64,000 nucleotides of DNA from Thermoplasmatota archaeon (GTDB lineage Archaea; Thermoplasmatota; JAKEGO01). Each line of letters begins with the position of its first letter. Positions within the stretch are counted from its first letter, which is position 1. Location of the stretch: NCBI GenBank assembly GCA_028279595.1, contig JANQNK010000020.1, positions 224,001-288,000 of the forward strand, read 5' to 3'. A program made the position numbers and the translations under genes. Positions 1 through 64,000 of this stretch are shown one piece after another. The notes under the pieces are model-generated. The model saw nothing but the letters and a program-made list of their open reading frames with translations, did not search any database and was not told the DNA's origin.

Positions 1-3000
1 CGTCCTCAGGACCGGCATCAGGATCCTCAAGGAAGGACCCGGGACGGCCCTGGTAGGCGAGACCATCACATACACAGTGACGATCTGGAACACCGGCGAG
101 GTACCCCTCTACATAACGAAGGCATACGACGGCCTACTTCAGGAGGATATGGTCACGCTCGTCTCACCAAATCCGATCCCGGTCGGCGGATCGACGTCGT
201 TCACCTATACGTGGACCGTCTCGCACGACGACAATGACCCGCTCATCAACGAGATCCGCATCTGGAGCGAGAACTCCAACGGCGGCGACGAGCGCTATGT
301 GACCTACTGGATATCTACCGACATCAAGTACACCGGTGTCGAGATCACGAAGACCGGCCCGACCGATGCGGTCGTCGGCGAGGAGATCGCCTACACCATC
401 GTGGTGACCAACACCGGCGAGGTGGACCTGACGATAACCTACCTCTGGGACAGCCTGCTGGGAGACCTCAGCGGATACATCACCGACGGTGAGATCACCG
501 TGGGAGAGGAGTTCGAGACCATAATCTACGACTACACGATCACGACCGACGACACCGATCCGCTCTACAACGAGGTCACCGTGATCGGCGAGAACGATGT
601 CGGCGGCGACGAGGTCACCGACAGCGCCGACCACACCGTGGACATCCATTACACCGGCGTGTTGATCGAGAAGACCGGACCCGCGACCGCGGAGGTATGG
701 GAGACCATCACCTACGAGGTCACCGTTACGAACATCGGAGACACTGACCTGTACATAGACGAACTCGAGGATACCATCATCGGCGATCTCAGCGGATACA
801 TATCCGATCAGGTCATAACCGTCGAGGAAGGGTCCGAGACCTTCACCTACACATACAAGGTCACCGACGAGTACGATCCGCTCATCAACGAGATCACTGT
901 CGAGGGCAGCAACTACGAAGGTGGAGAGACCGTGACCGCCACGGACGACCACTCTGTCGACCTGCTGCGCACAGGTGTCGAGATAACCAAGACCGGACCT
1001 TCGACCGCGATCGTCGGCGAGACGATCACCTACACCGTGACGATCGAGAACACCGGTGAGGTGGACCTCCACGTCACCTCGCTCATGGACACCCTCCTGG
1101 GCGACGTGAGCGGTTACCTCGACGACCTCGTTATCGCCTACGGAGAGACCGATACGATCACCTACCAGCATACTGTGACATCGACCTTCGATCCGCTCCC
1201 GAACGGCATCAACATCAATGTGGAGAACCAGTACGAGAGCGACTGGATAAGCGACAACGACGACCACTCGGTCGACATCCTCAGGACCGGCATCGAGGTC
1301 ACGAAGACAGGACCGCAGACCGGAGAGGTGGGCGAGACGATCACCTACACCATCACCATCGACAACACTGGAGAAGTCGACCTGTACATCACTCAGTTCG
1401 ACGACTCGCTCCTGGGCGACCTACTCGACATCCTCGGCTACGGACCGTCCAATCCGCTCGTTGTCGAACCATTGATCGATTCATTCTTCGACATAACCTA
1501 CGAGATCGATATCGAGGACCCGGACCCACTCCCGAACACTGTCACCGTGACCGGTGTGAACGAGAAGGACGATGACCAGGTCACCGGCGGAGACGATCAT
1601 TCCGTCGACATCCTCAGAACGGGCATCGAAATCACGAAGGACGGCCCATCCTCTGCCGAGATGGGCGAGGTGATCGAGTACACGATAACCATCAAGAACA
1701 CGGGCCAGGTGGACCTGTACATCTACACGCTCTACGACAGCCTCCTGAACGACCTCACCAGCTACATCACCAACCCGATCGCGGCCGGCGCCACTGTCAC
1801 CTTCAACTACTACTATACGGTCACACACTCGGACGACGATCCCCTCGAGAACGGCATCTATGTCTCCGCATACAACTACTACGGAGCCGATGGAGTGGTG
1901 GACTACGACTCGCACACCTGCGACCTCAAGTACGCCCGCATGAGCATAGAGAAGACCGGACCGGCCACTGCCGAGGTGGGCGAGGAGATCATGTACACCA
2001 TCACCATCTACAACGACGGTGAGGTGGACCTGTACGTCTCCTACCTCTGGGACAGCTACGAGGGCGACCTGAGCGGCCTGATCACCGGCGGCGTGATCAC
2101 CGTGGCGGAAGGCTTCGAGACGATCACATACACAAGGATAGTATCCGGAGCCTACGACCCGATCTACAACGAGGTCGAGGTCATCGCTGACAACTACTAC
2201 GAGGGCGACGAGGTCACGGATACCGATTCGCACTCGGTGGACGTCCTCAGGACCGGTGTCGAGATCACCAAGACCGGACCGGCCACTGCAGAGGTCGGCG
2301 AGGAGATAACCTACACAGTGACCATAGAGAATACCGGCGAGGTAGACCTCTACATCTACGCGCTCTACGATTCACTCGTGGGCAGCCTGATGAGCCATAT
2401 TACGAACCCGCTCGCCCCTGGAGAGATAGTGACCATCACCTACACCTATACGGTGCAACAGGGCGACAGCGATCCTCTCGAGAACACGGTCACCGTCAGG
2501 AGCTACAACTGGTACCAGTCCGACGGAAGGATCGAGTCCGCGACCCACTCGGTAGACATCAAGTATACAGACGTCAGCATAACGAAGACGGGACCGACGG
2601 ACGCAGAACCCGGGGATACGATAACCTACACCATTACAGTATACAATGATGGTGAAGTGGACCTGTACATCGACTCCCTCATGGACTCGCTCCTCGGAGA
2701 CCTGATCCTCGAGATCAGCGACGGCAAGATAACCGTCGCCGAGGGCTACGAGACATTCACCTACGACTATCTGGTACTGTCCTCCGACCCGGACCCGTTG
2801 ATCAACACGATCACTGTCGTGGGATCGAACAGCAATGACGACGATACCGTAACCGACACCGCAAGCCACGAGGTCGACCTTCAGAAGGTCGACTTCACGA
2901 TCGAGAAGACCGGACCGGAGACCGCGGAGGTGTGGGAGCAGATCACCTACACGGTCAGGATCACGAATACTGGAGACACGGACCTTTACGTCACCTACCT

Positions 3001-6000
3001 GGACGACGACATCATTGGCGACCTCAGTGGCAGCGTCGATCCCAACCCGATACCTGTTGGCGAGTATGCAGAATTCACGTATCTGTACACCGTCACCGCA
3101 GAATGGGATCCGCTGATCAACGAGATCACCATGACCGGCGAGAACGAACTGGGCGAGGATGAGATCACGAAATCAGATACACACTCGGTCGACCTCCTGC
3201 GCACCGGCGTCGAGATATACAAGGAAGGCCCCGACATCGCCATGGTGGGACAGGAGATCACGTACACCGTTACGGTCGTGAACACAGGCGAGGTCGACTA
3301 CTACGTGACCTACCTCGATGACACGCTGATCGGGGATGTCAGCGGTTACATCACCGACGATGTCATCACCCTCAGCGAGGGTTCCGAGACATTCTCATAC
3401 ACGCATACTGTAACGGCCCAGTACGATCCACTACCGAACGCCGTGAACGTGAACGGGCAGAACCAGTTCGGAAGCGACTGGGTCAGCGACTCCGATGGAC
3501 ACTCCTGCGACATCCTGCATCCAGGCGTCGAGATAACGAAGACCGGACCCGAGGAGGCCCTCGTCGGCGAGGAGATCACCTACACGATACGGGTGACCAA
3601 CACCGGTGAGACCGATCTGTACATCACGAGCCTGTATGACTCGATCCTCGGTGACATCAGCAGCTACGTCGACGGCGGCGTTGTGACGCTGGCCGAGGAA
3701 TATGACGAGTTCGACGTGACCTACGTGGTTCCGCAGAGCACACCCGATCCGCTCGTGAACGAGGTCACAGTTGTTGGGACCACGATCCACGGCGGCGAAT
3801 CGGTGACTGCTTCGGCCTCTCACGAGGTCGACATACTCTACACTGGAGTCCGGATCATCAAGACCGGACCCTTGGATGCAGAGGTCGGTGAGACGATCAC
3901 ATACGAGGTCACCGTCTACAACACTGGCGAGGTCACACTGTACATCACATCGCTGACGGACACCCTCGTGGGCAACCTGAGGGATGAGATCAGCGGCTAC
4001 ATGATAACCGTGGCCGAGGGTTCCGAGACGTTCACCTACACATACACCGTGACCGACACCTGGGACCCGCTCGTCAACACCATCACCGTAAACGGCGAGA
4101 ACATGTACGATGCGAACCCGGTTACCGATTCATCCACGGTCTCCGTGGACGTCCTGAGGACCGGCGTCGAGATATACAAGACCGGACCCTTGGAGGCCGA
4201 GATAGGCGAGACGATCACCTACGAGATAACCGTGATCAATACCGGTGATGTGACCCTATACATCACATCCCTCGAGGACACCCTCGGTGGAGACCTGACC
4301 GGTTACCTCGCAAGCTTGGAGCTGGCGGCCGGCGCCTACGACATCTTCACGTACACCTACACCGTCCTGGCCACGGACCCAGACCCGCTGGGCAACACCG
4401 TCACGATAGAGGGATGGAACCAGTACGACAGCGACCCGGTCAGCGATACCGACGGACATTCGGTGGACATCCTCCGCACTGGAGTAAGGATAGAGAAGAC
4501 CGGTCCGACGACCGCGGAGGTCGGACAGACGATAATGTACACCATCGTCGTGACCAACACCGGCGAGGTGGACCTGCATCTGACCAGCCTGAGCGACACG
4601 CTGGGCGGCGATCTGTTAGGTCAGATCAGCGGCAGTGTCATCACGACTGGAGAGGTCTCCGAGACGGTCTATTACTACCACACGGTCGGGTCCACACCGG
4701 ACCCACTCCCGAACACGGTGACAGTCACCGGTTGGAACTCCCATGACATGGACCAGGTATCTGCCGAGGACAGCCACTCCGTTGACGTCCTTCACGCAGG
4801 CATCAGTATCGAGAAGAGCGGTCCGGAGACAGCCGAGGTCGGCGAGACCATAACGTACACAGTAACAATGACGAACACTGGCGAGGTCGACCTGTACATC
4901 GATTACCTCTGGGACCTGCTGGTGGGAGACCAGCTCTGGCAGATAACCAATCCGTTGGAGCCAGGCGATTCGGTCACCTTCACATACCAGTACACGGTAC
5001 AGCAGAACGACGAGGACAATCTGTACAATTGGATATACGTCGAGGCTTACAACCAGTACCAGTCGGACTTCGTGTACGATTACGAGGAGGTCTGGGTGGA
5101 CATCCTCTACACCGGCGTGACCATCGAGAAGACCGGACCTGAGACCGCAGAGGTCGGAGAGACGATAGAGTACGAGGTGACCATCACCAACACCGGCGAG
5201 GTCGACCTTTACATAACCTATCTCTGGGACTCGCTCGTGGGCGATGTGAGCGGACTCATAACCAATCCGATCGCCTCTGGAACCTCCGTGACCATCTACT
5301 ACTACTACACCGTCCAGCAGGACGACCCCGATCCGCTCGTGAACGAGATATGGCTCAGGGCCTGGAACCAGTACCAGAGCGACCCGCAGGGCGGACACGA
5401 CACGCACTCCGTCGACATCCTCTACACCGCCATATCCATAGAGAAGACCGGACCCACGGACGCCGAGATCGGCGAGGAGATAACCTACACCATTACGATA
5501 TACAACGACGGCGAGGTCGATCTGAAGATAACGTACCTCTACGACACGCTCCTGGGCAACCTCCTGAGCGAGATCCCCAGCGGCGTCGTGACCTATGCCG
5601 ATGGAAGCTATTCCTTCGACTACACCTACACTGTCCTGTTGAGCGACGACGACCCACTGCCGAACGTGATCACCGTCACAGCGACCAACCTGTACGACAG
5701 CGATCCCGTCGGCGACGAGGACGACCATTCCGTCAACCTCAAGTACACCGGCGTCGAGATCACGAAGACCGGACCCGCCATCGGCGAGGTCGACGAGACG
5801 ATCACCTACACCATAACCATCGAGAACACCGGCGAGGTGGACCTCTACATAACCGACCTGGACGACACCCTCCTGGGTGACCTGATCGGAGAGATAACCA
5901 ATCCGATCGCACCGGGCGACACCTTCTCCTTCGACTACGACTACACCATCGTCCTGGGCGACGAGGACCCACTCCCGAACGTCGTAACGGTCATCGCGAC

Positions 6001-9000
6001 GAACGAGTTCGGCGGGAACGAGGTCACGGACCTGGCCCGCTGGTTCGTGGACATCCCGTACACCGGGATCGAGATCACGAAGACCGGACCATCGACCGGG
6101 GAGGTAGGCGAGACCATCACCTACACGATCAAGGTGGACAACACCGGAGAGGTGGACCTGTACGTCACCTCACTCGACGACACCCTCCTGGGTGATCTCC
6201 TCGACGAGATCAGCGACGGCATCATAACCACGACCGAGGACTACGAGGAGTTCACCTACGAGTACACGATCAAGGACACGGACGCGAATCCGCTTCCGAA
6301 CGTGATAACCGGTGAGGGCGAGAACCAGTACGGCGGCGACTACGTCATCGATTCCGCGGCCCATCAGGTCGAGATCCTGTACACGGGCATGGAGGTCTGG
6401 AAGGAAGGGCCGTACAACGCCGAGATCGGAGAGACCATCACCTACACCATATACATCAAGAACACCGGAGATGTCGATCTGGAGATCACAGACATCGACG
6501 ACACCCTCCTGGGCGACCTGACGAGCGAGGTCACCGGTGCGATCGCACCGGGAGCGACCTTCTCCTTCGATTACGACTACACCGTCCTCGAGACCGATCC
6601 CAACCCGATCTGGAACACCGTTACCGTCAAGGCCACCAACCAATACGACGAGGACCCGGTCCAGGACTCGGACTACTGGGGCGTCCAGCTCCTCTATACC
6701 GGCGTAGAGATCGAGAAGTCCGGACCGCTCACAGCTGAGATAGGCGAGACCATCACATACACCATTACGGTGACCAACACCGGTGGTGTGGACCTGCACC
6801 TGACCGAACTCGATGACACGGTCCTTGGAGACCTCCTCTACAAGATCAGTGACGCCAAGATCACGGTCGCAGAGGGCTCCGAGACCTTCACCTACGACTA
6901 CACCATACCCGACCCGACCTCTGAACCATTGGACAACACGATCACCGTCACCGCCACGAACCAGTACGGCGGCGACGAGGTGACGGACACGGCGAGCCAT
7001 AGCGTCGACCTGATGTACACCGGCGTCGAGATCGAGAAATCCGGTCCGACGACGGCCGAGGTGGGCGAGACCATAACCTACCAGATAGTCGTGAGGAACA
7101 CCGGAGAGGTCGACCTTCACATCAGCTCGCTGACCGATGACATCCTTGGCAACCTTATCGGATACCTTGCCAGCACCACCATCGCGGCCGGCGACTACGA
7201 CTACTTCGACGTCGACCACGTCGTCGAGGCCACACCGGACCATCTGATCAACACCGTGACTGTCGTCGGCGACAACCAGTACGACGCCGACGAGGTGACG
7301 GACGATGCGTCCCACGAGTGCGACGTGCTGAGGACCGGAGTGACCATCGAGAAGACCGGACCTGCGACCGCCGAGATCGGCGAGGTGATCAAGTACACGA
7401 TAACCGTGACGAACACCGGCGAGGTGGACCTCTACGTGACCATCGACGACACCCTCCTGGGAGACATCACCGCTGGTATAACCGGCGGCGTGGTCACGAC
7501 CCTCGAGGGTTCTGAGTCCTTCGACTACTACTATGTCGTCCAGTGGGACGATCCCGACTTCCTGGAGAACGAGGTCACAGTGACCGGCAAGAACGTCGAG
7601 GGCGAAGATAAGGTCACTGATACCGACGACCACGAAGTGGACCTGCTCTACACCGGTGTGACCATCGAGAAGACCGGACCGACGACCGCGGAGATAGGCG
7701 AGACCATCACCTACTACGTGACGATAACCAACACCGGCGAGGTACCGCTGTACATCGACTATCTCGACGACTCGCTTGTCGGCGACGTCAGCGGACTGGT
7801 CAGCCAGCCGATCGCTGTCGGGACATCCCAGACCATATCCTACGAATACACCGTCCTGGAGAACGACCCCGACTGGCTCGAGAACACGATCCGCCTGAGG
7901 GTGTTCAACAGGAACCAGATGGACGCGAAGGTCGTCTCCGACAGCCACTCAGTCGACCTGCTGTACACGGGCGTCGAGATAACGAAGACCGGACCCGACT
8001 ACGCTGAGGTGGGCCAGACCATCACCTACACCATAACCATCAAGAACACCGGCGAGGTCGATCTGTACGTCTACTGGCTCTACGACTCCCTCCTGGGAAG
8101 CCTGCTTGGCGAGATCACGAACCCGATCGCACCCGGCGCAACCGTCAGCTTCGACTACGACTACACCGTCCTCTGGACCGATCCGACGAGCCTGTACAAC
8201 AGCATCACCCTCTACGCATACAACTATTACGAGGCCAACGTGCGCATGGATTCAGATGACCACACAGTGACACTGCTGTACGCGGACGTCGAGATAACGA
8301 AGACCGGACCGACGGACGCGGAGATCGGCGAGACGATAACCTACACGATCCGCGTGACAAACACCGGCAACGTCGACCTGACCATCACGACGCTCTACGA
8401 CACCCTCCTGGGCGACCTCAGCGGTGAGATCACCGACGGCGTGATCACGACCACCGAGGGCTACGAGGAGTTCACCTACGATTACACTGTCAAGCAGACC
8501 GACACCGATCCTCTCCCGAACGAGATCGAGGTCGTGGCGACCAACCAGTACGGCACTGACACGGTCAGCGATGAGGCCAGCCATTCGGTGAACCTCAAGT
8601 ACACCGGAATGGAGGTCACCAAGACCGGACCTGCGACCGCCGAGATCATGGAGTACATCACGTGGACCATATCCATCGAGAACACCGGCGAGGTGGACCT
8701 CTACATAACATCCCTCGACGACACGATGTTCGGTGATATCCTGGACACGCTCGGATACGACGAGCTGAACCCGCTGGTCATCGCTCCGGGCGACACCTGG
8801 ACGGTCACCATCTCGAAGAACATATTCTCCTCGACGGACGATCCCATCGAGAACACCGTGACCGTCACAGCGACGAACCAGTACGACTCCGATCCGCAGG
8901 AAGGTGCAGACAGCCACGAGGTCGACGTCCTCTGGGCGAGCATCAAGATCGACAAGTCCGCGGTCGGAACCGCGCAGATCGGTCAGACGATCACCTACAC

Positions 9001-12000
9001 CATCGTGATAACTAACGACGGCGAGGTTGACCTAGACATAACATATCTCTGGGACACACTCCTGGGCGACCTGAGCACATATCTCAGCACCGGATCGATC
9101 GCTGCGGGCACCTCGGAGACCATCACGGTGACCTACCTGGTGACAGACGAGTACGACCCGATCGAGAACACCGTGACGGTCAAGGCATGGAACCAGTTCG
9201 AGGCCGACCAGGTGGAGGCGTCCGACGACCACTCCTGCGACCTTCTGAGGACCGGAATGACGATGGAGAAGACCGGCCCAGCGACCGTCGAGATCGGCGA
9301 GACCGTCTACTGGGACTACCTTGTGACCAACACCGGCGAGGTACCGATCTACCTGACCCACGTCGATGAGGTACTGATCGAGGATTGGTACTGGCCCACG
9401 CCATTCTACATCGGTGTCGGCGGTTCCCAGTCGTTCTACTGGGGCAGTGGATACACCGTGACCACAGCTGATGACGATCCGCTCGTCAACAGCGCTACGT
9501 TCTATGCAGATAACTACTACGGCGAGGACGAGGTCCAAAGCACTGACGACCATGAATCGGACATCCTCCGCACCGGCATCGAGGTCACGAAGACCGGACC
9601 GGAGGAGGCAGAGGTCGGAGAGACGATCACGTACACCATCACCGTGAAGAACACGGGAGAGGTGAACCTGTACGTGACCCTGATCGACTCGTACTACGGA
9701 GACCTGACAAGCTACCTCACCAACCCGCTCGCACCGGGCGAGACGCAGACCTTCGACTACGACCACACGATACTCTCGACCGACGACGACCCGCTCGTGA
9801 ACACCATCACCGCAAGCGGCGTGAACCAGTACCAGGCGGACCCGGTCTCAGACGAGGCCAGCCATACCGTCGAGATCCTCGGAACCGGGGTCGAGATCAC
9901 CAAGACCGGACCGACCACCGCCGAGGTGTGGGAGGAGATAGTCTACACCTACACCGTAACCAACACTGGCGAGGTGGACCTTTACATCAGTTCCATCGAC
10001 GACTCGCTCCACGGCGAACTGAAGAACTACATCAGCGGTGGCGTCATAACCCTGCTCGAGGGCTCCGAGACGTTCACCATCACCCACCAGGTGACACAGA
10101 CGCCCGATCCGCTGGTCGACGAGGTCACCGTATACGGTGAGAACTCGAACGGCGGTTCACAGGTCCAGTACTACGACGACCACACCGTCGATATCCTCTA
10201 CACCGGAGTCGAGATCACGAAGACCGGACCGGCCGAGGCAGAGGTGGGCGAGGAGATCACCTACACTGTGACCATCAAGAACACTGGCGAGGTGGACCTG
10301 TACGTCACATCGCTCATGGACACCCTCCTGGGCGACGTCAGCGGATACCTCGACGACCTGGTCATACCTGTCGGTGTGACCGATACGATCCAGTACACCC
10401 ACACCGTGACCTCGGTCTACGATCCGCTCCCGAACGGCATCAACATCAACGTGGAGAACCAGTACGAGAGTGACTGGAAGAGCGACAACGATGATCACTC
10501 CGTGGATATCCTCCGCACCTACCTGACTGTCGAGAAGACCGGACCGGCCGACGCGGAGATCGGTGAGACGATAACATACACCGTGACCCTGACCAACGAC
10601 GGCGAGGTCGAGCTGACGATAACGGGCATGGAGGACGACCTCGTCGATGACGTGTTCGACCTCCTGACCGACACCACCCTGGACGTCGGCGAGTCCGTAT
10701 CCATCTCGTACACGCACACCGTGGCCTACCTGGGCCCCGACCCACTGCTGAACACCGTTACAGTGACCGCCGAGAACCAGTACGGCGAGGACGAGGTCGA
10801 GGAGTCCGACGACCACTCGGTCGACATCCTGAGAACAGGCGTGGACATCCTGAAGGAAGGCCCCGACTTCGCAATGATCGGCGAGGTGATCACGTACACC
10901 ATTACAGTATACAATACTGGCGAGGTGGACCTCTACATCACCAAGCTCGAGGACAGCAACGTGGGCGACCTGAGCGGAGAGATCAGCGGCGGTGTCATCA
11001 CCGTGGAAGAGGGCTTCGAGGTCATCACCTACGAGTGGACCGTCACACTGGACGACGCGAACCCGCTCAAGAACCAGGTTGTCGTGATAGGCGTGAACCA
11101 GTACGGCAACGACCCGGTCGCTGACTCGTACTGCCACGGACTCTGGCTCCTCTACACTGGCGTCGAGATCGAGAAGGACGGACCCGAGGAGGCCGAGGTC
11201 GGCGAGGAGATAACCTACACCGTGACCATCGAGAACACCGGCGACGTCGACCTGTACATCACGTACCTCTACGACTCGCTCGTGGGCAGCCTGCTCGGCG
11301 AGATCACCAACCCGCTCGAGGAGGGCGACTCGGTGACCATCACCTACACCTACATCGTGACCGAGGACTACGATCCGCTCGTGAACACCATCACCGTGCG
11401 GGGAGTGAACTTCTACGAGGCCGACGAGCAGGAGGAGACCGCCACCCATAGCGTCGATGTGCTCAGGACCGATATCGACATCTGGAAGCAGAGTCCCGCC
11501 GACGCAAAGATCGGTGACAAGATAATCTACACCATAACGGTGTGGAACCTTGGCGAGGTGGACCTGTACATCACAGAACTCGAGGACTCGCTCCTGGGTG
11601 ACCTTAGCATCTACATCACTGGAGGCGTGGTCTCCGTCGCCGAGGGCAAGGAGGTCATCACCTACGAATACACTGTGACCGACGAGTACGAACCACTGAT
11701 CAACACGATCGAAGTGACCGCATGGAACCAGTACGACTCCGACGAGGTATCGGATGCGGCAAGGTCCGAGGTCGAGATACTCCGCACGGACGTCGAGATC
11801 GTGAAGACCGGCCCCGAGACCGCCGAGCTAGGTGAGACGATCGAATACGAGGTCACCATAACCAACACCGGAGACGTCGACCTCTACATCACGTACCTCT
11901 ACGACTCGCTCGTGGGCGACCTGCTCGACGAGATCACAAATCCGCTCGAGCCGGGCGACTCGGTGACCTTCACGTACGAATACACGGTCAAGACGACCGA

Positions 12001-15000
12001 CCAGACCCCGCTCGAGAACACCATCGAGGTCAGGGGCTGGAACTGCCACGAGCTTGACCCGACATCCGACGAGGACAGCCACTCGGTCGACCTGCTCAGG
12101 ACCGGCGTGAGGATCACGAAGGACGGACCGGACGACGCTGAGATCGGCGAGACGATAATCTATACCATCGTGGTCTACAACACGGGTAACGTCGATCTGC
12201 ACATCACCTACCTCTGGGACAGCCTCCTGGGAGACCTCAGCGGCGAGATCAGCGGCGGTGTGATAACCGTTGCCGAGGGTTCCGAGACGATAACATACGA
12301 GTATACGGTCACTGACGAAGATCCGGACGAACTCGATAACACAGTGACCGTCAGAGGCACGAACGAGTTCGGCGAGGACGAGGTCGAGGACGATGCCAGC
12401 CACACCGTCGACCTGCTCTACACATCCATGGAGATATGGAAGGAAGGTCCGGAGACCGCTGAGATCGGCGAGACCATCTACTACAAGGTATATATCCAGA
12501 ACATTGGTGAGGTCGATCTCTACGTGACGCTGATCGACGATGACCCATGGGGAGATCTGCTGGCTGCGATCGGCCAATCGCCGACCGATCCGTGGATAGT
12601 ACCGGTCGGTCAGACCTCTTGGATAACCTACACTCACATCGTGACAACGAGCGATCCTGATCCGCTCATAAACACCGTGACCGTCGAGGCAGAGAACCAG
12701 TACGGTGCCGACCCGCAGGACGGAGAGGACAGCCATTCAACCGACATCCTTCGCACCGGAATGGAGGTCACCAAGACCGGACCGGACAACGCCGAGATCA
12801 TGGAGTACATAACCTACACCATCACCATCGAGAACACCGGCCAGGTGGACCTGTACATCACCGAGCTCGACGACTCGATGTTCGGCGACCTCCTGGACAG
12901 CTGGGGATACGATGAACTGAACCCGCTGATCATTGAACCGGGAGACACCTGGACCGTCTACATCTCGTTCAATGTGTTCACGTCGCACTCCGATCCGATC
13001 CTGAACACCGTGACCGTCACTGGTACGAACCAGTACGGTGCGGACCCACAGGAGGATTCCGACAGTCATGAGACCGATATCCTCCGGGCGAGCATTGATA
13101 TCGACAAGTCCGCCGTCGAGACCGCGCAGATCGGTCAGACGATCACCTACACCATAGTCATAACGAACGACGGCGAGGTCGATCTCGACATCACCTATCT
13201 GTGGGACACCCTCCTGGGGGACCTGAGCAGCTACCTGAGCACAGGCTCGATCGCAGCTGGAACGTCCGAGACGATCTACGTCACCTACCTGGTGACCGAC
13301 GAGTACGACCCGATCGAGAACACCGTGACCGTCAGGGCATGGAACCAGTATGATGCAGATCAGGTCGAGGCATCCGACGACCATTCCTGTGACCTGCTCA
13401 GGACTGGAATGACGATGGAGAAGACCGGACCGGCGACCGTCGAGATCGGTGAGACCGTCTACTGGAACTACCATGTGACCAACACGGGCGAGGTCCCGAT
13501 CTACCTCACGCACGTCGATGAGGTACTGATCGAGGACTGGTACTGGCCTACGCCCTACTACATAGGTGTCGGCGGTTCCCAGACCTTCTACTGGATCGGC
13601 GGATACACCGTGACCACGGCTGACGACGATCCGCTCGTCAACAGCGCTACCTTCTACGCAGATAACTACTACGGCGAGGACGAGGTCCAAAGCACTGACA
13701 GCCATAGTTCGGACGTCCTCCGCTCCGACATCACCATCGAGAAGACAGGACCCGCGACGGCCGAGGTCGGCGAGGAGATAACCTACGAAGTGACCATCAC
13801 CAACGACGGCGAGGTCGACCTCGAGATAACATACCTCTACGATTCGCTCGTGGGCAGCCTGCTCGGTGAACTGACGACGGGTTGGATATCCGCCGGTTCC
13901 TCCGAGACCATCACATACACCTACACCGTGCTCTCCACGGATGACACGCCACTCGAGAACACCATCACCGTGACCGGTCAGAACCAGTACGGCGAGGACG
14001 AGGTCTCCGCCGAGGACGACCACTCCGTCGCACTGCTCAAGACCGGCGTGAGGATCGAGAAGTACGGACCGACGACCGCTGAGCTGGGCCAGACCATCAC
14101 CTACACGATACGCGTGACCAACACAGGGAATGTGGATCTGACCATCACCGACCTTGACGACACCCTCCTGGGCGACCTTTACAGTGAGATCAGCGGCGGT
14201 GTGATAACTACCACGGAGGGCTTCGAGCAGTTCACCTATGACTACACCGTCACATCCGCTGATACCGATCCGCTCGGTAACACGATAACAGTCGACGCCA
14301 CCAACCAGTTTGGCGGCGACCCCGTAAGCGCTTCCGACAGCCACTCCGTCGACATCCTTTACGCCGATCTGAGCATCGAGAAATCGGCCCTGACCACCGC
14401 GCAGGTGGGTCAGACCCTCACATACACCTTCGTGATAACGAACGACGGCGAGGTCGATCTCGATGTGACGTACTTCTTCGATAGCCTCCTGGGCAACCTG
14501 ATCGGATACCTGGACACTGGAACGATCGCCGCAGGAACATCGGAGACGATAACCGTCGATCATCTGGTGACCGATGTCTACGACCCGATCTACAACTATG
14601 TCACCATCACGGCATGGAACCAGTACGACAGTGATGCTCAGAGCGATAGTGACTCCCATACGTGTGATCTGCTGCGTACAGGCATCGATGTCGCGAAGAC
14701 CGGACCCGCGACCGCGGAGGTCGGCGAGCAATACTACTACACATACACAGTATACAACACAGGGGAGGTCACCCTGTACTTCGATACGATCCAGGACACC
14801 CTCAAGGGTGACTTCACCTGGACGACCCCGTTCGCGGTCCCGGTCGGTGGAAATCAAGTGATCCTGTGGACCTACACCGCCACCGATGAGTTCGACCCGA
14901 TAGAGAACACCGCTACATTCACCGGATGGAACGAGTACGATGAGGACGAGGTCACGGACTCGGACGACCATGAAGTCGACCTTCTCCGGACGAACATCGA

Positions 15001-16580
15001 GATCACGAAGACCGGACCATCCTCCGCAGTGGTCGGTGAGACCATAGAATACGAGATCACCATCGAGAACACTGGCGAGGTTAGCCTCGACATCACATAC
15101 CTCGACGACACGCTCCTCGGCGACCTGCTTGGTGAGCTGACATCGACAACGATAGCCTCTGGCGCCACAGTGACGATATATGTGGACTATCTCGTTACCG
15201 ACGAGTACGACCCGATCGAGAACACCGTCACCGTAAAGGCATGGAACCAGTACGACAGCGACCCGGTCGAGGACTCGGATGACCATTCGTGCAACCTACT
15301 CCGGACCGGAGTGAGCATAACCAAGGCCGGCGGACCGGACGAGGCATCGGTCGGCGAGGACATCACCTACACCATCACGGTGACCAACACCGGAGAGGTG
15401 GACCTCCACATCACGTACCTCTGGGACAGCCTCCTGGGGGATCTGAGCGGCTACATCACCGGAGATGTGATCACGGTCGGCGAGGGCTATGAGACCATCA
15501 CATACGATTACACCGTACAGAGCGGCGACCCCGACCCCCTCATCAATGAGGTGACCGTCATCGGCGAGAACTCGGAGGGCGGCGACGAAGTGACGGACTC
15601 CGCGGAACACTCCGTGGACCTGCTCCTGATCGGCGTCATCATCGAGAAGACCGGACCCGCTACAGCCGAGGTCTGGGAGTGGATCACGTACACCATTACA
15701 GTATACAACACTGGTGACGTGGACCTCTACATCGATGAGCTAGACGACGACATCATCGGCGACCTCAGCGGCAAGATCAGCGACGGCGTGATCACCGTCG
15801 CAGAGGGCTCGGAGACCTTCAGCTACCTTTACAAGACGACTGATGTGTATGATCCTATCTTGAATACGGTGACCGTGGTTGGAACGAACGAGTACGACGA
15901 TGATGAAGTGACGGAATCGGACAGTCACTCCGTCGACCTGCTCAGGACGGGAATCGAGATCGAGAAGACCGGACCGGAGACCGCAATGGTGGGTGAGGAG
16001 ATCACCTACACCATAACCATCAGGAACACCGGAGAGGTCGATTACTACGTCACGAACCTCGTGGACGCCATCTATGGAAATATGATCAGCGAGGTCGATA
16101 GCCCGATCGTTGTGGGCGACACTGTGTCCTTCACCTACGATCACACCGTGACCGATGCTTACGATCCGCTCCCGAACGCGATCAACATCAACGGACAGAA
16201 CCAGTTCGGTTCTGACTGGATCAGCGACTCCGACGGACACTCGGTGGACATCTACCGCACCGGCGTCTCGATAACCAAGACCGGACCGACGGAGGCACAG
16301 GTCGGCGACACCATCACGTACACCATCAAGGTGACGAACGAGGGCGAGGTCGATCTGTACATCTACGAGCTCGAGGACACCATACTGGGCGACCTGAGCG
16401 GAGAGATCAGCGGCGGCGTGATAACGACGACCGAGGGCTACGAGGAGTTCACGTACGACCACGTGGTCAGCGTGGACGACGACGACCCGCTGCTGAACGA
16501 GATCACCGTCAAGGGATGGAACATCCACGACGGGGACATCGTGACCGATTCCGCCGAGCACAGCGTGAACATCGTATATG
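1..16580 (+). repeat. 52 type-A intragenic repeats of about 104-111 aa (DUF11/DUF7507-like)
   Basis: Counted by eye from the recurring K-[TSED]-G-P motif at about 315-330 nt spacing. Confidence 0.85.
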
Positions 16581-19500
16581 TGAAGGGAACGCTGTACGTC
16601 GAGAAGACCGGGCCCGCTACCGCTTACCATGGCGATGAGGTAACCTACACGATATACGTGACCTACGACAGCTCCGACGACTCGCCCGCCCAGAACGTGG
16701 AGGTTGTGGACGATCTCTACGGCACAGCGACATACGTGAGCGGCGACACCGACGGCGACGGATACCTCGATACCGACGAGACCTGGGAGTACGAGGTCAC
16801 TGGAACCATCCCAGACCACTCCGAACCCGAGACCGATCCGATCGTGAACACCGCGACGGCGACCGGTGAGAACCTCGACGGCGACGACGTCACACCCGGT
16901 GAGGGAAGCCACAGCACCGACATCCTCCACACGGAGGGAGAGTTCACGATCGTGAAGGACGGTCCGGCTACCGCCTACCACGGCGATAGCGTGACCTACA
17001 CCTTCACGGTGACATACTCGAGCGATGACGGCTCCCCGGCCGACGGCGGCTATGTATGGGACGACCACTATGGCTATGCAACGTATGTGAGCGGTGACAC
17101 CGACAGTGATACCGATATGGACGTCGATGAGACCTGGATATTCGAGGTGACGGGAACCATCCATTCGACATACTACGATGGCGAGGAGAACCCGATACAC
17201 AACACGGTCGAGGTCGACGGATACGACCTGGATGGCGACTGGTGTGGCCCTGCATACGACGACCACTACACTACGATCCTCCACGAGGAAGGAACACTGT
17301 ACGTGGACAAGCAGGGGCCGACGGTGGCCTACTTCGGCGATTCGATGACCTTCAATTTCTACGTGACCTACGAGAGCGATGACGACTCCCCGGCAGACAA
17401 CATTGTCGTCTGGGACGATCACTATGGAGCTCCGACCTACGTCTCTGGCGACACCAACGGCGACGGATATCTCGACACCGATGAGACGTGGCTGTACACA
17501 AGGACTGTCTACCTCACGTCGTACTACTACGACTCGCATGAGGACCCGATCATCAACACCGTTGAGGTCACCGGCACGGACCTGGATGGTGACACCGTGA
17601 CACCCGGCGAGGACAGTCACCAGACCGACATCCTGCACCGGGAGGGCGAGTTCACGATCGTGAAGGACGGGCCCGCGACGGCCTATCATGGCGATTCCGT
17701 CACATACACGTTCGAGGTGACATACTCGAGTTCGGACCATTCCCCGGCCCAGTACGTACAGGTCTACGATGACCACTACGGATACGCAACCTACGTGAGC
17801 GGCGACACCGACGGAGACGGGAAGCTGGACTACTCCGAGACCTGGACCTACAAGGTGACCGGTACGATCGGCGCTCACTACGATGGTGAGGAGGACCCGA
17901 TCGTCAACGAGGTCATGGTCTGGGGTTACGACCTCGATGATGACTTCGTGGGATATGCCTACGATGATCACTCCACCGATATCCTGCACACCGCCGGAAC
18001 ACTCTACGTGGAGAAGACCGGACCTGCGACCGCCTACCACGGACAGACCGTGACATACTGGTTCTATGTGACCTACGAGAGTGATGACAATTCACCGGCC
18101 GACGACGTCACTGTCGACGACAACAAGTACGGAACCGCGACATACTACGGCGGCGACACCGACGGCGATGGACTTCTCGACACTGATGAGACCTGGGTGT
18201 TCTACGTTATCGTTACCATCGGCGACCACGAGGACGACGAGGAAGACCCGATCGTCAATACCGGAAAAGCGACCGGCATCGACCTTGACGGCGATGCAGT
18301 GACGCCTGGCGAGGACACTCACGAGACCGACATCCTCCACTACGAGGGCGAGTTCTGCATCTTCAAGACCGGACCCGCGACCGCCTATCATGGCGACGAT
18401 GTGACCTACACGATAACCGTCAAGTACAAGAGCGACGACGACTCCCCGGCCCAGTATGTCGAGGTGGTCGACAGCATCTACGGCGATGCGGACTACGTCA
18501 GCGGCGACACCGACTTCGACGACCTCCTGGACGTCGACGAGACCTGGACCTTCACGGTCTCCGGAACGATACCGGATTACTCCGAACCCGAGACCGACCC
18601 GATCATCAACACGGCCAAGGTGACCGGCAAGGACCTGGACGACGACGTGATCGAGCCGGCCGAGGACACCCACAGCACCGACATCCTCCACAGGGAGGGA
18701 AGGCTGACCGTGGAGAAGGACGGACCCGAGACCGCGTATCACGGCGATGAAGTAACATACACGTTCGAGGTGACATACTCGAGCACTGACGGATCCCCGG
18801 CGGACGATGTCGAGGTGACGGATGATGTATACGGAGATGCGACCTACGTCAGCGGCGACACCGACGGCGATGGCCTGCTGGACGTCGACGAGACCTGGGT
18901 CTTCGAGGTGACGGGATACATCAGCTCCACCCACAGCGATGACGAGGAGAACCCGATCGTGAACACCGGAACCGCCACAGGTATCGACCTGGACGGAGAC
19001 GCGGTCACACCGGGCAAGGACTCCCACGAGACCGAGATCCTCCACCGCGAGGGCGAGCTGACCATCGTGAAGGATGGACCGACCTCGGCATACCACGGCG
19101 ATTACGTCACATTCACGTTCGAGGTAACATACTCGAGCGCGGACGACTCGCCCGCCGACGACGTCAAGGTCTACGACGACATCTTCGGATACGCCGACTA
19201 CGTCAGCGGAGACACCGATGACGACGGATTGCTGGACGTCGACGAGACATGGGAGTTCGAGGTCAGCGGTTACATCGGCCTCCACGATGACGACGAGGAC
19301 GATCCGATGGTCAACACCGCCGAGGCGACAGGAATCGATCTGGACGGCCAGGACGTTACACCCGGCGAGGACAGCCACGAGACCGACCTCCTCCATCGGG
19401 CGGGCACCCTGTACGTGGACAAGACCGGACCGGCGACCGCCTACCACGGCGATGACGTGACATACCTGATATACGTGACATATGACAGCAGCGATGACTC

Positions 19501-22500
19501 GCCCGCAACGGAAGTGGAGGTCACGGACGACGTCTACGGAACCGCTACCTACGTTTCCGGCGACACTGATGACGACGACCGACTTGACGAGGGAGAGACC
19601 TGGGTGTTCAAGGTCACCGGTACGATACCTGACTACTCCGAACCCGAGACCGACCCGATCGTGAACACCGCGACGGCCACTGGCGAGGACCTTGACGGGG
19701 ATGATGTCACACCGGGCGATGATACCCATAGAACGGACATCCTCCACACGGAAGGTACACTCTATGTCGAGAAGACCGGACCGGCTCAGGTTTACCACGG
19801 AGATACCGTGGCCTACTGGTTCTACGTGACCTACTCCAGCACCGACGGCTCACCAGCTGACGATGTCGCAGTGGACGACGACAAGTACGGCTCAGCGACA
19901 TACTACGGCGGCGACACCGACGGCGACGGTCTGCTCGACACGGACGAGACATGGTTGTTCTACATCACCGTGACCATCGGCGATTACGAGGATGACGAGG
20001 AGGACCCGATCATCAATATCGGCATGGCGACCGGCGTGGACCTCGACGGCGACGCGGTCGAACCCGGCTACGGCCGTCACTCCACCGACATACTGCACCG
20101 CGAGGGCACGCTGTATGTCGAGAAGTGCGGACCGGCGACGGCCTACCACGGCGACGACGTCAGGTACACGATCAAGGTGACCTACGAGAGCGACGACAAC
20201 TCACCGGCGGACAATGTTGAGGTCATAGACAGCATCTATGGTGACGCGACCTACGTGAGCGGCGACACGGACAGCGACGGACTGCTGGACGTCGATGAGA
20301 CCTGGACCTACTACGTCGATGGCACGATCGGCGCACACGACGACGATGAGGATGACCCGATCATCAACACCGCCAAGGCGACCGGTACGGACCTTGACGA
20401 GGATCCGGTGACTCCGGGCACGGACGACCACAGCACCGACATCCTGCACACCGAGGGCACGCTATACGTGGAGAAGACCGGACCAGCCGAGGCATATCAC
20501 GGCCAGACCGTGACCTACTGGTTCTACGTGACCTACTCCAGCGATGACGGCTCTCCGGCAGATGATGTCGCAGTGGACGACGACAAGTACGGCCCCGCGA
20601 CCTACTACTACGGCGACACCGACGGCGATGGCCTGCTCGACCCCGGCGAGACCTGGGTGTTCTACATCATCGTGACCATCGGCCCATACTCCGACACCGC
20701 GGAGGACCCGATCACCAACACGGGCAAGGCGACCGGCGTAGACCTGGACGGCGATGAGGTCGAGCCTGGCTACGGCCGTCACACCACCGATATCCTCCAT
20801 TGGGATGGAATCCTATCGGTCGAGAAGTACGGCACAGAAGAGGCCTACCACGGCGACACCGTGACATACTACTTCGATGTGACCTACGAGAGCGACGACG
20901 ACTCACCTGCTCAGTCCATAAGTGTCGTGGACGACCTCTACGGATCGGCAACATACGTCAGCGGCGACACCGACAGCGACAGCCGGTTGGACGTCGGCGA
21001 GACCTGGAAATACACTGTCTCCGGGACCATCGGAGCCCACGATGACGACGAGGAGGACCCATTGGTCAACACCGTCACCGTGACGGGCGAGGACCTTGAC
21101 GGCGACACCGTGACACCTGGCGAGGACTCTCACGAGACCGACATCCTGCACAGGGAGGGAGAGCTCTCGGTCAGGAAGGACGGACCTGCTTCCGTGTACC
21201 ACGGCACGACCGCCACCTACACGATCTACGTGACCTACTCGAGCGATGACAACTCCCCGGCCCAGAACGTTGCGGTCGTGGACGACCTGTACGGAACCGC
21301 TACCTACGTGAGCGGAGACACCGACACCGACGATCTGCTCGATGTGACCGAGACGTGGAGATACACGGTCTCCGGAACCATCGGAGCCCACGACGACGAC
21401 GAGGATAATCCGATCAGGAACACCGCGACGGCCACAGGCGAGGACCTGGACGGCGACGAGGTCACACCGGGCGAAGGATTCCACGACACCACGATCCTCC
21501 ACAGGGAAGGTACCCTCTACGTCGAGAAGAGCGGACCGGCAACGGCTTATCACGGCGACGAGGTGACCTACACCTTCGAGGTGACCTATGAGAGCGCAGA
21601 CGACTCGCCTGCCGTGGACATCACCGTCCTCGATGACGAGTTCGGATACGCCGACTACGTCAGCGGCGACACCGATGGCGACGATCGGCTGGACGTCACC
21701 GAGACGTGGACCTACGAGATCACCACGACGATCGGCATATACGTGGACGGCGAGGAGGACCCGTTGGTCAACCGCGTCGAAGTGAACGGATACGACCTCG
21801 ATGGCGACGAGGTGACCCCGGGCGAGGACGAGCACGAGACGGACTTACTGTACTACGTCGGCAAGTTCTGCATCGACAAGGACGGACCGGACGAGGCCTA
21901 TCACGGGGACACAGTGACCTACACCATCACCGTCAAGTACAAGAGCGACGACGACTCACCGGCGAAGAACGTCGAGGTCGTCGACGACATCTACGGAACA
22001 GCTACATACATCAGCGGTGACACCGATGGCGACGGCCTGCTGGACGTGACCGAGACCTGGAAGTTCGAGGTCGAGGGAGAGATAGGCGATTACGAGGAAC
22101 CCGAGGACGACCCGATCGTAAACACCGCAACTGTGACCGGCCAGGACCTGGACGACGATGACATCCCATCCAGTTCGGACTCGCACAGCACCGACATCCT
22201 GCATCGCGCAGGAGTACTGACCGTTGTGAAGAGCGGTCCCGCGACGGCATACCACGGCGATGACGTGACCTACTACTTCGAGGTGACCTACTCCAGCGAT
22301 GACGACTCACCCGCTCAGAACGTACAGGTCACCGACGACCTCTACGGGAGCGCTTCCTACGTGAGCGGCGACACTGACGGCGATAATCTGCTGGATGTCG
22401 ACGAGACGTGGGTGTTCAAGGTCGAGGGAACGATCGGCGATTACGTCGATGGAGCGGATGATCCCATCGTGAACACCGGAACAGCAACAGGCGATGACCT

Positions 22501-25500
22501 GGACGGCGATACCGTCACGCCTGGCTCCGACGATCACGAGACCGACATCCTCCATCGGGAGGGCAAGCTCACGATCGTGAAGGACGGTCCGGATACCGCC
22601 TACCACGGCGACGATGTGACCTACACCTTCGAGGTGACCTACACCAGCGACGACGACTCCCCGGCAAAGGACGTGACGGTCGTGGACGACACCTTCGGTA
22701 CAGCTTCCTACGTGAGCGGCGATACCGACTCCGACGGACTGCTCGACACCGATGAGACCTGGACCTTCGAGGTCGAGGGAACCATCGACGACCATGAGGA
22801 CGACGAGGAGGACCCGCTTGTCAACGAGGCCACCGCATCCGGTCAAGACCTGGATGGCGACGACGTGACACCCGATACCGACGACCACAGCACCGACATA
22901 CTCCACAGGGAGGGAAGGCTGACGGTCGAGAAGTCCGGACCTGCCACCGCCTACCACGGCGATTCCGTGACCTACACGTTCGAGGTGACCTACTACAGCA
23001 CCGACGGCTCACCGGCCGACAACGTTCTGGTAATCGACGACACCTATGGCTCCGCGACCTACGACAGCGGGGATACCGACGGCGACGATCTGCTCGATGT
23101 CGGTGAGACCTGGATATTCAAGGTCACAGGGACCATCGGCGCACACGTCGACGGCGAGGAAGACCCGATCGTGAACACGGTCACCGTGACCGGCGAGGAC
23201 CTGGACGGCGACGCCGCCACATCCGACACCGACACCCATTCGACCGACATCCTCCACCGTGAGGGCGAGTTGACCGTCGTGAAGTCCGGCCCAGAGGAGG
23301 CCTACCACGGCGACGACGTCGAGTACACGATCGAGGTGACATACTCGAGCGATGACGACTCGCCCGCCGACAACGTGGAGGTCACCGACGACGTCTACGG
23401 CGACGGCACATACGTGAGCGGCGACACCGACGGCGACGGATTGCTCGACGTCGATGAGACCTGGAAGTTCACCGTCAGCGGTACTATACCGGACCACGAG
23501 GACGACGATGACGAAGAGATCGTGAACACGGCAACGGCGACAGGCGAGGACCTCGACGGCGACACCGTCACCCCGGGCAGCGACGAACACACCACCGAGA
23601 TCCTCCACACCGCCGGCGAGCTGACGGTGACCAAGACCGGACCATCGAGCGCGTACCACGGCGATGATGTCGAGTACACCATCAAGGTGAGCTACTTCAG
23701 CTCCGATGGATCGCCAGCCCAGAACGTGTTCGTCGAGGACGACAAGTACGGCGTGGCGACCTACGTCAGTGGTGACACCGACGGCGACGGCTACCTAGAC
23801 ACCGACGAGATCTGGACCTATACGGTCAGCGGCACCATCGGCGATTACGAAGATGATGAGGAAGACCCGATCATCAACACCGTCGAGGCCACCGGATACG
23901 ACTTAGACGGCGACGAGGTCGATCCAGGAACCGCGACCCACAGTACCGACATACTCCACTACGCTGGCGAATTGACCGTGGTAAAGAGCGGTCCGGCCGA
24001 GGCACACGATGGCGACCAGGTGACATACACGATAGAGGTGACCTACTCGAGCGACGACAACTCCCCCGCCCAGAGCATACTGGTAGTTGACGACATCTAC
24101 GGATCCGCTTCATACGTGAGCGGTGACACCGACGGCGACTATCTGCTCGACACGGATGAGACATGGACCTACTCGATCACCGAGTACATCGATGAGGCGG
24201 AGGACGATCCGATCGTGAACACGGCTACCGCCACGGGTTACGACCTGGATGGCGACTCGGTCACACCAGGCGAGGGCGAGCACTCGACGGACATACTGCA
24301 TCCGGATATCACCGTGACCAAGAGCGGTCCCGAGGAGGCCCACGAGGGCGACACGGTAACCTACACGATCAGCGTGGAGAACACGGGCGATTGCACGCTC
24401 TACGATGTGACGGTGACCGATGACGTCCTCGGCGATCTGACCTCCTACCTGACCGACACGACGCTCGACGTCGGCGAGACCGACACCTTCACGGTGACGT
24501 ACACGGTACCCACATCCAGCTGGACCACTGACGAACTGATCACCAACGGCGGATTCGAGACCCCTGTCGGGACGGACTCGGCGGGCTGGGACATCTTCCC
24601 GGACGGCACGACCGGTCTCGGCTGGTCGGTCGATTGGTACTCCACAGATACCACCTACGGCGGCGGTACCAGGCCCGAGACGGCCAACCTCGAACTCCAG
24701 TGGGGAGTGACCGGTTGGGATCCCGCCGAGGGAGACCAGTACGCCGAGCTCGACGCCGATTGGGACGGACCGGACGGAAGCCTGTCCGGGGAACCCGCAT
24801 CTGTGAGCATATACCAGGATGTCGACACCGACGACGGAGAGACCTACAGGTTGACCTTCGCCTTCTCCCCGAGGCCGGGACAGGACGAGACCCAGAATGT
24901 CCTTCTCATCCACTGGGGAGACACACTGGTCGACACGATCGAACTGGACGGCTCCTCGAACTCGGATTGTGAGTGGTACTACTACTCCTACGATCTCGTC
25001 GCAAGCGATGATACCATGGAGATAAGATTCTCCGACGGCGGCGATTCCGATTCCCTCGGAACGTTCCTCGACGACGTGAGCCTGCGCACCATGGACTACC
25101 TCACGAACACCGTTACAGTGACCGGAGAGGACAACCTCGACGAGGAGGTCACTGACAGCGACTCCCACGATCTCGACGTACTCCACCCGGAGATAGATGT
25201 AGTGAAGGTCGGACCGTCGGAGGCCCATGAGGGTGACACAATAACATACACCTTCACCGTCTCGAACCTCGGCGACTGCCCGCTCTACGACGTGACCGTC
25301 GAGGACGACATACTCGGAGACCTGATCGGCTACATGACGGACGACACGCTCTCCGAGGGCGAATCCGAGACCTTCGACGTCGAATACACCATACCCGACG
25401 GTACACAATCCGTCGTGAACACCGTGGACGTCGAGGGTACCGACAACCTCGGAGAGACCGTCTCCGACAGCGCAACACACGACATCCCGATACCGCTGAT

Positions 25501-27610
25501 CGTACTGCATCCGGACATCGAGATCACGAAGGTGGCCGACAAGACCACTGCCCGCGTGGGAGAGACCGTGACCTTCACGTTCACGGTGACGAACACCGGC
25601 GACTGCACTCTCTACAAGGTATACGTGATCGACGACATCTTCGGAAACCTGACGACCTGGCTCGAGGACACGACCCTTGACGCCGATGAATCCGAATCTT
25701 TCGACTACGAGTGGGAGGTCCCCTATCCGGAGCTCACCGGTTCGGACGACTGCGACTCGTGCGACGATGACGATGATGACACTGACGACTCCGGCTCCAG
25801 CTGCTGGGACAAGTACATGAAATGGTGCAAATGGTGGAAGTACCGCTCCTGCGACGACGATGACGACGATGATGACGACTGCGGTTCATGCGACGATGAC
25901 GACAATGGGTGTGATGACGACTGCACCAGTTGCGACGACGACGATGAATGCGATGACTGCGGTGGAAGCTACGGCGACGATGACGAGTGCGACGACTGCG
26001 GCTCGGCCAAGTGCGACGATGATTGCGGAGACGATTGCGACTGCGATGATTGCACCAACGATTGCGACGACGGCGATTGCGATCCCGACGTGGAACTCGT
26101 GACCAACGGCGGCTTCGAGAGCCCTGTCGGCACCCACAGCTCCGGATGGAACATCTACGACGACGGCACGACCGGCCTTGGCTGGTCCGTCGATTGGTAC
26201 TCGACGACCACATCGTACAACGGCGAGAGCAGGCCGGAGACCGCCCACCTCGAGATCCAGTGGGGCGTCAACGACTGGAACGCCGTCGAGGGTGACCAGT
26301 ACGCCGAGCTCGACACCGACTGGGACGGACCGGGCGGCGGACTCAACAAGGAGCCCGCCTCCGTGACCATCTACCAGGACATCGACACCGTACCTGGTCA
26401 GAAGTACAAGCTGACCTTCTCGACCTCGCCGAGGCCTGGCAAGGACGACGAGCAGAACGTGCTCCACGTCAACTGGGACGCCACCCTTGTCGACACCATC
26501 GAGGAGGACGGATCGTCCAACAGCAGGAACTACTGGACCAACCACTCCTACGTGCTGACCGCGACCGACACCACGATGACCCTGAGGTTCACCGACGGTG
26601 GAACGCCTGACTCGCTCGGGACGTTCCTCGACAATGTGAGCCTGCGGTGCATAGCTGACGACTGCTGCGACCTCGAGTGGCTCTACGATGAGCACAACAA
26701 CATCGTCGACGTCGCCGGCAAGGACAACCTCGGTCAGTGGGTCCAGGACTCCGACACCGAGACCGTGATCGTACTGAACCTGCCATACACCAACCTGACG
26801 AACTCCGAGCTCTGCTACTTCGACACCCTCGACCGCGACGGACAGCAGTTCAACCTGACCTTCGTGGACAAGGACTGCGAGGACGACGACGACGAATACG
26901 ACGACATCTGCTGCTGGAAGTACAAGCTCTGCGGTAAGCACACATCCTGCTGTGAGGGAGGCGACGACGATGATGACGACGACGATACTAGCACGGATAC
27001 CACGTACAAGCTCTCGTCGAGCACCCCGAGTCAGTTCTACTACAACGTGTTCCACATCGGCGAGGAGGGCGACGATTACTCGCTCGACATAACCATCCCG
27101 TATCCGTTCGTGACCCATGGACTGAACCCGATACACGTCTATAGCGGAGTGCGCTTCAGCAGCAGCGGTTGCTACATCCCGTGCGGAGACGAGCTCGAGT
27201 TCGACGAGAGCGGCACCGACACGACAACGAAGTCGGGTGCCCTCGGAATCCTGCTCTCGGACCACTCGGATGGATCTGTGACGATAACGATCGAGGGCAC
27301 CGTGCCCGAGAGCGGTCTTGTCTACATAACCATCTACCTCGACTACGGCCTCGAGGGCAAGAAGGGTTACACGCCGGACGACGACGACAATGCGGAACAC
27401 GACACCTACACCAACTTCGACATCGATCAGTTCACCGAGTACGTGTTCTCCGTGAGTGGAGATATGGAGGACGAGCTGACCATCGAGAACAACAACGTCT
27501 TCGAGGGCGACGGCGACGACGACACCGACGATCTGCCGCTGGACCCGACCATCGTCTTCTTCGCGATGGCCGCGGTGCTGATCATCTTCCGCAAGAAGCG
27601 CAGGTACTGA
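1..27610 (+). CDS. Giant repetitive cell-surface protein/adhesin (>9,200 aa, 5'-truncated by the window): 77 DUF11-like Ig repeats, 2 DUF642-like domains, Cys/Asp-rich segment, C-terminal membrane anchor
   Basis: The ORF track gives 77..27610, but the same frame is open from nt 2 (VLRTGIRILKEGPGTALVGETITYTV), so the real start lies upstream of the window. Repeats follow the pattern I-x-K-T-G-P...G-E-T-I-T-Y-T-I-T-V-x-N-T-G...D-x-L...P-L-x-N-T-V-T-V. The protein ends LPLDPTIVFFAMAAVLIIFRKKRRY. Confidence 0.93.
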   Translation, partial: VLRTGIRILKEGPGTALVGETITYTVTIWNTGEVPLYITKAYDGLLQEDMVTLVSPNPIPVGGSTSFTYTWTVSHDDNDPLINEIRIWSENSNGGDERYVTYWISTDIKYTGVEITKTGPTDAVVGEEIAYTIVVTNTGEVDLTITYLWDSLLGDLSGYITDGEITVGEEFETIIYDYTITTDDTDPLYNEVTVIGENDVGGDEVTDSADHTVDIHYTGVLIEKTGPATAEVWETITYEVTVTNIGDTDLYIDELEDTIIGDLSGYISDQVITVEEGSETFTYTYKVTDEYDPLINEITVEGSNYEGGETVTATDDHSVDLLRTGVEITKTGPSTAIVGETITYTVTIENTGEVDLHVTSLMDTLLGDVSGYLDDLVIAYGETDTITYQHTVTSTFDPLPNGININVENQYESDWISDNDDHSVDILRTGIEVTKTGPQTGEVGETITYTITIDNTGEVDLYITQFDDSLLGDLLDILGYGPSNPLVVEPLIDSFFDITYEIDIEDPDPLPNTVTVTGVNEKDDDQVTGGDDHSVDILRTGIEITKDGPSSAEMGEVIEYTITIKNTGQVDLYIYTLYDSLLNDLTSYITNPIAAGATVTFNYYYTVTHSDDDPLENGIYVSAYNYYGADGVVDYDSHTCDLKYARMSIEKTGPATAEVGEEIMYTITIYNDGEVDLYVSYLWDSYEGDLSGLITGGVITVAEGFETITYTRIVSGAYDPIYNEVEVIADNYYEGDEVTDTDSHSVDVLRTGVEITKTGPATAEVGEEITYTVTIENTGEVDLYIYALYDSLVGSLMSHITNPLAPGEIVTITYTYTVQQGDSDPLENTVTVRSYNWYQSDGRIESATHSVDIKYTDVSITKTGPTDAEPGDTITYTITVYNDGEVDLYIDSLMDSLLGDLILEISDGKITVAEGYETFTYDYLVLSSDPDPLINTITVVGSNSNDDDTVTDTASHEVDLQKVDFTIEKTGPETAEVWEQITYTVRITNTGDTDLYVTYLDDDIIGDLSGSVDPNPIPVGEYAEFTYLYTVTAEWDPLINEITMTGENELGEDEITKSDTHSVDLLRTGVEIYKEGPDIAMVGQEITYTVTVVNTGEVDYYVTYLDDTLIGDVSGYITDDVITLSEGSETFSYTHTVTAQYDPLPNAVNVNGQNQFGSDWVSDSDGHSCDILHPGVEITKTGPEEALVGEEITYTIRVTNTGETDLYITSLYDSILGDISSYVDGGVVTLAEEYDEFDVTYVVPQSTPDPLVNEVTVVGTTIHGGESVTASASHEVDILYTGVRIIKTGPLDAEVGETITYEVTVYNTGEVTLYITSLTDTLVGNLRDEISGYMITVAEGSETFTYTYTVTDTWDPLVNTITVNGENMYDANPVTDSSTVSVDVLRTGVEIYKTGPLEAEIGETITYEITVINTGDVTLYITSLEDTLGGDLTGYLASLELAAGAYDIFTYTYTVLATDPDPLGNTVTIEGWNQYDSDPVSDTDGHSVDILRTGVRIEKTGPTTAEVGQTIMYTIVVTNTGEVDLHLTSLSDTLGGDLLGQISGSVITTGEVSETVYYYHTVGSTPDPLPNTVTVTGWNSHDMDQVSAEDSHSVDVLHAGISIEKSGPETAEVGETITYTVTMTNTGEVDLYIDYLWDLLVGDQLWQITNPLEPGDSVTFTYQYTVQQNDEDNLYNWIYVEAYNQYQSDFVYDYEEVWVDILYTGVTIEKTGPETAEVGETIEYEVTITNTGEVDLYITYLWDSLVGDVSGLITNPIASGTSVTIYYYYTVQQDDPDPLVNEIWLRAWNQYQSDPQGGHDTHSVDILYTAISIEKTGPTDAEIGEEITYTITIYNDGEVDLKITYLYDTLLGNLLSEIPSGVVTYADGSYSFDYTYTVLLSDDDPLPNVITVTATNLYDSDPVGDEDDHSVNLKYTGVEITKTGPAIGEVDETITYTITIENTGEVDLYITDLDDTLLGDLIGEITNPIAPGDTFSFDYDYTIVLGDEDPLPNVVTVIATNEFGGNEVTDLARWFVDIPYTGIEITKTGPSTGEVGETITYTIKVDNTGEVDLYVTSLDDTLLGDLLDEISDGIITTTEDYEEFTYEYTIKDTDANPLPNVITGEGENQYGGDYVIDSAAHQVEILYTGMEVWKEGPYNAEIGETITYTIYIKNTGDVDLEITDIDDTLLGDLTSEVTGAIAPGATFSFDYDYTVLETDPNPIWNTVTVKATNQYDEDPVQDSDYWGVQLLYTGVEIEKSGPLTAEIGETITYTITVTNTGGVDLHLTELDDTVLGDLLYKISDAKITVAEGSETFTYDYTIPDPTSEPLDNTITVTATNQYGGDEVTDTASHSVDLMYTGVEIEKSGPTTAEVGETITYQIVVRNTGEVDLHISSLTDDILGNLIGYLASTTIAAGDYDYFDVDHVVEATPDHLINTVTVVGDNQYDADEVTDDASHECDVLRTGVTIEKTGPATAEIGEVIKYTITVTNTGEVDLYVTIDDTLLGDITAGITGGVVTTLEGSESFDYYYVVQWDDPDFLENEVTVTGKNVEGEDKVTDTDDHEVDLLYTGVTIEKTGPTTAEIGETITYYVTITNTGEVPLYIDYLDDSLVGDVSGLVSQPIAVGTSQTISYEYTVLENDPDWLENTIRLRVFNRNQMDAKVVSDSHSVDLLYTGVEITKTGPDYAEVGQTITYTITIKNTGEVDLYVYWLYDSLLGSLLGEITNPIAPGATVSFDYDYTVLWTDPTSLYNSITLYAYNYYEANVRMDSDDHTVTLLYADVEITKTGPTDAEIGETITYTIRVTNTGNVDLTITTLYDTLLGDLSGEITDGVITTTEGYEEFTYDYTVKQTDTDPLPNEIEVVATNQYGTDTVSDEASHSVNLKYTGMEVTKTGPATAEIMEYITWTISIENTGEVDLYITSLDDTMFGDILDTLGYDELNPLVIAPGDTWTVTISKNIFSSTDDPIENTVTVTATNQYDSDPQEGADSHEVDVLWASIKIDKSAVGTAQIGQTITYTIVITNDGEVDLDITYLWDTLLGDLSTYLSTGSIAAGTSETITVTYLVTDEYDPIENTVTVKAWNQFEADQVEASDDHSCDLLRTGMTMEKTGPATVEIGETVYWDYLVTNTGEVPIYLTHVDEVLIEDWYWPTPFYIGVGGSQSFYWGSGYTVTTADDDPLVNSATFYADNYYGEDEVQSTDDHESDILRTGIEVTKTGPEEAEVGETITYTITVKNTGEVNLYVTLIDSYYGDLTSYLTNPLAPGETQTFDYDHTILSTDDDPLVNTITASGVNQYQADPVSDEASHTVEILGTGVEITKTGPTTAEVWEEIVYTYTVTNTGEVDLYISSIDDSLHGELKNYISGGVITLLEGSETFTITHQVTQTPDPLVDEVTVYGENSNGGSQVQYYDDHTVDILYTGVEITKTGPAEAEVGEEITYTVTIKNTGEVDLYVTSLMDTLLGDVSGYLDDLVIPVGVTDTIQYTHTVTSVYDPLPNGININVENQYESDWKSDNDDHSVDILRTYLTVEKTGPADAEIGETITYTVTLTNDGEVELTITGMEDDLVDDVFDLLTDTTLDVGESVSISYTHTVAYLGPDPLLNTVTVTAENQYGEDEVEESDDHSVDILRTGVDILKEGPDFAMIGEVITYTITVYNTGEVDLYITKLEDSNVGDLSGEISGGVITVEEGFEVITYEWTVTLDDANPLKNQVVVIGVNQYGNDPVADSYCHGLWLLYTGVEIEKDGPEEAEVGEEITYTVTIENTGDVDLYITYLYDSLVGSLLGEITNPLEEGDSVTITYTYIVTEDYDPLVNTITVRGVNFYEADEQEETATHSVDVLRTDIDIWKQSPADAKIGDKIIYTITVWNLGEVDLYITELEDSLLGDLSIYITGGVVSVAEGKEVITYEYTVTDEYEPLINTIEVTAWNQYDSDEVSDAARSEVEILRTDVEIVKTGPETAELGETIEYEVTITNTGDVDLYITYLYDSLVGDLLDEITNPLEPGDSVTFTYEYTVKTTDQTPLENTIEVRGWNCHELDPTSDEDSHSVDLLRTGVRITKDGPDDAEIGETIIYTIVVYNTGNVDLHITYLWDSLLGDLSGEISGGVITVAEGSETITYEYTVTDEDPDELDNTVTVRGTNEFGEDEVEDDASHTVDLLYTSMEIWKEGPETAEIGETIYYKVYIQNIGEVDLYVTLIDDDPWGDLLAAIGQSPTDPWIVPVGQTSWITYTHIVTTSDPDPLINTVTVEAENQYGADPQDGEDSHSTDILRTGMEVTKTGPDNAEIMEYITYTITIENTGQVDLYITELDDSMFGDLLDSWGYDELNPLIIEPGDTWTVYISFNVFTSHSDPILNTVTVTGTNQYGADPQEDSDSHETDILRASIDIDKSAVETAQIGQTITYTIVITNDGEVDLDITYLWDTLLGDLSSYLSTGSIAAGTSETIYVTYLVTDEYDPIENTVTVRAWNQYDADQVEASDDHSCDLLRTGMTMEKTGPATVEIGETVYWNYHVTNTGEVPIYLTHVDEVLIEDWYWPTPYYIGVGGSQTFYWIGGYTVTTADDDPLVNSATFYADNYYGEDEVQSTDSHSSDVLRSDITIEKTGPATAEVGEEITYEVTITNDGEVDLEITYLYDSLVGSLLGELTTGWISAGSSETITYTYTVLSTDDTPLENTITVTGQNQYGEDEVSAEDDHSVALLKTGVRIEKYGPTTAELGQTITYTIRVTNTGNVDLTITDLDDTLLGDLYSEISGGVITTTEGFEQFTYDYTVTSADTDPLGNTITVDATNQFGGDPVSASDSHSVDILYADLSIEKSALTTAQVGQTLTYTFVITNDGEVDLDVTYFFDSLLGNLIGYLDTGTIAAGTSETITVDHLVTDVYDPIYNYVTITAWNQYDSDAQSDSDSHTCDLLRTGIDVAKTGPATAEVGEQYYYTYTVYNTGEVTLYFDTIQDTLKGDFTWTTPFAVPVGGNQVILWTYTATDEFDPIENTATFTGWNEYDEDEVTDSDDHEVDLLRTNIEITKTGPSSAVVGETIEYEITIENTGEVSLDITYLDDTLLGDLLGELTSTTIASGATVTIYVDYLVTDEYDPIENTVTVKAWNQYDSDPVEDSDDHSCNLLRTGVSITKAGGPDEASVGEDITYTITVTNTGEVDLHITYLWDSLLGDLSGYITGDVITVGEGYETITYDYTVQSGDPDPLINEVTVIGENSEGGDEVTDSAEHSVDLLLIGVIIEKTGPATAEVWEWITYTITVYNTGDVDLYIDELDDDIIGDLSGKISDGVITVAEGSETFSYLYKTTDVYDPILNTVTVVGTNEYDDDEVTESDSHSVDLLRTGIEIEKTGPETAMVGEEITYTITIRNTGEVDYYVTNLVDAIYGNMISEVDSPIVVGDTVSFTYDHTVTDAYDPLPNAININGQNQFGSDWISDSDGHSVDIYRTGVSITKTGPTEAQVGDTITYTIKVTNEGEVDLYIYELEDTILGDLSGEISGGVITTTEGYEEFTYDHVVSVDDDDPLLNEITVKGWNIHDGDIVTDSAEHSVNIVYVKGTLYVEKTGPATAYHGDEVTYTIYVTYDSSDDSPAQNVEVVDDLYGTATYVSGDTDGDGYLDTDETWEYEVTGTIPDHSEPETDPIVNTATATGENLDGDDVTPGEGSHSTDILHTEGEFTIVKDGPATAYHGDSVTYTFTVTYSSDDGSPADGGYVWDDHYGYATYVSGDTDSDTDMDVDETWIFEVTGTIHSTYYDGEENPIHNTVEVDGYDLDGDWCGPAYDDHYTTILHEEGTLYVDKQGPTVAYFGDSMTFNFYVTYESDDDSPADNIVVWDDHYGAPTYVSGDTNGDGYLDTDETWLYTRTVYLTSYYYDSHEDPIINTVEVTGTDLDGDTVTPGEDSHQTDILHREGEFTIVKDGPATAYHGDSVTYTFEVTYSSSDHSPAQYVQVYDDHYGYATYVSGDTDGDGKLDYSETWTYKVTGTIGAHYDGEEDPIVNEVMVWGYDLDDDFVGYAYDDHSTDILHTAGTLYVEKTGPATAYHGQTVTYWFYVTYESDDNSPADDVTVDDNKYGTATYYGGDTDGDGLLDTDETWVFYVIVTIGDHEDDEEDPIVNTGKATGIDLDGDAVTPGEDTHETDILHYEGEFCIFKTGPATAYHGDDVTYTITVKYKSDDDSPAQYVEVVDSIYGDADYVSGDTDFDDLLDVDETWTFTVSGTIPDYSEPETDPIINTAKVTGKDLDDDVIEPAEDTHSTDILHREGRLTVEKDGPETAYHGDEVTYTFEVTYSSTDGSPADDVEVTDDVYGDATYVSGDTDGDGLLDVDETWVFEVTGYISSTHSDDEENPIVNTGTATGIDLDGDAVTPGKDSHETEILHREGELTIVKDGPTSAYHGDYVTFTFEVTYSSADDSPADDVKVYDDIFGYADYVSGDTDDDGLLDVDETWEFEVSGYIGLHDDDEDDPMVNTAEATGIDLDGQDVTPGEDSHETDLLHRAGTLYVDKTGPATAYHGDDVTYLIYVTYDSSDDSPATEVEVTDDVYGTATYVSGDTDDDDRLDEGETWVFKVTGTIPDYSEPETDPIVNTATATGEDLDGDDVTPGDDTHRTDILHTEGTLYVEKTGPAQVYHGDTVAYWFYVTYSSTDGSPADDVAVDDDKYGSATYYGGDTDGDGLLDTDETWLFYITVTIGDYEDDEEDPIINIGMATGVDLDGDAVEPGYGRHSTDILHREGTLYVEKCGPATAYHGDDVRYTIKVTYESDDNSPADNVEVIDSIYGDATYVSGDTDSDGLLDVDETWTYYVDGTIGAHDDDEDDPIINTAKATGTDLDEDPVTPGTDDHSTDILHTEGTLYVEKTGPAEAYHGQTVTYWFYVTYSSDDGSPADDVAVDDDKYGPATYYYGDTDGDGLLDPGETWVFYIIVTIGPYSDTAEDPITNTGKATGVDLDGDEVEPGYGRHTTDILHWDGILSVEKYGTEEAYHGDTVTYYFDVTYESDDDSPAQSISVVDDLYGSATYVSGDTDSDSRLDVGETWKYTVSGTIGAHDDDEEDPLVNTVTVTGEDLDGDTVTPGEDSHETDILHREGELSVRKDGPASVYHGTTATYTIYVTYSSDDNSPAQNVAVVDDLYGTATYVSGDTDTDDLLDVTETWRYTVSGTIGAHDDDEDNPIRNTATATGEDLDGDEVTPGEGFHDTTILHREGTLYVEKSGPATAYHGDEVTYTFEVTYESADDSPAVDITVLDDEFGYADYVSGDTDGDDRLDVTETWTYEITTTIGIYVDGEEDPLVNRVEVNGYDLDGDEVTPGEDEHETDLLYYVGKFCIDKDGPDEAYHGDTVTYTITVKYKSDDDSPAKNVEVVDDIYGTATYISGDTDGDGLLDVTETWKFEVEGEIGDYEEPEDDPIVNTATVTGQDLDDDDIPSSSDSHSTDILHRAGVLTVVKSGPATAYHGDDVTYYFEVTYSSDDDSPAQNVQVTDDLYGSASYVSGDTDGDNLLDVDETWVFKVEGTIGDYVDGADDPIVNTGTATGDDLDGDTVTPGSDDHETDILHREGKLTIVKDGPDTAYHGDDVTYTFEVTYTSDDDSPAKDVTVVDDTFGTASYVSGDTDSDGLLDTDETWTFEVEGTIDDHEDDEEDPLVNEATASGQDLDGDDVTPDTDDHSTDILHREGRLTVEKSGPATAYHGDSVTYTFEVTYYSTDGSPADNVLVIDDTYGSATYDSGDTDGDDLLDVGETWIFKVTGTIGAHVDGEEDPIVNTVTVTGEDLDGDAATSDTDTHSTDILHREGELTVVKSGPEEAYHGDDVEYTIEVTYSSDDDSPADNVEVTDDVYGDGTYVSGDTDGDGLLDVDETWKFTVSGTIPDHEDDDDEEIVNTATATGEDLDGDTVTPGSDEHTTEILHTAGELTVTKTGPSSAYHGDDVEYTIKVSYFSSDGSPAQNVFVEDDKYGVATYVSGDTDGDGYLDTDEIWTYTVSGTIGDYEDDEEDPIINTVEATGYDLDGDEVDPGTATHSTDILHYAGELTVVKSGPAEAHDGDQVTYTIEVTYSSDDNSPAQSILVVDDIYGSASYVSGDTDGDYLLDTDETWTYSITEYIDEAEDDPIVNTATATGYDLDGDSVTPGEGEHSTDILHPDITVTKSGPEEAHEGDTVTYTISVENTGDCTLYDVTVTDDVLGDLTSYLTDTTLDVGETDTFTVTYTVPTSSWTTDELITNGGFETPVGTDSAGWDIFPDGTTGLGWSVDWYSTDTTYGGGTRPETANLELQWGVTGWDPAEGDQYAELDADWDGPDGSLSGEPASVSIYQDVDTDDGETYRLTFAFSPRPGQDETQNVLLIHWGDTLVDTIELDGSSNSDCEWYYYSYDLVASDDTMEIRFSDGGDSDSLGTFLDDVSLRTMDYLTNTVTVTGEDNLDEEVTDSDSHDLDVLHPEIDVVKVGPSEAHEGDTITYTFTVSNLGDCPLYDVTVEDDILGDLIGYMTDDTLSEGESETFDVEYTIPDGTQSVVNTVDVEGTDNLGETVSDSATHDIPIPLIVLHPDIEITKVADKTTARVGETVTFTFTVTNTGDCTLYKVYVIDDIFGNLTTWLEDTTLDADESESFDYEWEVPYPELTGSDDCDSCDDDDDDTDDSGSSCWDKYMKWCKWWKYRSCDDDDDDDDDCGSCDDDDNGCDDDCTSCDDDDECDDCGGSYGDDDECDDCGSAKCDDDCGDDCDCDDCTNDCDDGDCDPDVELVTNGGFESPVGTHSSGWNIYDDGTTGLGWSVDWYSTTTSYNGESRPETAHLEIQWGVNDWNAVEGDQYAELDTDWDGPGGGLNKEPASVTIYQDIDTVPGQKYKLTFSTSPRPGKDDEQNVLHVNWDATLVDTIEEDGSSNSRNYWTNHSYVLTATDTTMTLRFTDGGTPDSLGTFLDNVSLRCIADDCCDLEWLYDEHNNIVDVAGKDNLGQWVQDSDTETVIVLNLPYTNLTNSELCYFDTLDRDGQQFNLTFVDKDCEDDDDEYDDICCWKYKLCGKHTSCCEGGDDDDDDDDTSTDTTYKLSSSTPSQFYYNVFHIGEEGDDYSLDITIPYPFVTHGLNPIHVYSGVRFSSSGCYIPCGDELEFDESGTDTTTKSGALGILLSDHSDGSVTITIEGTVPESGLVYITIYLDYGLEGKKGYTPDDDDNAEHDTYTNFDIDQFTEYVFSVSGDMEDELTIENNNVFEGDGDDDTDDLPLDPTIVFFAMAAVLIIFRKKRRY
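16581..24300 (+). repeat. 22 type-B intragenic repeats of about 117 aa (mostly a 351-nt period), each with a DxDxDGxLDxxE-type loop
   Basis: The unit EGxLxVxKxGPxxAYHGDxVTY...YVSGDTDGDGLLDVDETW...DPIVNT...HxTDILH recurs with starts at e.g. 19400, 19751, 20102, 20453 and 20804. Confidence 0.88.
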
Positions 27611-27621
27611 GCAACAAGCAA

Positions 27622-27670
27622 TGGAGGGGGGCGACCCCCTCCACCCCCCTCTTTTTTTTACTTTTTCTCT
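27622..27670 (+). terminator. GC-rich hairpin followed by T-tracts downstream of the giant gene
   Basis: TGGAGGGGG-GCGA-CCCCCTCCA (9-bp stem, GNRA loop) then CTTTTTTTTACTTTTTCT, between convergent genes. Confidence 0.7.
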
Positions 27671-27738
27671 TCAGCTTGAGCTGGGCCTCTTTCGTCTTAC
27701 CCTGGACTACAATAACCTTCAATATCGATCTCTCGTCA

Positions 27739-28644
27739 TCATAGGAAAAGGAACAGTGGGAAGTAGAGTATCAGAAGAATTATCCCCATCCACCGGGCCA
27801 TCTTGATCCTCGTCATTCCCATGAGGAGCACGGAGACCCCGATGACGATGGCGCCCTGGTACATCATGAAGCTGTTCGAGACCGCTATCGGACCGATCGC
27901 TCCCGCCACACCGAGGACGAGCAGGGTGTTGATGATGTTGCTGCCGATGATGTTTCCCACAGCGATCCCCTTGCTCCCCTTGAGCGTAGCAGCGATCGAT
28001 GCCGCGATCTCCGGCAACGAGGTCCCGATCGCTACGATCGTCAATCCGATGAGGAGCTTCGATACCCCGAATTCGGTCGCGATGCTCACGGCGCCCTCGA
28101 CCAGCAACCAGGAACCTCCGACAAGCGCTGCCGAGCCGGCCACCACCAGGACGAAGGCCACCACGAGGGAGTGCTTCGTCTCCTGACAGCCGCAGTCCCT
28201 GTGGCTGCGGTACAGATGAAAGAAATAACCACCGTAGAGGGCGAGAAATATGACGGCGTCGTACGTCGCGAACTCACCGTCCAGGGCCAATCCGAAGAAA
28301 AGGGCGATAGAACCGACCATAACGAACGAGTCCCGTTTCGCTTCCCTCTCCGGTACGAGCGATCTGATGAGCAACACTCCTCCGAGTGCAAGGCATATGT
28401 TCGCCATGTTCGAGCCCACGACATTCCCGAGAACCAGCTGCTGATGCCCTCCGAACGAGGCGATTATCGATGTAACGAGCTCCGGGGCCGACGTCGCGAA
28501 GGCGACCAACGTGAGTCCGATGAGATGTTCGCTCACGCCGAGGCGCTTCGCCACGGACACCGCTCCGTCAATGAAGACATCGCTGCCCTTGACTATCAGG
28601 GCCAGCCCGGCGATGACGATCGGAACGGCGTAGACCGGGTCCAT
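27739..28644 (-). CDS. Calcium/sodium (cation:Ca2+) antiporter, CaCA family
   Basis: Two alpha-repeats (ATSAPEL...GNVVGSN and GTSLPEI...GNIIGSN) and about 10 TM segments. Confidence 0.93.
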   Translation of the reverse strand: MDPVYAVPIVIAGLALIVKGSDVFIDGAVSVAKRLGVSEHLIGLTLVAFATSAPELVTSIIASFGGHQQLVLGNVVGSNMANICLALGGVLLIRSLVPEREAKRDSFVMVGSIALFFGLALDGEFATYDAVIFLALYGGYFFHLYRSHRDCGCQETKHSLVVAFVLVVAGSAALVGGSWLLVEGAVSIATEFGVSKLLIGLTIVAIGTSLPEIAASIAATLKGSKGIAVGNIIGSNIINTLLVLGVAGAIGPIAVSNSFMMYQGAIVIGVSVLLMGMTRIKMARWMGIILLILYFPLFLFL

Positions 28645-28699
28645 CGGGTCGAGATGGAGTGGTGACTATTTAATGGGTTGTCATGTGCGGATCGAAATA

Positions 28700-29533
28700 T
28701 CACAAATGAATGTCGATTCCGAAGACCTTGGACGGATTCTCGACATGAATGAGATGTGCCTGGTCCTCGGTCAGGTTCCCGTTCTCGAGCATCTTCCTTG
28801 TGACCTTCGGGATGGTCTTCGGACCGAGCACCGCACCCGGTCTCTTGAGATCGTCGATGTAGTCCGTTTCGAGCATGAAGTCGTTACCGCCGGCGAACGC
28901 CGTGAGGATGTTGTCCTCCTTCGCCAGGATCGACAGGAACATACCGAGGTCTCCCGCGATCGCCGTTGCCGGTGGAGCGTAATGTTTGACAAGCTTCTGG
29001 GTGTCGAGCCCTGCTGTCGATGCCATCTCAGCAAGTTCAGCGTAGATGCCGTCCGATGTCTCGGAATGGACGATAACGGGACAACCTATCTCGGCTGCAA
29101 GCTCCATTGCATGGAGCAGCTGAGCCTTCGAGTCCTCACGTACCCAGGGCTCGACCGGGAAATGGGGCATTCCCACCTCGCCGATCCCCACGGCGTCGCC
29201 CTCGCGGACCATGTCGGCGGCGATCTCCATCGCTTCCATCATCAGCGGATGCGCGACGTCCCTCTCGACCTTCTCTAGGAGATGGGTATAATGGACCGGG
29301 TGCGGTCCCTGTATAGTGTTGACAACGGCTCCCTCTTCCCTTGCCAAATCGCGGAGTCGCTGCGTGGTGCCGAATTCCTCGCGGAAGCCTTCTGCGTCCC
29401 TGATGTCGATGCCGTAGGGCTTGTTCGCCAGGATGATGTGCGTTCCGCCCGTCTTCACGAAGTCCTTGACAGCCTCGCCACCGCGTCCATCCGGGCTCAG
29501 GTGCATGTGCGAGTCCGTGATCGGCATTTCCAT
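28700..29533 (-). CDS. TatD-family metal-dependent hydrolase (archaeal type)
   Basis: DSHMH, GIGEVG, IVHSE and ETD motifs. Start moved to MEMPITDSHMH; the longer ORF crosses the divergent promoter region. Confidence 0.88.
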   Translation of the reverse strand: MEMPITDSHMHLSPDGRGGEAVKDFVKTGGTHIILANKPYGIDIRDAEGFREEFGTTQRLRDLAREEGAVVNTIQGPHPVHYTHLLEKVERDVAHPLMMEAMEIAADMVREGDAVGIGEVGMPHFPVEPWVREDSKAQLLHAMELAAEIGCPVIVHSETSDGIYAELAEMASTAGLDTQKLVKHYAPPATAIAGDLGMFLSILAKEDNILTAFAGGNDFMLETDYIDDLKRPGAVLGPKTIPKVTRKMLENGNLTEDQAHLIHVENPSKVFGIDIHL

Positions 29534-29713
29534 GGGCCGATGAGCGAATTCGCGATATATATCTTCATCGATGGAAGGAAGACGCGCTCGTCGTCGTCCC
29601 CGTGGGACGACAACGCGTATCACCCGCTCTGGAATGGTCATTCCAAAGTTGGATCCTAGATGGGAACGATAATAAGATTTATCTGTGGGTATTTTCATGG
29701 TATCCCAGGTGAG

Positions 29714-30532
29714 ATGTTGCGACAACCTGCCGTAGCGGGACGGTTCTACGAGGGCTCAGCGGAGGGCCTTAAAAAGCAGATTGAAGCCTGTTACATGCAC
29801 GAGTTGGGTCCTGGCCGTTTGCCGTCCCTGAGCGATGGGAACGACGTTACGGGACTGGTATCCCCCCATGCGGGCTATACCTTCTCAGGTCCGGTGGCCG
29901 CACACGGCTTCCTCGAACTCGGATCGAAGGGATTGGAGGGGAAGACAGCGGTGATCATCGGTCCGAACCATACGGGGATCGGGCCGCCGGTATCCGTCAT
30001 GATGGACGATTACAGCACCCCTCTGGGTGTGGCACAGGTGGACCGCGAGATCGCTCAACGGATAATCGACGCCGGCTTCCAGGAGGACTCGATGGCCCAT
30101 CTCCACGAGCACTCCGTCGAGGTACAGGTCCCCTTCCTTCAACATCTAACGGAGGATTTCAGGATCGTCCCGATAGTCATGATGGCCCAGAACCCCGACA
30201 CCGCCCGGTCCCTTGGCAAGGCGCTTTCGGAACTCCCGCAGGATGAGGTTGTCTATATCGCATCGACCGACTTCTCCCATTACATCTCACGAGAGAGGTG
30301 CCAGACCACGGACGCGATGGCCATCGACAGGATCCTGGAAATGGACGCACCGGGCCTCTACAGGACCGTCATGGAGAAGAGGATATCGATGTGCGGCTTC
30401 GGTCCCGTCATGACGGTCGTCGAGGCCATCGGGCGCGGGGAGGCCACCCTATTGAAGCAGACGAACTCGGGCGACGTGATGACGATGGATGACGTCGTCG
30501 GTTATGCCTCGATAAAGATGGTACGGAATTGA
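29714..30532 (+). CDS. MEMO1 family protein (AmmeMemoRadiSam protein B)
   Basis: RQPAVAGRFY, PHAGY, GPNH, EHSVEVQ, STDFSHY and SMCG motifs. AGGTGA RBS precedes ATG 29714. Confidence 0.93.
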   Translation: MLRQPAVAGRFYEGSAEGLKKQIEACYMHELGPGRLPSLSDGNDVTGLVSPHAGYTFSGPVAAHGFLELGSKGLEGKTAVIIGPNHTGIGPPVSVMMDDYSTPLGVAQVDREIAQRIIDAGFQEDSMAHLHEHSVEVQVPFLQHLTEDFRIVPIVMMAQNPDTARSLGKALSELPQDEVVYIASTDFSHYISRERCQTTDAMAIDRILEMDAPGLYRTVMEKRISMCGFGPVMTVVEAIGRGEATLLKQTNSGDVMTMDDVVGYASIKMVRN

Positions 30533-30606
30533 CGGTGAACTCGCTCGATGACGCTGAAGCGGTCATCAACGCGCTTACAATTAATCGGTAGAACAGGTCT
30601 TCAGTG

Positions 30607-30620
30607 CGAAAGATTATTAA
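30607..30620 (+). promoter_or_regulatory. BRE/TATA promoter of the gcvH-ftsY cluster
   Basis: CGAAAG-ATTATTAA about 40 nt upstream of gcvH. Confidence 0.55.
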
Positions 30621-30661
30621 CGACGACCCGTCTTTCCGAACGTCCCACCCGAGGTGATGGT

Positions 30662-31045
30662 ATGGACATGGAGAGGCTGAAGTTCACGGAGAGCCACGAA
30701 TGGGTTTCGATCGAGGACGGAGAGGCGGTGATCGGCATCACCGATTTCGCCCAGTCCGAGCTCAACGACATCATATACGTGGAGTTCCCCGAGGTTGGGG
30801 CCACGCTCAACAAGGGCGAGGTCCTGGCAGTGCTCGAATCCGTCAAGGCGGCCGAGGAGGTCTATTCACCTCTGACCGGCGAGGTCCTCGCGATCAACGA
30901 TTCGCTGGACCCGGAGCCAGAGCGGATCAACCAGGACCCCTTCGGCAACGGATGGATCGTCAAGATAAGGCTTGCAGACCTGGCGGAGACCGAGGCCCTC
31001 TTAGCGCATACCGATTACACCAGGGTCCTGGAGGACGCGAAATGA
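30662..31045 (+). CDS. gcvH: Glycine cleavage system H protein (lipoyl carrier)
   Basis: HEW, IGITDFAQ, ESVKA lipoyl-lysine and INQDPFGNGW motifs. GAGGTGA RBS. Confidence 0.95.
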   Translation: MDMERLKFTESHEWVSIEDGEAVIGITDFAQSELNDIIYVEFPEVGATLNKGEVLAVLESVKAAEEVYSPLTGEVLAINDSLDPEPERINQDPFGNGWIVKIRLADLAETEALLAHTDYTRVLEDAK

Positions 31046-31230
31046 GGCGTTCGCTACTGGAGATCCTGGCATGTCCGGACTGCAGGGCTCCCGTCGAGCT
31101 GGCTGGGGTCGAGAGCGAGGACGACGCTGGTGTCGTGGCCGGCAACCTGAAGTGCACCAAGTGCTCCAGGGAGTTCCCGATAATCGATGGGATCCCCCAC
31201 ATGCTTCCGGCCGGCTCTGGGGACGATTGA
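31042..31230 (+). CDS. Trm112 family methyltransferase activator
   Basis: MRRSLLEILACPDC...LKCTKC...FPIIDGIPHML (C-terminal part of ORF 30700..31230). ATGA overlap with the gcvH stop. Confidence 0.9.
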   Translation: MRRSLLEILACPDCRAPVELAGVESEDDAGVVAGNLKCTKCSREFPIIDGIPHMLPAGSGDD

Positions 31231-31235
31231 AGGTG

Positions 31236-31472
31236 ATGGAAATGAACGGATACAAGGTCAGCGGAAGGTTCAAGATGGGCGACAACTGGATGCCCTTCGA
31301 GATCGAGCTGGTGGCGGAGTCCGAAGAGGGTGCCCATGAGAAGGGCCTCTCGGTGATCGGCTCGAGGCACCGGACGAAGCGCAAGGACATCGAGATCGGT
31401 ACTATCTCCTCCATAACTGCCGAGGAGGCCACCTCACCGGTGGTCCAGTACCACCTGGAGGCCTCCAAGTGA
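31236..31472 (+). CDS. rpl18a: 50S ribosomal protein L18Ae/LX
   Basis: YKVSGRF...AHEKGLSVIGSRHRTKRKDIEI, directly upstream of pfdA-ftsY. The start may be 31242. Confidence 0.88.
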   Translation: MEMNGYKVSGRFKMGDNWMPFEIELVAESEEGAHEKGLSVIGSRHRTKRKDIEIGTISSITAEEATSPVVQYHLEASK

Positions 31473-31897
31473 CCGAGATGGAGAAGGAGATAGTCCAACT
31501 CAGGATGATCGAGAGGGAGCTCCAGGCCTACCAGGGCCAGATGGAACTCCTGACCGCGTCCATCCAGACCCACAAGAAGGCCGTCGAGACCCTCGACGCC
31601 ATACCCGGTCTTGGGGCGAACGACGAGATCCTCGTACCGATCGGAGGCGGCGTGATACTGAAGACCAAATGGAACGAGGGCTCCGGTGTCATGGTCGACA
31701 TCGGTTCAGGGATAGTGGTCGAGGAGGACGCTCAGCCGATCCGTGACAACGTGAACGGCCGTCTGCACCAGATCGAGGCCTCGTTGACCAAATTGGACGC
31801 ACACGTGAGGGAGCTGCAGGCCCAGTACGCGATGCTCTCGCAGAAGATCCAGCAGGCCTACCAGGGGGCCGGAGATGTTCAAGAACCTGCGGGATAG
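31469..31897 (+). CDS. pfdA: Prefoldin subunit alpha
   Basis: Coiled coils flanking EILVPIGGG...VMVDIGSGIVVE; conserved synteny with LX and ftsY. Confidence 0.92.
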   Translation: MTEMEKEIVQLRMIERELQAYQGQMELLTASIQTHKKAVETLDAIPGLGANDEILVPIGGGVILKTKWNEGSGVMVDIGSGIVVEEDAQPIRDNVNGRLHQIEASLTKLDAHVRELQAQYAMLSQKIQQAYQGAGDVQEPAG

Positions 31898-32810
31898 GAT
31901 ATCAAAGGCCAGCGAGGACGCCGCGGTCGAGATCGAGAAGGACGTCAAGCACGGCAAGCGCATGAACGAGAAGCGCCTCGACCAGATCCTGTGGGAGCTG
32001 GAGATCGCACTTCTCGAGGCCGATGTCGCGCTGCCCGTCGTCGAGGCCATCAAGGAGGAGATGAAGCACCGTCTCGTCGACGCCAAATTTTCGAGGAAGG
32101 TCGACATCGAGGACTCCATAGAGAAGGCCCTCAAGGGTGCGCTGCTCAAGATCCTCGGAACCAACAGGATGAGCCTCGTGAAGGCCGTGGAGACCGGTGA
32201 GAAGCCGTTCGTCATCATGTTCGTCGGCGTCAACGGCACGGGGAAGACCACGACCATCGCTAAAGTGGCCAACCGGCTGCTCAGGCGCGGAAACTCCTGC
32301 GTCCTGGCCGCCGGGGACACCTTCCGGGCGGGAGCGATCGAACAGCTGATAATGCACGGGGACAAGCTCGGTATCAAGGTCATTCATCAGAAGGCGAACA
32401 GCGACCCCGCTGCGGTCGCCTATGATGCTGTGGAGCACGCCAGGGCCAGACGCAAGGACGTGGTCCTCATCGACACGGCCGGCAGGATGCAGACGAACAT
32501 CAACCTGATGGATGAGCTGAAGAAGATCAAGAGGGTGACGAACCCGGACCTCACGATATTCGTGGGAGACGCACTCGCCGGCAACGATGCGGTCGAACAG
32601 GCCATCAAGTTCGACGGTGCCGTCGGACTGGACGGAGTAATCCTCTGCAAGGTGGATGCCGACGCCAAGGGTGGTGGGGCTCTGTCGATCACCTATTCGC
32701 TTGGAAAACCGGTCCTATACCTGGGTGTCGGACAGGAGTACGACCAGATCGTGCCGTTCCAGCCGAAATGGCTCCTGGAGCGCATGCTCGAGGGCGACGA
32801 GGACGAGTGA
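31875..32810 (+). CDS. ftsY: Signal recognition particle receptor FtsY
   Basis: GVNGTGKTTT, DTFRAGA, DTAGR, KVDADAKGG and GVGQ motifs. Confidence 0.97.
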   Translation: MFKNLRDRISKASEDAAVEIEKDVKHGKRMNEKRLDQILWELEIALLEADVALPVVEAIKEEMKHRLVDAKFSRKVDIEDSIEKALKGALLKILGTNRMSLVKAVETGEKPFVIMFVGVNGTGKTTTIAKVANRLLRRGNSCVLAAGDTFRAGAIEQLIMHGDKLGIKVIHQKANSDPAAVAYDAVEHARARRKDVVLIDTAGRMQTNINLMDELKKIKRVTNPDLTIFVGDALAGNDAVEQAIKFDGAVGLDGVILCKVDADAKGGGALSITYSLGKPVLYLGVGQEYDQIVPFQPKWLLERMLEGDEDE

Positions 32811-32903
32811 GATTACTATTCACCTGATGCCTGGATAGTAAGAAATTAACATGTTCACCAAAACGTATATGGTGTATGGTGTTCATTTTCGGTCGGTGGT
32901 AAT

Positions 32904-34277
32904 GTGAAATATCATCTGATGGTGCTGCTCGTGTTCGTCATGTTCCTAGGTTCGACCATGACCGCAGCGGCCGATTATCCCAACGATTGGACCCACAGAC
33001 CTGTTTTGGAGCATTTCACGGGACTGTCCTGTCCTCCGTGCATGTCGGGGGCACATCCCGATTCCACACAGCTGTGGCAGGAGGAGGGATACACCGAGGG
33101 CAATCCCTGGAACTACATCGAGTTCCATGAGCTCAACGGAGGCGGCGAGGACGACCTCATGACCGACGAGTCCGAGGACAGGATGCGATACTACCAGCCC
33201 GGTGTGTCCGGCACCCCGTCCCTCGAGGCTGACGGCGGATATGTCCAGCTGGGCGGATCACATGGGTCCACAGCTGACGCGAACTACGCCGACATGAAGG
33301 AGGCGCTCGCGGACTCCGGCAACAGGGACGCCATCAAGAAGGTGAAGTTGGATGTCGTCTCCAAGTTCGACGGCAGCGAGTTCGTCATCAACGTCACTGT
33401 CGAGTACCTCCAGAACGATGAAGCGTTCGATCCGTTCAACCCCCTTGCTCCCGATACGCTCAACGGGCTCCTTCACGTCTTCATGATCGAGGACAACGTC
33501 ACTGCCTGGAGCACGGTCAACGAGGAGTACGTCACCACGCACAACGTATTCAGGGAGTACGGGATGGAGGGCGAGGAGATCACCCTCGAGGTCGGAGAGA
33601 CCTGGAACAAGATGGCAGTCTGGAACGTCCCGACCACGGCGATCCGCGACGGCGAGGAGGAGGAGATCCGAGTCCCGATCAACCCTCTCAATGTCTACCC
33701 GGTCGCTGTTCTCTATGACACCGACGACACGTCCTCCGGCAGAGGGGATGGCAGCGACAACAACGACGGTGGCGATGGTGATGGGACCCCGCGAGCACTC
33801 AACTCCGCCACCCCTATGAGCTCCGCCTACGACGCCGACCAGACCCCGCCGACCATCAGGGATATCACCCTGAAGAAGGAGGGCAAGAAGGTCAACGCAT
33901 CGCTTTACCTGGACGACAGGGACGACATCGCCGGAGCGATCATCCTTTACACTACGAGCCTTGGCGGGGATAACGAATCCGTTCCCACGTGGATGTCCGC
34001 CGAGATAAAGCTCAAGGCTTGCGTCGGCGACGTCTGTGACAAGAAGGAGAGTGGTCTCGGCTACGCGACCCTCGACATCACCCCCGGAACGGAGTTCTAC
34101 TTCTACGTCCTGGCCTACGATGGGGAGTGGACCCAGGCGACGTCGAAGCAGATGAAGGCCTCCGACTACATGAAGGTCAGCAGCGGTGGATCGGACGCGA
34201 CCCCGTTCGACCCGATGCTCCCGATACTGGCGTTCGCAATAGTCGCCATCATGGTCAGCAGGAAGCGCCGGAACTGA
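32904..34277 (+). CDS. Exported thioredoxin-like (CPPC)/Omp28-related protein with a C-terminal PFDP-TM-basic anchor
   Basis: Signal peptide, LEHFTGLSCPPC, GTPS, F-M-I-E-D-N...H-N-V-F-R, ending TPFDPMLPILAFAIVAIMVSRKRRN. Confidence 0.78.
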   Translation: MKYHLMVLLVFVMFLGSTMTAAADYPNDWTHRPVLEHFTGLSCPPCMSGAHPDSTQLWQEEGYTEGNPWNYIEFHELNGGGEDDLMTDESEDRMRYYQPGVSGTPSLEADGGYVQLGGSHGSTADANYADMKEALADSGNRDAIKKVKLDVVSKFDGSEFVINVTVEYLQNDEAFDPFNPLAPDTLNGLLHVFMIEDNVTAWSTVNEEYVTTHNVFREYGMEGEEITLEVGETWNKMAVWNVPTTAIRDGEEEEIRVPINPLNVYPVAVLYDTDDTSSGRGDGSDNNDGGDGDGTPRALNSATPMSSAYDADQTPPTIRDITLKKEGKKVNASLYLDDRDDIAGAIILYTTSLGGDNESVPTWMSAEIKLKACVGDVCDKKESGLGYATLDITPGTEFYFYVLAYDGEWTQATSKQMKASDYMKVSSGGSDATPFDPMLPILAFAIVAIMVSRKRRN

Positions 34278-34343
34278 GTGTGTATTTGACTTGATTCACA
34301 GATCACATAGCCGTGGCTACGTCCAACGATACTGGATAACGGA

Positions 34344-35342
34344 TCACCTGTGACGCTTCCGTTTCTTCGAGCGTCCCTTCTTCCCCCGCTGTCTCGGCTT
34401 GCCAGAACTTGCGGGCACCTTCTTGACCGCAGGCTTCTTCCTGGGTCGGGATGCCCGTTTCACCTTTCCTTTGGACCTCGTCTCCCTGCTGCGCCTGCCA
34501 TCCATGAACAGATAGACGCCTACTGCGGCGAGCACCGCGATGAGACCGATCATCCCCATCGCTGTCGTGGAAAGTCCCTCGGAGCCTGAACCCTTGTCCT
34601 CGGTTCCGTCAATTGGGCCCGCTGCCTCGCTCACCGTCTTCTGGGCGCCCTGATAGATCTCGCCTGTCTGTATGTCCTGGACGAAAGCGACCACCCCGAG
34701 GTTCTCGGGCCAAGGGTCCACCGTGAACGTGAAGGTCTTTGAGAAGGCCTCCCCGTCGAGGACGGAGACGTCCTTGGTCCTCATTCCCCTGGCGACGAAG
34801 CGGAACTCATCCAGTCCGTTCGCTCCATCGTACTCAACGTAGTCCTGGACGAGGACGACCGAGAGCTCGGTGTCGTTGAAGATGTCCTCTTCCGGCGTAC
34901 CGTTCACCCACACCTTCAGGGTCGGGTCGTCGTTGATCACGCCGATCCTCAGTTTGAGCGGGGCGGATACCGACGAACGGCTGCTCAGTGCGCTCCTGTA
35001 ATCGTCGCCGACGTCCTCGTATCCCCCGACTATCTTCTCACCGCCGTCGAACACGACGGTGGGATAGCCGTCAACACCGTAGTTCTGCATCCTTCCCTGC
35101 GTCGAAGAGATGCCCATCGGGTCCCTCTCGCCGCTGTATTCCAGGGGATGGAACGATATTACAGCCATGGATCCCTTGTTCGCCTCGTAGACCTGACCCA
35201 GCTGGGGGTCCGCTATGGCACAGTAGGGACAGTTCTGAGCAGTGTACAGTTCGGCGACGACGAACCTGTTCGCAGCGCTCGCTGCCGGCAGCAGGGTGAT
35301 CATCAGAACGATCGATATCGCGAAGGTCCAGGAAGGTCGCAT
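34344..35342 (-). CDS. Exported thioredoxin-like (CPYC)/Omp28-related protein with a TM segment and very basic tail
   Basis: Signal peptide, ELYTAQNCPYC, GYPTVVFDG, VVAFVQD...IYQ, TM helix and K/R-rich C-terminus. Confidence 0.8.
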   Translation of the reverse strand: MRPSWTFAISIVLMITLLPAASAANRFVVAELYTAQNCPYCAIADPQLGQVYEANKGSMAVISFHPLEYSGERDPMGISSTQGRMQNYGVDGYPTVVFDGGEKIVGGYEDVGDDYRSALSSRSSVSAPLKLRIGVINDDPTLKVWVNGTPEEDIFNDTELSVVLVQDYVEYDGANGLDEFRFVARGMRTKDVSVLDGEAFSKTFTFTVDPWPENLGVVAFVQDIQTGEIYQGAQKTVSEAAGPIDGTEDKGSGSEGLSTTAMGMIGLIAVLAAVGVYLFMDGRRSRETRSKGKVKRASRPRKKPAVKKVPASSGKPRQRGKKGRSKKRKRHR

Positions 35343-35427
35343 GTTCGGAATTCCACCTTTCCGCTTTAATATCTTGTCCCGTAAGGCTCCCCAATCGTTA
35401 AATAAGCGCTATCGGCTCGTGACCACG

Positions 35428-36468
35428 ATGCGGAGGGAATACGCGAAGGGGTCCTTCGAGGACGACCACGTCATCGTGCCGAACGAGACCGACGCCTCCC
35501 GGCTGCGGTCGAGAGGCAGGTTCGGCGAGACCATCGCCGGAGGAGCCCTGAGGCTCGACCTGGTGGAGGCACTCTTCCTCCTGGAGGAGGGACGTCTCAG
35601 ACTCAGGACAAGCCACTCCAAGGTCCTTGACGCCGGTTACCGGCTTCACGACGACTTCGGCGTACGGTTCCTGTCCTACAGCGATTTAAGGAGTCGAGGT
35701 CTCGCCCTGTCGACCGCGAGGTCAGGCACGTCCTTCGACATGTTCCCACGCGGCGGGGAGTTCTCGGACCCGTCCGACACCGGTGTCATAGCGGTCTCTG
35801 AGCGGAGCGTACTGTCGCTCGACGACGTCCTTGCCACCGTCTCCTCGATCACGCCATCGAGGGAGCTCATGTACTCGGTCGTTGACGACGAGGGGGACGT
35901 AACCTACTACCATGCGACATCGCCCGAGCTCAGCGGGGACTGGACACCCGACATTCCCGAGGGCCGTATCCAGATAATGGAGGACCGCGGGATAATCGAG
36001 GGAGAGGCGTCCCACGACCTCTTCGAGAAGGGTTTCTTCGGCCGCCGGATGATGTCGTGGACCGTGCTTTCGCTCATAGAATGTGCATACCTCGGAGAAC
36101 AGGGAATGGATATGTTCAGGAGAGGTCGACGCACTTCCGTCAAGGCCGTGATGAGGCGTGCTGCATGGCTGGACAGAACTGCCGACATCAAGCTCGATGC
36201 TTACACGGAACTTCGCAACAGGGGACTGATCCCGAAGACCGGATTCAAGTTCGGAGGGCACTTCAGGGTCTACGACAGCATGCCCAGAACGAAGAGGGAA
36301 TCTGACCGTACTCACGCCCGATTCCTGCTCCAGGTCGTCCCGAGACACTTCAGGACCACCTGGGAAGAGGTGTCCAGGGCTGTAAGGCTGGCCCATGGCG
36401 TCAGAAAGGAGATGGTATATTTCGCTCCGCCCTCGAGGTTCCTCGGGCTCGCAAGGGTGAGGCCATAA
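35428..36468 (+). CDS. endA: tRNA-intron (splicing) endonuclease, two-unit alpha2 type
   Basis: Two tandem units. The C-terminal unit has GFKFGGHFRVY...H...VRLAHGVRK (Tyr/His/Lys triad). Start moved to MRREYAKG. Confidence 0.9.
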   Translation: MRREYAKGSFEDDHVIVPNETDASRLRSRGRFGETIAGGALRLDLVEALFLLEEGRLRLRTSHSKVLDAGYRLHDDFGVRFLSYSDLRSRGLALSTARSGTSFDMFPRGGEFSDPSDTGVIAVSERSVLSLDDVLATVSSITPSRELMYSVVDDEGDVTYYHATSPELSGDWTPDIPEGRIQIMEDRGIIEGEASHDLFEKGFFGRRMMSWTVLSLIECAYLGEQGMDMFRRGRRTSVKAVMRRAAWLDRTADIKLDAYTELRNRGLIPKTGFKFGGHFRVYDSMPRTKRESDRTHARFLLQVVPRHFRTTWEEVSRAVRLAHGVRKEMVYFAPPSRFLGLARVRP

Positions 36469-36472
36469 CTGT

Positions 36473-38566
36473 TCATTCCGGCGGCGAGACGGTTACGAGG
36501 TCATAGATACCTTCGACACCGGCAGCGTACCTCGTGTTCGTGTAGAAATGCTTCCTTCGGACCACCTCGACCTCGAAGCCATCGATACCGACGGTCGAAT
36601 TCTCGAAGCTCATTATCGTGGTCCTGTTGTTGAAAGGCGAGATGTCCCTGATGTACGCAGCCGTCCCGTTCTCCCGCCAACCGAAGGAGACGTCGTCGCT
36701 CCACAGCTGCGGCCTGACGTAGACAAGCTGGACGATCCCCACCCGGTTCCCGTCTATCGAGCACCTGAAGCCCAGTTCGTTGTCCATCAGTTCGTGGTCC
36801 AGTTGTCCGCCTTCGTGCTCCCCGGGAGCCAGTGTGCTCGCCGTCGAATACGAGTTCCCGTTCAGGACGACGCTCATCATCCTCGTGAAGGACCCGTTGG
36901 CGACCCTCGACAGGCTCCAGGCGTCCATGAAGTATGTCTGGTTCGTGCCCCGGAACCTAACCTTTGGCTGGATGAACCAGACGTCAGGGTCGACAGGTAC
37001 CGTGAAGTTGCTGCTGATCCAGGTATAGTTCTCATCCACAGGTACGTTCGAGAGCACGGTAATGTTGGCAGCGAGGTCGTCCAGGTCCCTGTAGGTCGGG
37101 ATGGTGATATCAAGGTCCAATGTGCCGGTGCCGTTCACGGACCTGACGTATACCCCGAACTCGTACTCCTTGCCCGGGACCGCTATGGCGGTGTTGTATG
37201 GGACGTTCCCTTCGATGTGCTTTCCCGCGTTCGAGGGACTGGTCGCGATCTCCAGTACCTTTCCCCCCGGGACCTTGATGAAGTCGTCCTCCTCGGCGCT
37301 GTACAGGTTCAGAAGGGCCTCGTCCCCCCTGACGGAATAGAAATATCCCCTTGTCGCCAGATTGGAGTCGAATCCGATCAGGTCGGCATTGTCAAGATGT
37401 TCAGTCACGTCTGAACCGATCAGTTCGATCAGGTAGTCCTCTGCCACCATGTGGTTGTTCCAGGTCCATGTCTGGCCGTCCATGACCTGCTTGGGAATGC
37501 TGTACCATTCCATGCCGGACGATGAAACGGAGTTGTCCATTTCCTCCCTGAGGTAGGGCAGGCCGGTAACCTCGAAATCCTGATAGGTGCCGTTGGCCGA
37601 GTCCCAGAGCTGGATGGCTACCTCCGAGTCCGTGATGGAGAAGATGTAGGACCAGCCGCCCTGGTCGAGCCCGGTGGTGTACCTCCCGTTGGAAGGAACC
37701 AGGACGAACGTGCAATCGTCGTCCCATGTCTCCCCATGGAGGTCGTGGGCGATCGTGTCATAACCCTTCTCCTTGTGACCGTGGATGTACAGGACGATCT
37801 GTGGATTGTCGTCGAAGAGGGAATACCACCAGTCTATATCGTTGTGGACCCCGTAGTCGTTGCCGTTCCAGGAACTGGACCTGTCATGTCCGGCTCCCGT
37901 GGTCTCGGCCGTTGCCTGATGGCTCAGGATCACCGTCGTGTGATCCCCATACCTGTCGACGAGGTACTCTATCCATGTCTCCTGATACTGCGATAGATCG
38001 TAGAGCACATTCGTCTGGGCGGCGCAGATGAACAGGACATTGTTGTACATGAAGGCGTAGTTGTTCTCGTTCATGCCGGAGATGGACCGCCCAAGCCGCT
38101 CCTTGCGCACCGGATCGCCGTCGACCATGTTGTCGTAGTTCGTTATGTCATGGTTCCCGAACGTCCAGAAGTACGGTATCCTCTGGTGGTCAGCGTTGTT
38201 GGCGACTATCTGACGCCAAGTGTAATCGACATCGGTCCATTTGCCGGGCATCCTGCTGTCGCTGATCCAGTCCCCCATGGTCGCGATCACGAAGTCCATC
38301 TCGGGAAGGTCTGGGTGGTCCATCCAGTCCTCGATGGTGTCCGTGTCGTGCGGTGGAACCATTCCGTTGGAGGCTCCGTAATGCTGGTCGGCACTCACTC
38401 CGAAATGGATGACGTCACCCCGAAGGTCGTAGACCGTCGGTGGTTCATCGATCTCTTCCTTCTCGTCATCATCATCACTGTCGAAACAACCCTGAAGGCC
38501 TGTTAGTAGCAGAATTATTGTGAGAAGAACTACGATCGGTCGGTCAATCGGATGTGTCCGCCCCAT
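36473..38566 (-). CDS. Exported lipoprotein-like metallophosphoesterase (calcineurin-like) with C-terminal beta-domains
   Basis: Hydrophobic stretch plus LQGC lipobox-like motif; D-Q-H, GD, GNHD, H and GH metal motifs. Start uncertain. Confidence 0.78.
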   Translation of the reverse strand: MGRTHPIDRPIVVLLTIILLLTGLQGCFDSDDDDEKEEIDEPPTVYDLRGDVIHFGVSADQHYGASNGMVPPHDTDTIEDWMDHPDLPEMDFVIATMGDWISDSRMPGKWTDVDYTWRQIVANNADHQRIPYFWTFGNHDITNYDNMVDGDPVRKERLGRSISGMNENNYAFMYNNVLFICAAQTNVLYDLSQYQETWIEYLVDRYGDHTTVILSHQATAETTGAGHDRSSSWNGNDYGVHNDIDWWYSLFDDNPQIVLYIHGHKEKGYDTIAHDLHGETWDDDCTFVLVPSNGRYTTGLDQGGWSYIFSITDSEVAIQLWDSANGTYQDFEVTGLPYLREEMDNSVSSSGMEWYSIPKQVMDGQTWTWNNHMVAEDYLIELIGSDVTEHLDNADLIGFDSNLATRGYFYSVRGDEALLNLYSAEEDDFIKVPGGKVLEIATSPSNAGKHIEGNVPYNTAIAVPGKEYEFGVYVRSVNGTGTLDLDITIPTYRDLDDLAANITVLSNVPVDENYTWISSNFTVPVDPDVWFIQPKVRFRGTNQTYFMDAWSLSRVANGSFTRMMSVVLNGNSYSTASTLAPGEHEGGQLDHELMDNELGFRCSIDGNRVGIVQLVYVRPQLWSDDVSFGWRENGTAAYIRDISPFNNRTTIMSFENSTVGIDGFEVEVVRRKHFYTNTRYAAGVEGIYDLVTVSPPE

Positions 38567-38987
38567 CCGCGCCCTCCTCCGTCTTCCCTTCGCCGTCATC
38601 CGGACCCGAACTGGGTTTGACACCCTTTAATCCCTTCGGCCGTCTCCTCCGGGGGCGGCGGAAGCCGATGAGGCCGTTCATCTCCATTATCCTCAGAAGA
38701 TAGGCCAGACGCGGATAGAGTGGTTCGATCCTCTCGCCGAACTCGTCGTGCATCGTCTCTCCGATCTCGCGTACGGTCCGCTTCCCATCGATGAGCTTCC
38801 AGGCCGCAGTGGACCTTGCGTCGAGATTGATGGAGACCTCTATGGGGAACCCGAAGGCCTTCGCCGCCTTCTCCTTCCATGGTTTCGAGAACTTGGGTCT
38901 GACGATCCGGACCTTGCCGTCCACGGTCTTCCCCTTCACCCTTCGGTAGGGGACCTTCTCAAGAACGTTCTCTCTCACTTGTTCCAT
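38544..38987 (-). CDS. PqqD/RRE-like small protein
   Basis: LDARSTAAWKLIDGKRTVREIG...RLAYLLRIMEMNGLI winged-helix pattern; overlaps the OPT stop. Confidence 0.8.
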   Translation of the reverse strand: MEQVRENVLEKVPYRRVKGKTVDGKVRIVRPKFSKPWKEKAAKAFGFPIEVSINLDARSTAAWKLIDGKRTVREIGETMHDEFGERIEPLYPRLAYLLRIMEMNGLIGFRRPRRRRPKGLKGVKPSSGPDDGEGKTEEGADGADTSD

Positions 38988-40963
38988 AGGTCATCCCACA
39001 GCTCCCTGACCGAGGACTTCTCTATCAGGGTCCGGAGCGAAACGTATCCGAGCAATATAACGAAGTATGCGAACATCAGCATGCTGGGCCAGGCGGCCGG
39101 ATCGGTGAATATCGCCATCTCGATCTCCGCCATGACAAGTGCGGCGACGATCACGCCCATGAGGGCCTCGCCCGCGATCAGGCCAGAGCTGAACAGGATG
39201 CCGTTGTGGCCTGTCTGCTCCTTCTCCTCGTCTATCTTCTTCTTGATCTCATCGGGATGCAGATGATATGTACGTTTGATTGTGTGATTTTCAGCCACCT
39301 TCCCTACAGTATGCCTGAGGAGGCCGCCGATGAAGATCGGTACGGAGAGCGTGAACGGGAGGTAGATGCCGATGGCGACGGACATGATCGGTATCCTCAG
39401 AATGATGAGCCCGAAGGCGATTATCATCCCGAGCGCCACCATGTCGTACGGCATGTCTCCCTCGAAGACGCCCTGCGTCACACCTGCGATGAGGCCTGCC
39501 TGCGGCGCCGGAAGCGAGGGGCTGCCGATCTCGTACGCGCTGTGAAGGGCTACCAAGGTCCAGCCGATGACGAGAGCGGCTGCGATGACCCCGATGAACT
39601 CGGCGATCTGAAGGTTCCTGGGGGTCGCACCCAGAAGCTGCCCGGTCTTCAGGTCCTGCATGACGTCCCCTGCGATAGCAGCGGCGCAACACACCAGGGC
39701 AGCGACCAGGACCGTCGATGTCATTCCGGCATCACCCTCGGCGCCGAGGGCGACCAGCAACAGTGCCGCGAACAAGGCTGTCGCGACCGTTACCCCGGAG
39801 ATGGGATTGTTGGAACTTCCCACCAGTCCGGCTATGTATCCAGCTATCGCTGTGAAGAAGAACGCTGCCACTAGCATGACGACGCTCGACACTGACGCTA
39901 TCAACAGGTCCTCCGAGACCCACAGGTAGACGGCGAAGATCGGTATCACGAAGAGGAAGATGAGGGTCCAGGTGAGCTTCATGTTCATATCGAGCTCGGT
40001 CCTGATGACCTCCTTCTCGGTGTCCGTGCCGCCGAAAGCCTGACTGATGCCCTTGGTGATTGCCTGTCGCATGCTGAAGATCGAATATATTCCGCCCACC
40101 ACCATTGCGCCGACGCCGATGTACCTGATCTTCGTCGACCAGAGCACCGTGTAGACCCCGATGTCGTCCCACGGGCCGATCCAACCGGCCGGTTGGTCCG
40201 GCCATCCCTGGGTCATGCCGATCGCCGGAGCCAGGATGAACCATCCGAGGATGCCGCCCATGAAGATGTATGACGCGATCCTGAGGCCCACTATGTACCC
40301 AACGCTCATGAGCGCGGGCGAGAGGTTGGCGCCTCCGTAGAAGCGTCCCTTCCAGATCCGGGCGGTCGCCTGGACCTTCTCCCTGAATATCGAGAGACCG
40401 AACTCGGAGGATGCGAACTTGTAGGCCATCGCCGAGGCAAGGCCGACCATGACGTACTTGACGCCTGGACCACCCTCCTCCCCTGTCTTCAGGACCTCGG
40501 TCGCCGCCACTCCTTCGGGATACGGCAGGTCCAGGTCGACTATGAGGACCCGGCGGAGCGATATCGTGAAGAGGACTCCGAGACAGCCACCGACGAGGGC
40601 GATGATGGTCGTCTTGGTGACGTCGATCTCCGACCAGAGTCCGAGGACGAGCAATGCGGGAATGGTAAAGATGACACCCGCGGCCAGGCTCTCGCCGGCG
40701 GACGCCATGGTCTTCGCGAGGTTCGTCTCGAGGATCGTCGCATTCTCGACTATCCCGTACTTAGTGAGACCCCGGAAGACAGCGAGCGCAATGACAGCTG
40801 CCGGGATCGTCGCGGAGACGGTCATTCCAGCGTAGAGGCCGAGGTAGGCGTTCGCCGCCGCCATGACTATCGAGAGGAAGATACCGAGCATCACAGCCTT
40901 CGCTGTCAGCTCCGGAACCGTGACCTCAGGCGGTATGTATGGGACGAAATCCTTCTCTACCAT
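38975..40963 (-). CDS. OPT family oligopeptide transporter
   Basis: NAYLGLYAGMTVSATIP, YPEGVA, GSSNNPISG, QDLKTG and LPAPQA motifs. Confidence 0.95.
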   Translation of the reverse strand: MVEKDFVPYIPPEVTVPELTAKAVMLGIFLSIVMAAANAYLGLYAGMTVSATIPAAVIALAVFRGLTKYGIVENATILETNLAKTMASAGESLAAGVIFTIPALLVLGLWSEIDVTKTTIIALVGGCLGVLFTISLRRVLIVDLDLPYPEGVAATEVLKTGEEGGPGVKYVMVGLASAMAYKFASSEFGLSIFREKVQATARIWKGRFYGGANLSPALMSVGYIVGLRIASYIFMGGILGWFILAPAIGMTQGWPDQPAGWIGPWDDIGVYTVLWSTKIRYIGVGAMVVGGIYSIFSMRQAITKGISQAFGGTDTEKEVIRTELDMNMKLTWTLIFLFVIPIFAVYLWVSEDLLIASVSSVVMLVAAFFFTAIAGYIAGLVGSSNNPISGVTVATALFAALLLVALGAEGDAGMTSTVLVAALVCCAAAIAGDVMQDLKTGQLLGATPRNLQIAEFIGVIAAALVIGWTLVALHSAYEIGSPSLPAPQAGLIAGVTQGVFEGDMPYDMVALGMIIAFGLIILRIPIMSVAIGIYLPFTLSVPIFIGGLLRHTVGKVAENHTIKRTYHLHPDEIKKKIDEEKEQTGHNGILFSSGLIAGEALMGVIVAALVMAEIEMAIFTDPAAWPSMLMFAYFVILLGYVSLRTLIEKSSVRELWDDLWNK

Positions 40964-41081
40964 AGTTCTCCGGCTAGGTTATTGCTGTATGGCTCTTAAA
41001 GATGACTGTCAACGACATTATCATCCGTGTAACGACCGAACCATGGACCACCTTGGAACCGGTGATAAGACGGTCACCATT

Positions 41082-41097
41082 CGAAAACGTTATAAAA
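41082..41097 (+). promoter_or_regulatory. BRE/TATA promoter of the feo operon
   Basis: CGAAAA-CG-TTATAAAA about 60 nt upstream of feoA. Confidence 0.7.
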
Positions 41098-41110
41098 GAA
41101 GGCGTTATAC

Positions 41111-41143
41111 TTAAGTTGCGTTAAGTCAGTTAATCTTGCTTAA
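41111..41143. promoter_or_regulatory. Tandem TTAA-N6-TTAA operator sites (DtxR/IdeR-like metal repressor boxes)
   Basis: TTAAGTTGCGTTAA (41111-41124) and TTAATCTTGCTTAA (41130-41143), just downstream of the TATA box of an iron-uptake operon. Confidence 0.55.
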
Positions 41144-41158
41144 CTCGGAGGCCCTCGA

Positions 41159-41629
41159 GTGGACGAGACGACCCTCGACAAGATCGAGCCAGGCAATGCT
41201 GCCGTCGTTACACGCGTTGGCAGGCATGGCCATGGAAGGAGGCGCCTCATGGCCATGGGAATGGTCCCGGGTACCGAGATCGAGGTTCTCAGGAAGGCTC
41301 CGCTCGGCGACCCGGTCGAGTACAGGATAAAGGGTTACAGCCTCTCCATGAGGAAGGCTGATGCTGCCGACATCGAGGTCAGGCCGAACGGCGGTGTCAA
41401 TGGATTCTCCAGGCCGATGGCCACCATCCCCGAGGGCGATACCGGGCGAATCGTCGGTCTCCACGCTGGGAAGGGCCTGGCGCGGAAGCTCGAGAGAATG
41501 GGTTTCTCCCTCGGGTCCGAGATCCGGATACTCAGGACCGGAAGGGGAAGGCTGAAGGTCGAACTCGACGGAAGCGAGGTCGCTGTAGGCAAGGGCATGG
41601 CCATGAAGATCATGGTCGAACCCCTCTGA
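41159..41629 (+). CDS. feoA: Ferrous iron transport protein A (tandem FeoA-FeoA)
   Basis: RRRLMAMGMVPG...APLGDP, followed by a second unit RKLERMGFSLG...VAVGKGMA. Confidence 0.92.
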   Translation: MDETTLDKIEPGNAAVVTRVGRHGHGRRRLMAMGMVPGTEIEVLRKAPLGDPVEYRIKGYSLSMRKADAADIEVRPNGGVNGFSRPMATIPEGDTGRIVGLHAGKGLARKLERMGFSLGSEIRILRTGRGRLKVELDGSEVAVGKGMAMKIMVEPL

Positions 41630-41638
41630 GGTGTCATC

Positions 41639-43642
41639 TTGGCGCGCGAGACCTACCGGATAGCCCTCTCGGGAAACCCGAACGTCGGCAAGACCACCGT
41701 TTTCAATGCTATCACCGGAGCCAGACAGCACGTCGGCAACTGGCCGGGCGTGACCGTCGAACACATGGTCGGGAAGAAGCGGTTCCGGGGAGTCGACCTC
41801 GAGGTCGTGGACCTGCCAGGAACCTACAGCCTCACCGCATATTCCGCGGACGAGGTCGTCACCAGGGATTTCATCATCGACGAGAGACCGGACGTCGTCG
41901 TCCAGGTCGTCGACGCATCCAACATGGAACGGAACCTGTATCTCACGACCCAGCTTATGGAACTTGGGACAAGGGTCGTCATCGCCCTCAACATGGTCGA
42001 CATCGCCGACGCGAGGGGCGACACCATCGACACTGGACGGATGGAGGAGTTCCTGGAGATACCTGTCGTCAAGACCGTCGGCAGCAAGGGAGAGGGCATC
42101 GATGAGCTTCTGAACGTGATCATCGACGAGGCGCGGCTCGGTCCGCACCACGAGCACGAGATCGGTTACGGCGAGGAGCTGGAGGAGACAATCGCCCACC
42201 TAGTAAGGATAGTAGCGCGGGACCGGAAGATAAAGGACCGCTACCCCCTGAGATGGGTTGCCGTCAAGCTCCTTGAGGGTGACGAGAACGTACTCTCCAA
42301 GCTCAAGGGAAGTCCGGTCGAGAGGCAGGTACGACGATTCCTGAAGAAGGTCGACCAGGTCGAGATCGAGGCAGTCATGGCCGACAAACGTTACGAGGCC
42401 ATAAATGCAGTGCTGCCCCAGGTATGCACACGATGCGTCATCAGGATGTCCCCCTCGGACATGATAGACCGCGTCCTCACCAACAAGTACCTCGGGATCC
42501 CGATATTCCTCGCCCTGATGTGGGGGGCGTTCGAGCTCACGTTCACCGTTGCGGCACCGTTCATGTCGATGATAGACATCGGACTCGGCCACCTGGCTTC
42601 GGCGATCCATGCCAATGTTGCGCATGAAGGTTTGGCGTCCCTTTTGGCGGACGGGATCCTCGGCGGGGTCGGCTTCGTACTGATCTTCATGCCGAACATC
42701 TTCATCCTGTTCCTACTCCTCGCGATCCTCGAGGACAGCGGCTACATGTCCCGCGCTGCGTTCATCATGGACCGCCTGATGTACAAGCTCGGCCTTCACG
42801 GCAAGTCGTTCATCCCGATGCTCATGGGATTCGGCTGCAACGTCCCGGCGATAATGGCCACGAGGAGCATCGAGGACAGGAAGGACAGACTGATCACGAT
42901 ACTCGTCAACCCTTTCATGGCCTGCGGCGCCCGACTGCCCGTCTTCGTCCTCTTTGCAGGTGCCTTCTTCGGCCGTACCGCTGGTGCCGTGATCTTCTCG
43001 TTATACGTCCTCGGGATCGTCGTCGCCATCGTGACCGCGAAGCTCCTCAGGACGACGGTCCTCAAGGGGAGACCGGCTCCATTCATCATGGAACTGCCGC
43101 CATACCGACTACCTACGGTCCGGACCAGCGTCCTGCATATGTGGGACCATGGAAGGATGTACCTGAAGAAGGCAGGGACCATCATCCTTCTCGGGGCGAT
43201 CATCATGTGGTTCCTGGCCAGCTATCCGGCTGGTGTGAGCTACGGGAGCGGAAGTTCCTACGCGGGGATGATAGGACGCACAGTAGCGCCGTTCTTCGCT
43301 CCGATCGGCCTCGATTGGAGGATCGCGGTAGCCCTTCTCTTCGGATTCTTCGCAAAGGAGTTCGTCGTCGGGTCCCTTGGGGTTCTGTACGGGGTCGGCG
43401 ATACCGATTCAGGGGCCATCACGGACGCACTCAGGTCCGAGAGCGGCATCGAACCGGTCCACGCCTACGGGGCGATGGCATTCACCTTGCTGTACCTGCC
43501 ATGCCTTGCCACGGTCAGTGTCATCAGGAAGGAGACAGGGTCCTGGAGATGGACGATGTTCTCCGTACTATACGGTGTGGCCATAGCGTGGACGATCGCA
43601 TTCGCCATCGTGCGGATAGGCGTAATGTTGGGGTACGGGTGA
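41639..43642 (+). CDS. feoB: Ferrous iron transport protein B
   Basis: GNPNVGKT, GNWPGVTVE, DLPGTYSL and GFGCNVPA motifs plus a multi-TM domain. Confidence 0.97.
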   Translation: MARETYRIALSGNPNVGKTTVFNAITGARQHVGNWPGVTVEHMVGKKRFRGVDLEVVDLPGTYSLTAYSADEVVTRDFIIDERPDVVVQVVDASNMERNLYLTTQLMELGTRVVIALNMVDIADARGDTIDTGRMEEFLEIPVVKTVGSKGEGIDELLNVIIDEARLGPHHEHEIGYGEELEETIAHLVRIVARDRKIKDRYPLRWVAVKLLEGDENVLSKLKGSPVERQVRRFLKKVDQVEIEAVMADKRYEAINAVLPQVCTRCVIRMSPSDMIDRVLTNKYLGIPIFLALMWGAFELTFTVAAPFMSMIDIGLGHLASAIHANVAHEGLASLLADGILGGVGFVLIFMPNIFILFLLLAILEDSGYMSRAAFIMDRLMYKLGLHGKSFIPMLMGFGCNVPAIMATRSIEDRKDRLITILVNPFMACGARLPVFVLFAGAFFGRTAGAVIFSLYVLGIVVAIVTAKLLRTTVLKGRPAPFIMELPPYRLPTVRTSVLHMWDHGRMYLKKAGTIILLGAIIMWFLASYPAGVSYGSGSSYAGMIGRTVAPFFAPIGLDWRIAVALLFGFFAKEFVVGSLGVLYGVGDTDSGAITDALRSESGIEPVHAYGAMAFTLLYLPCLATVSVIRKETGSWRWTMFSVLYGVAIAWTIAFAIVRIGVMLGYG

Positions 43643-43646
43643 TAGA

Positions 43647-44096
43647 TTGCCTGGAAGGAGAGGTCCGAGGATAGCATTCGGGGCCATTGCCGGCGCCCTC
43701 TACCTCCTGTTCGGTCTCATGGAGGCGACCGCAGCTGCAGGGATCGTACTCCCAGAAATCCTTTTCGTTGGAGGCGACCCCATGGGCGCCTTCGTGCTGG
43801 TGATCGTCGGAGCGACCTTCCTATGGGGTTCATGGGAGATCCACCAGGGAATGGATGAAGGGATTGCATATATATACGTCGGAATAGTCCTCGCTCTAGC
43901 ATTCGCAATGATCTACGCTCTCGTGATGGGCGCGAACGCCGTCGAGGCAGGGCCGATCGGGAACGAGGACCTCTCGGACTGGGAGGCGTCCGATGACCTA
44001 AGACCGGGCCTGTACCTCGCCGTACTGCCGCTCATCGGGGTGATCGCGTGGAGGGACAGGTTCCGCCTGTCTGGACTGACGAAGGCGGGAAAATGA
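43647..44096 (+). CDS. Hypothetical membrane protein (about 4 TM) in the feo operon
   Basis: Hydrophobic segments; 4-nt gap after feoB. Confidence 0.7.
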   Translation: MPGRRGPRIAFGAIAGALYLLFGLMEATAAAGIVLPEILFVGGDPMGAFVLVIVGATFLWGSWEIHQGMDEGIAYIYVGIVLALAFAMIYALVMGANAVEAGPIGNEDLSDWEASDDLRPGLYLAVLPLIGVIAWRDRFRLSGLTKAGK

Positions 44097-44106
44097 CGAT
44101 ACGGAG

Positions 44107-44394
44107 ATGATGGAAATGATCAAGGATACGTTGAAAGCAATGGCCGGCGGAGTCGGTTCCGTGACCGGTATGGCGAAGGAGCTCGGTATCTCCAAGGAGG
44201 ATACCGAGTCAAGGATAGACGAGCTTCTGAAGATGGGCTACATCGAGCAGCTCCCCGAGCACATCTTCAAGCCCCAGTCGGGCGGCTGCATGGGATGCGG
44301 CCTCAACACCGCCTGTGCCGAGGGCGAGGGACCGGCGACCACCGAGAAGACCTACATGCTGACCGACAAGGGCATAAAGGTCGCCTTCGAGTGA
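44107..44394 (+). CDS. FeoC-like winged-helix protein with a Cys cluster
   Basis: HTH (MAKELGIS...LLKMGYI) followed by CMGCGLNTAC, at the end of the feo operon. Confidence 0.7.
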   Translation: MMEMIKDTLKAMAGGVGSVTGMAKELGISKEDTESRIDELLKMGYIEQLPEHIFKPQSGGCMGCGLNTACAEGEGPATTEKTYMLTDKGIKVAFE

Positions 44395-44436
44395 ACCTGA
44401 GAAAATAGTTATACCTGTAGAGTCTGTCGGTGGAAC

Positions 44437-45006
44437 ATGGACAGGGACTACGTCACCGTCGTGTCAGGTCTTCCGAGGTCCGGCACGTCGATGCTCATGA
44501 AGATGCTCGACGAGGGCGGTATCCCACCGCTCACGGACGAGATCAGGACCGCCGACGAGGACAATCCGAAGGGGTACTACGAGTTCGAGAGGGTGAAGAA
44601 GCTTCCCGACGACACCGAGTGGGTCCCCGAAGCGGTCGGAAGGGCCGTCAAGGTCCTCGCCGAACTCGTGACGCAGTTGCCTCCCGGCCACGAGTACAGG
44701 ATAGTGTTCATACACAGGAACATCGACGAGATCCTCGCGTCGCAGAAGAAGATGATCATCCGGCGCGGTGAGGACCCCGATGCGGTCCCTGATTCAGAAC
44801 TGAGGATGCTCTTCCAGACCTATCTCAAGATATTGAAGAGCTGGATCGATGGGCAGGACAACGTCGACGTCGTCTACGTCCACTACAACGAGATCCTGGA
44901 GGACCCGAGCGGCGCCATCGAGGCGATGGACGGGTTCCTTGGCGGACTCGACACGGAAGCGATGGCTGCAGCCATCGATGATAGGTTGTATCGCAACAGG
45001 GCTTGA
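44437..45006 (+). CDS. P-loop sulfotransferase family protein
   Basis: VSGLPRSGTSMLM PAPS-binding loop, NPKGYYE and R...ILASQ motifs. Confidence 0.85.
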   Translation: MDRDYVTVVSGLPRSGTSMLMKMLDEGGIPPLTDEIRTADEDNPKGYYEFERVKKLPDDTEWVPEAVGRAVKVLAELVTQLPPGHEYRIVFIHRNIDEILASQKKMIIRRGEDPDAVPDSELRMLFQTYLKILKSWIDGQDNVDVVYVHYNEILEDPSGAIEAMDGFLGGLDTEAMAAAIDDRLYRNRA

Positions 45007-45024
45007 GCCATCGGCTCATACAAT

Positions 45025-45546
45025 TCAATAATCGTACCTAACGGCCACGCCGTCCTCTATCTCCAGACCGTCAGCGTCGACACGGGTTATCCTGTGTCTC
45101 GCACCCACGTACTTGACCATCTCGATCCCGGCCTCGTCCAGCAGTTCCTTCGACAGATCGTCAGGATAACCTTCCATGTAGACGATCCTCTCGATCCCGC
45201 CGTTGATGAGGAGCTTCGAGCAGATGACGCACGGGTGAAGTGTCGTGTAGACCGTCGCTCCCGCGATAGGTGTACCGAACACTGCTGCTTGCACGATAGC
45301 ATTCTGTTCCGCGTGAACCCCGCGGCAGAGCTCGTGCCTCTCGCCGGCCGCTATCCCCAGCTGTTCCCTCATGCATCCGATGTCTAGGCAGTGCCTGAGC
45401 CCTTTGGGAGCACCATTGTATCCTGTGGCGATGATGTGCTTGTTCTTCACGAAGACGGCGCCGACCGCCCTTCGGGTGCAGGTGGTCCTCATCGCTACGA
45501 TCTCGGTGATCGCCATGAAGTATTCGTCTGTGTCGAGCCTCTTCAA
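45025..45546 (-). CDS. dCMP deaminase (cytidine/deoxycytidylate deaminase family)
   Basis: TC.RR.VGA, TGYNG, HAEQNA and PCVIC zinc motifs. TTG start overlaps the upstream stop. Confidence 0.93.
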
Positions 45547-46439
45547 TCGGGTCCTCTCCTCATCCTCTCCATCGTTTCCACGAACGTGACATACTCATCG
45601 AGCATTATGTCGAGGTCCCTCGACAGTATCGCCATGTCGTCGCCGAGCTTGTCTATACCGTTCTCGGAGACGGCGGCCTTGAACCTCTCCCTGACGCTCT
45701 TCAGGTCGGCAAGTGCCTCGTCGACGCTACCGGGTGGCCTCATGGCCCCGATCGATTCCCTCGCCTTCTCGACGAAACCGGTCGCCAGTGAGGGTGGTAT
45801 CTTCAGCGCATCCCTGATGTCCCTCGGGGGCTGCATGGCAAGAGTGCCGATGTTCTCGATCCCCCAGCGCCTCAGCTTCCGTGAGTACTTCGGTCCGATG
45901 CCCAGAAGGTACCTTGGAGAGGCCTGTATGACATCGAGCATGGAGTCGGGGTCGAACTCCCTGTTGAACATCGCCCTCACTTCGGGCGGGACCCGTGAGG
46001 CGGCCGCGATGTACTCGGCGGCGTCGATCCATCGGCGGATCTCGACCCTGTACTCCTCCGGGTCCAGTGCGGCGAGCATCGATAACGTCGTAACGCCGCT
46101 GTCCCAGAGGTCCCTTATGGCCTTCTGGTCGGCCTCGCTGATGAGTCCGATGTTGGCCGCGAGGGCGTCGCCTGGTTCGAGGGATTCGTCAAGGAAGTCC
46201 CTGATGAACGTGTCGTAGGCCTCGCGGGCCATCTTGCGAAGGGCGTTGATGTCCTTGGGCACGTTCCTGCCCGGTTCGACGCGGAGCATGTCCACAAGTC
46301 GCTCCACTCCCGCGTCGGTAAGTCGCTCCAGCGACCCCTCGGAGACAGCCATCGCCGAGACTGGGATGTTAAGGTCCTTCCATGGATTGCCCGTCGGCTC
46401 TATCTGCCCCTTCGCGCTCATCAGCCTCTGCCCATACAA
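45543..46439 (-). CDS. Helix-hairpin-helix repeat protein (DUF4332/RadA-N-like units)
   Basis: Three units resembling [24 protein letters not shown], with a coiled-coil C-terminus. The start may be 46421. Confidence 0.6.
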
Positions 46440-46504
46440 TGGGTCCCAGCCATAAATACCTTATCTGGAACCGTCTGGGTACATTCTTCACGAGTGGGTG
46501 GTGT

Positions 46505-47119
46505 TCAGGCGGACGTCCTCTCCGGCGCACCGATCGGTACCCCGCCAGGTGTCCTCGCAAGGTAGAGGTACGGAAGCGAAAGCACAGGAAGCACCATCGC
46601 TGTCGAGATAAGATGTCCGATCGTGAATGGCAGTGCCATCGTGTAGCAGAGGATGAATCCCTCGAGGCTGTGTGCGTAGAACGGCCCGAGCCAGACGCCG
46701 AAATTCGTCCAGGCGTCGAAGACAAGGACCCCTGCGATCCCCGAGCCCGTCAGCATCGTCAGGCCCCTTGGAGAGAAGTCAGCGGTCTTGCCGAGATAGC
46801 TCGAGAGCAGTCCGACCATCGCGAAGCCCGACCAGGTGAACACCGCGATCTCCAGGATGAAGACCGCACCACCGCCTATCAGCACCGTGTCGATGTAGAG
46901 GTCGCTGAAGGCCATCGCAAGGACCGGTACCGCGATCCCGTAGTTCCTTCCGAGAAGCGATCCCGCAAGGACCGAAACGGCTCCGATGGATATCCACAGG
47001 TCGAAAGCCACCAGCTCGTTGCCCGGGGGCATCAGTCCCCTGAAGGCCAATCGTCCAGCCACACCGATGCAGACCAGCGAGGCCGCCATCATAAGTCTCA
47101 GTTTCCTTCCATCATCCAT
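46505..47119 (-). CDS. ECF-type S-component-like membrane transporter (probable cobalamin specificity)
   Basis: About 6 TM with SDL, FTWSGF and FDAWTNFGVW...CY..ALPF...H patterns; overlaps the DUF4430 gene. Confidence 0.72.
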   Translation of the reverse strand: MDDGRKLRLMMAASLVCIGVAGRLAFRGLMPPGNELVAFDLWISIGAVSVLAGSLLGRNYGIAVPVLAMAFSDLYIDTVLIGGGAVFILEIAVFTWSGFAMVGLLSSYLGKTADFSPRGLTMLTGSGIAGVLVFDAWTNFGVWLGPFYAHSLEGFILCYTMALPFTIGHLISTAMVLPVLSLPYLYLARTPGGVPIGAPERTSA

Positions 47120-47540
47120 AGCCCTCGAACCTCCATTCAACGTGATCTCCGTCCTCGAGGCGGTATCTGTCGGCGCCGACCATGCCGGCATCGCCGTTCA
47201 CGTAGTAGATCCAGTACTTCCCGTCGTCGCCGCCGGTCCTGTGGCCGATCCTGTCCACCAGGATCGAGTCGAAGCTCGCCCAGTAGGTGGTCTCGACCGT
47301 AATGTTCGCTACCCTGGGCCGGGCAACGTCCAGAAGGGCGCCGAAGACGGTCGCGTTCACGGTCTCGATATCGTAGGTGTCCTCCGTCCCGTCGCCGAAA
47401 TCGAAGGTCACCGTCACGCCGATCGGCTCGTCCACGACGTAGTCCCCATCGTCTCCGCTCATCCAAAGGCCGAACATGGCCCCGACTCCCAATGAGACGA
47501 AAACGACGGCTGTCAGCACTACTGTGAACACCTGATTCAT
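47112..47540 (-). CDS. DUF4430 (transcobalamin C-terminal-like) membrane-anchored binding protein
   Basis: N-terminal TM, then TVFGALL...VDRIG...YWIYYVNG...VGADRYRLEDGDHVEWRF. Confidence 0.85.
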   Translation of the reverse strand: MNQVFTVVLTAVVFVSLGVGAMFGLWMSGDDGDYVVDEPIGVTVTFDFGDGTEDTYDIETVNATVFGALLDVARPRVANITVETTYWASFDSILVDRIGHRTGGDDGKYWIYYVNGDAGMVGADRYRLEDGDHVEWRFEGYG

Positions 47541-47614
47541 ACTAACCCCTGGAGCGGTCTCCCACCCATCGTTGACTGTTTATTTAAGATTTATCGAGGA
47601 ACGGTCCCGGCTCA

Positions 47615-48325
47615 CTATCTCGTCCTTCGCCGCCACCCTATGGTCGCGATCCCGACGACGGCGAGCATTGTCACGGCGATGATGAACCCGAACTCGGGTA
47701 TCACAGTCCCCGTGGTCTCGGCGGCAGTGCTGTTGGTCACGTAATGGTCGTTGGCATAGAACCTGTAGGTGTGCGTGCCGCCCCCTAGCTTGGTCTCGTA
47801 GTAGAACTCCGCACCGTTGGTGTAGTTCGTGTCCATGCCGTCCACCTGCATCATCGTGTGGTTCGTTCCGTCGATGTTGACGTAGACGAACATGGGCGTG
47901 TTATTGTTCTCATCGATGTAATCGACGGTGAAGTTGAACATCGTAGTCCTGTCCCCCGATGACGGGTCCATCGTCCCGTTCTCGAGCTCGGGGGGCGCAT
48001 TGACATTGACGGTCCCGGTCATGCTGGGGTGATACTCGCAGTAGTAGGACCAGTTGGCTGCCGAATTGAAGACTATGGAACCGGTTCCCCCGGATCCACT
48101 GATGTCACCCGTATCCCAGGCATCGTCGTCCTCTGTGGCCGTGTGGGTCGCCGAGTCGTTGTTTTCCCACGTGATCGTGTCCCCTACCTCGATCGTGATA
48201 TCCTCCGGCTTGAACTCGAATCCCTCGATCTCGACCCAGTGGGTCTTCGCCGAAACACCAGGCAGGACCAGCAGGGAAAAGCCCAGGATAAGCAGTACCG
48301 CTATCAACAATTTTCGTGATACCAT
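47615..48325 (-). CDS. Cupredoxin (plastocyanin/azurin-type blue copper protein) with a PEF-CTERM sorting signal
   Basis: Signal peptide; F.P..I.I.VGDTITW.N, HTAT and YYCEYHPSM type-1 Cu ligands; ends VIPEF-TM-RRRTR. AGGTGA RBS precedes ATG 48325. Confidence 0.88.
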   Translation of the reverse strand: MVSRKLLIAVLLILGFSLLVLPGVSAKTHWVEIEGFEFKPEDITIEVGDTITWENNDSATHTATEDDDAWDTGDISGSGGTGSIVFNSAANWSYYCEYHPSMTGTVNVNAPPELENGTMDPSSGDRTTMFNFTVDYIDENNNTPMFVYVNIDGTNHTMMQVDGMDTNYTNGAEFYYETKLGGGTHTYRFYANDHYVTNSTAAETTGTVIPEFGFIIAVTMLAVVGIATIGWRRRTR

Positions 48326-48384
48326 TCCTATCACCTGTGACGGAAGCACGGCTGGAATGTATATCTTCATCCCCTAAATCGCGA

Positions 48385-49623
48385 TCATTCGATCATCGCA
48401 CGCGCGCCGCAATGCGGACACTGTATGACCGCCGGTCTCTCCCGGACCCTGACGATCAGCTTCCTCTCGCACTTGTAGCAGCGGATCAGGAACTCCTCCT
48501 GCTTCGGTCCGCCCACGGGTGCCTGCGAGAACTGTGCCTGTCCGGAGTCCTTTCCGCCTGTCACGGCTGCGCCACCTGCAGGCGCACCTCCAGGCGCGGT
48601 CCCACCGCCGCCGGCTGCTGCCGGTGCGCCTCCCCCAGCGGGTGCTCCTCCGGCCTCGCCTCCGATGGGCGCGGACGTGGTCGGTCCGCCTCCGCCCATT
48701 CCGCCGGTCTGGGCTACCCGGCCTCCCGATCCCGCTACGGGTGACGGGAGGGCGGATCCGTCGTAGGCCGCCTGTATGAGCTCCTTCGGCGGAGCCCTCT
48801 TGAAGACGTCGATGTGCTTCTTGACTATTGGATCGACGATGAACTGCTTGATCGCCAATGCCTCGTCGAGCTCGTCGAGGACCGCGTGATGATATCCAAT
48901 GAGCAACGCTTTGTCCTGCGCAAAGGACCTGAGGATCATCTTGGTCTTACCGCCCTCGCCCATGAGCTCGATGTAGGTCGCGAACTTCTCGGCGACGCTC
49001 TCGCAGTAGAAGCGGACCTTCCCGCGCAGTCCCATGGAGCTCCTCGCGATGGAGGGTTCGAGCATGAATATGTTAACACCCTTGAGGGTGTTGCCGATGA
49101 CATCGACGATCCTGTCGGCGGGGAGCGGGAGTGCTATCCTCTCCGCAGTGTTGATGAGTCCCTTTGCGACCTCCATCCATTCCGATGTGTCGATGGGCCT
49201 CGGGTAGACTATCGGAGCCTCGATCGAGAAGGATACCGGTAGGACCTCCTCCTCCCTCATGTGGTCGGTCTTGGGGTTGAGGAACTGAAGTTGGGATGAT
49301 AACGATACCTCTCCACATACATGGGCGGGCCTGAACTCGAGCTTGACGACCTCCGGCTTTCCCGGGAGCAGACGGGGTATCTTCGTCTGCGTCGTCATAG
49401 GAAGTAGTGACTGCGGGTGCCTGACCGAGATGAGGATGTCGTAGATCGGCCTCTTGACCGTGTTGACGAGCATGAGCATGTAGATGACGTTCGCACCCTC
49501 GAACCTGATTGTACTCTTCGTCTTGATCAGCTCCGAGCCTCCGCTCGTGAGGTCTCCAAAATCGGTCGGGTCTGCGATGTAGTCCTCGACGGTCTTGATT
49601 CCACCCTTCTCGTCACGAACCAT
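48385..49623 (-). CDS. Hypothetical cytoplasmic protein: putative beta-sandwich plus platform module, G/A/P linker, C-terminal zinc ribbon
   Basis: 412-aa ORF without a signal peptide; low-complexity GAP linker; CYKC-x16-CPHC. Confidence 0.7.
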   Translation of the reverse strand: MVRDEKGGIKTVEDYIADPTDFGDLTSGGSELIKTKSTIRFEGANVIYMLMLVNTVKRPIYDILISVRHPQSLLPMTTQTKIPRLLPGKPEVVKLEFRPAHVCGEVSLSSQLQFLNPKTDHMREEEVLPVSFSIEAPIVYPRPIDTSEWMEVAKGLINTAERIALPLPADRIVDVIGNTLKGVNIFMLEPSIARSSMGLRGKVRFYCESVAEKFATYIELMGEGGKTKMILRSFAQDKALLIGYHHAVLDELDEALAIKQFIVDPIVKKHIDVFKRAPPKELIQAAYDGSALPSPVAGSGGRVAQTGGMGGGGPTTSAPIGGEAGGAPAGGGAPAAAGGGGTAPGGAPAGGAAVTGGKDSGQAQFSQAPVGGPKQEEFLIRCYKCERKLIVRVRERPAVIQCPHCGARAMIE

Positions 49624-49825
49624 GCTGCGTCGATCCTCCGCCGGGGAACCGCCCCCGATACGTTACCGTATCCCTGAATATATCTAGGTTTATATAAATC
49701 CTTACCGCCCTCTCTCACCAACGACGGGGCTTATTTCACCATCGCGGGCCCTCGTTGCTGTTGTCATCGTGCAAAACAGGGCTGATTTTCCCGTTTAGTC
49801 CGGGGGTCTGGCCACCCGAACTTCT

Positions 49826-52800
49826 CTATTGTTTCTCCTTCCTTTCGGGATCCTCTTTCTCCTGCTTCTCGACACCCTCTTCCCATTCGGGTGTGGGGGC
49901 ACCCTCGTCCCCGGGTCCTGCAGGGGTCTCGCCGGGATCATCGCCGTCCGCCTTCGAACCCTCCCATTCCGGCGTTGCCTCGGGATCGTCGGAATCGTCC
50001 TCTGCGGAAACCTCATCCTGTTCGTCGCCGTCGTCCTCCCATTCAGGGGAGTCGACCGACTTCGATTCGTCCCGCAGGCCGTCGAGGTCCTCCTTCCTCT
50101 CGGGTCCCGGCCTCGCTCCGGGGACGGCCTTTTCATCCTTGTCCGGAGCCCTCATCGATCCATAGCGCTCGACGTGTCCGGCGTCCTCGAAGTCCTTGAT
50201 GTCGGGTCCCTCGTCCGGTTTCCGCGGCACGCCCATGGGGAAGTCGGGGCCTACATCGTCGGGTTCGCTGCCCGGGATCGGCGGTAACGGCTTGAGGCCC
50301 TTTCCGTCGTCCTCGACCTCGTCTTCGCTGTCCCCGTCCTTGGTCTTTTCCCACGCATCGTCCTGCGATCCCTTCGGCAGCAGCGCGCCGCACTCGGGAC
50401 AGCGATGGGATACGTTGTCCTCGACCTCGGACCTGCAGCGCGGACAGGTGACCTTGTTCGCCCTTGCCCTGATCTTCTTGAAGGCGCTCTTGTGCCTGAT
50501 GTAGACCACTGCAAGGAATATCACGACGATCACGAGGACCGCTATCATCAGGAACGGAACGAGGGAGCTCTCGTCCTTCTCCCCCTGCAGCTCGAGGGGA
50601 GCGAAGATCGTCAGATGAGTGACGTTCGCCCAGACGAAGTCGTTCTCGATGTCGACGCCGGTAAGACCCGCGATACGCCAATCCTCGTCCTCGGCATCCC
50701 AGTAGAACATGCGCAGTTTCTTTGCGCTGACACCGGAGGGAAGGTCGCCGTAATGCACCTCTATACTGACCCACGAGACGTTCGCATCGGGATCGTCGAT
50801 CTCGATGGTGAAGTAGAGTCCTATGTCGGTCCTATCACCGCCTGACGGGTCTGCGGTGGGGCCTACGTCCAACTCACCCGGGCCCTGGATGGATGCCCAG
50901 ACCACAATGTATCCATCCGTGAACGAGCTGTTGATCATGAGGATGCGGTCCCGCGTCACGACCGTCGCTGTGAGCGGTAATAACTCACTCCCTTTGGACC
51001 CGTTGTTGATACCGTCAGTTGCCACGATCCAGTAGTTGACCCCGGGCGGGACCACGGCATAGCCAGGAATGACGGCAGAGTAGGTGCCTGACAAGTGGTC
51101 CCCAGAGGTCCGATCCATTTCGATGCCAGCGAAACTGAACGGGTATCTCGGGTCCTCGTAGCGAAGCTCGACATATTGAACGAACCGATCATCGCCCACT
51201 ACCGCCGAAATCGTCAACGGTTCGCCGTGCGTCCAGTTGACCTCGGGGACATGGCTGATCCACGGCGCATCGGTGTCGTCCGGAGTAAGGACGTCCACCT
51301 CGTACGGGTCGCCCACCGGGTCAGTGACCGAGTTGCGACCGTCCGAGGCGATCATGTAGTAGGAGAAGTCGTCGGAGACATCCGAAGCAGGGATCGTCGC
51401 TTTGAAGAGGATCCCTCCGTACATTGGCAGTGTCTTCCATGATGAGCCCTTCCCGTAATAGAGCGTGACATTGTCGATCCCGATGTCGTCATACACATAT
51501 ACCGTGATGTTCACATCCACACCGGCCTCCGCCGATGTCACTGGTTCGTGGACGATGGCTGGGGGATTCCTGTCGACGGCCGAGAGGTCGATTGTGAAGT
51601 TCCTCTTCTCGGACGGTACCTCGAACCTGCCATCGCCGATCTCCACCCACCATTGGTAGGTGATGTTCTCAGTGAGATTGTATATGAATGTTGCCGATGA
51701 GTTGTGCTGGTGGACCTGCCAGACCTCGGTGCCGTTGTGATAGAGGAGCAGGCGGTTGCTGTAGGCGTCTCCGTCGGGATCGTAGGACTGCCACGCGAAC
51801 AGGACGGTGGTCGAATTGATGACAGCGTCGTCGGGCGGTGTCAACAGATCCACGGTCGGCGGATGGGGAAGGTCGGAGTTGTTCAGGGTGACGAGGGTAC
51901 CGAGGCTGTATCCATCGACGGACTGGTCGCTTGGAAGGAACCATACGTACAGTGTGCCACTGAACTCGGGGACGTCGTTGAGCGAATCCCAGACGAAGGT
52001 GTAATTCACCCCGGTTGCGTCAACCGGTAGGTCGTCGGTGTCATTCAGGATGGTACAGGGTCCGTATGTACTGTTATCGATGTGCCAACCGACGTAGACC
52101 GAAACCGGGTCCCAGTTCGCGTCCGCAATGGTCACGTTGAACCAGACCAGTCCCATGTCGACGTTCTTGTCGATGAGCTCGATCGTCGGCTGTTGCGCCA
52201 GTAACATGAAGGATATCCTCAATACCGGACCGGGACCCACGGTTTGTTTGACCTGTTCGCTTGCCCTATCCTTGACCGAGACGTTGTAGGTCTGGTTGTG
52301 AGTACCAGTGATGTTGTGAACGACGCCGGGCATGATGATCCATGGGCTCTTGCCCTTCGTGTCCGTCCGGGCTCCAGTTCCGCCATATCCGGGGGATGCA
52401 TGCATTACGGTATCGGATATCGTGTTCAGGACCTCGATCTCGGCGTCGCCGACCGGATTGGATGCAAGGGTGTCGTCGGTCACCATGACCTGGAAGTACA
52501 TCATCTCAGTGATCCAGCTGTAGTCGTGAATTGTCGCCCAATCCCAGGTCGAGTTGTATGTAAGCAGGTAGGAGCCCGACAGGTCCAACCTACCAAAGGA
52601 AACGTTGAAACCGGTGCCCATTGAATCCCTCAACGCGAAGTAATCGTCAATGCTCGAGTGCTCGATCCAGAAGGTGGTGTCCATCAGTTCGATGTCCTCG
52701 ATGATAGAATCCGAGATATCGATGTCGCTCTCATGGGCCTGTAGCTCGCACCACGCCATACTCAGTGAGGCGCCTTCGATATCGATGCCTTCGGAACCCA

Positions 52801-55249
52801 CTATCAGGATGTTGATGTCGGTCGCGTTCATGATTGCGAGGTTCGAGCTGTTTATCAGTGCAAGGTATCCATGCTCGCTGGCATCGATGTCATCGGTAGC
52901 GTTCATGTAATATCCGATGGAGCCTCCGTTCACTGTCACCGTCTCGTTGAAGTCGAGGGTGGTCATGTCGATGCTCTCTCCGTCCATCCACAGGTTGCCG
53001 ATGTCCGAATCCCTCATGACCAGCGTACCGAAGCTAACCTTGAGGTCGTCGGAAAGCACAGAACCTGTTATCTCGAGGGTTGAATCTCCCAACCAGGCAT
53101 CCCCCTCCAGACCGGAGTCGATGACCACGACATGGCTCGAGAAGTAGACCTGGGCCGAGTTGAACCCTCCCGTCATGTTCGAATCCTCTATCGTCAGGTT
53201 CGAGAACACGACCATGAAGCCACTTGGAACATCGACGAAATTGCAGCCTTCGACCATCACGTCCGCGAATGTCAGGTTGTACTGGCTCCCCCCTCGGAAA
53301 CTTACATCATCGAAGTTAGCCGACCCGGTTATGTCGAACCCATCCGTGTTGCGTATCTCACCGCCCGTCCAATTGACGTGGCCGCCCACTGACAGGTCCG
53401 CGCCGATCAACGACGTATCCATGAACTCGGCCGTCCCCGTGATATCGAGATCGCCCTCGATATCGATCATGTACAGCGATGCCGATCCCGGAATCGACAC
53501 CGAGTCGAACACTCCGATTGTCGAATTGCTCACGGATGAAACGGAATCGATCACCATCCGCTCGTTCTCGACCCATTCTACGTGGATGCCGTCCTCCATC
53601 AGCTCGAGGAGTTCGATCCGTGTGTTGATGGACCCGTTGAGGGTCAGGGCTTTCGATATGGTGCCCCCGTCATAGGTCCCGTTGAGAACGTGTATGGTAT
53701 CTCCTTCGGCCGCGTTGTCGTGCCCCTTCATCACGGTGTCGTAGGGGTGATCCATCGAACCGTTCATGCTCCCGTTCGCGTCGTCGTCGACGTAGATGTC
53801 CATCGCGTACGGTCTTGTGAACGTCTCCTGGCGGCTCAACTGCATGTTCAGGTCCCTCATCTCCGACCAAGGTCCGAGGGTCATGCCTGCGTCGATGTCG
53901 TGGAGCGTCATTCCCCCCATGCTCCGCGTCATGTACTTGACGATGACACCTCCGATGATACCTGTCGACCGCGTCTTGTCGTCGGTCCCGTTGTAGACCT
54001 CGGTGGAATATATCTTGGAACCATCCTCGATAACGACACCGTCGACCCCCTCGATGGGTCCTTCCGAGTTCTTCGCATAGAGCCAGAGGTAATTGTACAT
54101 CGTGAACGTCGATGTCGAGTCCACCGAGTGATTGTTATGTGTGAGATTGTAGGAGTTAACCTCCGACGAGTCGATGAGCTCCATGTCCATCTCGGTGACA
54201 TCAATGGTGGAGTTCGTTATGTTGCCCCATGAGGCTTCGTAGCCGATCCCGTCCTCCGATTCGTTCAGGCCGATATCGTAGATGTCGGAGCTCGAGTTCC
54301 GGAAGTAGATCGACGCGAAGGTTCCGTCGCACCTGTAGAAGGTCGTGTCCATAATGGTCAATGTCGCCATGTAGGTCTCCATGTGTCTCTGTACCGAGTC
54401 AACGAGCGAGCTGTTCACGATATCGACGGTACCCTCGGAGACGGTGATCCCGTCGGTGGCCCCTTCTATCGTGACGTTGTCAATGGTCACGTCAAAGCCT
54501 TCCGTGATCGGTATCCCGTCGGTGCAGTCCTGTATCAACGAGTCCTCTATGGTGACGTTGATGTTGTCCTTCAGCATGATGCCGTTGGAGGCCGAGTAGA
54601 TCTGTGCCCTCCTGACGATCGTGTCGTTGGTCTCCTTTGCGAGGTCGATCCCGTAGGTGCTCCCCGTGACCATCACGTCCTCGATGGTGACATCCTCGGA
54701 CTCGTAGATGTACATACTGAACAGGGACACACCGAGGACGCTCGAGTTCCTAACTGTCACGTTGGTAGAGCCTTTCACGGAAACGCCGCGCACACCGTTC
54801 GTGATGTCGATCTTGTTCATCAGCGCGGTCTCGGCACCGGTGATGTCGATCGCAGTCTGGGTTATCGTGGGGAACTCCAGGTCCCTGAGCCTGATGTCGG
54901 GGGCCGTGCAAAGGATGCCGAAATCGCCGTCCTGGACCGATATGTGGCTGATGGTCGCGTTGGCGCTGACGTCGAACACGGTCCCGACAACCTCGACCGC
55001 GGTCTCGGTGGTTCCGTTCCCGTAGATCGTGACCGATTTGTTGACGATCACATTCTCATGGTAGTTCCCGGCGAACACGTAGATCCAATCGCCATCGGTC
55101 GCGTTGTCGATAGCGCCCTGGATGTTGTCGTAGTCCGCCTTCGCCCAATCGTCGTCGACGATTATGACGTCGCCGCTGCCGACAGCGGCTACGGCTAAAA
55201 GCATGCTCGATAGGCACAGGAGTGCTAGAAATCCCCTCAACATGTGCAT
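49826..55249 (-). CDS. Large surface glycoprotein with parallel beta-helix (NosD/CASH-like) domains, Ig-like domains, TM, cytoplasmic zinc ribbon and acidic tail
   Basis: Signal peptide; two VDDD...IQ.AID-type beta-helix caps; many NxS/T sequons; TM LMIAVLVIVVIFLAVVYI; CPRC...CPEC; D/E/P-rich tail. Confidence 0.85.
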   Translation of the reverse strand: MHMLRGFLALLCLSSMLLAVAAVGSGDVIIVDDDWAKADYDNIQGAIDNATDGDWIYVFAGNYHENVIVNKSVTIYGNGTTETAVEVVGTVFDVSANATISHISVQDGDFGILCTAPDIRLRDLEFPTITQTAIDITGAETALMNKIDITNGVRGVSVKGSTNVTVRNSSVLGVSLFSMYIYESEDVTIEDVMVTGSTYGIDLAKETNDTIVRRAQIYSASNGIMLKDNINVTIEDSLIQDCTDGIPITEGFDVTIDNVTIEGATDGITVSEGTVDIVNSSLVDSVQRHMETYMATLTIMDTTFYRCDGTFASIYFRNSSSDIYDIGLNESEDGIGYEASWGNITNSTIDVTEMDMELIDSSEVNSYNLTHNNHSVDSTSTFTMYNYLWLYAKNSEGPIEGVDGVVIEDGSKIYSTEVYNGTDDKTRSTGIIGGVIVKYMTRSMGGMTLHDIDAGMTLGPWSEMRDLNMQLSRQETFTRPYAMDIYVDDDANGSMNGSMDHPYDTVMKGHDNAAEGDTIHVLNGTYDGGTISKALTLNGSINTRIELLELMEDGIHVEWVENERMVIDSVSSVSNSTIGVFDSVSIPGSASLYMIDIEGDLDITGTAEFMDTSLIGADLSVGGHVNWTGGEIRNTDGFDITGSANFDDVSFRGGSQYNLTFADVMVEGCNFVDVPSGFMVVFSNLTIEDSNMTGGFNSAQVYFSSHVVVIDSGLEGDAWLGDSTLEITGSVLSDDLKVSFGTLVMRDSDIGNLWMDGESIDMTTLDFNETVTVNGGSIGYYMNATDDIDASEHGYLALINSSNLAIMNATDINILIVGSEGIDIEGASLSMAWCELQAHESDIDISDSIIEDIELMDTTFWIEHSSIDDYFALRDSMGTGFNVSFGRLDLSGSYLLTYNSTWDWATIHDYSWITEMMYFQVMVTDDTLASNPVGDAEIEVLNTISDTVMHASPGYGGTGARTDTKGKSPWIIMPGVVHNITGTHNQTYNVSVKDRASEQVKQTVGPGPVLRISFMLLAQQPTIELIDKNVDMGLVWFNVTIADANWDPVSVYVGWHIDNSTYGPCTILNDTDDLPVDATGVNYTFVWDSLNDVPEFSGTLYVWFLPSDQSVDGYSLGTLVTLNNSDLPHPPTVDLLTPPDDAVINSTTVLFAWQSYDPDGDAYSNRLLLYHNGTEVWQVHQHNSSATFIYNLTENITYQWWVEIGDGRFEVPSEKRNFTIDLSAVDRNPPAIVHEPVTSAEAGVDVNITVYVYDDIGIDNVTLYYGKGSSWKTLPMYGGILFKATIPASDVSDDFSYYMIASDGRNSVTDPVGDPYEVDVLTPDDTDAPWISHVPEVNWTHGEPLTISAVVGDDRFVQYVELRYEDPRYPFSFAGIEMDRTSGDHLSGTYSAVIPGYAVVPPGVNYWIVATDGINNGSKGSELLPLTATVVTRDRILMINSSFTDGYIVVWASIQGPGELDVGPTADPSGGDRTDIGLYFTIEIDDPDANVSWVSIEVHYGDLPSGVSAKKLRMFYWDAEDEDWRIAGLTGVDIENDFVWANVTHLTIFAPLELQGEKDESSLVPFLMIAVLVIVVIFLAVVYIRHKSAFKKIRARANKVTCPRCRSEVEDNVSHRCPECGALLPKGSQDDAWEKTKDGDSEDEVEDDGKGLKPLPPIPGSEPDDVGPDFPMGVPRKPDEGPDIKDFEDAGHVERYGSMRAPDKDEKAVPGARPGPERKEDLDGLRDESKSVDSPEWEDDGDEQDEVSAEDDSDDPEATPEWEGSKADGDDPGETPAGPGDEGAPTPEWEEGVEKQEKEDPERKEKQ

Positions 55250-55413
55250 CGCCAGTGTTCAATCGCCACTGTTTCATTTATAGGTTTGCATATAGGCCTT
55301 AGCGGTCAGGTCGTAACGCGTTTCCATGCTGAGTGGAGGTCAGCCATATCCCGCGAAACATTTTCCACGATAGGTTTAATTATAACTCACCGTATCGGCG
55401 ACCGGTGACACAG

Positions 55414-56553
55414 ATGGACATGAGTTCCTACCTCAGTGAGTACGATAACGAGAACATCACGATAGGCGCCATCGCCTCCCACTCTGCCCTGGACGTCTTC
55501 GACGGCGCGGTCGAGGAGGGCTTCAAGACCCTGGCCATCTGCCAGGCGGGCCGTGAGAGGACCTACACGGAGTTCTTCAAGGGCTACAGGCGAGATGGTG
55601 AGATGTACCGCGGCATGGTCGACGACTCGATCGTCCTCGACAAGTTCAAGGATGTCATGGGGCAGGAGATGCAGGTCGATCTGAGGTCGAGGAGCACGGT
55701 CATGATCCCGAACCGCTCGTTCTCATCGTACGTCGATATCGAGGACATCGAGGAGCGGTTCCATGTGCCGATGTTCGGTAGCAGGAACATGCTCCGGGTG
55801 GAGGAGCGCGGAGAGAAGCAGGACTACTACTGGCTCCTCGAGAAGGCCGGCCTCCCGTTCCCGGAGAAGGTGGCACCCGAGGACATCGACGAGCTGACGA
55901 TCATCAAGCTGCATCACGCGGTCAAGAAACTGGAGCGCGGTTTCTTCACGGCATCCTCGTACGAGGAGTACCAGCAGAAGTCCGAACTGCTGCTCAAGCA
56001 GGGCATCATAACACAGGAGGCCCTCGACGGCGCACGTGTCGAGCGATACGTGATAGGACCGGTCTTCAACCTGGATTTCTTCTACTCTCCGCTGGAATCG
56101 AGGGCGAACGCCATCGAGCTCATCGGCGTCGACTGGAGGTTCGAATCGTCCCTGGACGGCCACGTCAGGCTCCCTGCACCCCAGCAGATCTCCCTGAACG
56201 AGAAGCAGATCGTTCCTGAGTACACTGTGGTCGGACACAACAGCGCGACCATCCGGGAGAGTCTGCTGGAGAAGACCTTCCCGATGGCCGAGAAGTTCAT
56301 CGAGGCAGCGAGGGAGCACTACTACCCGGGAATGATCGGGCCGTTCTGCCTCCAGACCTGCATAGACAAGGACATGAACTATTACATCTACGACGTCGCT
56401 CCGAGGATCGGCGGCGGCACCAACGTTCACATGAGCGTCGGTCATCCCTACGGCAACGCGTTGTGGCGGAGACAGCTATCGACGGGCAGGCGCGTCGCAA
56501 TGGAAGTGAAGCGCGCGGCCGAGGAGGACAGGCTCTCCGAGATATGCACCTGA
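55414..56553 (+). CDS. purP: Formate--AICAR ligase (PurP family, ATP-grasp)
   Basis: IASHSALD, IPNRSF, KLERGFF, GPFCLQ and RIGGGTN motifs. Start moved to MDMSSYL. Confidence 0.93.
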   Translation: MDMSSYLSEYDNENITIGAIASHSALDVFDGAVEEGFKTLAICQAGRERTYTEFFKGYRRDGEMYRGMVDDSIVLDKFKDVMGQEMQVDLRSRSTVMIPNRSFSSYVDIEDIEERFHVPMFGSRNMLRVEERGEKQDYYWLLEKAGLPFPEKVAPEDIDELTIIKLHHAVKKLERGFFTASSYEEYQQKSELLLKQGIITQEALDGARVERYVIGPVFNLDFFYSPLESRANAIELIGVDWRFESSLDGHVRLPAPQQISLNEKQIVPEYTVVGHNSATIRESLLEKTFPMAEKFIEAAREHYYPGMIGPFCLQTCIDKDMNYYIYDVAPRIGGGTNVHMSVGHPYGNALWRRQLSTGRRVAMEVKRAAEEDRLSEICT

Positions 56554-56562
56554 GGTGATCCC

Positions 56563-57135
56563 ATGTCGGATGATCGGGGACCAATAACAACGAGGACAGT
56601 GGTCCGAAGGACCATGCTGGTAGTGATTGCGCTCTTTATCCTGGTAGCGCCATCGATGCAGGTCGCAGCGACAAAGGAGACCCGCGACTGGAACGTCCAG
56701 GAAGGTTCATGCTCGTTCCACGGTCTCGGACACCCTTACACACTGGACCAATTCCGTGACTACGACGTCGTCGAGGTCTTTGTTAACGTATCTTACGGCG
56801 GTCCGATCGACGTCTACCTCATGAAGGCCCGCGAGTACAACAAGATGAAGGACGGCGAGGATTTCACAGCCGAGGTTTCGAAGCAGAACACCAATCGCAC
56901 CAGGTTCAGGTGGCAGAAGCACAGCGACATCCTGTACGTCATCGGCTTCGACAACATGGACAATGCCAAGGACAACGATGCTCAACCGTACACCACCGCC
57001 TACATCCATTTCTCCATCGAGATCGACGAAAGGCACCAGGACATGGAGCTCTGGGCGATCCAGCAGTGGGGAATACTGGCAGGTGCTATAATCATTGTAG
57101 CCACTGTTGTCTTCGTCAAGGTTAAGCTTCGTTGA
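56563..57135 (+). CDS. Hypothetical exported type-I membrane protein (jelly-roll/GOLD-like)
   Basis: Signal peptide, GGPIDVYLM...LYVIGFDN beta-domain and C-terminal TM. GAGGTGA RBS. Confidence 0.7.
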   Translation: MSDDRGPITTRTVVRRTMLVVIALFILVAPSMQVAATKETRDWNVQEGSCSFHGLGHPYTLDQFRDYDVVEVFVNVSYGGPIDVYLMKAREYNKMKDGEDFTAEVSKQNTNRTRFRWQKHSDILYVIGFDNMDNAKDNDAQPYTTAYIHFSIEIDERHQDMELWAIQQWGILAGAIIIVATVVFVKVKLR

Positions 57136-57144
57136 ATTTCTTGT

Positions 57145-58305
57145 TCACTCGAACGACCGCCGGATGCTCTCGATCGCCGCATCGATGTTCTCCAGACTCG
57201 TAGCGTAAGAGAACCTCAGATATCCTTCACCGTAGGGTCCGAAGGATGTCCCCGGAAGGACCGCGACACCTGCGTTGTTGAGGAGATGGTCTGCCACCTC
57301 CTGCGAGGTCATGCCCGTGCCCTTGATGTTCGGGAACGCGTAGTATGCTCCCTTGGGGGCGAGGCAGCTGAATCCGGGTATGGAGTTCAATCCTTCCACC
57401 ACGCGGTCCCTCTTCTCCTTGTACCTCACCATCATCTCAGAGATGAACGCCTGATCTCCGGTGAGGGCCTCGACACCGGCCCACTGGGTGAACGTTGCTG
57501 TACACGACACGGCACTCACGAGGAAGTCCTGCAGTCGTGCCGCCAACGGTTTCGGGACTACCATGTAACCGAGGCGCCAGCCTGTCATCGCATAGTATTT
57601 CGAGAATCCGTCCAGGAGGACCGTCCGCTCGGCGCAGCCGTCCCTCGCCGTGGGCGAGAAGTGGTCGTCCTCGTATGTCATCTTCGAGTAGATCTCGTCG
57701 GACATCACCCAGACATCCCTTTCCTCGGCTATCTCCGCGATCTCGTCCATCTCCTTCCTGGTCATCACCGACCCGGTCGGGTTCTGGGGTGAGTTGACTA
57801 CGATCAGTTTCGTCTTCTCCGTAATACGTTCCTCGATGTCCGCCGGGTTCATCCTGAACTCGTTCTCCTCAAGCAACGGGATGCAGACCCCCTTGGCGCC
57901 GATGAACGAGACAATGGAACCGTATGCCGGATATCCCGGGTCCTGGTAGATGACCTCGTCCCCGGGGTCCACGATCCCTAGCATTCCGAAGAAGATGCCG
58001 GGTTTCAGTCCCGGAATTATGACGATCTGCTCGACGTCCGGCCTGTATCCGCGGGTCCTCTCGACCTCGTCCTGGAGTGCTTGCCTGAGTTCCAGGACTC
58101 CGACGGAAGGGACGTAGTGGGTCTTCTTCTTCTGGATCGCCCTGATGCCTGCCTGGGCTATGTTATCGGGTGTCTCGATGTCCGGCTCTCCGATCTCGAA
58201 GTGGAGTATCTCCCTGCCCTGTCGTTCCAGGGCCTGGGCCTTCGCCAGCACCTCGAACGCCGCTTCTCCGTAGATCCTTCCCGCTCCGTCGCTGAGCTCT
58301 ACCAT
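57145..58305 (-). CDS. PLP-dependent aminotransferase class I/II (aspartate aminotransferase-like)
   Basis: IGEPD, NSPQNPTG, SDEIY, FSKYYAMTGWRLG and GYLRFSYA motifs. Confidence 0.95.
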   Translation of the reverse strand: MVELSDGAGRIYGEAAFEVLAKAQALERQGREILHFEIGEPDIETPDNIAQAGIRAIQKKKTHYVPSVGVLELRQALQDEVERTRGYRPDVEQIVIIPGLKPGIFFGMLGIVDPGDEVIYQDPGYPAYGSIVSFIGAKGVCIPLLEENEFRMNPADIEERITEKTKLIVVNSPQNPTGSVMTRKEMDEIAEIAEERDVWVMSDEIYSKMTYEDDHFSPTARDGCAERTVLLDGFSKYYAMTGWRLGYMVVPKPLAARLQDFLVSAVSCTATFTQWAGVEALTGDQAFISEMMVRYKEKRDRVVEGLNSIPGFSCLAPKGAYYAFPNIKGTGMTSQEVADHLLNNAGVAVLPGTSFGPYGEGYLRFSYATSLENIDAAIESIRRSFE

Positions 58306-58306
58306 C

Positions 58307-60127
58307 TCAATGACCTCCTGCGTATCCGGAGAGGCCGAGTTCCGCCAGCCTCCCTTCCGTGGGAACGCCGGTGGCGTCCCAACCTCTCAATGAATAGTAA
58401 TCCTGAAGGCACTTCTCGTACCCCTCCCGGTCGAGCGTAACACCCTTCGCCTCGCCCTCCGTGAAGGGATCGTTGAACATCCTCGGAGGGAGAGAGTCAT
58501 CCGGGTTCATGCCTTCCCGAAGATTGAAGAGCCGGACGAGATTCCAGATCCTCTCGCCGGCCATGAGATAGCTCTCGACGGTGTGGTCGAAACCCGTGGC
58601 CTTGTTCCACATATCGACGCAGTCCTCCTCCGATACTGGCGCGAAATCGCAGAGTACCAGGGAGAAGAATGCAGCCCTCTCGTCCTGCATGCCCTTGACG
58701 AGTTCAGGCTTCCTTTCGAACGAGAATCTGTCATAGTCCGGGTCACCGATCTCCGTAGTGACGGTCCAGGCCCTCTCGTGGCAGCCGCCCCTGTCGGATG
58801 TGCCGTATGCCAGTCCCATGCCGAACGCTCCCCGTGGATCGTATCCCGGGATCTCAAGTCCGTTGGCGTGCACTGCGAACGCTTCGGAACCTTGACCTAG
58901 GATCTCGGCAGCTCCCCGAACACCCTCGGCGAGCACGTCCCCAGCCCGGTTACTCCTGTGAGCGATATCGTCGGCAAGCTGTGCCAGTGACGGCGGATCG
59001 CCCCACGATATCGAGTTCCCGCCGAGGTCCTCGTCGGAAAGGACCCCCTTCATGTATGCCTCGACGGCGAACCCAAGCACACCACCGAGGGAGATGGTGT
59101 CCATCCCGAGCTCGTTGCACCTTTCGTTGAGGTAGGCCACGTCCTCCATTGTACCGACCCCGAGGTTGGAACCCATGAGGGCGATCGTCTCGTACTCAGG
59201 ACCCACAAGGGTCGTCCCCTCGAATGGTCCCGACTTCACCGATGACCTGTTCCAGCAGGCTATCATGCAGTTGTAGCAGGCTCCTCCCTTGTCGACGATC
59301 CTCTCCTGCATCTGCTCGGCAGTTATCGCCTCGCCGTCCTCGAACCACCCTTCCTGGTAGTTCCTGGTCGGGAGCAGGCCCCAGTCGTTGACGGGTTTGA
59401 CCCAGTACGGTGTTCCGAACTTCGTACGGTTGGGCAGGAACGGATGCTCCCTGAATATCTTCAGGACCCTCGCCGTCGCCTCCTTGAACCCATCGGGGTC
59501 GTGGAGCGGTACGGTCCCGGTACCGACGATCGACACCGCCTTGAGGTTCTTGGAACCCATGACAGCACCCGAACCCCCCCGGCCCGCGTGCCTGTGGCCG
59601 TCCACGGTTATCGCCGCCAACTTCACCAGGTTCTCCCCGGCGGGGCCTATGACGGCCGTCCTGACGCGTCCGTTCGCCTGTAAGGCCTCGTGTGTCTCAA
59701 GGCATTCCATCCCCCAGAGGTCTGACGCGTCCTCGAACTCGATAGAATCATCCGATATACAGATCTGGACTGGTGATTCCGACCTGCCTGTTATGATGAT
59801 GACGTCCCAGCCCGCCTTCTTCATCTCGGCCGCAAAGGTACCGCCGAAGTGGGAGTCGAGGAAGAGCCCGGTCTGGGGAGATTTCGTTACCACCGTCCCC
59901 CTTCCCGACGTTTGCGCCCCCGTTCCTGTGAGCGGACCGCTCGTGAACATCAGGAGATTCTCGGGAGAGAGAGGATCGGTTCCCGCAGGAAGCCTGTCGA
60001 ATAGCAGTTTCGCTCCGAGCCCCTTGGCTCCTATGAAATCCCTTGCATCGTCAAGGTCCGTCTCCTCGATCGAGGTCGTCTTCGATCCCAGATCGATGTG
60101 CAGCATCCTACCTGTGTAGCCACCCAT
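58307..60127 (-). CDS. Tungsten-type aldehyde:ferredoxin oxidoreductase family protein
   Basis: GPAGE, GRGG.GAVMGSKNLKA, CYNCMIAC, PEYET, LGMDTIS and RGGCH motifs. Confidence 0.95.
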   Translation of the reverse strand: MGGYTGRMLHIDLGSKTTSIEETDLDDARDFIGAKGLGAKLLFDRLPAGTDPLSPENLLMFTSGPLTGTGAQTSGRGTVVTKSPQTGLFLDSHFGGTFAAEMKKAGWDVIIITGRSESPVQICISDDSIEFEDASDLWGMECLETHEALQANGRVRTAVIGPAGENLVKLAAITVDGHRHAGRGGSGAVMGSKNLKAVSIVGTGTVPLHDPDGFKEATARVLKIFREHPFLPNRTKFGTPYWVKPVNDWGLLPTRNYQEGWFEDGEAITAEQMQERIVDKGGACYNCMIACWNRSSVKSGPFEGTTLVGPEYETIALMGSNLGVGTMEDVAYLNERCNELGMDTISLGGVLGFAVEAYMKGVLSDEDLGGNSISWGDPPSLAQLADDIAHRSNRAGDVLAEGVRGAAEILGQGSEAFAVHANGLEIPGYDPRGAFGMGLAYGTSDRGGCHERAWTVTTEIGDPDYDRFSFERKPELVKGMQDERAAFFSLVLCDFAPVSEEDCVDMWNKATGFDHTVESYLMAGERIWNLVRLFNLREGMNPDDSLPPRMFNDPFTEGEAKGVTLDREGYEKCLQDYYSLRGWDATGVPTEGRLAELGLSGYAGGH

Positions 60128-60174
60128 TTGATCACGTCCGTGATTGGGACGATTATGTCCCCTGAGCGTGAGGT

Positions 60175-61194
60175 TCAGTCCATGTTCAGGAGGTCGATGA
60201 GCAGTGCGAAACCGGTTTCCCGCTTCCCGGCACCCGGTCCGACTATCGTGACCGGTCCGAGCTCGTCGGTCTCGAAGGTCAGGGCGTTGGTTGCCTCGCC
60301 GACGCCGGCCAGCGGATCGCTGAGCGGCAGCCTCATGGGCTTGACGCTCGCCGAGAATGTTCCGTCCTCCTCGATCTCAGCACATCCGATGAGCTTCCAG
60401 CGCTCCCCGGAGGCCTTCGCCGAAGCTATATCCTCCATGGAAATTCCCGTAATGCCCTCGCGCTCGACGTCCTCGATCGAAATGCGCTTGCCGAGCACGA
60501 CGTTCGAGAGGATGACGACCTTTCCGAGGGCGTCCCAGCCCTCAACGTCTCCCGTGGGATCGGCCTCGGCATAGCCAAGCTCCTGGGCCTTTGCGAGGGC
60601 GTCCTCGTACGACATCCCCTCCTCCATCCGGGTGAGGATGTAGTTCGTCGTTCCATTCATTATCCCCTTGAACCCTGTGATATTGTTGCCCGCGAGCGTG
60701 TACCTCGCAAGGTTCAAGACGGGCGTACCTGCCAGGACGACACCCTCGAATCCGTACTGGACGTCGTTCTGGATCGCCAGTTCCGTCAATTCTGCGACGT
60801 GCTTGACCGTCGGCCCCTTGTTGGTGGACACGACGTTCATGCCGGCATTCAACGCTGCCTTGACGTGCGTGGTCGCGGGCTCTCCGGTCTTGACGTCCGT
60901 GTAGGTGACCTCGATTATCGTGTCGGCATTGGTCTCGGTTATCGTCGCGAGGCTGTCCATCCCCTTGATGCCCGTCGGATAGTTGCCGAGGTCCTCACCG
61001 GACGATGCCATCTCGAGGAGCTTGGTCATGTCCAGGCCTTCCTCGTCGTAGACAGCGCCCTTGATCATGTCCGAGACGGCCACCACTTCGTATGTCAGGC
61101 CGAGGTTCTCGAGCATCTCGGCCTTTTCCAGGAGTATCTCGCAGAGTCCGACGGCCACTGTGCCGAATCCGATGAACGCCAGCCTGTGATGCAA
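60175..61194 (-). CDS. hom: Homoserine dehydrogenase (no ACT domain)
   Basis: IGFGTV, NKGP, NGTTNYIL and GYAEADPTGDVEGWDA motifs. TTG start 1 nt from the upstream stop. Confidence 0.92.
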   Translation of the reverse strand: MHHRLAFIGFGTVAVGLCEILLEKAEMLENLGLTYEVVAVSDMIKGAVYDEEGLDMTKLLEMASSGEDLGNYPTGIKGMDSLATITETNADTIIEVTYTDVKTGEPATTHVKAALNAGMNVVSTNKGPTVKHVAELTELAIQNDVQYGFEGVVLAGTPVLNLARYTLAGNNITGFKGIMNGTTNYILTRMEEGMSYEDALAKAQELGYAEADPTGDVEGWDALGKVVILSNVVLGKRISIEDVEREGITGISMEDIASAKASGERWKLIGCAEIEEDGTFSASVKPMRLPLSDPLAGVGEATNALTFETDELGPVTIVGPGAGKRETGFALLIDLLNMD

Positions 61195-61195
61195 T

Positions 61196-62470
61196 TCAGT
61201 CCCCCCTGTGGTGCAGTTCGGGAGCGGCGATGAAGGTCAGACCGTTCTCCGTCAGCGCCCTGGCGGTGTTGTTGAGGGCGTTGTGCTTCTCGAGGTAGTT
61301 GCGGGTCAGGTGCGGCATGACGCCCTGCGCTTCCGCGTCCGACCTGTCCATGAAGTAGTCGAGGATGTCGCTCGGGTGTTCGAGGGTCTCTTCGACCGCC
61401 GTCTCCCCGCCCTCGTGCTTCGCGCTGATGTTCTTGACCGTGGATGCGATCTCGAGGAGCTCGTCCCGCCTGTCGTAGGGCTGAATAACGATGCTCTTGT
61501 ATGTCTCGAGGATGTGGTGCTCGAACCTGACGTTCTCCTCGAGGCCGAGGTTGCCACGGATCTGGTCGCTGATCTCGATGGTGGTATTGTCCACGGAGTT
61601 GGAGAAGTTGAAACCGATGAGCGACGTCGTCCCGTCCGGTCGCGAGAACAGCCGCGCCATCATCAGGGTCCAGAAGACCGCGTAGGGATTGTCGTTCCCC
61701 ATGAACACGGATATCTTGAACTGGATGTCGATGCCGAGCTTGTGGAGCAGATAACCGACGAAGATCGTGCCTGGATTGATGTTCAGCACTTCCTTCACTC
61801 CGTAGTTCGTGTAGTAGTAGAGGAACTCGTCCGCCCAGAGGACGGGATGGTCGTTCGGCTGTCCGACGCCTCCGAAGTAGCCAGTTATCGTCGCCGGTCC
61901 ACCGAGATGGACGTTGCTGCCGTCAGTGCCCTTCGTGTCCAGGGTCTCGCACCAACTCGCTCCGATGATCTGCATGGCGGCGGACATGGCAAGGATGTCA
62001 TCGTCCTCCTCCTGCTCCTTCATCTTTCGGACACGGATGAACCGCCCCGGCATGAGCTCACCGTTTTCAATGGCCTGCCTGGCCGACTCCATGAAGAATG
62101 AGAAGTACTGGCATGCCGAGACCTCGAGGGTGACGGCGAAGTCCTCGTTGAACATCATCTCGTCCGCGCCGTCTCCGAGGACCTTCCTGCGATACTCATC
62201 CACACCGATGAAGGCGCCGGAATCCCGCTGCTCGATCAACCAGTTCAGGTCATCGATGTAGGGCGAGCCCTTGGCCTCGAGTCGCGCCATCAGGTTCTCC
62301 ACCTTTCCGGCATCCCGAGCCTTCCGGTTTATCTCCTCGGGTCCGCCGTACTTCTCGACCACGGCCAGGAAATCGTTCACAAGCCTGTTGTCTGGGTCGA
62401 GCAGGAACGCATTGATCTCGTCGAGTCTCATGTCCTCTATCGCCAGTTTACCACGTATGTCATCTGACAT
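61196..62470 (-). CDS. Uncharacterised soluble enzyme-like protein, first gene of the hom-aor-aminotransferase operon
   Basis: 424-aa ORF with a GGGAGG RBS and glycine/charge-rich motif-like stretches (ETLDTKGTDGSNVHLGG, GYFGGVGQPN, EHH, KHEGG). I recognise no family. Confidence 0.85.
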   Translation of the reverse strand: MSDDIRGKLAIEDMRLDEINAFLLDPDNRLVNDFLAVVEKYGGPEEINRKARDAGKVENLMARLEAKGSPYIDDLNWLIEQRDSGAFIGVDEYRRKVLGDGADEMMFNEDFAVTLEVSACQYFSFFMESARQAIENGELMPGRFIRVRKMKEQEEDDDILAMSAAMQIIGASWCETLDTKGTDGSNVHLGGPATITGYFGGVGQPNDHPVLWADEFLYYYTNYGVKEVLNINPGTIFVGYLLHKLGIDIQFKISVFMGNDNPYAVFWTLMMARLFSRPDGTTSLIGFNFSNSVDNTTIEISDQIRGNLGLEENVRFEHHILETYKSIVIQPYDRRDELLEIASTVKNISAKHEGGETAVEETLEHPSDILDYFMDRSDAEAQGVMPHLTRNYLEKHNALNNTARALTENGLTFIAAPELHHRGD

Positions 62471-62562
62471 GCAATATGCCTCCCAATGATACCTCCGACG
62501 CTCGCTTGAGGGATAGTTCCGAACGCCCCATCGAAGTATCGCTCCACCCTAGTCTTTGGGGG

Positions 62563-62576
62563 ATATTAATTTTTCG
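62563..62576 (-). promoter_or_regulatory. BRE/TATA promoter of the four-gene catabolic operon
   Basis: The minus strand reads CGAAAA-ATTAATAT, about 95 nt upstream of ATG 62470. Confidence 0.6.
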
Positions 62577-62599
62577 TTATGCTGTCAACAGTTTGGTCA

Positions 62600-63589
62600 T
62601 CAAAAGGTCGACGATAGTCGTTTGGGAGCCCGGTCTACGCCCTTGGAGAACAGGTAGCCCGCGATGAGAGGCAATCCAATCGACATATCTACGAACGCCA
62701 TCGATCTCTTCGCCCTCCTGTCCACCTTGCCCCAAGACTGTGCTTCCCTGAGCGTCGAACCGGACAGTCCTCCCCATTCCGGTCTGTCCATGGTGAGCTG
62801 TACCGCGTACTCATGTCCTGGAACGTCGCCGTATATCATGTCCGCCATCACGACGGCGTCGTTGATGTAATTCTTCGGAACACCGCCGCCGATGTAGATC
62901 GCGCCGGTCCCGTCGGCGTCGTTGACGAGCTTGGCCATCTCCATGTTGTCCTGGATCGTGTCGATGGTCGGTCCCTTGCCCGTACGGCTCCTGACGACGG
63001 CAAGTCCGATCCCGATAGAGCTGTCGGCGATCGCGGGGCAGTATACCGGCACGTCGAGGTCCTTCGCGGTGCAGAGGATCGAATCCTCGTCCTCGACCAT
63101 GTCAGAGAGGTGATCCATGAAAAGACGGGTGCCCATGGTCCCCTCCTGCTCCGCGAACTTCCTTCCGATGAGGATGTCAAGGGTCCGGAACGCGTACTCA
63201 TCGACGTAGGTGTCGTATATCCTGTCTATGTAATTGTCATGGAGCTCGGCGTCGGGAGCTTCCACGTCCCCTTTGTAGTGCTTGTAACCGGCAGCCTGGT
63301 AGAGGTCCTGGTAGAGTATCGCTCCTGTCGATACGACCACGTCGATCATGCTCCTCTTCATGAGGTCGGCGACGACCTTTCGAAGACCTCCCGCGATCAT
63401 CGCTCCCGAGAGGCCCAGGAATACTGTGACGTCATCGTTGAGCATGTCCTCCCAGATCCTAGCCACATCGGCAAGGGCCCTTCCCTGGAACGACGTCGAG
63501 CCCAGGGACTCGACGAGTTCCTCGATGGACGATACCATCTCGAGGTCGATATGCTCGATCTCCTCCCGGAGGAGGTCCTCCCTCTTCAT
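62600..63589 (-). CDS. dys: Deoxyhypusine synthase (family)
   Basis: LSGAMI..GLR, PAIADSSIG, IGGGVPKN and GGLSGST..EAQSWGKV motifs. Confidence 0.93.
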   Translation of the reverse strand: MKREDLLREEIEHIDLEMVSSIEELVESLGSTSFQGRALADVARIWEDMLNDDVTVFLGLSGAMIAGGLRKVVADLMKRSMIDVVVSTGAILYQDLYQAAGYKHYKGDVEAPDAELHDNYIDRIYDTYVDEYAFRTLDILIGRKFAEQEGTMGTRLFMDHLSDMVEDEDSILCTAKDLDVPVYCPAIADSSIGIGLAVVRSRTGKGPTIDTIQDNMEMAKLVNDADGTGAIYIGGGVPKNYINDAVVMADMIYGDVPGHEYAVQLTMDRPEWGGLSGSTLREAQSWGKVDRRAKRSMAFVDMSIGLPLIAGYLFSKGVDRAPKRLSSTF

Positions 63590-63598
63590 GACGTCACC

Positions 63599-64000
63599 TC
63601 ACTCGATGATAAGTACGGCTGCGGCTACAACGGTGGTCCACTTGCCACTGGAGCCGCTCTTCGCTGCGACCGCGATGTGCTGGGTATTGACTATCCGGCC
63701 GTCGATCTTGAAGATGTCCCTGACCTCGTCGTAACCCGCGTCGAGGTCGTACTCGATCCCCAGCGTGGATGCGAGCATCTCCGCGGCGAGGTCCTCAGCG
63801 TACTCGCCGATCTTCTCCTCGGACATGCCGAACTCGTGGTGCTCGCTGATGTAACCGTGCTTGGTCCTGTCCTGGGGTATGGCGCAGCCGATGGCTGCCG
63901 AAACGAGGCGCCCATCCTCCTTCGATCCGTTCTGCGAAAGCACTGTGTGGAGGATCTGGCCGGCTTTGAGCATCCCAACGCCCTCGTCCATGGATATGAT
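63599..64000 (-). CDS. pdaD: Pyruvoyl-dependent arginine decarboxylase (partial; N-terminus beyond the window)
   Basis: SAAIGCA.P...HGYISEHH, AEDLAA.MLASTLG and WTTVVAAAV motifs. The frame runs to the window edge. Confidence 0.88.
   Translation of the reverse strand: MISMDEGVGMLKAGQILHTVLSQNGSKEDGRLVSAAIGCAIPQDRTKHGYISEHHEFGMSEEKIGEYAEDLAAEMLASTLGIEYDLDAGYDEVRDIFKIDGRIVNTQHIAVAAKSGSSGKWTTVVAAAVLIIE

Follow-up and report, generated by a model that had tools for sequence, protein, structure and literature searches.

We found that an uncultured, coral-associated Thermoplasmatota archaeon probably carries one real gene for an exported fibre protein which is anchored in the membrane at its C-terminus and is likely to serve as a long-reach tether or adhesin; we give this reading, taken as a whole, a probability of about 0.6. 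The reading frame is intact and encodes 94 type-A, 22 type-B and 3 type-C Ig-like domains in that order, as counted in the complete open reading frame (ORF) with HMMs made from the protein's own repeats (self-HMMs). The protein is of a known kind, a CLIPPER fibrillar-adhesin stalk (PMC12617251), and is extreme in size.

Extent and features of the gene

The window, i.e. the whole 64,000-nucleotide stretch of DNA analysed, covers positions 224001-288000 of contig C18. A stop-free frame of 9,202 aa runs along its forward strand at 2..27610 in the ORF listing and is open at the left edge, much as a sequence-only reading of the window had described it (a single frame of more than 27.6 kb, open leftward). 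Beyond the window the frame continues for 13.6 kb, up to a TGA at C18:210349, and the first ATG follows at C18:210358; it lies 13,643 nt to the left of the window's edge and 7 nt past an SD-like GGAGGTGA; AT-rich TATA-like boxes also lie upstream of the gene. From these positions of the TGA and the ATG it follows that the complete ORF encodes 13,750 aa and 119 Ig-like domains. The whole gene (C18:210358-251610) is about 41 kb long and alone makes up 1.8% of the assembled genome; its product has a mass of 1.50 MDa and a pI of about 4. An independent search of the genome found the open frame again, at 13,752 codons, and from base composition the probability of a run of this length without a stop is about 1e-199. 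In the window, the gene and its immediate downstream region comprise the following features (window coordinates, strand, feature and basis):

1..16579, forward strand: type-A repeats 43-94 of 94, 104-113 aa each, assigned to CLIPPER_2/DUF7507 (self-HMM, gapless; Pfam)
16580..24301, forward strand: 22 type-B repeats of 114-118 aa, CLIPPER-like Ig (TRF period 351, 21.5 copies; self-HMM)
24302..25186, forward strand: type-C domain 1, Cys-containing and CLIPPER-type, split by a nested DUF642-like domain at nt 24533-25090 (A-HMM, Pfam)
25187..25498, forward strand: type-C domain 2, uninterrupted, CLIPPER-type (A-HMM 68.9 bits, positions 2-104; DUF7507, DUF11 and CARDB matches)
25511..26776, forward strand: type-C domain 3, split by two inserts (A-HMM positions 2-69, then the inserts)
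26777..27502, forward strand: membrane-proximal tail domain, 242 aa, with an acidic/Cys insert (segmentation; homologue search)
27503..27610, forward strand: acidic linker, transmembrane (TM) helix, basic tail and stop (hydropathy peak, residues 13725-13746)
27623..27659, forward strand: GC-rich hairpin GGAGGGGG/CCCCCTCC, then T8, taken as a likely terminator of transcription (read off the sequence)

Nucleotides 2-10 of the window are the final three codons of repeat 42; the signal peptide and A repeats 1-42 lie to its left. The sequence-only reading had counted 52 A, 22 B and 3 C repeats in the window, in this order, and segmentation with the self-HMMs gave identical counts. Its description of the end of the protein also held: class C contains nested domains (DUF642-like inserts found by Pfam, with split self-HMM matches), the C-terminal domain is unique, a Pfam scan having returned no match for it, and the membrane anchor coincides with a C-terminal hydropathy peak, TM helix and basic tail. 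It had further proposed a search to the left for a start and a signal peptide, and both an ATG and a signal-peptide-like N-terminus were located there.

The neighbours of the gene, a tRNA-intron endonuclease and PurP, are consistent with the archaeal origin that had been claimed for the DNA. A convergent Na+/Ca2+ exchanger gene was considered as a functional partner and rejected, as adjacency by itself is no evidence. Antisense ORFs of up to 849 aa occur within the giant gene and are taken to be shadows of biased codon usage. In a same-family genome from a sister genus, an orthologue lies at the same genomic position, with a neighbour gene 67% identical to the upstream neighbour of the giant gene; its signal peptide is similar, and at least 17 A repeats precede the point at which the contig ends and truncates it.

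The stalk repeats

Profile matches show all three types of repeat as members of the CLIPPER/CLIPPER_2 (DUF11/DUF7507) family. Running Pfam on the repeats, as had been suggested, assigned them to DUF7507 and DUF11, with 99.3 bits (cut-off 27) and 58.1 bits (cut-off 24.6) respectively for type A, 35.7 and 37.4 bits for type B, and 121.1 and 79.6 bits for the type-C region. Across the ORF there were 79 Pfam matches over cut-off, some of them only with neighbours in frame. Domains of the CLIPPER (DUF11, PF01345) and CLIPPER_2 (DUF7507, PF24346) families form isopeptide bonds and build adhesin stalks in bacteria and archaea (PMC12617251, Protein Sci 2025), and the residues concerned are conserved here. 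The Lys, Asp and Asn (DPLxN) of the triad are present in 92, 92 and 93 of the 94 A repeats, and in all 22 B repeats; aligned with crystal structure 9IFR, the Lys and Asp coincide with its 'VDVVK' and 'LNDTL' motifs. The spacing from Lys to Asn is 71 in A, 81 in B and 80 in the DUF7507 reference. Against solved structures, the A profile gave only marginal sequence matches (8CXJ, E 0.003; 9IFR, E 0.04) and the B-B profile none. Mean pairwise identity is 47% among A repeats and 64% among B repeats, and dN/dS between paralogous repeats is 0.05-0.29, showing that the repeats are under purifying selection.

Type B, the only stalk repeat that was modelled, is shown by its AlphaFold2 B-B model (pLDDT 95.7, all-beta, eight strands per domain) as a tandem Ig-like, CnaA-like beta-sandwich. 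The model superposes on 9IFR with Z 8.3 and an rmsd of 2.7 over 95 residues (19% identity), and on the tandem repeats of MpIBP (5IRB/4P99) with Z 9.9/9.7 over 180-183 residues. Each B repeat carries a 12-residue EF-hand-type loop, consensus DTDGDGLLDVDE, together with a second DLDGD motif. Loop positions 1, 3, 5, 8, 9 and 12 are conserved in 21-22 of the 22 repeats, and the loop has the length, the ligands at 1, 3, 5, 9 and 12, the Gly at 6 and the hydrophobic residue at 8 that define an EF-hand loop; the pattern matches strictly in 13 repeats and under relaxed rules in 19. The loop is also kept in relatives. Its surroundings are not those of a helix-loop-helix, as in the model it lies between beta-strands (residues 55-68), and Pfam EF-hand scores are under their cut-offs. 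Judged from the model, it is a grafted DxDxDG-type loop and no EF-hand domain.

Membrane-proximal domains

Of the 59 Cys residues of the protein, 37 lie from type C onward. In type-C domain 1 the A-HMM matches at positions 2-73 and again at 69-105, 146 aa apart, and type-C domain 3 has as its inserts first a Cys/Asp-rich segment (about 120 aa, nt 25724-26089), then a DUF642-like domain (nt 26090-26650). Pfam DUF642 (PF04862, cut-off 27) scores 28.9 bits in domain 1, 31.6 bits in domain 3 and 49.3 bits for the two together; the match covers only the C-terminal part of the model (positions 66-156). The NCBIfam choice-of-anchor C model TIGR04362 reaches 93 bits, under its cut-off of 120.

The tail domain has a conserved core of about 170 aa with the motifs SxPxQFYYN and ITIYLDYGL, and a search of 1.84 billion proteins returned 596 representative clusters at E<=1e-3, with homologues in archaea and bacteria. 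Its AlphaFold2 model (pLDDT 89.4) was compared with known structures by VIA-align, in which the best match was to PrgB (Z 9.7), followed by GPI transamidase, AgI/II and pilins; Foldseek gave only weak matches (TM <=0.46), and a Protein Atlas look-up only uninformative scores of about 0.8. The modelled domain resembles adhesin domains of the CnaA/DEv-IgG type, a moderate match which speaks to fold class only.

Tether or coat

The reading that we prefer would work as follows. The giant would be exported by the Sec pathway, and each stalk domain is predicted from its sequence to lock itself by an internal Lys-Asn isopeptide bond, with the conserved Asp as catalyst. The 22 B domains may bind calcium in their EF-hand-type loops and so stiffen the membrane-near third of the stalk, and at 4-5 nm for each of 119 domains the chain would project about 0.5 micrometre from the cell. 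At the membrane-proximal end would stand two DUF642-like jelly-roll domains, possibly carbohydrate-binding, the Cys/Asp-rich segment and the CnaA-like tail domain. On our analysis the most likely role of the protein is to tether or attach the cell, over a long reach, to host material, to particles or to other cells. It would do so in the manner of MpIBP, a calcium-stiffened bacterial adhesin of 1.5 MDa, although with another domain family as its building material. The protein does possess the repeat stalk and cell anchor of a fibrillar adhesin, the stalk being 119 contiguous domains and the anchor a TM helix plus basic tail at the C-terminus. The distal end is a different matter. The sequence-only reading had placed the N-terminal tip outside the window, and the start at C18:210358 bears this out, but the tip has no head domain, because the A repeats begin at residue 52. 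A recognisable adhesive domain is lacking there, the stalk repeats following directly on the leader, and the candidate binding modules all adjoin the membrane, an arrangement opposite to that usual in adhesins.

The headless tip speaks for a clearly less likely function, in which the giant is a non-adhesive spacer, brush or protective coat, a very acidic layer that binds cations and surrounds the cell to a depth of about half a micrometre, with a purpose like that of halomucin. Extreme acidity (D+E 20.7% and K+R 2.8%, versus genome means of 14.4% and 9.9%), the 22 EF-hand loops together with runs of poly-Asp, and the 11.8% of the genome assembly that is given over to 25 ORFs of at least 2,183 aa, suggestive of an elaborate surface, all fit such a coat. 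Against it, CLIPPER stalks are typical of fibrillar adhesins (PMC12617251), the orthologue in the sister genus has a head of about 330 aa at its tip, the two DUF642-like domains may bind carbohydrate, and a coat does not need a single chain of 119 domains.

Topology and anchoring

Only two hydropathy peaks occur in the 13,750 aa, at residues 4-27 and 13725-13746. The second includes the TM helix PTIVFFAMAAVLIIF at nt 27545-27589, which is followed by the basic tail RKKRRY and a TGA at 27608-27610; the full C-terminal tail sequence is LPLDPTIVFFAMAAVLIIFRKKRRY. PGF- and PEF-CTERM motifs were not found in this tail, and no CTERM model of NCBIfam matched it. The layout of a PxDP motif, TM helix and basic tail recurs in an exported protein encoded at window positions 32904-34277. 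We considered a new 'PxDP-CTERM' sorting signal and rejected it, as the ending occurs in just two or three proteins of the genome, which is too few.

The first peak is signal-peptide-like. At about 22 residues it is long for a signal peptide, and the N-terminal segment might instead stay uncleaved, leaving both ends in the membrane and the chain as a giant loop; or the protein might be cut from its anchor and shed, with the PxDP ending that it has in common with one neighbouring exported protein as a processing signal. We regard either arrangement as quite improbable. The hydrophobic core is followed by the small-residue site ISA|G, matched by FGA|G in the sister orthologue; the PxDP ending is rare, as noted; and the two exosortase-family genes of this genome are more simply paired with the dozens of other proteins that end in PGF- or PEF-type signals.

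Integrity of the assembly

The longest exact internal repeat of the gene is 42 bp. Between repeat copies DNA identity is at most 70% over long stretches, with 85-90% for the two closest single repeats, and at such low identity short reads can place each copy. Logan contigs, made from the source run by an independent assembler, tile window positions 9518-27900 with zero mismatches, leaving three gaps of 320-900 nt between the listed pieces. Depth, from the same sample as the genome assembly, stays flat at 18-30x except for a single spike, which falls on a low-complexity stretch of poly-Asp. Neither the internal repeats nor the depth gave any sign of the collapsed repeat against which the sequence-only reading had cautioned. 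A search of sequencing runs found the sequence in the source coral-metagenome run only, and in no RNA runs. The genome is a metagenome bin of 21 contigs, 86% complete, and this, with the restriction to one sample, leaves a very slim chance that short reads over-extended a shorter repeat gene or joined several genes; such an artefact is unlikely given the repeat, depth and Logan results, the dN/dS values and the sister-genus orthologue, and given that 13,750 in-frame codons with an ordered A-B-C series, start, anchor and terminator would be very rare in a chimera.

Comparison with known giant proteins

The giant has in common with the CLIPPER/CLIPPER_2 stalks (9IFR, PMC12617251) its domain family, the Lys/Asp/Asn triad and a tandem stalk with a signal peptide before it and a C-terminal anchor after it. 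It differs from them in its 119 domains per chain, in two domain-in-domain DUF642 insertions, in the absence of a distal head and in being almost without N-glycosylation sequons; the isopeptide bond is here a prediction. Among uncharacterised bacterial DUF7507 giants, those of Algoriphagus namhaensis (7,743 aa, T9SS-sorted) and P0181 (5,642 aa, ending in LPQTG) resemble it in having dozens of A-like and B-like repeats and the EF-hand-type loop (DTNGNGLLEAGE in P0181), whereas the present protein comes from an archaeon and is anchored by a plain TM helix, not by way of a T9SS or sortase signal. Among 5.8 billion proteins, searched within the length range 5,061-16,104 aa, the longest relative has 7,936 aa, so within this range the giant is about 1.7 times longer. 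In JGI metagenome contigs, neither a scan with its C-terminal 1,102 aa nor one with the B-B alignment brought up a relative.

MpIBP, the ice-binding RTX adhesin of Marinomonas primoryensis, stiffens in a calcium-dependent manner and reaches about 0.6 micrometre. It is like the giant (4P99, 5IRB) in its 1.5 MDa and its roughly 120 tandem Ig-like domains of about 104 aa; the giant comes from a different domain family, and the likeness is one of fold and design only. MpIBP uses type I secretion, is held in an outer membrane and has its ligand-binding modules at the far end, unlike the giant, in whose C-terminal 1,100 aa neither Pfam nor NCBIfam found RTX/HemolysinCabind. MpIBP repeats are also nearly identical, in contrast to the A and B averages given above.

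Halomucin of Haloquadratum walsbyi, an extracellular protein of 9,159 aa with a predicted signal sequence, has long been quoted as the largest archaeal protein; it resembles a mucin and presumably provides a coat that retains water (PMC4378361, PMC1544339). The size first claimed for the present protein, more than 9,200 aa and in the class of halomucin, was right in that it is a giant and too small in that its full length is 1.5 times that of halomucin. Both are archaeal, with a predicted signal sequence and a probable place outside the cell; the giant is membrane-anchored, halomucin is without CLIPPER arrays, and halomucin was absent from the homology search matches of the giant.

Implications for archaeal surface fibres

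The giant has eight N-glycosylation sequons where about 98 are expected, whereas most of the other giants encoded by this genome show an enrichment; its bacterial relatives have about the expected number (observed/expected 0.4-1.4). It is conceivable, if doubtful, that this near-absence is a designed property which keeps a rod of 0.5 micrometre, hyper-acidic and by prediction isopeptide-locked and calcium-loaded, bare among giants that look heavily glycosylated. If so, the rod could pass through or pack within a glycan and S-layer coat and could bind directly to calcium-rich surfaces, e.g. coral aragonite skeleton or acidic mucus, and the bare stalk would then stand for a design rule, and a way of attaching, that had gone unrecognised in the surface fibres of archaea. 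A sequon-poor stalk next to sequon-rich surface proteins offers a natural contrast for the role of N-glycans on archaeal surfaces.

The giant also shows the CLIPPER design stretched far in archaea, at a length to which the 2025 survey was blind, as it drew on AlphaFold DB entries no longer than 1,280 aa (PMC12617251). Its 116 naturally diverged, putatively self-locking domain copies in one chain could serve studies of tandem-repeat folding and protein engineering, and in size it goes half as far again as halomucin, the textbook giant archaeal protein.

Structure and integrity of the giant gene

The stop-free frame in the window runs from position 2 to 27610 on the forward strand (9,202 codons) and is open at the left edge, as the sequence-only reading had described. 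Its size estimate of more than 9,200 aa holds for the part inside the window, and the full protein is larger: when the contig is read leftwards, an extension that the same reading had proposed, the next in-frame stop is a TGA at C18:210349, and the earliest ATG after it lies at C18:210358, 7 nt downstream of GGAGGTGA, with AT-rich TATA-like boxes farther upstream. The full gene (C18:210358-251610) encodes a product of 13,750 aa and 1.50 MDa with a pI of about 4 (Thr 14.5%, Asp 12.6%, Lys+Arg 2.8%), and under a base-composition model the probability of its open frame is ~1e-199. Downstream of the stop codon lie a GC-rich hairpin and T8. The upstream neighbour, a DEAD/H-associated gene, faces away and the downstream neighbour, a Na+/Ca2+ exchanger gene, converges; thus the giant gene stands alone. 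The source bin comprises 2.29 Mb in 21 contigs (86% complete, 0.2% contamination), with the window at C18:224001-288000; a tRNA-intron endonuclease and PurP encoded near the gene are consistent with an archaeon, and the only public run with the gene sequence is of a coral metagenome.

Other features of the window
27739-28644 (-): Na+/Ca2+ exchanger gene, pointing towards the 3' end of the giant gene with its many calcium-type loops (adjacency only)
49826-55249 (-): right-handed beta-helix/NosD repeat protein of 1,807 aa, large and probably a surface protein
164-27400 (-): many long antisense ORFs (maximum 849 aa) overlapping the giant gene, presumably shadows of biased codon usage

Four lines of evidence say that the gene is not an assembly artefact. 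The longest exact repeat within the 41-kb gene is 42 bp and repeat copies share 55-70% DNA identity (only a few pairs come near 85-90%), so that every copy can be placed by short reads. Contigs of the source run built by a different assembler, mostly overlapping end to end, show zero differences over window 9518-27900, which, as they derive from the same reads, is a check on the assembler and not on the sample; read depth is flat at 18-30x, with a single spike at a poly-Asp low-complexity stretch. These data show no sign of the collapsed repeat that the sequence-only reading had considered. Between paralogous repeats dN/dS is 0.05-0.29, and one repeat pair shares 93% protein identity versus 85% DNA identity, which is the signature of translated, selected sequence. 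Finally, the sole same-family genome available (G001, of a sister genus) holds a gene whose leader is similar and which includes at least 17 A repeats before the contig ends; as this gene adjoins a gene 67% identical to the upstream neighbour of the giant gene, it is a positional orthologue.

Domain architecture

Segmentation with HMMs trained on the giant protein's repeats tiles it almost gap-free between domains and reproduces exactly the 52 A, 22 B and three C repeats that had been counted in the window from the sequence alone.

Layout of the giant protein
N-terminus: leader, MRKSVATALVMALLVQMISAGVLITM...
Type-A repeats: 94, of 104-113 aa each (42 left of the window, 52 within)
Type-B repeats: 22, of 114-118 aa each
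Type-C domains: three, after type B
Window 26777-27502: tail domain of 242 aa, then an acidic linker
C-terminus: helix PTIVFFAMAAVLIIF and the tail RKKRRY

Only two hydrophobic segments, one at each terminus, occur in the 13,750 residues. The nested domains described for type C are present: the first and third type-C domains are each interrupted, at equivalent loops, by a DUF642-like domain (28.9 and 31.6 bits in Pfam, where the cut-off is 27; NCBIfam 'choice-of-anchor C' under its cut-off), and the third additionally carries a Cys/Asp-rich segment of ~120 aa. The membrane-near end holds 37 of the protein's 59 cysteines. A 457-aa exported protein at window 32904-34277 (+) has a TPFDP-TM-SRKRRN ending like the giant's LPLDP-TM-RKKRRY (27536-27607 (+)); two or three endings of this PxDP-TM type occur in the genome, versus dozens of PGF- and PEF-CTERM endings.

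An old segmental duplication of 13 repeats (offset 4,152 nt) is present within the gene. Only three atypical repeats in it, 70-72 and their copies 83-85 (window ~8603-9571 and 12755-13723), retain 76-93% protein identity while their duplicated neighbours have drifted to 43-55%, which indicates selection on those particular repeats.

Repeat family, fold and calcium-type loop

Pfam searches assign types A, B and C to DUF7507/DUF11 with scores far over the cut-offs. These families were renamed CLIPPER_2/CLIPPER in 2025; the paper that did so solved the CLIPPER structure 9IFR, showed that Asp catalyses a Lys-Asn isopeptide bond inside the domain, and described the domains as fibrillar-adhesin stalks of bacteria and archaea (PMC12617251). 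The triad is kept in nearly all type-A repeats (Lys 92/94, Asp 92/94, Asn 93/94) and in every type-B repeat (22/22 for each residue), and its Lys and Asp align to the corresponding 9IFR motifs. Modelled by AlphaFold2 with the remaining B-B pairs as alignment input, a B-B pair is confidently (pLDDT 95.7) all-beta and matches tandem Ig-like structures generally: Z is 8.3 against 9IFR (19% identity) and 9.7-9.9 across 180-183 residues against the tandem repeats of MpIBP, a 1.5-MDa adhesin.

The type-B loop DTDGDGLLDVDE fits the 12-residue EF-hand pattern, with ligand positions kept in 21-22 of the 22 repeats; in the model it is flanked by strands rather than helices. B-like repeats of a same-order genome (G002) and of bacterial giants, P0181 among them, carry this loop too, so that type B is a conserved subtype rather than a novelty of this gene. 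From these sequence features we infer that isopeptide bonds probably form in the repeats and that the type-B loop may bind calcium.

The tail domain

The 242-aa tail domain has no Pfam match and is followed by the terminal hydrophobic helix, in agreement with the unique C-terminal domain and membrane anchor first proposed. Its relatives form 596 representative clusters among 1.84 billion proteins, in carriers that include Thorarchaeota, Nitrososphaerota, Bathyarchaeia, Methanomassiliicoccales, Verrucomicrobiota, Chloroflexota and Acidobacteriota. Motifs in relatives are SNPGQFYYN and VTIHLDYGLK. The relatives mostly sit towards the C-terminal end of surface proteins, in many cases behind CLIPPER repeats, and often continue into a carboxypeptidase-regulatory-like domain in place of the TM helix. 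The structure model (pLDDT 89.4) resembles CnaA/DEv-IgG-type domains of Gram-positive adhesins and pilins (Z up to 9.7). We read the domain as a widespread, membrane-proximal stalk base that has no Pfam model.

Size and rarity

Across 400 other Thermoplasmatota species that were sampled, many with fragmented genomes, no frame with A- or B-like repeats exceeds 3,205 aa. Searched among 5.8 billion proteins, the relatives in the range 5,061-16,104 aa are all of at most 7,936 aa, and those named are bacterial (e.g. Algoriphagus, Echinicola, Microbacterium). Halomucin has 9,159 aa (PMC4378361), and as archaeal proteins of more than 10,000 aa are already on record, mainly from Asgard archaea (bioRxiv 10.1101/2023.11.21.568195), the giant protein is no record for archaea. 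The same genome devotes 11.8% of its assembly to 25 ORFs that are 2,183 aa or longer, among them unrelated giants.

Unrelated giants of the genome
C1:16643-41285 (-): 8,214 aa, transglutaminase core
C1:127940-144581 (+): 5,547 aa, PA14/FG-GAP/PKD domains
C11:91857-108405 (+): 5,516 aa, no Pfam matches in the first 3,000 aa

The giant protein is an extreme new member of the known CLIPPER stalk kind. The observation made from the sequence is confirmed and its interpretation supported.

Adhesin or spacer

Judging from family knowledge and the layout, the chain would be exported by the Sec pathway, and its domains would fold outside the cell and then be locked by isopeptide bonds, with calcium bound by the B block and the C-terminal helix anchoring the fibre in the membrane. 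Ig-like domains are 4-5 nm long, and 119 of them would reach ~0.5 micrometre. The adhesin reading is weakest at the tip: the giant protein lacks a head domain there, unlike the orthologue in G001, which begins with a head of ~330 aa (L013, on G001:C7, 5431-6435 (-)) comprising an unknown domain and SdrD_B and having no counterpart found anywhere in the giant's genome. As the candidate binding modules lie instead at the base, a role as spacer or coat is a serious rival to adhesion.

Depletion of N-glycosylation sequons

The giant protein has eight N-x-S/T sequons versus 98.9 +/- 8.8 expected from residue shuffles, with none in window residues 1-8,548 (window nt 2-25645). Under shuffles that preserve the composition of every alignment column, the A array has three versus 25.9 +/- 3.7 expected (0 of 500 shuffles that low); the B array has none versus 1.9 expected, which is not significant alone (37 of 500 shuffles likewise had none).

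Sequons, observed/expected
Giant protein: 0.08
29 other ORFs of at least 2,028 aa in the same genome: 1.3-3.3 in all but one (0.98)
Bacterial relatives: 0.4-1.4
Array of the G001 orthologue: 1.2
B+A part of the G002 protein: 1.95
Three tail-domain relatives (one from Thorarchaeota): 0-0.22

The genome encodes an STT3/AglB homologue; its sole STT3 (oligosaccharyltransferase) match falls within an open frame of 2,441 aa (C4:30056-37298 (+)) that has a TM helix plus basic tail at its end, which suggests AglB fused to a large extracellular region. Given this homologue and the depletion relative to most of the comparison sets, the stalk of the giant protein looks to have been selected to remain free of N-glycans.

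Follow-up and report, generated by a model that had tools for sequence, protein, structure and literature searches.

The two unrelated exported proteins encoded in the window, by which we denote the whole 64,000-nucleotide stretch of DNA analyzed from an uncultured member of the Thermoplasmatota, end in tails that share a P[LF]DP motif, and the locus thereby raises the question of whether this motif marks a separate sorting system or a variant of a known one. The preliminary description favored the former and proposed an undescribed archaeosortase-type system that anchors a "giant filament and its partner proteins". The features of the two genes are as follows.

2..27610, plus strand: giant surface-protein gene, 3' 27.6 kb, open at the window start; the gene begins upstream of the window
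27536-27547, plus strand: P-L-D-P motif of the giant protein, with the acidic linker GDGDDDTDDL just before it
27548-27589, plus strand: hydrophobic stretch of the giant protein, TIVFFAMAAVLIIF (14 aa)
27590-27607, plus strand: basic end of the giant protein, RKKRRY
27608-27610, plus strand: stop codon of the giant gene, included in the range 27536-27610 first given for this tail
32904/32919-34277, plus strand: CPPC protein gene, 457 aa from the GTG at 32904 or 452 aa from the ATG at 32919
34203-34214, plus strand: P-F-D-P motif of the CPPC protein; surrounding sequence, SDATPFDPM
34215-34259, plus strand: hydrophobic stretch of the CPPC protein, MLPILAFAIVAIMVS (15 aa)
34260-34274, plus strand: basic end of the CPPC protein, RKRRN
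34275-34277, plus strand: stop codon of the CPPC gene, likewise included in the range 34203-34277 first given

The giant open reading frame comprises 13,752 aa from stop to stop in the genome (G000:C18:210352-251607). Its product carries a Sec-type N-terminal signal sequence and DUF11/CARDB/DUF7507 repeats, with a choice-of-anchor-C/DUF642-like module ahead of the tail, and the P[LF]DP motif occurs only once in the entire protein, exactly at the tail. The CPPC protein is an exported, Omp28-related, thioredoxin-like protein with a CxxC motif, in which a Sec-type signal peptide is followed by a body ending in LAYDG, a Gly/Ser linker, and the tail. Both tails were present as originally reported, and both exhibited the anatomy of a sortase signal, namely the motif, a hydrophobic stretch of 14-15 residues, and a terminal basic cluster. 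The acidic or flexible linkers attributed to the two proteins were also confirmed, as acidic or Gly/Ser sequences. On the basis of their sequence, the tails are putative anchoring signals.

Chance alone is an unlikely source of two such tails, because, of approximately 105 C-terminal helix-plus-basic tails, only 0.001-0.007 would be expected to carry P-[LF]-D|P at the boundary of the helix (computed from position-independent frequencies; P(>=2) of approximately 2e-5, before any correction for the post-hoc choice of motif), and because TPLDP is kept in the syntenic orthologue of the sister genus (G001), which ends in STPLDPTITMFALAVAVLLVRRRR and exhibits a protein identity of just approximately 37-41%.

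We then considered the existence of a new, undescribed sorting system dedicated to P[LF]DP. When the 2.29-Mb genome was scanned in all six frames, P[LF]DP tails were found in the giant and CPPC proteins only, a restriction that the preliminary description had itself named as counting against its proposal, and this leaves a new system poorly supported. The sister genus contributed one further tail of this type, no such tail was detected in 400 Thermoplasmatota genomes, and, at the thresholds applied, none was found among 1.84 billion proteins in one search or 5.8 billion in another. No dedicated processing enzyme could be linked to the P[LF]DP motif. The idea of a giant filament anchored together with its partner proteins also failed, as housekeeping genes stand between the two loci; the intervening genes encode an Na/Ca exchanger, Memo, GcvH, ribosomal L18Ae, prefoldin, and FtsY.

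The coexistence of sorting systems, which had also been suggested, was borne out for the genome as a whole. Three archaeosortases are encoded in it, of which one is ArtA, one is ArtC-like, and one is unclassified, and its sorting signals include PGF tails as well as PEF tails of two kinds. The separate PEF-CTERM protein reported at 47615 was real.

47615-48370, minus strand: cupredoxin (plastocyanin-like) surface protein with the PEF-type tail TGTVIPEFG, ending VIPEFG...WRRRTR

The PEF-type tail of this cupredoxin protein belongs to a second sorting-signal class within the genome.

The P[LF]DP tails passed none of the curated CTERM models. With a PGF profile trained exclusively on genomes other than this one, the score of the CPPC tail fell among those of canonical tails, and that of the giant tail was borderline. 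Three orthologues, among them the closest one (62% identity), have PGF-CTERM at the same aligned position, and P[LF]DP can be read as PGF[D/E]P lacking its glycine. This reading, rather than an undescribed archaeosortase-type system, best accommodates the motif. The P[LF]DP tails most likely represent a rare local variant of the known PGF-CTERM anchoring signal with one glycine missing. In comparison with the PGF tail usual in the phylum, [T/I]PGF[D/E]P, PFDP is the same motif without Gly, and the acid-to-base spacing of 15-16 in the P[LF]DP tails matches that of the PGF class of this genome.

Two proteins of the window share a C-terminal P[LF]DP motif followed by a helix and a basic end, and both tails are present as the preliminary description had them. 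The PEF-tailed protein that it had placed separately, near 47615, is also real and proved to be a cupredoxin. The window corresponds to positions 224001-288000 of contig C18, and the features concerned are the following:

Window 2-27610, forward strand: the giant surface protein, an ORF open at the window start that spans 13,752 aa from stop to stop, with a signal-peptide-like N-terminus; PLDP at 27536-27547.
Window 32904-34277, forward strand: the CPPC protein, exported and Omp28-related, with a thioredoxin-like CxxC motif.
Window 34344-35342, reverse strand: a second Omp28/DUF1223/thioredoxin-like exported protein with a CPYC motif, convergent with the CPPC gene; it is anchored by a plain helix, behind which comes a long cytoplasmic tail rich in Lys and Arg.
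Window 47615-48370, reverse strand: a cupredoxin with a VIPEFG tail.

The giant protein ends in ...GDGDDDTDDL-PLDP-TIVFFAMAAVLIIF-RKKRRY, and the CPPC protein ends in ...SSGGSDAT-PFDP-MLPILAFAIVAIMVS-RKRRN; the C-terminal tail peptides of the two are TIVFFAMAAVLIIFRKKRRY and MLPILAFAIVAIMVSRKRRN. Each is an exported protein with a signal peptide, and each displays the tripartite architecture of a motif, a short hydrophobic segment, and a terminal basic cluster. The last 999 aa of the giant protein comprise DUF7507/CARDB/DUF11 repeats and a choice-of-anchor-C/DUF642-like module. The two had additionally been proposed to be a giant filament and its partner, and this proposal fails. Genes encoding a Na/Ca exchanger, Memo, GcvH, L18Ae, prefoldin, and FtsY lie between them, and these intervening genes of housekeeping type indicate that the giant and CPPC genes form neither an operon nor a filament-plus-partners unit.

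A six-frame scan of the genome under study (G000; 2.29 Mb in 21 contigs, 86% complete, assigned to Thermoplasmatota through its named relatives) for P[LFIVM]DP followed by a helix and a basic end identified just two ORFs, namely the giant and CPPC genes. A third instance occurs in G001, a genome from the sister genus and the sole further representative of this family among the genomes compared, in which the CPPC gene ends in STPLDPTITMFALAVAVLLVRRRR. Its location identifies this gene as the positional orthologue. Both genomes have prefoldin, FtsY, CPPC, a second, convergent Omp28-like gene, and tRNA endonuclease in the same order, so that the CPPC gene, its convergent neighbor, and their flanks are syntenic. 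In a tree of the CPPC-body family, built by a quick method, G001 sat apart from G000 at the end of a long branch, a placement that this synteny overrides. The FtsY proteins of the two genomes are 72% identical and the CPPC bodies only 37%, and TP[LF]DP is nonetheless retained. The retention of P[LF]DP next to a helix and a protein body that have both diverged argues that the motif is real and probably under selection. A DNA alignment of the tails revealed no long identical stretch, which argues against a recent tail transfer.

Our preferred reading, which we hold with moderate confidence, is that the P[LF]DP tails derive from PGF-CTERM, the archaeal sorting signal paired with the archaeosortase ArtA, that they have lost its glycine, and that they are restricted to this lineage. 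The usual PGF tail in Thermoplasmatota reads [T/I]-P-G-F-[D/E]-P and is followed by approximately 15 uncharged residues and an Arg/Lys cluster; examples include LPGFDPMFTIF (G209, G239, and G245), IPGFDPVFVAI (G002), ATPGFDPMFLIF (G009), and IPGFEP.. (G046, G002, and G038). The CPPC tail, ATPFDPML, corresponds to ATPGFDPMF minus the glycine. PFDP could thus have arisen from PGFDP through the loss of one residue, which argues against a separate signal. CPPC orthologues carry PGF-CTERM at the aligned position, namely the G002 protein P0004 (62% identity; GDAPGFEVTT..RRRR), P0039 (TPGFEF), and P0055 (LPGFDV). In a MAFFT alignment of the C-termini, TPFD falls beneath PGFE, with the phenylalanine and the acidic residue in register. 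These observations concern the CPPC protein; searches of 60 relatives and of JGI metagenome contigs yielded no orthologue for the C-terminus of the giant protein.

The CPPC orthologues exchange their anchors, some having PGF-CTERM, some plain helices with cytoplasmic tails, and some fusions to CcdA-like membrane domains. In other families, a CPPC-type domain occurs in ORFs of ~790-950 aa (loci L018-L022 and L024-L026, from G049, G035, G046, G019, G009, G029, G038, and G058) whose C-terminal part is a multi-pass membrane domain; in P0062 and P0066, this domain bears the annotation CcdA/redoxin. The joining of these domains suggests that the CPPC family may be an extracytoplasmic thiol-disulfide oxidoreductase fed by CcdA.

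The dimensions of the tails also resemble those of sorted proteins. G000 contains ~17 PG[F/M] tails, ~30 PEF tails of two kinds, and many plain anchors. The number of uncharged residues that separate the last acidic residue from the basic cluster was as follows:

PGF tails of G000: 14-16 residues in 14 of 17, median 15.
PEF tails of G000: 15-20 residues, median 17.
Plain anchors of large G000 proteins: mostly 18-26 residues.
P[LF]DP tails: 15 and 16 residues (15 in G001).

Just five or six residues follow the helix in the P[LF]DP tails, as is the case in the PGF and PEF classes.

We built an external profile from 12 PGF tails of other Thermoplasmatota, trailing proline included, that had been selected through body homology or TIGR04126 and not through the P[LF]DP profile. 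The canonical PGF tails of G000 scored 36.5-14.4 bits on this profile. The CPPC tail reached rank 14 with 19.9 bits, ahead of five canonical tails, and the tail of the giant protein reached rank 22 with 13.9 bits, a score equal to that of the best PEF tails. Judged by this profile, the CPPC tail is placed inside the PGF class, and the tail of the giant protein appears borderline. A profile of 14 canonical PGF tails from G000 itself gave 9.9 and 9.6 bits, the same as for PEF tails, which weighs against our preferred reading. Against the curated model TIGR04126 (cut-off 24.5 bits), neither P[LF]DP tail matched at E<=10, and four of five obvious PGF tails of G000 also missed the cut-off. The preliminary description was correct in that the tails pass no curated CTERM model; nevertheless, the obvious PGF and PEF tails of G000, which served as controls, mostly fall below the NCBIfam cut-offs too, and the sub-threshold scores are therefore uninformative in either direction.

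Departures from the PGF motif also occur in a family of Ig-like surface proteins of ~320 aa. Relatives of this family elsewhere end in [IVT]PGF[DE]P, and the G000 paralogues end in TPFLSTVE, LPFLSPFE, and LPAYDP:

G000:C9:49964-50875, reverse strand: Ig-like paralogue with an eroded PGF motif.
G000:C1:42665-43630, forward strand: Ig-like paralogue with an eroded PGF motif.
G000:C7:64938-65843, reverse strand: Ig-like paralogue with an eroded PGF motif.

These drifted motifs indicate that the erosion of PGF in G000 is not confined to the giant and CPPC proteins. A wider "TPF" class that would include the transglutaminase-like protein at C4:12781 (TPFVGTE) was not adopted, as this protein may span the membrane twice, a further membrane helix being present at its N-terminus.

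G000 encodes three archaeosortase-family proteins:

G000:C1:58880-59767: ArtA, 141.3 bits on TIGR04125 (cut-off 75).
G000:C14:105192-106337, reverse strand: an ArtC-like gene, 51 bits, below the cut-off.
G000:C18:363747-364715 (locus L003, 919-1881), ~76 kb beyond the window end: a third archaeosortase-family gene encoding 320 aa, 35.7 bits on the generic model TIGR04178.

The presence of ArtA is established, and its G001 orthologue is 55-57% identical. The gene is flanked (G000:C1:56000-63500, locus L159) by genes for a TrmO-like protein, a small multidrug export protein, GMP synthase, and aspartate dehydrogenase, and not by pssA/pssD. Approximately 2.4 kb upstream of the ArtC-like gene, three tandem paralogues of 1,170-1,300 aa (G000:C14:92021-102815, forward strand) end in a different tail type, "E[VT]G[APT]LW..[SV]E" followed by a helix and a basic end.

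By analogy with ArtA of Haloferax volcanii, the giant and CPPC proteins would be exported by Sec and held transiently by the short C-terminal helix; an archaeosortase, most parsimoniously the ArtA encoded at G000:C1:58880-59767, would then cut near P[LF]DP, after which a lipid anchor would attach the mature protein to the surface of the cell. On the same analogy, the tails may still be recognized and cleaved despite the missing glycine, by one of the three archaeosortases. If so, ArtA of Thermoplasmatota would tolerate the loss of a residue thought essential in Haloferax, and the curated PGF-CTERM models would under-count the surface proteins of this phylum. Such an outcome would bear on how cell envelopes are annotated in uncultured archaea of marine and sediment habitats, and on the means by which a surface protein of 13,752 aa stays on the cell.

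The same tails could instead be decayed PGF-CTERM signals, unprocessed and serving as ordinary membrane anchors in which Asp-Pro merely caps the helix; we regard this as a possible but doubtful explanation. It accords with the absence of the P-G-F signature, given that PLDP and PFDP both lack the glycine and that ArtA of H. volcanii, which requires the PGF motif, does not process a tail in which PGF has been permuted to PFG (PMC6098224); this absence also weighs against our preferred reading. It is likewise consistent with the low scores on the own-genome PGF profile, with the plain helices and cytoplasmic tails of many CPPC-family members elsewhere, and with another G000 protein (contig C9, 1237 aa) in which a plain anchor of 23 residues begins with D-P-T-I. 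However, the hydrophobic stretches of the P[LF]DP tails, 14-15 residues, are shorter than the plain anchors of G000 and match the processed classes, and the conservation of TP[LF]DP across genera while helix and body diverge would be unexpected for a dead motif.

The preliminary description had favored another explanation, an undescribed archaeosortase-type system with P[LF]DP-CTERM as its signal. We consider a separate signal with its own enzyme, such as the third archaeosortase (G000:C18:363747-364715), quite unlikely, and its most specific form, in which P[LF]DP is the cognate signal of that enzyme and the undescribed pair anchors the giant protein and an extracytoplasmic thiol-oxidoreductase, less probable again. 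Its attractions are that the tails pass no curated CTERM model, that non-homologous proteins have the motif in common and G001 conserves it, and that the third archaeosortase has a generic TIGR04178 match only, with no NCBIfam subfamily, no Pfam match, and no adjacent cargo gene. Against it stands the number of carriers: two in G000 and one in G001. The proteome scan and tail profile that had been suggested did recover the motif in unrelated proteins and in G001, but nothing beyond these three tails. A three-tail profile detected no further P[LF]DP tail in G001, G002, or G012, nor in 400 Thermoplasmatota genomes; among 1.84 billion protein representatives (E<=0.001) it returned the G001 orthologue alone, and a word-indexed search of 5.8 billion proteins returned the CPPC protein itself and the G001 protein alone, although short tails score weakly in databases of this size and such nulls are not proof of absence. 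A large, well-conserved P[LF]DP family is ruled out by these searches.

The distribution of the enzymes provides no pattern that links the motif to an archaeosortase, and no enzyme tracks it. All three archaeosortase orthogroups are common to G002 and G012, in which no P[LF]DP tail was found, and the third archaeosortase is matched more weakly in another nine Thermoplasmatota genomes, in which no such tail was found either. No P[LF]DP cargo occurs in the neighborhoods of the three archaeosortase genes. The third archaeosortase was not found in G001, a genome that is 73% complete, in which ArtA alone was detected and other archaeosortase genes are apparently missing. We do not rely on G001 as an ArtA-only genome, since a PEF tail was detected there and no ArtC, which indicates that its assembly misses such genes. 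Together with the likely derivation of the motif by the loss of one residue from PGFDP, these findings leave a separate new system without positive support, and the P[LF]DP finding represents no new class of sorting machinery.

A pure coincidence between two unrelated plain anchors is highly improbable. Asp and Pro are frequent in the linkers, and the choice of motif was post hoc; however, position-independent frequencies predict only 0.001-0.007 P[LF]DP tails by chance among ~105, and the third instance, in the syntenic G001 orthologue, shares PLDPTI with the tail of the giant protein. Within the giant protein, P[LF]DP occurs once, at the tail, and its frequency in long ORFs is 2.2e-5 per residue.

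The least credible explanation is cleavage by an intramembrane protease of the glutamic CPBP type or the rhomboid type, comparable to the pairs JDVT-CTERM/MrtJ and GlyGly-CTERM/rhombosortase. In its favor, G000 has one CPBP gene (contig C9) and one rhomboid gene (C18:385 kb), and among the NCBIfam models JDVT-CTERM (NF033191) matches the CPPC tail best, with 18.1-18.7 bits for tail fragments and 14.3 for the whole protein (cut-off 27). Against it, both genes are unlinked to the window, the P[LF]DP tails have no cysteine and carry their DP ahead of the helix, and the JDVT scores of obvious PGF and PEF tails from G000 are similarly weak.

Compared with known systems, the P[LF]DP tails share with JDVT-CTERM/MrtJ (NF033191/NF033192) a near-invariant Asp-Pro and a small number of carriers per genome. 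JDVT-CTERM, in contrast, needs an invariant cysteine and, nine residues on, a DP that lies within the helix; it belongs to Pseudomonadota, where it adjoins its CPBP protease (10.1101/2023.06.07.544157). The tail of the giant protein scored 11.2-11.4 bits on that model. The same tail scored 14.7 and 12.5 bits on the Loki-CTERM and Heimdall-CTERM models, below the cut-offs of 19.9 and 24 bits, and only its helix and basic part aligned.

PEF-CTERM (TIGR03024), the signal paired with archaeosortase C, has the same tripartite layout, and both its tails and an ArtC-like gene are present in G000. It differs in its order, P-acidic-hydrophobic as opposed to P-hydrophobic-acidic-P, and in its longer hydrophobic stretch; the P[LF]DP tails matched no PEF model and have no P-E-F directly before the helix. 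The PEF tails of G000 belong to two families. At least 20 proteins carry "APEKVPEF", mostly in one array, and five carry "TGT[VI]IPEFG", namely four in a second array and the window cupredoxin; among 60 relatives, the latter type was found only in G001.

G000:C12:16237-40491: array of "APEKVPEF" proteins.
G000:C19:248399-271320: array of "TGT[VI]IPEFG" proteins.

Tails of the form [S/T/I/V]-P-L-[P/G], such as SPLPLPFLAL...RRRR, were found in other Thermoplasmatota genomes (G154, G132, G127, G018, G201, and G348):

L117, L120, L125, L130, and L135: tail loci in G154.
L116, L121, L126, and L131: tail loci in G132.
L086: tail locus in G127.
L115: tail locus in G018.

They resemble the P[LF]DP tails in the P-L-(x)-P core, the short helix, and the RRRR end, and their profile scores the CPPC tails of G001 and G000 at 34.9 and 31.1 bits, a comparison that is partly circular because these tails were found through the P[LF]DP profile. 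They differ in having no aspartate between leucine and proline and in belonging to different families of the phylum, and no specific curated NCBIfam CTERM model matched them. Three of the genomes (G154, G018, and G132) have a single archaeosortase each, which is ArtA-like, and many such tails, indicating that ArtA-type motifs drift in Thermoplasmatota.

The differences from PGF-CTERM are the missing glycine (PFDP/PLDP as opposed to PGF[D/E]P), scores below the TIGR04126 cut-off, and two carriers in G000 as opposed to 17 PGF tails. In common with PGF-CTERM, the P[LF]DP signal is tripartite and forms the very end of the protein, behind a Gly/Ser/Asp linker; it has a core of Pro-x-aromatic/aliphatic-acidic, ~15 uncharged residues, and an Arg/Lys cluster, and it occurs on unrelated Sec-exported surface proteins in a genome that also encodes ArtA.

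Follow-up and report, generated by a model that had tools for sequence, protein, structure and literature searches.

Four co-oriented genes behind a putative promoter

We analysed a 64,000-nt stretch of DNA from a Thermoplasmatota archaeon (hereafter, the window). Near its end, the ORF listing holds four consecutive open reading frames on the minus strand, separated by 1, 47 and 1 nt, just as an earlier note made from the sequence had described; gaps of 1–47 nt indicate that the four genes lie on one transcript. From 5′ to 3′ they encode a 424-aa enzyme of an undescribed family, which we call X (61196..62470), a homoserine dehydrogenase (Hom; 60175..61194), a putative tungsten-type aldehyde:ferredoxin oxidoreductase (AOR; 58307..60127) and a class I aminotransferase (57145..58305). 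The 129-nt spacer 5′ of X (62471..62599, minus strand) matched no Rfam family and contains an A/T-rich box, CGAAAAATTAATAT, at 62576–62563 of the minus strand, ~95 nt ahead of the X ATG, as well as GGGAGG 8 nt ahead of that ATG. Judged by reading the sequence, the box fits a putative BRE/TATA element, in keeping with the note's proposal that the operon has a promoter of its own; a deoxyhypusine synthase gene lies upstream of X on the same strand, and read-through from it into the operon may also occur.

X is a predicted TIM-barrel protein of a widespread family

X had no match in Pfam, NCBIfam or among PDB sequences, so that its earlier description as an unassigned enzyme stands. Structure prediction gave a confident AF2 model (pLDDT 92, pTM 0.91; alignment n = 38 sequences) with a helical domain at the N-terminus and a TIM barrel spanning residues about 108–420. 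Fold searches with this model returned generic TIM-barrel matches only: the top Foldseek matches were class II (metal-dependent) aldolases (E ~1e-4, TM 0.3–0.4, rmsd ~10 Å), and a VIA search gave a flat plateau (Z ~11–12) over many unrelated TIM barrels. A database search found >8000 homologues, at least 595 matching stretches were present in a one-genome-per-species collection, and archaeal and bacterial members share ~63–69% identity. By these comparisons X is a member of a widespread, strongly conserved family without prior description, and conservation of this kind is usually a sign that an enzyme is central and constrained by its mechanism.

A 316-aa protein, X2, is a remote relative of X: hhalign aligned the two at E-values of 8e-5 and 3e-4, they share strand motifs, and a lysine on strand 5 is conserved in both. 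X2 was found in the order Hom-AOR-X2-aminotransferase in one genome and X2-Hom-AOR in loci L173 to L175; we propose that it replaces X in other lineages. Together, X and X2 make up two large protein families that lack a description.

The X-linked homoserine dehydrogenases form a separate clade

Hom (339 aa, TTG start) matched PF00742 with 203 bits and scored above the NCBIfam homoserine dehydrogenase equivalog cut-off (PRK06270, 404.6 bits; cut-off 373). Only NAD-binding and catalytic domains were found, confirming that an ACT domain is missing, and this gene is the sole Hom in its own assembly. We compared 41 sequences, comprising the X-linked clade and canonical Homs together, and found the NKGP lysine K126 as well as E210, D216, D221 and K225 conserved in at least 90% of each group; the catalytic and substrate roles of K126 and of the E, D and K residues of the AExDPxxDxxGxDxxxK signature are ones that we assign from knowledge of the family. 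The active site is intact in this comparison, and the protein is a predicted homoserine dehydrogenase. X-linked Homs formed a clade of their own (support 99/95), in which E202, R287 and A328 of canonical Homs are replaced, as fixed differences, by K, E/K and G, respectively. Its members travel with X or X2, and the two that come from genomes without X both have X2 in the same genome.

A predicted aldehyde-oxidising gene in the third position

The AOR (606 aa) matched AFOR_N (256 bits) and AFOR_C (425 bits), and its translation contains a CxxCxxxC motif within the stretch GACYNCMIAC. Its nearest solved chains are AOR proper (9mqx, 461 bits; 1aor, 451 bits), with FOR at 344 bits (1b25). AOR proper has a broad substrate range, and in peptide fermenters it often lies near aminotransferases for general amino-acid fermentation; the substrate that we propose for the operon enzyme is aspartate semialdehyde. 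Among X-carrying Thermoplasmatota loci, the third gene encodes an AOR in 12 and a PF00171 aldehyde dehydrogenase (ALDH) in five, where it directly follows Hom and is of the hydrolytic lactaldehyde/SSADH/GAPN type. ALDHs of this type work in the oxidative direction and do not reduce carboxylates. Since either an AOR or a hydrolytic ALDH occupies the third position, an aldehyde is probably oxidised there.

The aminotransferase (386 aa, subgroup Ib-like) matched PF00155 with 225 bits, and the SK...GxR PLP-lysine motif (GFSKYYAMTGWRLGY) is visible in its translation. Among proteins of solved structure it is closest to the aromatic and aspartate aminotransferases of P. horikoshii and the AspAT of Thermus, with the aromatic aminotransferase at the top. 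It had been called an aspartate aminotransferase, and of that call the class I/II assignment with its PLP lysine held; the protein falls below every AspAT equivalog cut-off in NCBIfam and reaches none other there, the best AspAT models giving 317 bits against a cut-off of 550, and 295 bits against cut-offs of 617 and 624. It could turn Asp into oxaloacetate, or it could interconvert 4-hydroxy-2-oxobutanoate (HOB) and homoserine, either in place of that reaction or in addition to it. Some loci (L058, L100 and L173) lack the gene, and the aminotransferase and AOR subtypes vary among loci (49–78% and 47–70% identity, respectively, to the window's proteins).

Linkage to Hom in archaea and other contexts in bacteria

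We sampled 251 Thermoplasmatota genomes, of which 24 carry X, and downstream sequence was available for 22 loci. Hom directly follows X in 18 of these 22 informative loci. The arrangement X-Hom-AOR-aminotransferase recurs among relatives with differing neighbour genes, and in relatives the operon has genes for POR (2-oxoacid:ferredoxin oxidoreductase) and an ADP-forming acyl-CoA synthetase on its flanks. In families f14, f16, f12, f5 and f2, Hom was seen only in X-carrying genomes, and one Caldiserica bacterium has the order X-AOR-Hom. X is not tied to Hom, however, because it lacks Hom in four Thermoplasmatota genomes and in most bacteria. The recurrent X-hom linkage that the earlier note had named as support for its reading is therefore seen in the archaea and the Caldiserica bacterium but not for most bacterial homologues.

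Where X is not adjacent to hom, as in most bacteria, its neighbours are a PanB paralogue, FolD/Fhs, and DHDPS or a DHDPS-Fae fusion. A panB-family gene precedes X in 25 of 93 loci. The PanB that it encodes is an additional paralogue with the lower score; in nine of the 20 panB-X genomes, the top-scoring panB has panC as a neighbour, mostly together with panE and in some cases panD. FolD and formate-THF ligase genes stand next to panB2-X, MtnA lies near X in three loci, and amino-acid dehydrogenase or aminotransferase genes flank X. PanB was not found in 18 of the 19 X-Hom archaeal genomes. The PanB paralogue, FolD/Fhs and DHDPS-Fae point to HOB or homoserine as a shared metabolite, and the shared intermediate may be HOB rather than homoserine itself. 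With its metabolite narrowed by these comparisons to the homoserine/HOB node, the function of X should be testable by a simple coupled assay. We also considered X as a ketopantoate reductase or other pantothenate enzyme and disfavour this reading: the panB-X genomes do not consistently lack the known enzymes (ApbA/PanE matches of at least about 84 bits in 16/20, PanC in 13/20, full-length PanD in 4/20), and X, a predicted TIM barrel, has no Rossmann fold.

Canonical homoserine routes appear to be missing from most X-Hom genomes

The window's own assembly is 86% complete. Searches of the whole assembly gave no PF02774 match, no aspartokinase, ThrC or ThrB above cut-off, no DapA (tblastn) and no HcyBio, so that the lack of ask, asd, thrB and thrC previously noted for the neighbourhood extends across it. 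With no ThrB or ThrC above cut-off and no DapA or HcyBio, homoserine has no recognised anabolic sink in this genome. Aspartokinase above cut-off was likewise missing from 18 of the 19 X-Hom genomes; 13 had no PF02774 match, and five further ones had a single weaker match each, read as ArgC-like by score and model range, which leaves 18 of the 19 without a clear Asd. One X-Hom genome carries both AK and Asd, and some have ThrC-like genes near the cut-off. In five representative X-Hom genomes, no protein passed the ThrB cut-off and none was a genuine PF01053 (Cys/Met PLP) enzyme, and neither MetB, MetY nor MGL-type (methionine gamma-lyase family) enzymes were found in the same five; the genomes keep a short MetE-like gene. 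The host archaeon appears, from this 86% complete assembly, to be without textbook routes to make or use homoserine, and the carriers have the look of peptide-fermenting organisms that are auxotrophic for many compounds.

A proposed oxidative route through homoserine

On balance, we consider it probable that the four genes form one catabolic operon that oxidises a C4 compound to aspartate, with homoserine and aspartate semialdehyde as intermediates. At the head of this cassette, X would deliver a C4 intermediate at the homoserine/HOB level, either L-homoserine or its 2-oxo form HOB, and X2 would do so in other lineages. The dedicated Hom would use NAD(P)+ to convert homoserine to aspartate-4-semialdehyde, which AOR would oxidise to aspartate using ferredoxin; in some relatives, an NAD(P)-dependent ALDH would act in its place. 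The class I aminotransferase would convert Asp to oxaloacetate, interconvert HOB and homoserine by transamination, or do both. We observed the gene content, its order and conservation, the displacement of AOR and of X, the Hom clade and the absence of canonical homoserine sources and sinks; from these we infer what each substrate is, which way the flux runs and what chemistry X performs. The oxidative direction, which the earlier note had favoured, is supported because an ALDH displaces AOR in five loci, Asd and aspartokinase are missing, and canavanine degradation provides a precedent; what changes is that HOB may take the place of homoserine as the shared intermediate.

That precedent comes from bacteria, in which purified Hom and ALDH convert homoserine to aspartate (PMC9533460). 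Both systems cluster Hom with an aldehyde-oxidising gene, and nearly all the archaeal genomes that do so are without clear Asd and aspartokinase, just as the catabolic Hom and aspartate-semialdehyde oxidiser of canavanine degradation do not depend on them. In canavanine degradation an upstream enzyme releases homoserine, a role that X may play in the archaea; the bacterial producer is a PLP gamma-lyase acting on canavanine, whereas a predicted TIM barrel heads the archaeal operon. The canavanine system uses an ALDH, with an ammonia-lyase after aspartate, and the archaeal operon mostly has a predicted tungsten AOR with ferredoxin, with an aminotransferase after aspartate. Its hosts are anaerobic archaea, unlike the bacterial canavanine degraders.

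The genes could instead run in an anabolic direction, with a ferredoxin-driven AOR reducing aspartate to aspartate semialdehyde without ATP, Hom making homoserine, and X and the aminotransferase leading onward; for example, HOB and methanethiol would give 4-methylthio-2-oxobutanoate and then methionine, and in bacteria pyruvate and methylene-THF would be joined to HOB by the PanB paralogue. AOR enzymes are able to reduce acids, a substitute route to aspartate semialdehyde would be needed without AK and Asd if homoserine is required, the FolD and formate-THF ligase genes beside panB2-X fit a C1 supply, and the short MetE-like gene persists in genomes without MetB, MetY or MGL-type enzymes. We nevertheless regard this direction as distinctly unlikely, because the hydrolytic ALDHs at five loci could not perform the reduction, homoserine has no recognised sink in the window's own genome, and the carriers resemble auxotrophic peptide fermenters. 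A second alternative, likewise unlikely, keeps the architecture but changes the substrate: the X-linked Homs would act on some other 4-hydroxy-2-amino acid related to homoserine (for instance, one substituted at C3 and derived from a PanB-type 4-hydroxy-2-oxo acid), the AOR or ALDH would oxidise the corresponding aldehyde, and the product would not be aspartate. The separate clade with its fixed differences and the association of X with makers of various 4-hydroxy-2-oxo acids (PanB paralogue, DHDPS, DHDPS-Fae) would suit such a substrate; against it, the window's Hom scores above the equivalog cut-off, the homoserine-binding and oxidising residues are kept in both groups, and PanB is missing from nearly all X-Hom archaea.

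The AOR and aminotransferase might also be general fermentation genes that act on other carbon skeletons beside a self-contained X-Hom unit, as the flanking POR and acyl-CoA synthetase genes, the broad specificity of AOR proper, and the variable subtypes and occasional loss of the aminotransferase would allow. We judge this very unlikely, given that an aldehyde oxidiser persists next to Hom even where its own enzyme family is exchanged, where X2 stands in for X and where the bacterium orders the genes differently, and that the short gaps indicate a single transcript.

Relation to known pathways and a candidate chemistry for X

The proposed oxidative route through homoserine has further counterparts. 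In lower ectoine degradation (DoeD/DoeC), a non-phosphorylating ALDH converts aspartate semialdehyde to aspartate, and the cluster includes an aminotransferase. Both systems thus pair this oxidation, predicted here, with an aminotransferase gene; DoeD, however, is a class III enzyme that forms aspartate semialdehyde from diaminobutyrate, leaving Hom unneeded, whereas the archaeal aminotransferase belongs to class I, and no gene is linked to X more tightly than Hom. The synthetic homoserine cycle, which is engineered and assimilatory, joins pyruvate and a C1 unit to HOB, which is transaminated to homoserine. Its intermediates are the same, and the bacterial X contexts (PanB paralogue, DHDPS-Fae, FolD/Fhs) hold the enzyme types that it needs; we know of no natural pathway described through HOB. 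If true, the oxidative route would be the first archaeal, ferredoxin-linked oxidative homoserine catabolism and would explain the orphan hom genes of auxotrophic sediment archaea, which automatic annotation would mistake for threonine/methionine biosynthesis. It may also be a natural counterpart of the engineered cycle, on which reviews exist (PMC8879981, PMC8224422), and may point to a new route by which a common substrate (methionine, for example) is used in anoxic sediments.

As to the chemistry of X and X2, we suggest with low confidence a cofactor-light TIM-barrel lyase or hydratase that releases HOB or homoserine from a 4-substituted C4 acid, in which the strand-5 lysine could carry Schiff-base elimination chemistry. 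The favoured candidate substrate would be methionine-derived 4-methylthio-2-oxobutanoate, with loss of methanethiol. In archaea, HOB would become aspartate by way of homoserine and aspartate semialdehyde; the PanB paralogue or DHDPS-Fae of bacteria would split it into pyruvate and a THF- or methanopterin-bound C1 unit, yielding ATP via FolD/Fhs. Such a lyase would, if true, open an undescribed anaerobic route of methionine degradation. The amino-acid-fermenting character of the carriers, the lack of the MGL family in five genomes, MtnA near X and the aminotransferase or dehydrogenase flanks are a circumstantial fit to a methionine route.

An operon headed by a protein of no described family

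The ORF listing for the window (G000:C18:224001-288000; host Thermoplasmatota assembly 86% complete) contained four co-oriented minus-strand genes separated by gaps of 1, 47 and 1 nt, the same arrangement that the earlier note had described. The leading gene encodes a 424-aa protein (61196-62470), hereafter X, that matched nothing in Pfam or NCBIfam. It is followed by genes for a homoserine dehydrogenase (Hom; 339 aa; 60175-61194), a tungsten-type aldehyde:ferredoxin oxidoreductase (AOR; 606 aa; 58307-60127) and a class I aminotransferase (AT; 386 aa; 57145-58305), families that Pfam and NCBIfam confirmed. Our domain search also agreed with the earlier description of Hom as lacking an ACT domain, and the protein scored above the PRK06270 equivalog cut-off. 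Two putative signals were read from the sequence 5′ of X: a BRE/TATA-like box rich in A/T, and GGGAGG as a Shine-Dalgarno-like motif.

The operon is flanked in the window by housekeeping genes unrelated to it. Upstream on the same strand (62600-64000, minus) are a pyruvoyl-dependent arginine decarboxylase and then deoxyhypusine synthase, a polyamine/hypusine gene pair; on the downstream side are PurP and a 190-aa protein of no named family, both convergent with the operon. A 1807-aa ORF with right-handed beta-helix/NosD-like repeats (49826-55249, minus) probably encodes a large secreted or surface protein. Since no flanking direct repeats were found around the operon and the sole tRNA of the window, tRNA-Arg(GCG) (9673-9766, minus), lies ~47 kb away, an origin as an integrated cassette is unsupported. 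The tRNA call spans 94 nt, exceeding standard tRNA length, and may contain an intron. Both the Hom tree and the X identities are at odds with taxonomy, the window proteins grouping with family f14 and not with a genome of the same order (G003). Neither the window nor 17 bacterial loci contained a riboswitch or leader near X; one T-box was found 5 kb away on the opposite strand.

AOR and ALDH exchange at the step after Hom

We surveyed 251 genomes, sampled evenly across the phylum, for X; 26 of them matched (including the host genome and one 59-residue fragment), and loci from 24 of these were read for gene content by tblastn. Among the 22 loci with downstream sequence, 18 had Hom directly 3′ of X. 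AOR was the third gene in 12 loci, and X stood alone, without Hom, in 4. Close X homologues (76–88% identity) sit in X-Hom-AOR-AT clusters with differing outer flanks. The same genes occur in other orders in two archaeal loci (L099 and L133), and a Caldiserica bacterium (L100) has the order X-AOR-Hom.

In five loci (L043, L044, L047, L050 and L058), Hom is followed by a PF00171 aldehyde dehydrogenase (ALDH) most closely related to the lactaldehyde, succinate-semialdehyde and non-phosphorylating GAP dehydrogenase families. By these relatives, the displacing enzyme is of the hydrolytic, oxidative type, neither ProA-like nor CoA-acylating. Of all the evidence, this non-orthologous displacement between AOR and ALDH speaks most strongly for a step after Hom in which an aldehyde is oxidised to an acid.

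A dedicated Hom clade in genomes missing textbook homoserine enzymes

A maximum-likelihood tree compared 24 X-linked Homs (those encoded beside X) with 20 of the phylum's other Homs. All X-linked Homs, the bacterial one included, fell into a single clade (support 99/95), within which the Hom catalytic motif is unaltered. Identity to the window Hom was 54–72% for X-linked Homs and 27–46% for canonical Homs of the same phylum. The only two members of the clade that are not X-linked come from genomes G095 and G031, both of which lack X and carry X2, a remote relative of it. In families f14, f16, f12, f5 and f2, Hom was seen only in genomes also carrying X.

The host assembly, at 86% completeness, has a single Hom and no PF02774 match, and hence neither Asd nor ArgC. 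Aspartokinase, ThrC and ThrB were all without an above-cut-off match there, HcyBio was not found, and tblastn found neither DapA nor ALDH. Across 19 genomes with X and Hom, aspartokinase exceeded its cut-off in G088 only, adjoining an Asd-like gene; 13 had no PF02774 match at all, and 5 had one weaker match each, which we read as ArgC-like. ThrC was above cut-off in one of these genomes and near it in three. No genuine Cys/Met-metabolism PLP enzyme was found in five representative genomes, including one that is 99% complete (G004); the matches there reached at most 34.5 bits, the operon's own aminotransferase among them, and each genome has one short MetE-like gene. With the textbook partners missing, homoserine in these organisms has neither a textbook source nor textbook sinks, and the one consistent reading is a flux from X through Hom and an aldehyde-oxidising enzyme to aspartate.

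The lower half of this flux has one biochemical precedent, the canavanine pathway of bacteria, in which Hom is likewise followed by aldehyde oxidation to aspartate; there, Hom and ALDH take homoserine to aspartate in vitro (PMC9533460). The window operon differs in its ferredoxin-linked AOR and its archaeal hosts. Apart from the canavanine paper, our literature search found nothing relevant on a natural pathway through 4-hydroxy-2-oxobutanoate (HOB) or homoserine, on this operon in Thermoplasmatota, or on an S-methylmethionine hydrolase gene. A module of Hom and aldehyde oxidation is known already; new here are its ferredoxin-linked form with AOR, its occurrence in archaea, its own Hom clade and the two TIM-barrel families, neither of them described, that head it.

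For the AOR variants of the operon, an ATP-independent reductive route from aspartate to homoserine is possible, but the existence of ALDH variants and the absence of homoserine sinks argue against this direction. It is also possible that Hom acts on a different 4-hydroxy amino acid, a reading with which the clade-specific substitutions in X-linked Homs are consistent. That the operon is a chance neighbourhood of fermentation genes is unlikely given two independent displacements (AOR/ALDH and X/X2) and the rearranged bacterial copy.

Predicted fold of X and a second head family

A model of X from a 38-sequence alignment (pLDDT 92, pTM 0.91; single-sequence AF2 gave a pLDDT of 34 only) predicts a helical N-terminal domain followed by an eight-stranded alpha/beta barrel (about residues 108–420). 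Invariant residues lie at or just past the strands: E116 and S118 (strand 1), R143 and R148 (strand 2), T179, N186 and H188 (after strand 3), N230 (strand 4), K252, S254, D260 and N261 (strand 5), N288 and S292 (strand 6), E317 and H319 (strand 7), and K351, H352 and E353 (strand 8). The alignment has no conserved cysteine. A profile search of X against the PDB gave no match at E up to 10, single-sequence PDB matches were noise, and a feature search of the ESM Atlas returned no usable match. Foldseek against the PDB, the VIA wide search and an atlas shape search recovered generic TIM barrels only, so the chemistry of X cannot be read from its fold. Among these barrels were class II FBA, CutC, IspG, glutamate mutase E, BKACE, transaldolase and U32-like proteins, and we place X with none of them. 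An aspartokinase/Asd-type activating role for X was dropped, since the partner that replaces AOR is a hydrolytic ALDH and not a ProA-like enzyme.

The second head family, X2 (~315–316 aa; L170:5734-6684 in G095, L173:6001-6948 and L172:6001-6942), has more than 2300 database matches and no Pfam family, and the N-terminal helical domain of X is absent from it. Profile comparison matched X2 to X (E 8e-5 and 3e-4) over the same strand motifs (MEISG vs LEISA, FKVSIYAGHAN vs FKISVFMGNDN, FNP vs FNxS and DIHIY vs EHHI). The operon order is Hom-AOR-X2-AT in G095, and in an unrelated metagenomic lineage X2-Hom-AOR is followed by metallo-beta-lactamase-fold genes; in one other genome X2 precedes a DHDPS gene. 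X and X2 did not co-occur in the sample. Our reading is that both belong to a single undescribed TIM-barrel superfamily, as separate branches whose roles are identical or similar.

X adjoins a second PanB paralogue in bacteria

Relatives of X were found in at least 595 stretches of a one-genome-per-species collection, the best 80 of them sharing 63–78% identity with the window X. Taxa among the matches listed include Chloroflexota, Bacillota, Thermotogae, Bipolaricaulota, Desulfobacterota, Caldiserica and Spirochaetales. One X locus (L145) belongs to a cultured species, Anoxynatronum sibiricum. When neighbour genes were clustered over 93 X loci, two main contexts emerged that never coincide: X then Hom (23 loci), and a PanB-family gene adjoining X (25 loci). 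In 19 of the 25, the PanB-family gene (336 bits to PF02548) immediately precedes X in the same orientation. The panB-X bacteria (G251–G270) mostly have two or three PanB paralogues (for example, C29:4201-4977 versus C98:58758-59534 in G265). The X-linked copy is a second paralogue, panB2 (330–355 bits), and the top-scoring copy (380–404 bits) stands beside panC in 9 of 20 genomes, usually with panE and sometimes with panD. X is therefore no missing pantothenate enzyme, and we rejected the idea that it stands in for PanE, PanC or PanD.

Genes around panB2-X encode an ELFV-type amino-acid dehydrogenase with CBS domains (7 loci), FolD (4 loci), formate-THF ligase (3 loci), MtnA (3 loci), class I fumarase and Lrp regulators. 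X also adjoins DHDPS-family aldolases (L066, L068 and L069), AOR (L068, L069 and L123) and, in one Undinarchaeales and one Anaerolineae genome, proteins in which a DapA-like aldolase is fused to formaldehyde-activating enzyme (Fae) (L080:6387-7952; L090:9276-10706 and 10645-12177). The make-up of these fusions suggests that they transfer formaldehyde onto a pterin carrier. No paper on DHDPS-Fae fusions came up in a full-text literature search. In a Calothrix sp. MAG, a cyanobacterium, a co-directional run of TPP enzyme, ApbA-like reductase, ELFV dehydrogenase, DHDPS and X (L066:452-7310) is possibly another 4-hydroxy-2-oxo-acid pathway. An outlier X branch at 42% identity (L006:329-5817) occurs with an IlvD/Edd dehydratase, a lactonase-like metallo-beta-lactamase-fold protein, Dak1/Dak2 and IclR, a cluster that looks like sugar-acid catabolism and fits such a role for that branch. 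The theme common to the partners of X is the making or splitting of 4-hydroxy-2-oxo acids (2-oxo acid plus C1 unit) or the interconversion of 2-oxo and 2-amino acids.

A 385-aa X homologue (L008:8001-9158; 47–51% identity) was also seen on a 41-kb contig flagged viral with low confidence (VirSorter category 3). Other genes on this contig include RFC-like, ERCC4, Vsr, ThiF and radical-SAM ones, along with numerous small ORFs.

Proposed role and candidate substrates of X

Gene context points to HOB, the transamination partner of homoserine, as the simplest common denominator of the bacterial contexts and the archaeal operon. From the shared chemistry of the partners, together with that operon, we propose that X would supply HOB or homoserine. 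Disposal would then take one of two ways depending on lineage: oxidation to aspartate through Hom, AOR or ALDH, and AT, or cleavage into pyruvate and a carrier-bound C1 unit by the PanB paralogue or DHDPS-Fae, followed by FolD/Fhs.

Four candidate substrates agree with the data. In order of preference, these are methionine-derived 4-methylthio-2-oxobutanoate; the homoserine-releasing sulfonium compounds S-methylmethionine and S-adenosylmethionine; C4 sugar acids dehydrated to HOB; and homoserine lactone or esters. The following observations favour methionine but separate none of the four: the carriers of X are amino-acid fermenters, a gamma-lyase was not found in the five representative genomes, aminotransferase or dehydrogenase genes adjoin X, and MtnA lies close to X in three loci.
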